From Chara braunii (taxonomy: Eukaryota; Plantae; Charophyceae): a stretch of 44,610 nucleotides of DNA. Shown here piece by piece: positions 1 through 44,610 of the stretch. The notes under the pieces are model-generated. The model was given only the letters and a program-made list of their open reading frames with translations. It was not told where the DNA came from and searched no databases. The position numbers and the translations under genes are program-made. Positions within the stretch are counted from its first letter, which is position 1; each line of letters starts with the position of its first letter. The stretch spans positions 3,352,428 through 3,397,037 of the forward strand of contig BFEA01000007.1 of NCBI GenBank assembly GCA_003427395.1, in the 5' to 3' direction.

Positions 1-243
1 AAGTCATCAAAAAAATCCGAAAAACAACTATGTGATGCAGAAAAACAAAACAAGCAACATTGGCTGAGCATCATCTTCAGATTTGTATTAGAATTTGAGA
101 AAAAAATAAAAACAATACCGAATAAAATAAAAAATAAAAATAAAAATAAAAAACTCGTACGGGGTCCCTTGTGTACGAGTAGCGTACGAGTACAAGAGTA
201 CGACCCCGTACTCGTACGAGGATGCGTACAAGTGGCAACGTAG
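1..243. mobile_element. Non-autonomous DNA transposon (MITE-like), GTACG-motif type, right part only (cut by window start)
   Basis: Ends ...TGGCAACGTAG (reverse complement CTACGTTGCCA, similar to the TIRs at 446, 22043 and 23375). Dense GTACG/CGTAC array at 155-230. Diverged copy of the shared core (aaacaagcaacattggctgagcatcat) at ~45-110. Confidence 0.65.
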
Positions 244-280
244 AAAATAAATGAATTATCCCAATGGTAAAACAAAAAAA

Positions 281-308
281 GATTGGTTGATTGATTGATG
301 GATTGATG

Positions 309-340
<32 letters not shown>

Positions 341-848
341 AATTGATTGATTGAATGATTGAATGATTGATTGATTAAATGATTGATTGATTGGTTGATT
401 GATTGGTTTATTGATTCGTTCATTGATTGATTGATTGGTTGATTGCTCGGTAGCACGGCGTACATGTACGCAGGTTGCGCGTACACGCGTACACGTACTC
501 CCGTACGTGGGAATACGTAAAAAAAAACTCTATACAAACAACTTTTGCCTGGGATTCATCCCCGAATTCCCAACCAAACTCGAGTAAGAAATTATAAACT
601 AAATTTTGTTTTTTCATTTGTTAAGGGTTTTGATTTTTAAATTGAGCTTGGTTTGGAATTCGGGTATGACTCTCAGGCAAATGTTGTTTGTATCATTATT
701 TTGCACAAAATACTATTTTTTCAAATTTTTTGGAGGTTTTTTTTTATGTTTTTTTTTTTCGTACGTGTACCCAGGATTTTTGGTTTGTACGCGTACGCTG
801 GAATACGTATGCGTACGCACTGCGTACGCTTACAGGGTGCTACCCAGG

Positions 849-900
<52 letters not shown>
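281..900. repeat. (TGAT)n microsatellite, interrupted by the element at 446-847
   Basis: Direct reading: imperfect GATT/TGAT tetramers at 281-445 and 848-900. Confidence 0.95.
446..847. mobile_element. Complete MITE-like DNA transposon, GTACG-motif type, 8-bp TSD
   Basis: TIRs CTCGGTAGCAC / GTGCTACCCAG (10 of 11 match). Flanking duplication GTTGATTG at 438-445 and 848-855. GTACG/CGTAC arrays at both ends. Shared core present twice, in inverted orientation (~532-585 and ~641-693). Confidence 0.85.
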
Positions 901-901
<1 letters not shown>

Positions 902-913
902 ATGAGGTGGGGG

Positions 914-1186
914 NNNNNNNNNNNNNNNNNNNNNNNNNNNNNNNNNNNNNNNNNNNNNNNNNNNNNNNNNNNNNNNNNNNNNNNNNNNNNNNNNNNNNNN
1001 NNNNNNNNNNNNNNNNNNNNNNNNNNNNNNNNNNNNNNNNNNNNNNNNNNNNNNNNNNNNNNNNNNNNNNNNNNNNNNNNNNNNNNNNNNNNNNNNNNNN
1101 NNNNNNNNNNNNNNNNNNNNNNNNNNNNNNNNNNNNNNNNNNNNNNNNNNNNNNNNNNNNNNNNNNNNNNNNNNNNNNNNNNNNNN
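914..1186. other. Assembly gap (N run)
   Basis: Run of n between (TGAT)n/G-run units. Confidence 1.
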
Positions 1187-1187
1187 T

Positions 1188-1222
<35 letters not shown>

Positions 1223-1380
1223 ATGAGGGGGGGGGGGTGGCGCCTCCCCCCCGCGATTACACACACACACACACACACACACAGAGAAATGGGCGCGGCC
1301 TTATTTTTTTTATTTTTTTTTTTCCTTTTGATTGATTGATTGATTGATTGATGTGAGGGGGGGGGTCGCCTTCGGCTCTG
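1187..1380. repeat. Compound microsatellite unit (TGAT)n - G-run - (CA)n
   Basis: gattgat(a/g)tgag-G-run recurs at ~895, ~1215 and ~1345. (CA)n at 1259-1283. The same architecture appears reversed at 33810-34408. Confidence 0.8.
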
Positions 1381-1389
1381 AAGCGAGTG

Positions 1390-2595
1390 ATAGATGTCAG
1401 AGGCTTCTTGGGAGCCTGTGGATTTTGGAGGATTTTTATTCCTTATTTTGCTACCCTTGCAAAGCCCATAAGAGAAATAGTGAGATAAGGGACTGACCTG
1501 TCCTGGACTGAGAAGAGATAAATTTTTGTTAAAGCTTTACAAGAAAAACTAAAAAATGGGGATGTAGTGTTGGGGGTGCCCTTCTATGACGATGAAGAGA
1601 GAAGACCCTTCATGGAGGACCAGTAACTCTCGGTGGTGTACTTGTTCAGAAATATGAGAATAAGAAAAAGAGACCTTTAAGATTTGAGAGCATAACCCTT
1701 AACTCTACAGAGAGAGGCTACACATGGTTTATAAAAGAGTTACAGACAATCATTCACCGCCTCAGGTGCTTCAGGCACTATATACTTGGAAAGAGATTCA
1801 TTCTGAGGACATATGCATCTACTGTGATATGTGCTATTAAAAAACATTAACAAGTAGATGCATATGTCTTTTAATAACACATATGTAAGATGAAGATGTC
1901 CTCATATGCATCTACTGTGATATGTGTTATTCAAGTGGATAGTGACAGATGGCCTAAGCCGAATTGAATGGAGAAAAGATGAAGATGAAGATATTAATGG
2001 GACGATTGAATAATTTGTCTATGTTGATAACTTCCTGAATGAGGAGGACGATGAAGATTATAAGGCTCCAAGTTCCTATAATGGAGCTCATGGCCTGAAC
2101 AAAGGGACGGTTGGGGAGAAATCCCCGATGCTTATGTCTATGAATTAATTCTTGAAAAGGACGAGGAGGAAAAATAAAACGATTGATATGCTAAAGTCAA
2201 TGCCGCATATGTGGTTGCTCATGAACTGGGAGAGAGTTCCGGTTCAAAGAATGAAGAAGAGATTGAGAAGAGAGAAGAAGAGATATAATTCATCTTTGAA
2301 TAATATGATGGGAGTTACCAAAAGATTGGAAAGAAGATGGAAAGAAAACAACTAAAGGAATATTACTGCGAAAACTCAAGCAAGATGTTCAAACTAAAAA
2401 GAGGACATCTCCTCATGGATGGCAAGGGAGGCTTACCTCCACTAAGAGTTGTTTGTGAGAAAGAAAGACAGTTAGAAATAATTATTGCTCTGCATGAAGG
2501 GGGTGTTGGTGACCATAGAGTTGCTGAGGCAACCTACTCTAACACAGTTAAACTCTACTTCTGGCCTGATATGAGAGACATGACTTTAGTGGTTA
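1390..2595 (+). mobile_element. Ty3/Gypsy pol fragment (RNase H end and integrase N-terminal zinc-binding region), decayed
   Basis: Translated remnants ELQTIIHRLRCFRHYILGKRFILRT (RNase H) and IIIALHEGGVGDHRVAEATYSNTVKLYFWPDM (integrase H-H motif). Many stops. Confidence 0.8.
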
Positions 2596-4139
2596 TCCAG
2601 TCTCACGCCAGTGCCGCCCAGTAAGCACTGCAACGCTGTGCTAATTCTTCAACCAGCGTTGTAAAAAGTCCGTGCGCCGGCGCACCCGGAGTCCACCAAG
2701 TTTCATGTCATTCGAAAACATTCGAACACGCAACCATGCTCGCAAACACGCACGCACCTTCCCGTTTCGAAATCAAGGTTGTTGCCGGAAAGGGAGTGAA
2801 GAGTAAGAGTATGGACAACCACGTCACGCCATACATTTGGGTGTGACCATCCCCAAACTTGGACAAAAACAGAAAGAGGGGAGAAGAGGAGGAGAAAACG
2901 AAGGGGAAGGAACACTACGGGGAATGAAAAGATGGGAAAAAGAGTAGTGCGCAACAACGAAAAATTAAAAGGAAAAAATAAGAGACACGAGGAAACAGGG
3001 AAGGTCGAGTGATTACCTTTCCAAACGAGGAGAAGGGTCTACGGTGGAAAAGACAAGCTAAACACTCACCGTCCTTCGGGGAGCAAGTGACACAACGATC
3101 GAGTGTACCATCATTCAACTAGTAAGGTTCGAACAACCCATATCAAAGACAAAGGCAAGATCTCGCTGACCAATCTACATTTAACCACTCAAAGCGTAAG
3201 CGATAGGACCAGCGCAAGGGCAAATGCACATGAGAGGAGTGGCGACGTCTTCCCAAGGGAACAAACGACAACAAGTTTGACCCAGCCATCATCACAAGCC
3301 TTTGAGTAAAACTCGAAGAGGAACAATTAAACACAAATAGTTACAGTCTACGACACTCTCGACACACATTGTTCACAGTACAGACAACGATCCTCGTTAT
3401 GAATAGCGTCTAACAGGAGAGACAGAAAGTAGCGACATCGCGACAAAGAGTAGGCATGTAGAATCGGAACAGCCAACCACGTTCCCCACACCGCCTGGCC
3501 CCCCCCAAGCAATATGTTTCTCATACCCACAAAACACTAACCTCCGACACCGACAACCCACCTGCTCCACCATTCAGTCCACCAGCCTCGCTCACATATT
3601 ACTACCCACCTCCCCTCCATCCCTCCCCACCCCGACTCCCATCACAACCTCTTCATTTCTAATACCCCTCCTCACAACCGTCTACCCCCCTGCCCTCGCC
3701 CCTCATTTCTCCACTCTCCCTCTCCCCACCCCGACTCCTCACTCCGACCTCCTATCTATACGTACCATCCTGTCCTCCCTCCTGCCCTTACAACCACCCG
3801 TCCTTTACTCAATACCCTGCCTCCCCCCTCACCTCTAACCTACGCATCCTTTACTCACCAAGCCCCCCCACCATTCCTGCCCATAGCTTGCAAATTTCAA
3901 ACCATTACCCGCCCAACCCTCCTTATACAAACATTTCCACTTTCTCCACACCCATCCACCCTCTGTCGCATCATATCTGACCCCCTATGTCATCATCCCA
4001 CAACCCACCATTCCCCCATTACAATTAAACAAAAAATATATATTATTATTATTATCATAATTATTATTATTATTATCACCATTACGACTTTGTCGGATTA
4101 CAATTAAACAAAATATGTATTATTATTATTATTACGGGC

Positions 4140-6640
4140 AGATACTCAACCTCATGATAAAGGAAACACATGTCAAACATGCTATCATCAAGAAAGTATT
4201 GAAAATCATCAAGGAAGAGGAAACAAAAGTTGGATTTTATGTGTATCTAAAGGAGCACCTGCCCGTGTTAGAGGAATTCTATGAAAAACATAGTAGTCTG
4301 CTCCTGCCCAGCAAAATGGAAATAATTGTTGCACACAGAGAAAAAAGAAGAGGGTCCGCAAAGTTCTTCAAAACATGGAGAACCTACGGACTTTTAACCA
4401 AAAATTGCCTTACTACAAAGAGGGCAAAACACAATCATCGTTTTATGTGTTGAACCAGATTAGGCAGCTTACCTTCTATTAGTACAGACGCTCTACTGCG
4501 AAGATTCGGTGGTCGCAGTCTCTAAATGGAGGCCCAACAGCCTACAGGGCAGCAGCACAGGGCACCTCGAGACACCAGCAAACACTGATGTACAAGCACT
4601 TCTTGATTCAGTTTGACAACCTAACTAATGAGGTACATCAGTTGGTATAGGATAGGTTGAAAGAAACTTACCCTCGATACTCTCTCTTTGAAGCGCTCCC
4701 TTCAGCCTCATGCTTAGCATCAACTTAAGAATAACATGCATCGAACTCAAAAAAAAAAAACCACCTAAACTACCCGACAAATGGTTTTTCATAGCAGATC
4801 AAAAGGTTACAACAATATACATCTTCATGAAGATGAACCCCATGTGTTTCAGATGCAGGATCAAGGGACACATGGGAAACGGCCCTCTCCACCCCATGAA
4901 CACGAGAAAAGTGGAAGGCAGAAGGTTGCATCCCTCAATGTTGATCGAAGCAGATGCGACGAAAGACATTTGGATCATCAACGACCCTGCCTACGCGGGC
5001 TGGGTTTTTGACGACCTAAAAGACAACCCAACGTGAATATGAATACTAGCGGACCCAAAACCAGCATGTAAACCCGATGTTTTTCCTACTCATGGAAGCA
5101 AACGGCAAAAAGGAGGAGAAAAGAGGAGCGACAAATCCACGCACAAATACGAAAATGTCGCTCTGAGCAACGTCACTCACCTGGAACAGACAATGCATAA
5201 AAATCAGATTCTCAGTGATGAACATAATATAGGACGTGAGGCAGAAAAGTCATACCTCGAGATCTTCCAGGCCAGAAGTGAGTTGGAGCTAAGGAACACA
5301 AACAGCGGCAAGAAGAGTGAGTCCCGAGACCCCAAAGAAACAGGTAAATCACCAGACGTCAAAAAATGCAAAGATGACAACACGTCATTAGAAATCAGGG
5401 AAAATGAAATGCACCTGGACATAGCACCACCTGCAAAAACAACAAAAACCAGCCAGGATACAACTTCCGAGGAGGACTCAGATAACACCCTAGATGGTTG
5501 GATGAATACATTGAATTGCTGAAGGCACGCAGAGAACTAGACATGGAAATCAGGCTGGCACATGCTAGGCGCATCAGCATCCTAAAGAAAGAGTCAAACA
5601 CAAGCAGCACAGACGGATTAATAACCACTCCCAATCGCTTTGCTGCACTATCAATAGAGAACACCTTCTCTGAATTTTTGGCCCTGCAATACGTTAACCA
5701 ACACCATGATGCATTGGACAAAAATGTCAACTTAAACACAATCCCGCAATCATGCCAGCAACCAATTGAGTGGTCTTGCTTATACCTGCACGATGACACA
5801 AACAAATTGGCCTCAAGAGAGGATGAACCATCAAAGGTCAGCAATCTCGAGCACGAAAGAACAGAGGAAGGAAAAATGATTCCTCTGACAAATAGCCTGC
5901 TTAAGCAAGAAAACAACCTAACAAAGGGAAACAGAAGGCGGATCGCCATCCTTGAAAGACAAACAAGATACATACAGGAACAAAACTTGGATCTAGGGGG
6001 AGTGTTGCACTCCCTCAACAAATTGTGAACCAAAACCTCCCTAGAGCTGATAGTGACATCAACCCTCGACGCTCGCACCTTTTCCGCCATGATCCCAATC
6101 TTGCCTTTCCTCTATAACTCATATAAAAAGCAATGACAAATTATAGTCCGTCTAGGATGACTCAGACGTGGATATTTCACAAGGGAAAACATCTAAGAGG
6201 ATCGCCCACTGGCCATAAAAGCGATAGAATAGAACATCCTAGACGTGTACTAGGATGACGAGAACGAAGAAAAGCATTACATCGACTTGAGAGCATTCGT
6301 GGTCCTACACGACCAGCAGGCCCAATTGGGGGAGGCACTTACATGGAAATCATGGGAGCTGATCAAAGATTCCCTACCCCCTACTAGGCCAAAACGATGA
6401 AGTCCATAGAATCGCCTTCAGCACAACGACCTTCATGAGGGAGGAATGGTTGAGAAAGGATGAGGAGGAGACCATAGAGAAGCTGAAGAGGGACAAAGAG
6501 AAGAAAGAATATAAGAGGAAAGAAAGGGAGGAGAAAAGAAAACCTTCCATCTCACCACTTGAGCCAAACATTAGTCCCACACGAGGAATAATCATCCCAA
6601 ACACCAATGGCATAACACTCAAACAACCAACCTGGTAGTG
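4140..6640 (+). pseudogene. LINE ORF1 remnant (degenerate CCHC knuckle, coiled-coil/charged segments)
   Basis: ORF pieces 4115-4453, 4710-5036 (CFRCRIKGHMGNG, knuckle-like), 5193-5522, 5498-6028 and 6435-6638 lie on the same strand directly upstream of the endonuclease. Confidence 0.6.
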
Positions 6641-6719
6641 GAACATGCAATAAACCAAAAAGATTCAAACCCACCACCGAAGCAGATATTCTCAACGAAA
6701 TAACAAAACAACCTTAAAT

Positions 6720-9700
6720 AATTTGCGAGTCATGAAACATTAACGGACTGACCTTAATTTTAGACAACCCAATCAAATGAAGGAACCTTACTGAAATCAT
6801 TGGTTGTTGTAGACCCAACCCCCAGACATAACACACCTCCAAGAAACACACCTTACCAACTGCAACGAAAACACAAAATTACAGATAATCCTAACCAAGA
6901 AGCTAACCTTCGTCAAATGCCTTATGGGCCAAAGCTGCAAAAAATGGCTCCGCGGGAATTGCCATCCCCCTCCACAAAAAATCCGCAGTCAGAGAAGCAA
7001 TAAAAGTTATGAATGACAATCAAGACAATACATCAGGCAAATGGATCCAATTAAATATCAAATTCAAAGAAGAAGAGATGATCATCGTAAGGATTTACAG
7101 CCTGAACACACCACAAGAAAAAAACTCGTTTCTACTCACGATAGAACAACGTATCCCCACACACGCACCCACAATCATCATGGGAGATTGAAACTCCGTT
7201 CAGAACCCAAACCTAGATAAAATATCACACTATCAAGATTTCACACCTCAATCTAAAAGCGTAGACCTAAACGATTTTATAACCAGAAAAAACCTAATAG
7301 ACTCATTTCGTCTCCTATTCCCCCGAGAATAAAAGATACTCCTGCATCTGAAACACCTCAATGGTCTGAACATCCTTCTCCAGAATCAACTTCTTCCTCA
7401 CATCAGACTCATTATTAGGGTCGTCAAGACTGCACCGTTCACAACAACCCATACTACAAGGGATTGGACTACCCAGCCATATCCCTCTCCTTCAGACTCA
7501 CTAAGGAGGGTCATACAGGCAAAAACTTCTACTACTTCAACAATGTCCTCCTCACCAGCCAATCAATGTAATCCGAACTCCAAACACTATTAACCTGACA
7601 AGCACAACTGCAACCTAATGAGGACATATACCATTAACTTCCCTCAAATAATCAAGAACATTAGCACACAGACAACACAAGCCTACAAAAGACTGGCAAC
7701 ACAAAGAAAAGAAAGAGAGAAGACCCAAAAAAACACGATAAAAATTGCAGAGTTGCACCTATAGAAACAACCAAACTCAAAATTTTATGTAGACCTACTC
7801 GATAAATCCAAGGAAAATTTAGTTGAATGGACTAAACTAAAGCTCAACAGCCTCCAACTAGATGTCAGCGTAAAAGACAGGTGATAACACTCCTAAACAA
7901 AAAGGGAAACAGAGATGACATAACAACCTACAAACCTATCTCACTACAAAAAATACACTCTTATACAAAAAGGGAAACAGAGATGACATGAAAACCTACA
8001 GACATATCTCACTACTGAAAGTAAAATACAGAATCCTAGTCAAACTCCGAGCTACCATAATAAACCGGATTATAGGAGGATGCTTCCACCTGGACCAGAC
8101 AGGGTTCATTCCAAGAAGACTCATATTAGATAACGTAATGTCTCTCTGCGAATCCACATGGATAATTGGCCAAAAATGAATCGCAATGGTCATCCTCTTC
8201 TTCGATTTCGAAAAAAAATACGACCAAGTTAACTGAGATTTCCTTCAGGCCAGCATGAAAAAAATGGGAGTAGGCCCGATCCTCCAAAAATGAGTGGGAA
8301 TACTCTACAATGACGCACAAGGGATAATTCAGGTCAATGGCTTCCTCTCGAACCCCTACCCAATGACAAGGTCAATAAGACAAGGGGACCCCCTAGCAGC
8401 ACCGATCTTCCTTTTCGCCATGGAGACCATGACCGCCTTCCTAAGAAATGAGATATTTGTCGAGAGGATCAAGAACATCAAGGATGAACGAGGACAACTC
8501 CTCCACATCCCTACCTCTCTCATATTTGTAGACAATCTCACAGTAACTCCTTCTTGCAAGCCCTGACAAGAGCATGCAAGCATTTCAACTAGCCTAAAAA
8601 ATGAAAGTTAACTAGGCAAAAACAATAGGCTTGTGGACTGCGGAAACACCCCCCTCATTGAGATAACTTCCTCAGGATTACAATGGGCAGATCCAGACTC
8701 ACCAATCCACTTCCTAGGCATCAACCTCAATCTCAAACGATGTCACCAAACATCGGTAGCGATACTTTTATCTTCAATGGTTAACAAAATGCACACCTGG
8801 AAAGCCATACACACTTCCCTGTTAGGCAGGGTACTAACGCTCGATATTTCAATCCTGGAAATGATGTGGTATTGCACCTCCATTTGGTTCCCAGATACCG
8901 ACTTCCAAAGCCGATTGAGGAAAAAAATAGCAACATTCCTATGGATAGGTTACCCGCACAAACAACACTTCATCCACAAGGTGGCCTGGTAGATAGTCAC
9001 CAACCCAAAAAGCAAAAGAGGCCTAGGTCTTATAGATCCAACCCATCAAATTCGGGTCTTACAAATCAAATGGGTCAGCCCTCCAGGACAACCTCTACTG
9101 GTCCCCACTAGCCCTCAACCACATCTGAGTACTGACACCATTTATTTCTCCAACCGGCATGACAGGCGTCTACTGGATTTTTAACAAACTTGGTCACTCC
9201 CAACAGGGAAATTGAGACAGCACAACCAAGCACTCCGAGATAACACCAACGACACCCCCTTGACGAATTCCCTTTAGGAACAAATCCTATACAACTGAAA
9301 AAAATCCCAGAAAACAGAAAAGTTCCAAAGAAGAAAGACGACGCCCTCAGATAACCTCTCTTTGGCAATCCACTGATCAAGAACGATAAAGGGGTAAGCC
9401 TCTCACTCGCCACGTCGAAAAACAAATGGGGCCACTGACCAAAAAAGGGAATATGAGAAATCAAACACATATAGGATGATCCAACAAAACCAGAAAAACA
9501 AAAAGAGACCTACGAGATAAACTAAAAGGAGTACATCACCTCCAAACCAACTTAAACCACATCATAGACTGCACACCTCTACAATGGAGAGCCCTACTAA
9601 AATCAAACAAAAAATGGCAATACGAAGAATGAGCTACCACCATTGACACCCCATCAATTCAAGAAGTCCTTTCCTTCAAGAACTACGAACCCCACAACAA

Positions 9701-9980
9701 CAACTGCATCTTATGCGATATATACACCTTGGAGGAACTAGGAAACCCGGTAAGTTATATCAATACGAAAAGCAGAGCAAAAGAAACATTCATAACCAAC
9801 AACCTGAGAAAAATTGGAATTATAGAAGGAGAAAGAAAAAGAGGTCACAAACCCCACACTAACGTTTGTAACCTAGAGATCGATCCAACGGAATGGACAT
9901 GGAACACCTTCTCTCGCCCCACCCCCATCCCAAGCCTATGCAAGTTAATTGACTACACACCCAAACTAGGATATTGACTT
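6720..9980 (+). pseudogene. LINE ORF2 remnant (APE endonuclease + reverse transcriptase)
   Basis: EN: S*NINGL (~6730) and IIMGD*N (~7176). RT: YRHISLL, LDQTGFIPRRLILDNV, FFDFEKKYDQV, SIRQGDPLAAPIF, LIFVDNL (mutated YADD-type motif) and FLGIN. Numerous stops and frameshifts. Confidence 0.9.
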
Positions 9981-12016
9981 TTCACCAAACCCATATCAAT
10001 AATAAGTGGACAAAGGAGGAAACGCAACTAGCCAACACCCACTTCAAACCTCCGTAGGCCGCAATCTTCTCCACAAGATCAGTTAAGCTAGTCTACAAGT
10101 CCCCTAACCTACACACAGTTACTATCAAACCAACCACATATCACTAATCCATAACCAGTCCAGTAGATACCCCTCCCCCTGCTCTACAAACCCNCNCCCN
10201 CCCCCCCCCCCCCNNNCCCCNAAGCGATCGTCCACACACCACCAGGCATACTTACCAACCATCGTTCCTCCCCGCTACGTCCATTTTACACTACCCAATA
10301 ACCTAAGTCCATACAAAACCCCCAACCCACCCACCTCCCTAAACTTATCATCTACCCTACGAAGAAAGCCTTCACCAAATTACAAGTTAACCCCTCGCCA
10401 CCATCAAGCGATACTTAGAGTTCAGACGAGCACTGATAACCACTTTACGTGAAATCAGCAGGCACAGTATAGAAACTACCTCCAGGGTCAGTGTACACAG
10501 AAAGAGGCATCAAGGGGGGGCTTAGGGTTTAAGCATCAAACACATTTACCAAGTCGAGTTGAAATCAAGTCCGTTGAAAAAAACAACGGCTCTAGACTAG
10601 AAGTAAATAAAATAGCATTCAAGTACAACAACATGACAAAACAGGCTACCTTAGTCAGGGTGAAGAATGGTACATCCTTCCGTGGGGAAGCAACTAATGT
10701 CATTTTTCAGGCCTCCACGCCGAAAAGAGGAGAAGCGTGTGTGAGTATCTTTTGTAATTCTTCTGACTTCCCGCATGAATAGGAACCGGATTGACACTCC
10801 CCAATAACTTAATGCGAAGCAGCAACGCCTCTTCGGATCGCCTAGGGAAAAGTGACGGTGGTGGTACCACTGTAATTTAATGCGAAGCGGCAGGGCCTCT
10901 TCGGATCGCATGCGGTTAATTTTTTGTCTGTTTTCTACTGTTTGAGTGTTTTTTCCTTGCTGTTTTTTCATTAATTTTTTCCTACAAAATAGAAATTATG
11001 AACGTGGGAAGAAGCAGTTGAGTAGTAGTTAATTCTCAAGCAACATACCTTATGGAGTGCAGGAAGCACTTTTCGAACTAAGTAGTACAAGGGCAAAAGG
11101 GTTGAAATCGTTGTTGTTCTTTTACAACGATGATGTACTTCATGATGATGGTACTATGATAATAAAGCCCTCATTATCATGATTATTGAGTTCAAATTGT
11201 ACATACAACCGGATCGATCGAACTTGCACCAACTTGTGAACGATTGGATAGTGCCGCTAGTTCATCTCTCATGCTCTCCTGTATTTTCAAGGCAGAGAGA
11301 GAGAAGAGGACAACAAACGAGGGGCTGTGATATATATATTCAACTCATATATTATACTTATCTTTCTTCTCGTTTCCATTTCTTGAGACTGTTACTCTTG
11401 AGCTGCTTGATCACGTGATCGACCTCGACGGGTGCATACGTGGGAGTTAATTTGACATCAGGACCGACTGCATTGGCGTGTTTTTGGTCGTTGTGTATGT
11501 TGGCCATGAACAGCGCGACAGTACGACATCGGTGCACACGTTTCGGCCGATGCGACTTTTCAGACCGACAGTTCGCTTGAGTCGGAACTAATCGAATTTA
11601 CACGACCGTGAGGCACAGGTTACCCTTCTTCTTGGTTGACAGCAAGCCTGTTCCGGTGATTTGAAGTAAGACGCGCCGAGGAGAGAGGGAGGGTTAACAA
11701 ATTTTGGTCCACTTATCTCTGAGGTAGAACAAATTATGTTCTGATGACTGTGCTTCCAGCTTGGATAGATGATGCCATCTTTTTTAGAGTAGTTGTAGGA
11801 TCACAGTTGATTGGGGGCTGTTGATTCTTAGGGACGGATACCCCGCCGAAGGAGCTATGTTGATGTGATTGGTAAGAGGTGAGTCAGTTGCCTTGTGCAA
11901 GGCCACGCATGGGAAGGCTCTATTTGAGTCACTAATCATTACGGGCTATTGACTTACTGTGTTGTAAGGCTGTTGCTAAGCCTTTCCTGACTTATCGTCT
12001 CTGGTTTCCAGTTCTA

Positions 12017-12500
12017 TTGAGAGTTTCAACACCTACTGGTTATCCATCAAACTCGAATGCTCTGAATCATCCCCCTCCTCCTCCTCCCCCTCCCCCCCCT
12101 ATGTATCCACCATACCAACCATACCCCACATTTGAACAGCCTTACTGGGCCCCGATACCCCCGCCCCAGCAAGGGCAATTCGGTGGAAGTTACAGGAAAG
12201 GTTACGGGAATGGATACGGGAATGGATTCGGGAATAATTTCAGGAATGGGTATGGTTACAACAACAACAACAATTGGCGAAGTCGCAACCCAAATCAAGC
12301 CTTCTTCACGAAAGACCAGGCCAAATTCCTTGAGAAACTTAAGTTTAAGCAAGCGGTGCAGGAACTAGTAAAGCAGCAAACGGAAACCAAGTCAGCCCTG
12401 ACACAGCCTATCGAACCAAAGATAAAGATAGTAGAAATTAGGAAGAAGAAGACGGACGATAAAGAGGATGAGATGAAGAAATGGGTGACAAATACTCTAA
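12017..12500 (+). other. Open low-complexity ORF segment (poly-Pro, GNGY/N-rich, then charged helix), probably TE-derived gag/ORF1-like
   Basis: Uninterrupted frame 12017-12556 in the ORF track. It abuts Gypsy RT with no recognisable protease in between. Confidence 0.4.
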
Positions 12501-12539
12501 AGTTCTGTTTTTTCAAAGAAAAAACTACATGGGTCAGTG

Positions 12540-15190
12540 GAGGAGGGGTGGATTAAACCATACCGTAATTTCGTCGTCATACGGTACATCGGTCTTGTCC
12601 GTTCCCAAAAGAAAAGGTGAGTTCAGGATGTGCATTAACTGTCATGGACTAAACGACATAAGCATTAAAAATATCGAGCCACTAGCGTGCGTAGATGACA
12701 TGTAATACCAATCGGATAAATTGTAGGGTTACAAAGATAGATTTGAAGTAGGGGTATCATCAAATAGAGGTGTGGCCTGAAGATTAGTATAAGACGGTGT
12801 TTCAAACATGATACAAATACTACGAGTTTGTAGTTTCGCCGTTTGGACTGACAAATGTCCTTGCCATGTTTCGCGAATGCATGAATGACTTATTTCGAGA
12901 CTGGTAACATCGTTTTGTAGTTGTATATATTGATGATATTTTAATTTTTGGTAAGTCTCTTGAGGAGAACTGGGAATGTTTACATTTAACATAGAGTAAA
13001 TCGAGGGAAGTTCAATTTAGATCGAGCCTGAAGAAGTGTGGATGGGTTACGCGCCTAGTATTATATCTAGGATATGTGGTAGACGAAGATGGAGTTAGAG
13101 ATGAGGATGTCAAAAGAGCAACGATTCGAGACTCATCGACAACGAGCACGTTAGCTGGGTTGCGGGCGTTTTTAAAATTGGCCAATTACTATTGGAAGTT
13201 TGTTAGAAACTTTACCAATACCGCTGTCTCATTAGATAAGTTATTGAAAAAAACAACCGTTTGGCTATGGAATAAGGACTGCACCTCTGCATTTACGAAG
13301 TTAGAAGAAGTGTTTAATAAAGTATATTGTCATATAAATAGTACACTCATTCTTGTCGTTCGACTACATACACGAGTCAATTTGGCATAGGTGCAATACT
13401 GCAACAATTTGATAGGTATGGTTACCGGCCGATAAAGTTAATGTCTAGACGGATACCTTACTGAACAGTAGTTGCATCGACATATGAGAGATAACCGTCC
13501 ACGTTCAGAAAAACTCTAGCTCACTAGTGACGTAATCTGTTAGGAAGACACTTCACGGCCTACTTAGGTAATGAGACCCTGCGCTGATTAAAGATACAGG
13601 CACGAATGTCGACTAAGTTGGTTAGATGGGCGGCTGAAATAGACGAGTTTGACTTCGACTTGAAGCCAGTGAAAGGTAAGTACAATGAAGTTGTTAATGC
13701 GTTGAGTAGGGGAATCGATTTCTCTAATAATATCATCACCTAACTCGATGCCAAAAGATAATTACCACAAAAGATCAAAGATGCATACCCGATTGATCCC
13801 TACCTTCGTAAGATTATAGCTAAGGTAGTAGATACTCCCCACGAGTTCTCAAAATATAGGATAAATGACGATCATCAAAAATATGATAGTGAATGTAAAC
13901 TTAATGTCCTAAGCTACAAATAAGTTCGTAGTATCATTCTATGTGAATGTCATGACGCAGGAACACAGAGGGACGATTCTGATGGAGGAGGACGATAATC
14001 TGTTGCAGTTGTACGTCTGGATTGGAATGAAAAACAATTGTATCATATTTGTTTAAAGTTGTAAAAACCGTAAGAGGGCAAAACGTTTCACGGTGCCACC
14101 ACTAGAACCATTGAAATCTTTACTTATTCTGTCATATGACCTGGAGACTCCATCTCATTGACTTCATTGGCACAATAGTCAAGAGTAGAAACAGTAAAAG
14201 TCAAGTGATGATTATAGTTGGTAGATTTAGTAAATTTGTTGTTGTAGTTCTGCTGTCGCCCCAAGCTGGGATAGAGTTAGTGATTCGGGAGCTCTCGAAC
14301 AAGTGGGTGACGAACAAGGGTCATCCTTTGACTACAGTTGGCAATAGAGATGTTAGACTTATGGGTGAGCAAAGAGAACAATTAATGAAGTTGTATGAGT
14401 CAAAATTAACCATCCGGTAGACACCCGAAAACGAGTGGCCATACTACGAAAATAAATAAGTTATTATACCAAGTACTTTGTATGTATATCATACTTAACC
14501 AAATAGATTGGGACGAATACCTACCGAAGGTAGCCAGCGCGTTTCATAACTCTATATATTTGGCCACTTCATGTACCCCGAATGAACTGCACAAAAGTTT
14601 ATGTTCAAGGAGACCAATCGACTGCATAAATTCTTATCAAATTTAAAGATTACCGTCAGGCACTAGGAATTCATCTTGCAATACAAGAAGGATCTGCAAA
14701 AGTAGAAGAAAACATTCTGAAGGCTCAACATTAAATTGTAGAACAAGCAAACAAGCATTTTAGTTCGTTGTGAAGGATTTTATGCGGGTAAAGTCAAAAA
14801 TAAATTGTCAGAAGAACAATTTTTTTATAAAGTGTAACCTGCATAAAAAGGACAATAATAAATCGTAGACGTGATAGGAGATCCATATTGTCCATCATAT
14901 ACCGTAGATATCCCATCGCATCTACATACTTCCTCGATATTTCATGTTCCTAAATTACTGCCTTGTGTAAGCAACAATCCATTTCCCTCACGCTGATCAA
15001 TGATACCTCCTTATATAGATGGGGGACAAAATATCAATCGTATTGTTGATGAAGATGTGTATAAGTCCGCCAGGAGGGGAAAGTTACAACAACATCATAA
15101 GGTTCGGTTCCTACATCATGAACCAAAGGACGACCAATGGTACACGAAGAATGAGCTAAAAGAAACTGCTCTTAACATCGGGTCGTAACA
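12540..15190 (+). mobile_element. Chromoviral Ty3/Gypsy pol (RT-RNaseH-integrase-chromodomain), decayed
   Basis: SSSYGTSVLSVPKRKGEFRMCIN, FGLTN, VVVYIDDILIF, LRAFLKLANYYWKFVRNF, integrase IDFIG...MIIVGRFSKFV, and chromodomain-like INRIVDE...HKVRFLHHEPKDDQW. Confidence 0.9.
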
Positions 15191-15295
15191 TGAGAGAGTT
15201 AGTTGGGGAGTCAACAGTGTAGATAGGTATACAAGTTTGATATTTCTCGGATGACCTTGAAATTAGAGCGATGAGAGTGAAAGGATTTCACATTG

Positions 15296-16431
15296 TGTCA
15301 TGGTCCCGAGTTCCGGTCCCACAGTCCCAGTTGGTTCCAATCCCATATAGTGGCAAGCTTAGCAACCGAGTATGGTTAGCAAGATTGATTCTGTAATGCA
15401 GAATCCTTGTCGATGCAGAGTCCTTTAGGTCCAGTAGGATCCGATAGTTAAAGCATCATCGATCGTTAGCAGTCAGACCCGGTACCCGATAAAAAAGGTA
15501 CAAGGTCCCGAAGTTAAATTTTGCAGCAATAGTTTGAGAAAGTTTGGTAAGTTGCAGAAGTGTCAATTGCAATTAACAGGTCAAGGGGCCTTGTCCTGAG
15601 ACGATAGAAGACATCAACCGAAGTTGCTATTTCTACATATTACAATGTCGCCGACTTCACTTGTCAATTTATACACTGCGGAAGCTTTGCTGTAGCACTT
15701 GTGCGACTAGAGGCGGGTTAGACAATACACGGTGATGAAGGAGAAGGGGAACGACGCCATGGTTAGGGTTGTCGGGGAATAAGACAACGGCGTAGTTGTT
15801 AATTAGGAGAGGGATAGTTGTTAATGCTCTTAGAGAGCAAATGTGAGTAGTCCAAAGATTGTACGCGAAAGAGGAAGAATGTGTATGAGTCAGTAATGTT
15901 GAGCGATTGTAGTGGGGAGAGGGAGATTGCAAGCGAGTAAGGTTGAGCAATTGAAGTAAGGAGAAGAAAAGTTCAAGCGAGTAAGGTTAAGTGATTGTAG
16001 TACGAGGGAGAGAGCGAGACATCTAATGAGAGAGAAGAAGGAGCATGTTAGAGATATGGAGAGAAAGGGAGTGCAATTAATTGAACATTATTGTTTGGGT
16101 TGCGGCTAAAGCCGCACTTTGAAACTTAATCCTTGTATAATGGTCAATGTTTTGAAGTGTTCTCCTCTCGATGTGAGCTAATTTGTCCTCTCGATATTTC
16201 AGTGAAGGTTCTATGAGTTTTCGACGTACTGCGGGTTTCAATTGGGAGTTGAATTCAGGCTAGTTTCTTGGACGTTTTCATTTCGGCCAAGAATTTAGTT
16301 CCAATAGGTCGTGCCCTAAAAGTCGTGGTTCAAACACACGTCGAAGAAAAATGGTTGGGAAAGGTATTGGTGGACCATGGTGGTAAAAGTCACTTTGAAC
16401 TTCATCTCTAGCTTTGGTGGTCTCCGTCACA
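15296..16431 (+). mobile_element. LTR-like sequence (3' LTR of the upstream Gypsy, or an independent solo LTR)
   Basis: Starts TGTCATGG and ends CCGTCACA, the same terminus as the LTR at 44368 (- strand). Follows the chromodomain. No matching TSD or partner LTR seen. Confidence 0.5.
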
Positions 16432-16799
16432 CTAGTGGTTTAAAAGTCATTAAAAAGTGCATCTATTGTTTGGGTGGTCTCCCTTGTCCTGTGACTTTTG
16501 CCCAGGCATAATCTTGTGCTCCTTCATTCCAATGACGTCAACTTAACTTCCACTTATTGTTGGGGGCAACATCAATCTGAGGGAAGTATTGACTGCTATT
16601 TATGGCGGTCATTGCAAGTTCATATATATGGCGGTACATCAAGAATGTTAGAGGGGTCATCAGAAGCGTTCCTATGATTTCTAAGATAGTTCAAGACTCA
16701 AAATACTACGGAGTAAGTTTTTGTGATATATCTTGTTATAGCGTGAACTCATATGCTCTAACCCAAGCCTTACCACCCACCTAGAACATAAACACGTGT

Positions 16800-19700
16800 G
16801 TATGTTGATTCTCTTAGTTTGTGCCCTTTATGGTTTTTGTAGCTGATAGACAGTCCGCTCCATCATTTTTTGTACTTCAAGGCACGTTTCCTTGTTCAAG
16901 TCACTAGCTTAAGTTTTGGGTTTGAAAGCAAGAAATCTAAGAGAATCCTTGGTTTCCATCCCAAATGTAGTTGATTAGGTGATCACCCAATGGTTGTGTA
17001 TAATATTGTTATACAGTCGAGCTAGTGAGGCATTTTGACATCCCAATCAATCTCATTGGGAGAAGAGTTTTTTACTTATTTACTCAACTTGTCGAAGAGT
17101 TTCAAGATTTCTGGAAGTCATCATAAGTTTTGAACTTAGTTTTTTAGCCAGATTTTGTTAATATGTGGCGTATTCGGTCATGAAACGAACCTCTTTATCA
17201 CTTACTAAAGTTTTAAGTAATCTACAATCTTTGATATGGTGCTTAGCAAAACTAGTAATTACAAACTTAATCTCAGCGATAACCGGTAAAGCTATCAAGA
17301 TTGCAAATTTAACGAATTTATCTATAATCAACAAAATTTGTGTATTCCACTTTCTTGTGTTAATCAACATGAATACGAAGTTCATAGCAAATTGATTAAC
17401 ATGGTCCATCGGGTATGGGACGTGGCTTTATTAAGCCTAGAGGGACCTATGCTTTAGGTTTGTTCATTTGACAAACATGACAAATATCAACCTACATTTT
17501 AGCATCTCTCTTCATGTTTGGTCATCAACATCGTTATAACAAGTTAGCATAAGTCGTTTTCAATCAAAAGACTCACTCCATCATAGCATTCTTGTAGAAA
17601 TAGGTTCCTAAAAGATTCTTTATTAGAGAGAAAAACTCAGAGAATTTGTTTGTACCCCATCCTTACTCTAAAACAACAACCCCTCAAGGATAATGTAGTA
17701 TTTTTTCATCTTTCTATCTTTGTGCATTTGTACGATTGATAATCTCACTGACAATGTTTCCATTCTCCTATGACTCTTTCACTTGTAGACGTATGTGGTG
17801 CCCTATAAAAATCTCGATCACAAGTGCACATATAAATTTTACTCAACATGATAAGACATCAGCAACCACATTATACTGCTCTTTCACATGCTTAGCGCGA
17901 AGTCAAACATATCAATAAATTAGAATTATTGCTTAAGCGGATCAGACAACATGGGATGAGTTTTAATTCATTGAAGGGTCTTATTGTCAGATCCAACTTC
18001 AAAATGTTTGTCATAAACATAGTGCTTTCGTGTTTGAAACCATGAAAGAACACAAAGTTTCCGCGCGAGTTTCTTAGATGACATTTTTTTTTACATGTAT
18101 TTGATTGTTGTCAAACTCTTACCCTCTTCTTATTGTAGCATTGAGTCTATCGCATGCCAGTTTGCCGCTTTAGTAGTCACAATGAGAGACTTATCTGGGT
18201 CTGCAATCTTAAGAACCAACTGATTGATTAAGATATGCTTCAATTAAATTAAGGTTTTTCCCTATGCATTATCCTAGTCCTAGCAGGTAACCAGTCGAGT
18301 GACATCTATCAAAGGCAGGCAATAGTGTTGTAATTCTCTACAAACGATTTATATGATTAGTCTATTATACCAAAGAAAGATTTGGTCTCAATTACTTTGC
18401 GGGTTGTGGCCAGCCCCCACTAGGTATAACTTTTGCATCCTCCGGCCTCAACCCTTGTGCAAAGATATCATAACCCATTTATGAGACCTTAGTGAGTGCA
18501 AACCCACTCTTCTCTTTGTTGATCTTATATTGAAGTGGTTGAAGGAGATTAAAAATTATCTTCAGTTTTTTCGCACGCTCCTACAAAATTTAATTGAAGA
18601 TAAGTATATATCATCGAGATTGATAGCGATAAACGTATTTAAGTAATCAATAAAGATCATATTCATAACATGTTTGAATGCATACAAAGCCCCCCCAAAT
18701 GACATCCCCACAAACTCATACAGACCATATTTGATATGAAATGTAGTCTTGTGTTAATCATCGGGTCATAACTATATGTGGTGGTATTGAAGTACTCATA
18801 TCCATACACCTTATCCAAGAGGCTATCAATGTGAGGTAGGGGCCAAATATTACGTATAGTGATAACATTGAGCTCCTTATAGTTGATGTACATTTTCAGT
18901 GTCCCTCTCTTATTGGGTATGAATAAAACAAAAGAACTCTCTTATTGGGTATGAATAAAACAAGAGACCAAGATGGTTAGGTACTAAATCTAATCAAGGC
19001 ATTGTTAGTCAGTTCATGGAGTTGTTTTCCAAACTTATATAACCTTGTAGGAGACATCTTATACACCTTGCCTTTTTATGATGTCACCGTTTGGGATAAT
19101 CTCTATGGCATGGACTATCTCCCTGTCGACCTTAGTAGGTTCCTCAAACAAGTCAAATGTTTGATGATTTTTTTTACCTTCTGGAGAGTTTTTATGACTT
19201 GTACTTTTTTAGAGATAAATATTAATTACATACCTTTTTCCATATCCTTTTTGTAGTACTTCATGAAATCTGCAACATATACACAGTCGTAGGATTTATC
19301 TTTTCCTCTAGTAGATTATTTCTTGATCCATACGGTCCGACCGCCCAAAATATGTTAGAGCAGGGTTTTCAAAATCTTACTCAAAGTGAACTTTAACTAC
19401 ATCTAGATAATACATACATAAAATCATATCGAATGGCAGATCATGGCCAACCAGAAAAGACAATTTATGTCTAATATTATCTTCTAATCCTTATGGACAC
19501 AATGACATTCCTTAGCTTTGCCTCTAGACTACAGGTTGTGCTGCTAAGAGATACGAGGTCACTATATGAGGTGCTGCCCTCACTAGCCAACAAATTTGTA
19601 ATATTCTCCGAAGTGCACGAAGATAATTCCGTAGGAGTATCTTAAGGTCATATTTGACCCCTACGAGCTTGATGAAAACCTTTATTGTTTCACTACTTGA

Positions 19701-20700
19701 ACATTTTTTTACTTGCAAGTTTCTAGCACATGAAACTTGTGTGTAAACCGTTTTGCAGTTGTTTAATGGTATATTTTTTTTTCTTCTAGTCTCACAAAAT
19801 CATGGAGGACTTTCTTATTGGGCGAAATCTCAAAATCTTTCCCAGAGTCGTTTGTTGCAACAACTTCATTCAGGAATACTACTGCGGAGTTTTTCAGGAA
19901 TGTTTAACCTACCATACCTTATCCTTCATCCTAACATATAATGAGACCACCTTTAACCAGATATTTAAGTTTTCTCCATTTTTATCCTTACTAAGGGTCG
20001 AACTTCTCCAAAGTGTTTTTGGCAAATGAGGAGTACAGTAATGGTACCGGCCTTGTAGTGCATGATATAAGTGGTGACCTAAAAATGACCAAGACTATAA
20101 CTGAATTTTTTTTCGATATTTACACCACATCTTGTAGTGCAGCAGGAGCAATTATGCCAATTAGGTGAGGCGTGTCATACTAAAACTGACATGTTGTTGT
20201 TGGTGGTGGTACCAGTGGATCTATACTGTGTATCACCAATGATGGCGTAGTAGAGGAGACAAGTGACTTATGTGTGGCCACTGTTTTTTTCGGATATAAA
20301 TGTTTTAGTTACGAGTTTTTCAACTTAGTGTGGATTGACCCAGTTTGGTTTAAAGCCTAAAATAACAGTGGCCTTATTTCATTGTAGTGGTCCCATTGTA
20401 CGGGTGAGGTAACATATTAGTGCATTTACATGTGATTTTTTTATGACACAGTTATTATTGGTTGTTGATGTTCTGTCTTTTCCCTTATCAAATGTCACAT
20501 TAACTCCTATATTTACTTTATAGTCATACAGGGCGATCGATGTCTCTTTGTTATTCATAAACCTACGTTTCATGACCATCCCCATTCTACTCCGTCAAAT
20601 TTTAGCTACTTAATGTCCTTAGCGAGCTCAAAAATCACTCATTTGTCTTGTGTCTCCCTATCTTTTCTTAGTGTTTGTTTTTTCTGTGTTCTTAAGGCTA
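16800..20700 (-). mobile_element. Very old Ty3/Gypsy remnant (gag region-RT-RNaseH-integrase)
   Basis: Minus-strand MYINYKELNVITIRNIWPLPHIDSLLDKV (RT, 18663-18893) and QILLIIDKFVKFAILIAL...LVSDKEVRFMTE (integrase core, 17158-17409). Heavily mutated; boundaries approximate. Confidence 0.8.
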
Positions 20701-22042
20701 AGATCGTTTTAAGTCTTCTACTGTCAAAATCTAGGGTTGTAAGACTTTTTTTTTTTTTTTTTTTTTTCATTAAAAAAAATATATGTTAAGTAATTCAGAA
20801 CCAGTAAATTTTGTCACGCATACGGTTGTGTTTTCATGTTAAAGAAATAAAAGAGTGAATGAAAACTCATCTTACTATTTTTGTAAGGCCTTATTCCTAG
20901 GTAAATTATTTTCTTGACTTTCTTCATTATGGTAGAGGTATGCTCTCAAATGTTTCCTTTATATTTTAAATCATAAAATTTTTATTGTGGCTCCCTTGGA
21001 GAAAAAACTACATCACATTTTATTTTGTTGTGGGTCTATGAAACGAAGTAGGAAATTCTCTTTGCAACTCAACATTCTTCAGTATAAATAATATCGTAAC
21101 TCTAGTGAAAAAATAAGATATCTTACGCCGATGACGATTATGATGATGAAGATCACAATACTGGTTCCTTAATTGTTGTGTTAAACCTATTATGGTGGAT
21201 TGAAAAAAATGATGATGATGATGATGATAGCAATAATGATGACTATTCATTTATGATGCATTTTTCCTCCCCCAACCCCCCTTCTCACCCCACTCCACCC
21301 CAACCAGATTTTGCTAAGCACTTAAAAGGCATAAAAAAACCAGCATTCGGGTAGAGCTTGGTGAAGGTAGAGATGTCCCTCCACTTATAAGTAAAACAGA
21401 AAAGGAACAATAAACTATTTTTTTTGCAGATCAGGAGTACCTCAAGCGGTTAGACAATTAGGTAAGTGTTTGAAGTAACATAGGTTAAACAAATATTTCT
21501 AACTAAATATGCAAATTTGCAAAAACATAATTTAATTATTCTTCTATTGTTTTATACTCAGTTTATTGTGAACTTACGACCTTTTACCAACCTGCTCTGT
21601 ATATACAAGACGCAAATTGTCGGCAATGTAAAAAAACACTTTTAAATCATTTACTAAGACGCAACGATTAAAAAAACGTTGTTCAACTACATGTATTTGT
21701 ACAACACAAGAATGCATTCTTACTCTCAAAACCATTTCGTGAAGTTTGAATATTGTTTTTATTTTTTTTCAACCCCAAACAAAAATGGTTAATGCTCCTA
21801 CGTCCACTACAGTTGCTATGTATCATTTGGTATACTGCAATGAATGTAGAAACATTTCTCAATCTAATACTTCATGGATGCTATATATTATTTGATCATT
21901 GAGTTTCTCGTGGATGTTTGGTTTATGTAACAATTTTCTTGCTGATGCACATAGTTTGCATGGTATGACAATGAGAACATTTTCATTCTTCTTTGTCTAG
22001 TTGAATGTTCTGATGCAGAGACAATTTTTTATGTGTTGCTAC

Positions 22043-22482
22043 CTACGTAGCACCATGTTCACGTTCGGAGGCAAATGCGAACATAAAAAATATTTAAAAA
22101 ATAAAAATAAAAAAGTTCTCAAAAAAATATGAAAAACATATATGTTATGTAAACTAACAATACAAGCAACTTTTGCCATGGAGTGATATTCAATCTCGTA
22201 GCCAATCATGAGTTAAAAATAAAACCCCAAAATATTTTTTTTTTCCTTTTATTGGGNNNNNNNNNNNNNNNNNNNNNNNNNNNNNNNNNNNNNNNNNNNN
22301 NNNNNNNNNNNNNNNNNNATGAGTTAAAAATAAAACCCCAAAATATTTTTTTTTTTTTTTTTTTTTTTTTACGAAAAAACAAATTATGTTCGCCTGAACA
22401 TGTTCGCAAACTGTTCGCGCGAATGCGCGAGCACGTTCGCCCAAACGTGAAGGGGCGTGAACACGTTCACGGTGGTACGGAG
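22043..22482. mobile_element. Complete MITE-like DNA transposon, GTTCG-motif type, 8-bp TSD
   Basis: TIRs CTACGTAGCACC / GGTGGTACGGAG (10 of 12 match). TSD GTTGCTAC at 22035-22042 and 22483-22490. GTTCG/CGAAC arrays, with GTTCA/TGAAC variants. Shared core at ~22112-22228. Contains gap 22257-22318. Confidence 0.85.
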
Positions 22483-22835
22483 GTTGCTACATAGTATCTT
22501 ATGTATTAATACCATATATGAACATATAAAACAAATTAAGTATGACACAAAACATCATTGAAAAAAACCATTAAATCAAAGAACACCGCATGTGCGGCGT
22601 TGTTTATCACAGTATGTAAAAAACACATCCTAAGTAATATCCATACATAATAGGTTATGCTTTTGGGTGGAAATGATGTTTACTTGTGGTGCAAAACACC
22701 ATGTCACAACATATTTTTTCATTTTTTTTTTCAACCTTCAAGAATTTAAACCTTTGGTTCAAGTAACTCATTTGATGTCATGAAACTCATGTCATAAATG
22801 TTTGCTTCCTTCTGTTATTAATCTATCTTACTTAC

Positions 22836-22963
22836 ATCAAGGATTTCAGTGGGGGCGAGATGTCCAACCGAATTTTTGTCATTCTGGTGCACATCACTCC
22901 AAATTGATGGCATTCCCTCAGGAACACGAACATAGTCATCAATGGTAATTGGGTATGTATCAT
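22836..22963 (-). other. Candidate exon or decayed coding fragment (DTYPITIDDYVRVPEGMPSIWSDVHQNDKNSVGHLAPTEILD)
   Basis: On the minus strand, ...ttattgac...cgcAG acceptor, 128 nt open in one frame, then GTAAGT donor. More GC-rich than its flanks. No homologue recognised. Confidence 0.3.
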
Positions 22964-23374
22964 CTGCGATGATAGCAACGGTCAATAAACAATAAGCCTT
23001 GTTTTAATATACCTAGTATAAAATGACAAAACGAAATCAAGTGACAAATAAAATATTCATCCAAATATGGAGGATTACAAGGAAAGAAACTTTAAAAATG
23101 TATCACAAAGATAAAAGTAATTTATGCATATTTGATATATTACACATATACATAAAAGTGTTGATATATATATATATTTTTTCTTCGATTCTTAATCATT
23201 TTTATAATTTGTAAACATAATTTTTCAATGCATGGTGGTTTTGGTAATCTTCTCTTTAACATTGACAATGTTTACTTTTGACGAATGTTCTCCTTGTCAC
23301 TGCTTGATAAACGAAACAGGTGTTAATATCATCAAGGTCAAAATTGAACGGTGATCTCAAAATTCACTTATTTG

Positions 23375-23475
23375 CTAGGTTGTTGGATCGGAAGTCCGGG
23401 ACCCCACTGACCGTCCGGGATGTCCGACCGGACGTCTGGTCCGACGTCCGACCGGACAGGGGTTGTCCGACCTAG

Positions 23476-23506
<31 letters not shown>

Positions 23507-23735
23507 CTCATAAAAATATGAAAAACATATATGTTCTGTGACATAACAATACAACCAACTTTTGCCTTGGAGTCATGTTCAAATTCGCAGTCAATCATGA
23601 GTTCGAAAACCGAAAACAAAATATATATTTTTTTTTACGAAAAAAAAAACTTTTTTTCCCGGACGACAGGGGTACCGGACGTATGGGGGAGACGTCCGGG
23701 GGAGACGACCGGCCCCCGGACCATTGGTAACCTAG
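23375..23735. mobile_element. Complete MITE-like DNA transposon, GTCCG-motif type, 8-bp TSD
   Basis: Termini CTAGGTT... / ...AACCTAG. TSD CTTATTTG at 23367-23374 and 23736-23743. About a dozen GTCCG/CGGAC motifs. Core ~23501-23617 is colinear with 22112-22228. Confidence 0.9.
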
Positions 23736-24102
23736 CTTATTTGTAAAAATTTGAAGTAAGAAAACATAGAAAATAAAACATGAATATAAAATTTTGTTAT
23801 ATCATTGTCCAATCCAACATTCTTTGAATTCGAGAGGAGGAATTTGAAGTGGTGAACATTTGAAATTTAAATACGATAAATTTTGTACCACAAATATTAG
23901 TCAAGCCATGGAAAAAAAACAGTCATAGGCGGGTAAAATATGAGGCAAGAGAGCAATCAATAATTCAATTACCAATTAATCAATCCATTCATCCATTAAC
24001 TAATCTATCAATTCTCCCCAACTTCTCTACCACCCTCCCCACACCTGTCCTCACCACCTTCGCCCCTTTTGCCCCCTCCACTTCCTTTTGTATGTATGCT
24101 GA

Positions 24103-24147
<45 letters not shown>

Positions 24148-24352
24148 NNNNNNNNNNNNNNNNNNNNNNNNNNNNNNNNNNNNNNNNNNNNNNNNNNNNN
24201 NNNNNNNNNNNNNNNNNNNNNNNNNNNNNNNNNNNNNNNNNNNNNNNNNNNNNNNNNNNNNNNNNNNNNNNNNNNNNNNNNNNNNNNNNNNNNNNNNNNN
24301 NNNNNNNNNNNNNNNNNNNNNNNNNNNNNNNNNNNNNNNNNNNNNNNNNNNN

Positions 24353-24394
<42 letters not shown>
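24103..24394. repeat. (CT)n(CA)n - gap (24148-24352) - (TG)n microsatellites
   Basis: Direct reading. Confidence 0.95.
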
Positions 24395-24395
<1 letters not shown>

Positions 24396-24773
24396 CACTG
24401 TGTGTCTCTATCTTCCATTGACTTTTTTTAATTGAAAAGACAGTATTCTTTTTTTTTTTCTTATGTATCCAGACATCCGGGGATATGTCCGCACATTTAG
24501 ACAGGATTCAAAACAGATGTTTTGTAATTTTCCGGACTCATAGGATTATTCAGACGACCAGAATCAAATGCTTGGACCGATGTCTGGTATACTACGGTTT
24601 TTTATGCCTCTTACAAGATGCATGCAAACACTGGTGTCATGAGAAGGGTCAGAACAGAAGTGAGAGTAAAACTATCTATCTAACAAACATGGTGGAAATA
24701 ATTAGAATCACGGGGAACCAAGAAAAGATTGTGAGGTGAAGCACCGACCTTTTTTTTTTTTTTTTTTTTAAGC

Positions 24774-24962
24774 CTTCATTGTGAGTGAGTGAGAGTATCT
24801 GACCTTGTCCGTTAGATGTGTACATTTGAGCTCAGGAGTATCTTCATCGTGAGTGAGTTTATCTGACTCTGCCCATCATATGAATACATTCGAGCTCAAA
24901 AGCAACCTTCATAATAAGCGAGTGTATCTGACATTGTCTATTAGATCCATACATTTGAGCTT
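24774..24962. repeat. Three diverged ~64-65-bp tandem repeats
   Basis: TATCTGAC at 24796, 24860 and 24925, each followed by TACATT(T/C)GAGCT at constant spacing. Confidence 0.85.
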
Positions 24963-26435
24963 GGTATTCGCTTTTCACTTGAGTTATTTTTTGTTGTCTT
25001 TTAGAAAGAAAAATCCCAGCTGCTTTAAAAATTAGTTTGTGCATTTCAAAGGGAGCCCGCACGGTAGCACGGTAGCACGGTAGCACGGCGCAAGGCGGCC
25101 TAGCGGCAACAACTCAAAGTTGTTGTCGTGGGAGGTAAGGTTGACGTCAACCCTGGGTAATGCTACCATGCACGACCGATTCTCACAGCCCATGGCGACC
25201 ATGTCCATTTGTTGTGGGCATGGCAGACTATTGCCTCTTTGAACTTGTTGTTGGGTGTGGGTGCGACATGATGCGTGTAAGGACGTCTACTTTTCCATGG
25301 GAGCTCTCCTCCTATACGCTAATTGTAACTTTGAGACATGCTAATTGTAACCAATATCGGTGCAGTTGGTGAGACTGGTCTTTAGATATGGAACTCATTT
25401 CAATTGAGTTTTTGTTGCATCGTTTTAAACTTTTAGACGTATATGGGTTTCATCTAATGGTGGTGCTCTACTTCGTAAAAGCCACATTTGATGGGAGGTG
25501 AAGTCGAAGTGAGGCTAGCAGATGCAACTGTTGATTGTCTCTATTAAAGGTGCATTGTTTTAGACAACCACAACAGTAGAGTTGGAGTGGTTGACATGCC
25601 GTAGAGGTATTGACCCTCTTTGTGGTTTATGTTGTTTCTGTCACTACGTGGTGCTGGTTTCCTATCCAAAAGAAAGTGGGCACAACTAGGGGGTATATGA
25701 GATGAGAGCAGGGTCTCTATCTGAAAGAAAGTGGGCGGGATGGATGATTGTCTGTTAAGTGAGGGAGGGGTTGGTGATTTTTTGTCGTGGAGGTTTTGTT
25801 CGTTTGTTTCCTTCTACCATGTTTGCTCTCTTATAAAGTTATGAGTGTTGATCACTTGGAATCTATTAGAGAGAGCTCCGTTGGTTTTCTTATGGCTTCC
25901 ACTACTGTTTTAGTTGTGGTTTCACTTTTCAGTTAATTTTTCGAGGTAGCTGAATGTTGTTTCGCGTTATTGTTGGGATGTTTTGAAAGCCCTTTGTTTT
26001 TATGGGCTTCACTTTGTTAAACCCATAGTACCTTTCCCAGATATCGGTTGTGGGCCTGAATTTGCCTTGCGCGCCAGAGAGAAACGAACTGACATGGAGG
26101 TATCTGGCTGGCGCCGCTCGCCATTTCACCACGAGCCTTAACTTTTGTGTTAATTTCCATAGTATTTTTTTTCAAGCAGGGAAAGGTACAAGTGGTTTAA
26201 GTATTTCCATTTGGATTTTTGCTTTTGTTTTTTTGGGAATTATTATTCGTTAGGAACTTCGAAGGAATTTTTGATGGTTGGTTTTGTTGTCTTTAGTTAC
26301 AATTCCCCTCGGTGATCATGAAAATTTTTTGCCTTTCATCATTTTTACTTTTTGTGGACCGTCTTTTAGGAATTGTGGCATGGGGGAGCTCGGCTTGAGG
26401 TTGAGGCTGTTAGGCTCTTCAACCCCTTGTTAGTT

Positions 26436-28820
26436 GAAAGCCGAAGCTCGGCAATGGCCCCGGTACGATGGGATTTACTGTCGTGTATTTTGCCTTGGGC
26501 ACCGAGGCCATAATGAAGTCATCAACCGTTTTAGGCAAAAAAAACAAAAGAATCTCGATTGTTTCTCTTGTAAAAAAATATATGAAAGGCACAACTACTG
26601 CCAAGGGCTTCAAATACAGTAGAATGCGTTCCCCATGAGGAGGCTCTTGCTCAAATCAGGAGATAGTAGGGGAAGGGAGACATGAACACCTGATAGCAGA
26701 AGTCGATGAAGCTGAAAAATATGAATCCGGTACTAAATAAATGGATGAATAAGCACACACATAAGTATGTATGCATACAGCAGGGCCACCCTGATGTACA
26801 GGACCAGACTGGTGTGCAGGCCAATAAGGGCTTATATTGATAGACCCGGTACCCAGGTAAAAGGAGTGTCATTGGATGATTGTTGAATCCATAATGGATC
26901 CTTAGATACAATCAAACTTTGCTTTCTGCGAAAGAGGAGTCCCAAGATGATCATAGAGGAATGCCTAGAAATATTGTGCCGCATGCATGCTCCATGGAAA
27001 GCCCATGAAGTGCAAAGCTACCAATATCCCAGAGTTTGAGAATCCTAGTATGGGCTTAAAAATCTTGCATGATGTCGAGCAACAGTAGTCCACATACAAG
27101 GCCTAAAGTCGAGAAGAAAGCAAGGAACTGATGTCTTGAACCACTGGCACATTCCCCAAGCATTCTTCTACTACACGGCTGCATGTGCACCCCGTCCGGC
27201 ATGATGTACCAGTCTGCCACCTCGTGAAAAGTACACCCATCCTGACCCAGGCAAGACAGGCCGTGCAGTGCGTGCATGCGACGTGCCTGGATTTATTTCT
27301 TGCGAATCTGGATTTTGTTTTGCGAACCGTTATGCAACCTCGTCGTAGAGAAATGGTTGGCAAACATAGAGGTGGTTTAAGGCCTAGGAGCCCTAAGTAT
27401 GAATGCCCCGAAAAAAAAGCCACACAACACCTTACTCATCTAGAAGGGTATGAAAGGGTATAAGGATGAAGGTCGCAGACCATACATTGGGTGGGAGATG
27501 GCCTCAAGAGGGAGTTCAGGGGATGCCGCACTAAGAGGCAAATTTCAAATGGATGCATCCACAAAACAGTAAGCATAAGGCCCAAGGGGGGAGTCAACCA
27601 TATGAAAGCCTGAGGCATGCTAGTAAAGGCAGTATAACCATTACACACGTCAGAAACGAACCAAATTGAAGCTCCCCAAGATAAACCCATGGAGGCAGCA
27701 CCACAACCATATATCACAATGGGGAACTCCATATAGGGGTTATACCAGTAATACAGTGTTAGGTAGACCATGAAACAGATATGCAACACCCATTCAGCCA
27801 ACCAACCCGAACTCTGGATATGCCCTAAGATCCCTACACGGTTTATAAGTTGTAACATCCACAACTGTTTTGCTGCAAATGGTGGACCTGGTTGGCTGAA
27901 TACTACCCGTAGCTTGCATCTGAAGCAGGCTCCAAAAAGTCGTGATCCCAACTCTCAGCAGGAACTGAAAGGTTGACTAAGGGATGTTGGACCCGGTTTC
28001 CAACAGGTGCTGCTCTCCTCCCATAGATTGGCGTCATTGGACGTGCAGACCTCGATGCTGGCAGTTTGTTCCCCAACGTCAGGATGGTGGACTTCTCGTC
28101 CGACATTCTCTTTTCTTTTTGTTTTTTTTTCCAGAGTGGAGGTACCACGCCATTGCTCTCGATTGACGATCTTGAGGGCGACACAGCTCGACCGGGAGCG
28201 CTGTCCCGCCCGTACCCGGATTTCGGCCCACGATAGTGGTGCGACCAAAGGGGCGTTGGGGCGTAAAGCCGTCAGCCCTGTGAGGAACAACCCAACGAAG
28301 TGACTCGGTGAGGATGTATGGCCGCGTGATTGGCTCGCATGGAGATGTTGGTGACAGCGCCACATGAGGAGAGGTTGGCCTGTCACATGAAGGTTCATGG
28401 TTGGTAGCTTAGTTTCCTCCGTCCTCCTTCATCTGCACTACGTGAAGTGGCAGACAAAGGGTTCTGGTGCGGGCTCGAATCTCCTATGGTAACTCGTCGA
28501 CGGGCTCGACGAGGCGTCATCACACCATCCAGTATTTTGAAGGGTTGTGGATGGTCGTTGATACCTTTGTCTCTGGCGTCGACACTGTGGTTGATAGCTG
28601 AGGCTGTCACAGCTGGCGGGTGGAGGGAGGCTTGATGTTTCCCTCCCGAAGGTGGTGGGGTCGGGTTCGAGTAATGGTAGGTGGATGAAGGGGAGGCAGA
28701 GGGAGCTTTTCGAGGGACTCTTTATGAAAGAATAGCGCTTCAAGGAGGAAGGAGGACATTGACGACCTGATTCGAGAGACCATCTTTTTCGAGTTTGATA
28801 TATCGCCATCTGAACTGAAG
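26436..28820 (-). mobile_element. Probable 3' portion of a non-LTR retrotransposon, decayed
   Basis: Broken minus-strand frames with a Cys/His cluster (HVACTHCTAC...CRTGCTC) and hydrophobic W-rich segments typical of ORF2 C-termini. Ends at a structured motif shared with 30794-30819. No catalytic motif recognised. Confidence 0.35.
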
Positions 28821-28822
28821 AC

Positions 28823-29460
28823 TGTCACGGTGATGCAGTTTTGTGTGTCAACAGGGCTTCGAGTTTTATAATGCTTTCTGATTTGGTTATTCCATGATAA
28901 TCAGTCAGACTTTATACCACTTGCTTGTCTTTTCTATTCTGATTTCTAAGTTCGTAGTGTTTTCTGATTTGGTTGTTCCATGAAAATCGGTTTGACCTTG
29001 TACTACATGTTTGTCTCTTATATTCCGATTTATAAGTTCACATGTCGTAATCCTTGATGTTCATTAAAATGATAACGATCTAATCCATATTTTTTGAATT
29101 CGAGCGAATCTTAATTGTTTCTGAAATAACTTATGGGCAATATTTCTTAAATTAGAGATTCGTAAATCAGAGCTCTACTCCGATCGAAAAAAGAATACCA
29201 ATAACGATGGGCAAATGGTTTTGAAGTTCTTGAAGTTCGGTCTAATTTGCAAGTAACTCTCTAAAATTTTCTTAAAGTACAACTTATTCTCAATTTGATG
29301 TTCGTAAATCGGAGTTTGCTCTGATCTCAGAAGTAAATTGTCAACTAATGGATTCCTAATTGACTGAGACCTAGTCGATTAATCTAGTAAGGTGCGAGTT
29401 GTTAAAACTGGATAGTAGAATCAACTTCGATCTCAAATAGTGACTACTCAAGTAATCGGT
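28823..29460. repeat. LTR-like AT-rich segment with internal diverged tandem repeats
   Basis: Begins TGTCACGG. TTTCTGATTTGGTT at 28875 and 28961 (86-bp period). TCGTAAATC(A/G)GAG at ~29160 and ~29302. Confidence 0.5.
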
Positions 29461-30780
29461 CTTATTTTGTTGTTCTTAGCAATTGCGCCTCAGTCCGTGG
29501 TGTTGTGGGATCAGGGTCATAGGTGTTGAATGAATTATCTCCTTTAGGGTTGGAGTCCCTCCCTGCGAGGGTTACATAAGGTAGGTGGTGTGATCCTTGA
29601 GAGGGTAAGGGCAGTATTGAAAGTTCGTCCTTTTTTGGCCCACGCTGATTCTTGGGTCGGATCAACTATGGCGGTTGTGGAGAGAGTACAAGGGGTGCTG
29701 TGGTCAGCAGAGTGAGAGTTGAGAGGGTTGTTCCGCTTAGAGGAGGTGGAGCAGGAAGGAAGGGGGATCTTCGTCTCTGTGGGGGCATACTTTAGGGGGT
29801 ACTGTCTGCGACTTAGGGAGCAGGCGGGGTATTCTGGGGGTTGTTCTAGACTGGGGCGGGAAGGTGAGGGGGCGCCTTCCCGCGGAGGCAAAGAACAGAC
29901 AGGGGGTTGTCTTTTGGGGGAGAGGAGTAATCTCTTTGGTCCTTATGACCTCTTTACATGTAACTGAGACTTCAATAGGCGCTGGAGTTTCCATGAGGTT
30001 TCCCCTCTTCCTGTGGGAATAGTAGGCGTCGAAATGCTCATGTGATATTTTGGAATCTTTTGATTTCTTGTTTTTCTTATTGAAAATTTCTTTCGAGGTT
30101 TGGTGTTGAAGGCAGGAATAGTGGTACTATGACGGTGGGAGATGACGTGTTCTGCAGCGAAGGGGCTAGCATGTAAGGTTGAAATAGGGTACAACAACGG
30201 TGGAGAGGGTGGCTTCACCGTGGTAAGACTTATCGGAGTAGGGCTGAGAGGGATTTTTTGGGGGATATCTGCAACCAATGTATGAAGGAGATGAATGATG
30301 GGATCTACAACTATGGTGCTGATTGGTGGCTTGACTGGTATTTGCCTTAGTCCTAAGTCCCAGTGTTTTACGAATAGACGAGGCCAGAAGGACCCTGGTC
30401 GGTGCTGGGGCTTGGTTGTGCTGCCCTGTAACTCAAGTTGTACGAGGGCATAAAACCTGGTAGAGAGATCTGGAGAGTTGTCGAGGTGGAAGGCATTCTA
30501 GCGTCTCTTGGTGAGCTAGTGCCTTGTCGATGTTGGCCGGAGTTAGGGTGGGTCGCTTCACCCTGTGGCCTAGTAGGTGGTGGGGTTCTAGGGTGGGCCG
30601 TGCCACTCTGTAATTTGGCAGTTGGGGGCATGAGGCCTGGTAGAGATTGGGCATCGAGATATAGGGGTGAGGCACGTAGGGTTGGGCTGCTGAAAGGCCC
30701 TAAACCAGATGGTTCTTTCGTTCTGAATGCTCCTTTGATTTGAGCTTTAGGGGATAAATAATTTTATTGTTCTTGTACAC
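29460..30780 (-). mobile_element. Possible non-LTR retroelement remnant
   Basis: Minus strand has the same A/C-rich bias as the LINE at 2.6-10.4 kb and fragmented ORFs. No diagnostic motif. Confidence 0.3.
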
Positions 30781-30987
30781 AGTTGTCTTTCTTAGCCGAA
30801 GCCGGGTAATGGCCCCGGTGTCTCAAGGATTTTTCCATAAATTTTTCAATTACTGAATATAATATTGAATGGGACGCTCGCCCCGGCTCCTAGCACATAC
30901 TGCTCCTCACGAATAGATTGGAGCATGTTCCCCCCCCCCCCCCAAGAAAAAAGTAAGAGAAACAGGGGAACCAAAGTCTTCTTTTTC

Positions 30988-31969
30988 TTTTTTTTAGTAA
31001 AAAGGTGGTAAACCCTACATCTTAGAGAGAGAGAGATGTCTAGAAATTTATAATCAGCGACGCAAAACTTAGGTGGTACACCCTAACACTTTTTTGTATT
31101 ATACTCTGAATGATCCATTTATCAATAGTTACATTCACCAGGATCCAGATCATCCAGGACCATTCACCCACCAGGCAGGTACAGGTAACCAGGACAATTC
31201 GCAGTGGAGGATGAGGAAAACCATCAGGAAAGAAACCTTGACAGTTCTGATGTGCATACCAACCGGTCGGGAATACGACTAGCTGCCCACTTCTTGTCAC
31301 TGCAACTAACATTTGCATGCAGTATTGTGGTGCTTCGACAGACGAATGGTGTGTCGCCAAAAGCATGACCACCTGCTCTTGTCACTTGATGCGTACATCT
31401 TCGCAGTTCGGGTCACACAAAGTTTGTGAAATGGTGTCCGCTAGTGTACCATTTTGCCAGCTCATTAGCCCAAGATAGCATTGTCATTTGACGCAAAACT
31501 TTTTTTTAGTAAAAAGGTGGTAGACCCTACATCTCAGAGAGAGAGAGAGATGTCTAGAAATTTATAATCAGCGTCGCAAAACTTAGGTGGTACGCCCTAA
31601 CACTTTTTTGTATTATACTCTGAATGATCCATTTATCAATAGTTACATTCACCAGGATCCAGATCTTCCAGGACTATTCACCCACCAGGCAGGTACAGGT
31701 AACCAGGACAATTCGCAGTGGAGGATGAGGAAAAGCATCAGGAAAGAAACCTTGACAGTTCTGATGTGCATACCAACCGGTCGGGGATACGACTAGCTGC
31801 CCACTTTCTGTCAGTGCAACTAACATTTGCATGCAGTATTGTGGTGCTTCGACAGATGTCACTTAATGCGTACATCTTCGCAGTTCGGGTCACACAAAGT
31901 GTGTGAAATGGTGTTCGCTAGTGTACCATTTTGCCAGCTCATTAGCCCAAGATAGCATTGTCATTTGAC
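30988..31969. repeat. Tandem segmental duplication, ~0.5-kb unit x2
   Basis: ~30988-31492 and ~31501-31969 are near-identical. Copy 2 lacks a ~40-nt block (cgaatggtgtgtcgccaaaagcatgaccacctgctct) and has scattered substitutions. Confidence 0.95.
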
Positions 31970-32247
31970 AGTCTCGCCGCGTTCTCATACATAGCCACAA
32001 CATCATTCATCATTTGTGTCCACAATGACCTCTCTAACCCATGCACTCATGTGCAGTTCACCTTATCCATTCACACACAACTTGGGAAATGACATCCTAT
32101 AATGTATTCCATGACCCTCTATAGTATGTGGTAACCCAGTTGCAGAATTGTTATCAACAGCTTACTGCCACATAATGTGTATGTACTACATAATATGTAT
32201 TGTATACCTTGACCCCAACTGTAGATTGTTCTCAACAGCCAACTGCC

Positions 32248-32634
32248 TTAAAACAACCATTTCGTCAAAATGGACATTTTTTATTTTTTGAACGAAATTG
32301 AAACCTAGTTTTTTGGCCGAAAACTCGTCAAAATTTGTTGTTCCTGAGGGTCTAGCGTCTTACAAACGTTGGACCCCCTGGCTGTACATGGACCTAGCTT
32401 GACACCTGGCACCTCCAGGCAGGACTGGCTGGAGGTACCTGATCTCAAGCTAGGTCCATGTACAGTTGGAGGTACTTGGTCTCAAGCTAGGTCCATGTAC
32501 AACCAGGGGGTCCAGCGTTTTACAAACACGGACCCTCAGGAACAATAACTTTTGATGAGTTTTCGGCCAAAAAACTCGGTTTCAATTTCGTTCAAAAAAT
32601 AAAAGATGTCCATTTTGCGAAATGGCAGTTTTAG
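32248..32634. mobile_element. Fold-back (palindromic) MITE
   Basis: Left arm taaaacaaccatttcg...gtacatggacctagcttga...cctcca is the reverse complement of right arm tggagg...tcaagctaggtccatgtac...cgaaatggcagtttta, over ~165 bp. The right arm has an internal ~38-bp duplication. Confidence 0.85.
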
Positions 32635-33056
32635 AATATATACACATATATTATATACATGTAATTGAGCCTAGTCTCGTCAGTCAATCATGTTGCCAGA
32701 TAACAATGTCGTGCAATGTCGTGAGATAATCATTCTAGCTAGTCCATCAAATTCGAAGTCATTGACATACATGATCCTTGAGTTCCACGTGTAAAGTCTT
32801 CAAGTCAAGAGTAGCCAGACTATAAAAGAAAGGGGGAAGAAGACACATATGAAAGGAGAAGAATATCGTAGCAATCAAGTCCCTCTTTTTCTTCAGACTT
32901 CCCCACCTCTGCCACGTCAGCAATCTGTACACATTATGACATGTGGATGATGTAAATGCAGCCCCTCACAGATGAGGGATCCTTCAGCGGCGAGCAGAAT
33001 CACCAGCAGCATCATATCAGGTGAGACCAGGTATGCGCACACGACATCACACCTCG

Positions 33057-33060
<4 letters not shown>

Positions 33061-33122
<62 letters not shown>
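33061..33122. repeat. (CT)n microsatellite
   Basis: Direct reading. Confidence 0.98.
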
Positions 33123-33124
<2 letters not shown>

Positions 33125-33254
33125 ACTACCTCGCCGTCTCCTAATGACAAAGCAATGACAGCCTTCTCATCTCTCTCCTCTCATACCACAACATCTGGTT
33201 GGCGGCCACAAAGCAGCTTGGTGCCAGCGTCCACCTCTCAAGTCTCAAAGGTTC

Positions 33255-33537
33255 CCTTTTTTTTTGTTTTTTTTATTTTAATGCTTGTTTTTTTTCGTTT
33301 TCTATTTTAAAAAAATCCCAAAAAGCGTCAAAATCCCCCCCCCCAAAAAAAGTGGATGTAGGGAATTTCAAACCTTACAACCCTATATTTGTTTTTCTTT
33401 TTTTGGCCTATTATTCTATTTTTTTTAAATCACTGGTTTTTGTGGCCGATGTTGGTCCCCGCGGCTGCCTCCCGCGGACATGACCATGACCGCATGCCGT
33501 AAAATGTCCCACGGTCATGACCACGGGTGATACATAG
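33255..33537. mobile_element. Right end of a CT...AG-type non-autonomous DNA transposon, CATGAC-motif type
   Basis: Ends GGTGATACATAG (reverse complement CTATGTATCACC). Repeated CATGACC/GGTCATGACC. Internal hairpin ggatgtaggg...ccttacaacc also present at 38438-38466. Left end not found. Confidence 0.55.
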
Positions 33538-33809
33538 ACTATTACGAGGTAAAGTTTTATAACCAATCGTTGTCTTAAGCTTGCTAGTTTAGTACAAGAG
33601 AACTCTTACCTACCGCTCCTGCTATCATCTCTGCATACTAGAGAGGTCTAAGAATTTAAGCCTAAAATGGAATGTCTGCGCTGGAGCTCAAAATCAGGCA
33701 TGATGGAATGTTGTAACTTGTGTGCCAAAATTGCTACTGGGCTCCGATCGTGCCCTCAACACCCAAAAAAAACAAGCACAAACGGTCAAGGCCCAGACCG
33801 ACAATTGCT

Positions 33810-34657
<848 letters not shown>

Positions 34658-37420
34658 CCTTGTATTGCTTTTGAGGTCTTCCTCTACCACCCGTGGAGAA
34701 GAACTTGTGTTCAATTATCCTCTCTACGTGGTACCCGTCATTCATTGAAGGAGGAAATGGAGACGGTCTACTTGAAAATTCATGTCCTTCAATGTAGAGT
34801 AGCAACTTAGAGGCATGGAAGACTGGGTTCGTCCTTGGATGAGGGTATATCAATTTGGTAGGAAGGTCCCCCTGTATCGCCTATCACTTTAATAACTCCC
34901 CACGGTCCGTAGCGGACAAGTGGCAGTTTCTGGGAGATATTTTCTTCAAGTGAGAATTCATTGTATTTAACCCATACCATGTCTCCTTCTTTGAACTGCG
35001 AAGGTCTTCGATGCTTATTTGCCTGTTCAATCATTCACCGTTGAGCATTTCTTATGTTCTTTTTTACCTTGTCAATGTGTTGCTCATACAAAACTACAAA
35101 TTGTCGGGTTCCTGAGGGCAACCTTTGGATTTGATCTCTAGTTAGAGAGTTGATTGGTCACAGAGTTTGCCAACCTTTGTGCAGTGCATTGGGTGTTCGC
35201 ACTGTAACAATATGTACTGTGTTGTTGTATGCGCTTGCAATCTTGGGTAGATTCTCATCCCAGTCAACTTGGTCAGAACGCAGATACATACATAGGAGTT
35301 ATTGGCATAACTTGTTCATTTGTTTAGTTTGAACTTTAGTCAAAGAATATCGCTCTAATGACATAATCCACCTAATGCCATTGACTTCCATCAATTTTTG
35401 TCATTGATCCTCAGTGAATTTCACATCTCTATCTGACAGAATGGTTGTAGGGAATCCATACTAAAAAATTCATCGTATCCGAAATTTTTGAATGACAAGT
35501 TTTGTTCTTGCTTTCCGAAGCAAGGGTACAAACATGGCTTACTTAGAGACTCGGTCCACAATTACCATCACCAGACTATTTTCATTTCGACTCTTAATTA
35601 GACTCATGAAATCGATGAAAATGGACCCACCTGGCCTTTCAGGAATCGGTAGTAGTCTCAATTGTCCCAAAGGACTCTCGAGGGATGGCTTGTTGAGTTG
35701 GCACACAAGGCAAATTCTCACGTACGTTAGTGTGTCATCCTTCATTCCTTGCCAAAAAACTGGTTCTCGGACATTGACAAAAATCTTTTTAAACCCAAAT
35801 TATCCCTCTGTGTCATGACACTCACCAATAATTAAACTCTTTGCAGGTTTATTATGGAGGACACAATTTTCTTTTTCATTTCCATCAATGGAGAAAAATA
35901 TTCGGTGTGTCATTCCGTAGTGAAGGAAACGCTCATGATTAGATTTCATATTCTCTATAATAGGTTGCCAAAATTGGTCAGTGACATATCATTTTTGAAT
36001 CTTATTCTTCAGGTCGTTTCCAATGTCTAAGTAGGTGACAATTGTTCCAAAGAAATCAATTTTGCGTGAGAGAGTTTCAACTATCGTATTGTACTTACCC
36101 TTTATGCTTTCCAACTCAAAATCATAAGTATCAATGATAGATAACAATCTGACAAGCTTGTGAGTAAGACGAGGTTGCGTCTTAAGCCAATTCAAAGTAT
36201 CATGGTCTTAATAAACTTTGAGGTGTTTACCGAGGAGGTAGTGCTTCCAGGTTAGTAGAGCTTGCAACAGAGCAAATAATTCTCTTTCATATGTTGAGTT
36301 TGCTACCTTAGTCGAAGTGATATAAACTCAATTGGTCGATAACCCTTCCCATCATTTTGTTCCAGTATAATCTCTATCCTATATTGACTTGTGCAAGTGG
36401 TCACAACGAAAGACAAGGATGAATCTGCAATTTTCATAACAGGGTAGTGAGTAAGTGCATATTTTAACTTTCTAAATACCGACTAATAGTTTTTATCCCA
36501 AAGCCAAATGGTTTCTTTCTTCAGGAATCTCCTTATTGGGGCAGCTTTGAAGGAGAAATTTCTAACGAACTTCCTGTAATAGCTGGCCAGTCCAAGAAAG
36601 GAATGCAAGTTAGTTAGAGTTTTAGGCTTAGATAAATCTCTTCTAACAACAATTTTATTTTCCTCTGGTCTCAACCCATCTTCATTCACAACATGTCCTA
36701 GGTATAAAACTTCGAGCTTTGCAAATTCAAAATTCTTAGGATTCAATTTGAAGTTCCATTCTCTCAGTTTTTTTGTAGGACCAAACACATATGTTTTTCA
36801 TGGTCTTCCTGTAATGATCTCATCAAGGTATACTACTATGAATTGGTTCAACCATTCTCCGAAGGGCTCCGAAGGAGTCATTCATTGACCTTTGGAAAGT
36901 AACAGGTGCGTTAGTCAACCCAAACGGCATCATTAGGAACTCATAGTGACCATACCTTGTTTTGAATGTCGTTTTGTATTGATCTTCAAGAGCTATCTCG
37001 ATCAAGTGATAGTCAGACTTCAAGTCAATTTTACTGAATTACTTGCATCCTTGCAATTGGTTTAGAAGGTCATCAATTCGAAGGAGGGGCTTGATATTCT
37101 TAAAAGTGACCTCGTTCAACCCTCGATAGTCAATACCGAGTCGCCATTCTCCTTCCCTTTTCGAAACAACCAGAATAGGAGCCCCATAAGGAGACGAGAT
37201 AGGTTTGATTCATCCCTTATTAATTAGTTCCTGCAGTTACTTCCTTAACTCATAAAGTGACTTCGAGGACATACGATTAATTGTTCATTTAAGAATTTTT
37301 TTTTCGATAACTATCTCAATGGTTTGTTTTACCCTCTTTTAGTTACCCTCGTTGGTTCATTCTATAGTAAGGGTAAACAGCGGCAAAATGATACTCAAAT
37401 TTAGGAGGGTCATCAGTAGG
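34658..37420 (-). mobile_element. Chromoviral Ty3/Gypsy pol (RT-RNaseH-integrase-partial chromodomain), decayed
   Basis: [54 protein letters not shown]...IFIDFM...MVIVDRVSK, RYGPWGVIKVIG (GPY/F) and YHVERIIEH...QKQYKV (chromodomain start). Related to 12540-15190. Confidence 0.92.
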
Positions 37421-37683
37421 CTATGTATAAAGGGTCAACAAAGTCAACGACCCGAGAAACGTCGTTTGCGGCAACAAATGAAAATCTGAGTTTTAACCTG
37501 CAAAATTTGAATTTTTCTGTAAAATCTCAGTTTTCAGCAAATCTGAGTATTTCGCAAATCTAAGTTTTTGCAAATTTGTTTTTTTTAAGAAAACGGATCT
37601 TGGAACTACGCAAGCGGGGAGGGACCAAAACTTAGATGTAGGGATACACCCTGACCCAACATCTCTCACCTTCTCCTTCCCCT

Positions 37684-38289
37684 ACCTCCATCACCATCTA
37701 CCATAGCCAACCACCGCACACCTCCTTCCTCCTCCACCCACATTACCCATTCGCCCATCCAGTATAACCAACCAGCACACACCCTCTTCCACCTCCACCT
37801 TCATCACCCATCCACCATAAGCCAAACACCACCCAACTTCTTATTCCCCCACCTCCATCACCCATCCACCATAGTTAACCACCGCACACCTATATCCTCC
37901 TCCACCGACATTAATCATCCGCCCATCCACTATAGCGAACCAGAACGGACCCTCTTCCACCTCCACCTTTATCACCCATCCACCATAAGGCAACCACCAA
38001 CCAACTTATTCTCCCTCCACCTCCATCATTCATCCACCATAGTCAATCACCACACACCTTCTTCCTCCACCTCCATCACTCATCCACCATTGCCAACCAC
38101 CACCCTACTTCTTATTTCCCCACCTCCATCACTCGTCTACCATACTAAGCCACCACCGAACTTCTTCTTCCTCCGTCTCCATCACTCATCCACCATAGCG
38201 AACCATCACACACCTTTTTCCTCCTCCACCTCCATCACCCGTCCTAAAAAATCAAGCACCACTCACCTTCTTCTTACTCCACGTCCATC
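37684..38289. repeat. C-rich minisatellite, ~11 units of ~50-58 bp
   Basis: Recurring acctccatcac(c/t)catccaccata..aaccacc...cttcttcctcc. Confidence 0.9.
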
Positions 38290-38500
38290 CTATGTCTCCC
38301 GCGTGGTCATGACAGCAAGGTCAAACTCGGATTGTGGTGGGGATCCCAACCGCCAGCCACGGCCCAGGCGGTCGGGCGCGACCGAGAATTTGTCATATTA
38401 AAAAAAGAAAAAAAAATTAAAAAACAAAAACATATAAGGTTGTAGGGTTTGAAAAATCCTACAACCCTGTATTTTTTGTTTTTTATTATGATTTGATCAG
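38290..38500. mobile_element. Left end of a CATGAC-type non-autonomous DNA transposon, truncated
   Basis: Starts CTATGTCTCCCGCGTGGTCATGAC, followed by an A-tract, the hairpin ggttgtaggg...cctacaacc, and a T-tract. Confidence 0.55.
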
Positions 38501-41500
38501 GTATTACACAGTCTTTGAGGCCTAGGAAACTGCGAAGCTGCTTGACGAATGTGGGGACGGGTTACTACGCAATAGCAGTAATCTTCGCGTCGTCCATGTG
38601 GAGACTCTGGTCGGACATATGGTGTCCTAGGAAGTCCACTTTGCGCTTGGCAAAGCGGCACTTACTGAGCTTGGCATAAAAGTCATGCTGGCATAAGTGT
38701 TGTAGGATATCGTAGAGGTGTCTGAGATTGTTTTCTAAGGTACGACTGTGGACCAGAATATCGTCTAGGTATACGAGAACGTATTCTTCAAGGATGTCCC
38801 TGAAGAGTTCCGTCCGCCTTGCGAGCAAAGAGGACGCGTGCACCCCAAGGTGAGTTACTGGGTTTAATGAAACCCAGTCGAAGGAGCTCTTCAAGCTAAC
38901 ACTTGAGTTTCGTCGCCTCTGTAATCGAGAGTCGGGAGGGTGCCTGATGGTGGACATGATAGTCAAGCACAAGCTGGATAGAATGCTCAACACCGCACAT
39001 CGGAGGGATCCCGTTGTATGAGAAATACGAGGGGAAAACGTCGCGGTACTCTCGAATCAGATCGCGAACGGCGGACTCTAAGTCAGTCGTGAAGTGTGTG
39101 AGTTCCTCAACATTTGCGTTGGCACGAGACGTAAGTGTGGACTCGACAATGCACGGCGTAGGGGCATGGGATGTCGATGGGGTATCCTCAGGCTGAGGGA
39201 CGGATGTAGAGATGGGAGCCGCGAAGATGGAAGAAGGGTCAGGAGGATCAGACTCCAATGAGATGAGCTCAACCTCAGGACAGAGTGGATCATAGCGAAG
39301 AATATCCATGACGTTCACTGGGTAGAACGCGATGTCCTTTTGTCGCATGAAGTGAGCAAACTGACGAGGAGAAGTAACGGTGATGTCTGGTGGGACCTAG
39401 AGGAACGAGGGTCCTAGGGAGGTAGGTCGGGAGGGGTGTCGCCCGTGGTTCCAATAAAGGGGGCACGATGGGTCTGACCACACTTCGTTTTGAGAACGAG
39501 TGTTTCAGTCGCTCATTTAACCTCTGTACCACGGAACCGGCAAGACCAGGGAGTGCCAAGGATAAAGCCGTACCTAGTCTCCGTTACGTCGAAGTACGGG
39601 GAGGAATGGTAACACTGAGGCGCCTGGGTACTATCCGCTGGGTGGAGGGTGAGGGAAAAGTGGAGGTCGCGGACCGTCTGATCGAAGAAGTGCTGCGTCT
39701 TGTTATCTCCGAGGGTAACGAAGATAGGAGAGCTAGACCCGGAGGTAGCTAGACGAGCTTCCTCAACCACGCGAGGGTGAATGAAGTCTCTTTGCGAGTC
39801 GGAGTCCCATAAAGCGCATAACACCCTCATAAATGTCCCCAAGCAGATAGAAATGATGGGGGGGGTGCGATCAGGGTCAGAGAGCAGAGTGAGAAGACGA
39901 CACATGACGTTTACGTGTCTCATGAGTCGCTCCTGACCGAGCCTAAAAAATGCTCAAGTCCAGGAGAGATAACACAACGTTATCGTGAGTCGCCAGTTGA
40001 GCGCTACAATGAGCTTTGTGAATGGCGCGACGCGTCGGAAGGACTAGATGCGACGGTCTGTGGTGGGGCAGACGCTAGGGCAGAGGGATTTACGTCTGTC
40101 GTGCCCTGAGGATCCTCTGGTAGGGTAGCCAAAGAGGCAAGCCACGACTCAGTGGTCGGGAAGCTGGCTACGTGTGAGGCCTCAGCGGTACACTACAGTG
40201 TGGCTAGCTGGATGAGACTAGTTGGACGGGGCCGGGGGAGGACTGAGATCAGTACTAATGAGAAATGTCAACATAATGTCAATCGAGGGTGGCATGGTAT
40301 GAACAATGTGCGGAGGTGTGTCCATCCTCGCGGCAACGAAGGCAACCTCGACGCGCCTCGAGGGTGGCGCGCTCCTCAGGGGATACAGCTCTGCGAGGAG
40401 GGACGGAACCCCGCGGGACGTCTACGTGAGGGACGATGAACGTGCGGGGGCCAGCCTAAGCAACCTGACTGCGTGCACGACCCATAGCGGATATGGCCAT
40501 CTGCAAGCGCTCGGCCACCCGGACAGTGTCGCAATCCAAGTGGTACTGGATGACGTCCCGAAGCTCAATGTCCTCGAGGGCGTCCCCAAAGGTAGGCTCG
40601 AGCTCGGCTGAGTCAACCTCGTCGTACTCGAGAGAACTGTAGCGCTAAGAGAATGGTCCTCCAGGTCGAGCTGGTCGGCGAAGACGGCCGACGAAAGAGG
40701 ATCGACCACAAGTAGCACCGCTTGGCTGGGTGGCGATGGCTGTGGATAGCGAAGAAGATGGGGCATTGAAGAAGCGACTCCGCATCTTCTGGCATTGTCG
40801 AGCAGCCTCGTAGGCCTTCTCTGAGGAGGCAAGGGTCTGTCGCCAAAGCTCGATGCGCAGTTAGTCGAAAGACTAACGACAAACCTGTTGGTCAAAAGGA
40901 CCTCAGGTAGGAGTGCCTCATCACAAATGTGGTGGGCGTCCTAAAACACCCGGATGTGGTGCTATAGGTTTGCTGTTGTGGAGAACCCGCGCCACTGCGT
41001 CTGTGTGACCCGATCTAGGGCATTGGTCGTGTCGCGGAGGGTGCCATAGCAGTCATGAAGGAACGTAGTGAAATCCACGAGAGTGGGAGCCTCACTCGAG
41101 CGAGTACAACGAGTACAATAGTTCTCCCATGCTGGGAACGCGCTGCTTCGAAATTTAGTTGCGAGCATAGAGCACCAAAACTCCTGACTAGCGTTCGTCA
41201 ATGTCTGCTCACGTATGGCAGCTTGCGGCCAATGTGACACACGAAGTGTACCATCATAGTCGGGTATATTCGACAGACATACAAGGGTGGGACTGTTGTG
41301 CTGATGGCAGGGGGAGAAAGGTTGATGGGTGTGGACTGCAGCGGCAAATGTCAGGGCCGGTGCAGGGGTGGAAGTGGTGACAGGCTGTGAGCCGGCGCTA
41401 CTCGCGAACGGTCCAGCAGAGGTGGAGGCAACAACCGCAACCAATTGTGATGGAGTGGCGAGGTAGGAGGGTAAAGGGGGATAAGCCGGTCGACGGAAAC

Positions 41501-44354
41501 GAGCCGGCAAGACTGAGGTAGGAGAGGTGGTATAAGAAGAAGAAGGGTGAGTAGCCTATGAAGGGTATGACTGTCCCAAGGAGAGAATCTCGGCCTGGAG
41601 CTGTGCAACGGTGACCTGTAAGGTGGTCACTCGCTGGGTGCGTGGGGTTGGAGGTGGAGGAGGCGGAAAGGGTACCCTAGCGAGAGAAGTAGTAACGAAC
41701 TATAGGGGACCCTGAGGTTGGAGTGAGGAGAGGATGGGAGGAGGGAGGACTCCGGTCCGTAGTGCCGGCACCGAAGCGGCAAGTTGGTAAGTCATACCGG
41801 GGTAAGTAGGTGAATCTGTCTGGCCAGATATCGGTATCTCGACAGCAGCACCGACGGTAGTGGCCGAAGCGGCAGGGTCCGCGAGGGCCGATGGGTGTGC
41901 CGCAACGGATGGTATCGTCTGAGCGGCAGCGACACTCACTACTGCGCAAGGGGAGTGTTGGGCCTAATCCGCCGGGGAGGACGAACCATCACGTCTCCAT
42001 GTCTGGAGTCGTGGGGAGACTGTGAGTCGGTAGGGGATGGAGTGTGAGAGCGGAGGAAAGAGCGATGAGGAGAACCCTTAAGGCGGTGAACTTTAAGGGC
42101 GAGCGCATTTACTTGCCCCTCCTGGGGTGCAAGCGCATTGAGTCGTGCTTGCAAAGGTGCAAGGATGACGCAAGAACAACGAGAAGGTCCGTGAGGTCTA
42201 CAAAGGTCTGACCCGGGACCGTCGGGTGGGTCGGCATCTGGGAGATGGAGGACATCGTGGCGATCTTCCTGGGTGTAGTCCCGTCCAAGTGCGGTGGACG
42301 TGTGGGGCTAGATATGGCGGGAGGTGGAGAAAGAGGTGGGGAAAGAGATGGGTTGTGAAGTGGGGACCACTGGTGAGAAGGAGGGGACCCTGGGAGTGGA
42401 GTGGGCAGTTGTGAGTCGGCTCGCCCCGTGACCAGCGGGCCGCACGTGAGACGGTGGTGCGAATCCGGTCGAGGGGAGAGGAGTCGTTCGGGTTCAGGGT
42501 GCACGATGGGAGGAGGCGGGAGAGGAGGGGGGTTAAGAGAACCCTAAGCCCTAGAAAACCCTAAGAAAACCCTAACCGGAGTTTGGGTGGTTAGGGTAGG
42601 GTAGCAGCGACCTAATCAAGAAAATAAAATAGCAACCACGGAGGGGAGAGGGAATAAATAAATAAATAAACAGTGAAATTTTGAGATAAAAACAAAAGAA
42701 CATGATTAATAAAAATAATTAAAGAAATAAGTAGGCAAAATGTGAAGAGAGGAAAAATATTTATTTTTTTTGGAATTTTCGGCAACATTTCCCTACCCCC
42801 CATGGGGTAAGAAATGTGGCAAAAGGAAGGAGAGACCAAAATAAGCACACTAAGGTTCAAAATACATCAAATTACAAATTTTATAAAAATAAATAAATAA
42901 ATAAATAAAAATAAATAAACAAATGAGGAGGTGGAGGAGAGTTAAGAGAAACTAAGTGTTGGATTTTTCAAAACTTTCTGCAAAATTTCGTTACCCCATG
43001 GGATCGAAGTGTGCCGTAAAAGATGTGACTAAGTAAGATGGAGAGAGTAGGGAGAAAAGATAAAATTTCAGCAAGACTTCGTTAACCCCACGGGGTCAAA
43101 ATGTGCGTCGAGAGCTGAAATAACTAAGTCCTTAACAGATATAGAGGTGCCGTAAAAAAATTGAATTTTCAGAATAAATAAAAATAAAAATAAAATAAAT
43201 CAGAAAAATGAGAAAGAAGTAGGGGGAGAAGATAATGCAAACTTTTAGAGAAAAAAGAAAATTTAAATAAAAGAAAACATTGCAGAGAGAAGAAGAGAAA
43301 AGAAGAAAAAAACAAAAAATATGAAGTTGGGATTGAGGGGAATGAAAAGATGATGAAGAAAGAGAGAAGTGGGCGATGAAAAAAAAAAAGATTGGAGTGG
43401 GAGGTGGGGGGATGATTGGGTTGTAGTTGGGGGAGGGAGGGGAGAAAAAGATGGTGGAAGACGAGTGAAAAGATAAGTAAGAGGGGGGTGAGTAGTGGTA
43501 GAGGTAGAAGAGGTGATGAAATGATGTAGGGGAGAGAGAGAGGGAGATGTGGGAGAATAGGTTAGCGGAGAGAGATGATACGAGACTCTTGGTTGGCCAA
43601 GAGGAAGAAGGTCACCAAAATCCACTGGATCTTGGCCTTCAAGATGCTGGCAACCTGCTGCTGCAGCAGAAAAAATTACAATAATAATAAAATAATCAAG
43701 GGTTGGCTGAAATCTTGATCAGCCACCTTGATTGCACTAACACGCAGCCCCCTAGCCAGGGAGTTCTTCACTGCTGCCAAGGTGTTGCTGCAGCAGTAGG
43801 ATAAATAATAATCATCATCATCTGGGTGGGCTAAGATCTTGATCAGCCACCCAGATCTCCCTGTAGTGCAGCCCCCTAGCCAGGGGGGTCGTCAAGGTCC
43901 TCAACAAGCTGCACGTGGCACTGCAGATGGCCACGTGCGCAGACAACAACAGCCACAATGCTCGGGGGGGGGGGGGGGTAAATAGCAGCCTACCCACTGC
44001 TGCCCTGCTGCCCGCTACTCGCTGCTCGCCGACGGGAGGAGGAGGGAGTGTAAATAGCTCGTGTGAAACTGTTCAACAGAAACGTCCCACTCTACAAAGG
44101 CATGCACATAGTTTGGCTAGTGTGTTGTAGCACTGGCTATGCACACGAATGGTCAGTAGCTGCTTGGGTTCGAACCCTGGCAACAACATGCATCCCGAAT
44201 CTTGATATTATAATATGGGAGCGGGGCGGGGTGGGGCTGCGAGGCAGCGTGGGCAAGTGTGTGTGTGCGGCGACCTTGGCCTTGGCGCTTGTGTGCACAC
44301 GTCGTGACAACACTCTCTCTTTGTCTCGCCTCATGTCGCTCCCTTGCATTTCCC

Positions 44355-44366
44355 ACTCTGATGCCA
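44355..44366 (-). promoter_or_regulatory. Primer-binding site, initiator-Met tRNA type (degenerate)
   Basis: Minus strand reads ...CCGTCACA-C-TGGCATCAGAGT, against the canonical TGGTATCAGAGC. Confidence 0.8.
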
Positions 44367-44367
44367 G

Positions 44368-44610
44368 TGTGACGGACCCATCGGGATAGCGGTCCATCAA
44401 GATGAAGAAGAAGGGTTGAGGAAGGAAGAGATGGAGATGGAGATGGGGTATACCCCCAGCGAACTGATTGGACCGGACTGGACTGGCATGGTACCGACAG
44501 TGGTACTGAGCACGACTGGACTGGACTGTACTGAAACATTGGACCGGACTGGACTGGCATGGTACCGACAGTGGTACTGAGCACGACTGGACTGGACTGT
44601 ACTGAAACAG
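44368..44610 (-). mobile_element. 3' part of the 5' LTR of the 38.5-44.6 kb Gypsy, containing a 71-bp tandem repeat
   Basis: The LTR terminus TGTGACGG (plus strand) is adjacent to the PBS. 44467-44537 and 44538-44608 are identical 71-mers built of GGACT-like subunits. Confidence 0.8.

Follow-up and report, generated by a model that had tools for sequence, protein, structure and literature searches.

A clan of small CT...AG elements with an often shared core and family-specific GT-N-CG arm words in Chara braunii

Elements and fragments at the locus

Chara braunii is a stonewort alga and a near relative of land plants; a literature search found no study of Chara MITEs. The window, i.e., the whole stretch of DNA analysed here, comprises 44,610 nt of assembly GCA_003427395.1 (contig BFEA01000007.1:3,352,428-3,397,037, forward strand). 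Ten further Chara loci (207 kb), all surrounding RT genes of retroelements, were used for comparison, bringing the Chara DNA examined to 252 kb. Within it we found five elements of the core or GT-N-CG type (P, A, B, C, and D), referred to here as the clan, together with fragments F, G, and H with ends of the same kind. They are listed below; target duplications are given without strand.

1-243, + strand: partial element P, truncated at the window start, with a core-like part at 1-83 and then an A-rich run
154-243: right arm of P with 10 GTACG, chiefly GTACGA; right terminus ...GTGGCAACGTAG
438-445: left target duplication of A, GTTGATTG, within a (GATT)n array
446-847, - strand: element A, 402 bp; arms 446-530 and 750-847 with 16 GTACG
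532-591 (+) and 666-759 (-): core copies of A, an inverted pair in fold-back form
848-855: right target duplication of A, GTTGATTG
22035-22042: left target duplication of B, GTTGCTAC
22043-22482, + strand: element B; arms 22043-22085 and 22375-22482 with GTTCG(C) and decayed GTTCA
22096-22244: core of B; the gap at 22257-22318 is an unmerged overlap
22483-22490: right target duplication of B, GTTGCTAC
23367-23374: left target duplication of C, CTTATTTG
23375-23735, + strand: element C, 361 bp; arms 23375-23475 and 23650-23735 with 12 GTCCG
23485-23635: core of C, with an A-run on one side and a T-run on the other
23736-23743: right target duplication of C, CTTATTTG
33230-33537, - strand: fragment F; clan-type terminus CTATGTATCACC (- strand) at 33537
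33354-33396: interior hairpin of F, common to D and G; the F arm carries GGTCATGACC and CCGCGG boxes
34500-34657, + strand: fragment H; GC-rich arm with two GGTCATGAC boxes, end ...GGGGGATTCATAA
38290-38480, + strand: fragment G; start CTATGTCTCCCGCGTGGTCATGAC, hairpin at 38436-38470, the same as in F and D
L008:7654-9118 (other Chara locus): element D; clan ends, GTCCGC arms, no core; hairpin module at L008:7790-7860

No partner end was found for fragments F and H; the end of H resembles the right end of D. Fragment G adjoins a retroelement with an RT ORF at 38568-39056.

Termini and target duplications

All nine ends available in the five elements have a common tip, CT followed by NNGT, so that the clan elements open with 5'-CTNNGT(A/T)... 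and close with ...AG-3'. This confirmed an earlier note on this DNA, which had described CT...AG ends on A, B, C, and the partial P, and added D. The termini matched at 10 of 12 positions in both A (CTCGGTAGCACG / CTGGGTAGCACC) and B (CTACGTAGCACC / CTCCGTACCACC), the stretch common to the two ends of C is only CTAGGTT, and the right end of P reads CTACGTTGCCAC.

Exact 8-bp target duplications flank B (GTTGCTAC), C (CTTATTTG), and A (GTTGATTG), and in each case the duplication was lost when the element boundary was moved by one base. Those of B and C stand as the earlier note had given them; that of A is exact, yet carries little weight because the same octamer recurs in the (GATT)n array around it. 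The duplication of D matched at 7 of 8 positions and was confirmed by empty paralogous sites: D interrupts a retroelement whose paralogues in three other loci (L003, L004, and L001) are uninterrupted at this point (...gctCTCTGACCctgatc...), which identifies D as an insertion with an 8-bp duplication. A search with the flanks of B and C found no paralogous empty sites for these two. The duplications GTTGATTG, GTTGCTAC, CTTATTTG, and CTCTGACC have T at position 2 in four cases of four and A at position 7 in one of four.

By its coordinates, element B spans 440 bp. However, the 46 bases on one side of its internal gap (22257-22318) match those on the other at 43 positions, and from 22319 onward the sequence continues exactly like C. 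The gap is thus an unmerged contig overlap, and B is continuous, with a length of ~330 bp. The same explanation applies to a further gap (914-1186), which lies outside all elements and whose flanks agree at 44 of 45 bases. Elements A, B, and C measure 330-402 bp and, as MITEs, are small and non-coding with TIRs and target duplications; D is non-autonomous as well but larger, at ~1.5 kb with an estimated gap counted in.

Each family has its own arm word

The arms extend over ~60-100 bp per end and carry one short CpG-containing word per family, in both orientations and near both ends, with 6-16 copies per element and the first copy 13-20 bp from the tip. Counting both orientations, we found 16 GTACG in A vs. 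0.09 expected (p=4e-31), with the hexamer GTACGC in 11 of 17, 10 GTACG in P (p=2e-20), 12 GTCCG in C (p=4e-19), as GTCCGG or GTCCGA and none decayed, and 6 GTTCG in B (p=3e-8), which has 4 further GTTCA, apparently decayed at the CpG. Results thus bore out the proposal of one GT-N-CG word per element (p from 3e-8 to 4e-31): pentamers of the other classes occur in the arms 0 or 1 times and the family's own pentamer is enriched 35- to 200-fold, each family being represented by n=1 copy within 252 kb, a sample too small to rule out copies with mixed motifs elsewhere. B and C differ in how their motifs are oriented, and a short direct repeat, GTCCGACCGGAC, is present twice in the C arm. A GTGCG family was not seen in the DNA examined; one GTGCG cluster (L002:3339-3394) was considered as an element and rejected as plain GC-rich sequence.

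Once D is added, the hexamers GTACGC, GTTCGC, and GTCCGC form a series on one terminus type, and to this extent the one-base switch put forward in the earlier note holds. Yet the next base, the tip sequence, and the arm sequence vary as well, both between P and A, which have GTACG in common, and between C and D, which have GTCCG in common. In fragments F, G, and H, whose ends are of the clan type, GGTCATGACC and CCGCGG boxes take the place of these words, so the motif variation is wider than one base.

A common interior between unalignable arms

Blastn gave significant matches between the cores of A, B, C, and P, as the earlier note had claimed. The cores of B and C are 83% identical over 151 bp (E=4e-41), A and C 78% over 97 bp (E=5e-15), A and B 73% over 135 bp, and P and B 78% over 64 bp (E=7e-10); in A the core is present in two inverted copies (532-693, E=1e-21). 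Both B and C are laid out in the same order of tip, arm, A-run, core, T-run, arm, and tip. At the same time, no blastn match was obtained between arms of different families, in agreement with the earlier statement that the subterminal regions do not align. The idea of one conserved cassette applies to A, B, C, and P, but not to D, which is without the core and has another interior hairpin, common to F and G; the arms of D, F, and G differ.

The core did not occur outside clan elements in the 252 kb, and no further copies were found in the 207 kb of other Chara DNA, where the loci all lie around retroelement genes; an exact-match metagenome scan with the core pattern returned 0 matches. A protein-coding core was rejected, since the B-C differences (4/7/5 by codon position) lack a third-position bias. 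For a spurious 88-codon ORF across C, a word-indexed protein search of a collection without unannotated Chara DNA gave no candidates. A known RNA was also rejected, no Rfam family being matched: the near-palindrome of A drew hits as a generic hairpin of miRNA-precursor type, all under the Rfam thresholds.

Transposase search and superfamily placement

We searched Pfam with 257 window ORFs of at least 50 aa (those lying outside the elements, with the 50-74 aa class covered up to ~40.4 kb) and with the ten longest flanking ORFs at five of the ten other loci. Only retroelement domains were detected in either set, with no transposase of any superfamily and no BED finger, DDE core, or hAT dimerisation domain. 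Paralogous transposases with a one-base switch in specificity, as proposed in the earlier note, therefore stay inferred.

The terminal consensus of hAT elements is 5'-(C/T)A(G/A)NG (5'-YARNG). None of the nine clan ends fits it, as had been noted for the CT-start termini. Given these tips and the transposase not having been seen, we did not file the elements as hAT; hAT-like is our best guess, at about even odds. Stowaway and other Tc1-mariner MITEs have a TA target duplication, and Stowaway tips begin with CT. The tips described here begin with CT too, but are flanked by 8-bp duplications and not by TA, and this placement was rejected. So were Plavaka and CACTA-type elements, which have 2-3-bp duplications and CA..TG or CACTA ends (PMC12730594) vs. 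8 bp and CT..AG here.

Comparison with known systems

Fold-back or hairpin MITEs are like element A in its near-palindromic form with an inverted duplicate of the core, a form that B, C, and D lack; the duplications of classical FB elements are 9 bp long. Non-autonomous hAT elements and MITEs (Ds, nDart, Mar, and BniHAT, with Hermes as the mechanistic model) have, like the clan, an 8-bp duplication, short imperfect TIRs, a non-coding interior, and arms of ~100 bp in which a 4-6-bp word is scattered in both orientations. They differ in their tips, which in the clan are CTNNGT...AG, and no hAT transposase was linked to the clan. Moreover, the clan has a common interior and different arms, opposite to the usual pattern of common ends and variable interior.

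The BED domains of Hermes recognise short repeats scattered through the subterminal regions in either orientation, 17 at the left end and 14 at the right, and STR1-STR2 lie within bp 11-27 (PMC10368747), compared with 13-20 bp from the tip for the first Chara word. The N-terminal domains of hAT proteins have diverse and fast-changing specificities, mostly for CGG or CGC words, matching their own subterminal regions (PMC8097297), and hAT-derived ZBED6 binds GCTCGC (PMC2780926). Like the Chara GT[A/T/C]CGC series, the words of the CGGBP family and ZBED6 contain CpG (CGG, CGC, GCGC; GCTCGC), vary from one close paralogue to the next, and correspond to subterminal sequence in the parent hAT (PMC8097297, PMC2780926); for these proteins the specificities have been measured, whereas the clan is known from the DNA side alone.

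Interpretation

We consider it likely (probability about 0.6) that the elements are non-coding, non-autonomous cut-and-paste DNA transposons of one clan, the arms of which would be landing pads for transposase lineages acting in trans. Different versions of the transposase probably dock at the arm words of different families. By analogy with the BED domain of hAT transposases on subterminal repeats, each arm could offer multiple sites to a trans-acting transposase, which would bind them through its N-terminal DNA-binding domain, while the common tip would be read by the catalytic part of the protein. The purity of the words (GTACGC, GTACGA, GTTCGC, GTCCGC, GTCCGG/A, and GGTCATGACC in the relatives) would most likely result from several related transposase lineages with different binding preferences. 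Arms and interior may have recombined, or the arms may turn over much faster than the interior.

That a single transposase, or a few interchangeable ones, reads a degenerate GT-N-CG and ignores the middle base seems unlikely to us. Purity would then come from local duplication of a founder unit or inverted copying of arms, and A is visibly a fold-back with one half an inverted copy, short direct repeats occur within arms, as in C, tips are alike across families, and GT and CG are fixed in all five arrayed families, with only the middle and post-CG bases varying. However, both arms are pure in every element despite CpG decay (GTACA, GTTCA), i.e., despite time to change; no GTGCG class was seen, fragments F, G, and H have quite different boxes on shared tips, and the characterised hAT-type domains are specific rather than degenerate (PMC8097297). 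Another reading takes the core as a passenger repeat, captured independently or moved by template switching in gap repair, which would make the clan a set of chimeras and not a lineage. It draws on the contrast between the 83% likeness of the B and C cores and their wholly unalignable arms, and on D, whose mixture of clan tips, GTCCGC arms, and an F/G-type interior means that several interior/arm combinations occur. We regard this reading as doubtful, since B and C agree beyond the core in the full order from tip to tip, the tips are related across all families, and the core is confined to clan elements in the 252 kb.

The landing-pad mechanism may also apply with a parent other than hAT, be it Zisupton/Dileera (KDZ), P, Merlin, Novosib, an 8-bp Mutator-like lineage, or an undescribed group; we hold this as a tentative possibility. 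The CT...AG tips are not known to fit any hAT terminal consensus, and the length of the arms would suit degenerate long TIRs like those of Mutator or fold-back elements. On the other hand, hAT is the commonest superfamily with 8-bp duplications in the plant lineage. The target preference of Ac-type hAT elements is nTnnnnAn, and the T at position 2 in 4/4 duplications agrees with its T, a weak point at n=4. Short tips combined with subterminal words scattered in two orientations are the typical hAT layout (PMC10368747), and CpG-containing words suit BED-type domains (PMC8097297, PMC2780926). Zisupton and Dileera have 8-bp duplications, a length that fits the clan; Kyakuja, which is related to them, lacks TIRs and has CA..TG ends (PMC12730594).

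A bolder version of the landing-pad reading, which we think quite improbable, is that the CT...AG lineage branches deep within hAT or stands as a new group, and that its sister transposases re-tuned one base of GT-N-CGC, giving mutually exclusive mobilisation groups that exchange or retain interior cassettes. If so, the families would be a natural series for co-evolution of a DNA-binding domain with its multi-copy target.

The finding records a DNA transposon group with unusual CT...AG ends in Chara. If the arm words are transposase addresses, it would be a compact natural experiment, with tips and interiors nearly the same and target words differing at 1-2 bases. Pairing families with transposases would then reveal which residues of the DNA-binding domain set specificity, and likewise how new lineages of transposons avoid cross-mobilisation. 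That subterminal repeats serve as binding sites and that specificity diversifies fast is already known from hAT elements and from domesticated relatives of these (PMC10368747, PMC8097297), so the gain would be a good example and not a new principle.

Other terminus-like sequences in the window

A CT...AG pair at 2035-8662 (6.6 kb, duplication ATAACTTC) was attributed to chance because it is armless and ends, on the right, within coding sequence of an RT. At 44467-44609, where a 71-bp tandem repeat lies, a match resembling a tip belongs to the repeat unit and not to an arm. Separately, positions 22483-22494, i.e., the right duplication of B together with 22491-22494, make up a terminus of the clan type, CTATGTAGCAAC, when read on the - strand.

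Target duplications and ends of the elements

All four elements described in the earlier note were located in the window:

446-847: element A
22043-22482: element B
23375-23735: element C
1-243: element P, partial, cut by the window start

A and B were recovered by a mechanical search that required CT...AG ends, inverted tips and an exact 8-bp flank, with tip matches of 10/12 in each. The two ends of C have only CTAGGTT in common. The claim of exact 8-bp target duplications held for B and C; that of A (GTTGATTG) is exact too but is weak evidence, since it lies inside a (GATT)n array repeating this octamer several times.

The placement of B was borne out, but its real length is about 330 bp. 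The 46 bases 5′ of an assembly gap inside it (22257-22318) are repeated directly 3′ of the gap (43/46 identical), and the sequence past the gap tracks C exactly at the homologous position, so the gap marks two overlapping contigs left unmerged, and B runs through it without a break. The same sequence on both sides of an N gap is typical of overlapping contig ends scaffolded with a gap. A second gap (914-1186), 66 bp away from A and outside it, also has a duplicated flank (44/45 identical). The finding is unaffected by either gap.

For comparison we used ten 20-kb loci around annotated Chara reverse transcriptase (RT) genes, 207 kb in all. A motif-cluster scan of these picked up a fifth element, D (L008:7654-9118), with tips CTATGTAACACC / CTATGAATCCCC and nine GTCCG words in its arms (the subterminal regions), 8/9 of them as GTCCGC, its dominant hexamer. 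D sits within a retroelement whose paralogues in L003, L004, L001 and the window are uninterrupted (...gctCTCTGACCctgatc...), which proves mobility: D is an insertion, and its duplication length is fixed at 8 bp. The duplicated sequence is CTCTGACC, the left copy carrying one substitution later than the insertion.

The tips are common to the clan, a CTNNGT(A/T)RCAC-like pattern fitting 9/9 ends of A, B, C, P and D; the CTATGT tip is plausibly a CpG-decayed CTACGT. On the minus strand, window 22483-22494 (the right duplication of B and the next 4 bases) reads CTATGTAGCAAC, a perfect clan-tip match. Judged from this match, the insertion point of B may lie 4 bp within the tip of an older, decayed relative, for which a search found no matching left end or duplication.

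A shared core between unalignable arms

Pairwise alignments gave statistically solid support to the homologous core claimed for all four window elements: B-C, 83% over 151 bp (E=4e-41); A-C, 78% over 97 bp; A-B, 73% over 135 bp; P-B, 78% over 64 bp. Beyond the core, B and C have the same order of tip, arm, A-run, core, T-run, arm and tip. A carries two core copies inverted relative to each other and is thus a fold-back derivative, which accounts for its sub-threshold miRNA-precursor-like Rfam matches. The core itself matched no Rfam family. In both B and C the core falls within a minus-strand open frame, but coding was rejected, since the 16 B-C core differences split 4/7/5 over codon positions and indicate no coding constraint.

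The core was found only in A, B, C and P, four core-bearing elements in the 44.6-kb window as two tight pairs, and none in the 207 kb elsewhere (chance of all four lying in the window under uniform density ~0.001 by our own estimate). Since every comparison locus was picked for its retroelement gene, this contrast may mirror the type of region.

Arms of different families did not align, as the earlier note had stated, and interiors are common across families with unalignable arms. Its claim that each arm set is saturated in both orientations with its own GT-N-CG motif was likewise confirmed, with one pentamer per arm set (p 3e-8 to 4e-31) and 0 or 1 copy of the other classes.

Dominant arm words (pentamers counted in both orientations; p, Poisson)
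Element; pentamer; count; p; dominant hexamer
A; GTACG; 16 (0.09 expected); 4e-31; GTACGC
P; GTACG; 10; 2e-20; GTACGA
C; GTCCG; 12; 4e-19; GTCCGG or GTCCGA
B; GTTCG; 6; 3e-8; GTTCGC

GTACA (9 copies) and GTTCA (4 copies) look like CpG decay of these words; C has no such variants. P and A have GTACG in common, and C and D GTCCG, but the members of each pair are different families, with unalignable arms and a difference in tip sequence and following base. Each family is represented by a single copy in the window and the 207 kb.

A wider clan

Three fragments in the window extend the clan:

33230-33537: fragment F, end at 33537, with a D-type hairpin module
38290-38480: fragment G, start at 38290, with a D-type hairpin module
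34500-34657: fragment H, end at 34657, a right end like that of D

The clan is thus wider and less tidy than first described. The core is not clan-wide: its alignment score in D is no better than shuffles, and D combines clan tips with another interior, a hairpin module common to D, F and G about 150 bp from the CTATGT end. Instead of GT-N-CG arrays, F, G and H have the boxes GGTCATGACC and CCGCGG, and a search for their partner ends found none. Two interior types are thus each combined with several arm types. One-base switching of the motif holds for GTACGC/GTTCGC/GTCCGC in A/B/D; elsewhere the following base varies, and F, G and H have other boxes.

F and G have their CTATGT-type ends (33537, 38290) 4.75 kb apart and pointing away from each other. 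The segment between them, a nested or rearranged transposon cluster, contains H, the repeats (GT)n and (CAAT)n and, at 37670-38289, a 53-bp tandem array that looks proline-rich. A (GATT)n array with a nearby dinucleotide repeat occurs three times, at window 281-1283 (hosting A and adjoining P), window 33811-34409 (between F and H) and L008:8100-8330 (inside D), and is a possible interior module of D-type elements.

Classification and a possible mechanism

The 8-bp duplication rules out CACTA-type and TA-duplicating elements, Plavaka (2-3 bp) and Kyakuja (7 bp); the remaining candidates are hAT, Zisupton/Dileera and a few others (PMC12730594). The layout of tips and subterminal word arrays is similar to that of hAT. 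The clan tips lie outside the hAT terminal consensus, and neither the window ORFs of at least 50 aa nor the ten longest flanking ORFs from five of the ten loci contained transposase domains of any kind; we therefore describe the elements as hAT-like, appearing to work as hAT non-autonomous elements do, and do not file them as hAT. No study of Chara MITEs was found in the literature searched.

By analogy with hAT, the arms would be candidate binding-site arrays where a transposase supplied in trans docks through its N-terminal DNA-binding domain. The subterminal repeat recognised by Hermes BED domains is 4 bp long and lies scattered in both orientations, 17 times at one end and 14 times at the other (PMC10368747). 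The preferences of hAT-type N-terminal domains are diverse and fast-changing, usually for CGG or CGC words that correspond to the subterminal regions of the same elements (PMC8097297); ZBED6, which derives from hAT, binds GCTCGC (PMC2780926). A single degenerate GT-N-CG reader combined with founder effects may also explain the words. Both arms are family-pure in spite of CpG decay; this speaks for a middle base that is read and, in turn, points to several transposase lineages. The 83% likeness of the B and C cores beside unalignable arms calls either for exchange between arms and interiors, by recombination or template switching, or for arms that turn over much faster.

Neighbouring features

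27100-31400, minus strand: series of 100-180-codon ORFs
44467-44609, at the window edge: 71-bp unit in two copies (100% identity), containing (GGACT)n and tip-like CTCAGTACCAC
L005:18673-18774, minus strand: full-length U6 snRNA match in a retroelement-rich locus (66 bits; Rfam threshold exceeded)
42541-42611, L001:6144-6222 and L002:4625-4713: AACCCTA clusters (telomere-/telobox-like), both orientations

None of the ORFs matched Pfam, and their composition (rich in S, P, R, C and W) is unlike that of proteins; they probably arose by chance in non-coding DNA of high GC content. The 71-bp repeat is probably part of the adjoining retroelement. The closest relatives of the window RT ORF are all C. 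braunii proteins (GCA_003427395.1; 66-80% identity). In each of three copies of the RT-bearing retroelement, the AACCCTA clusters sit at the same relative position.
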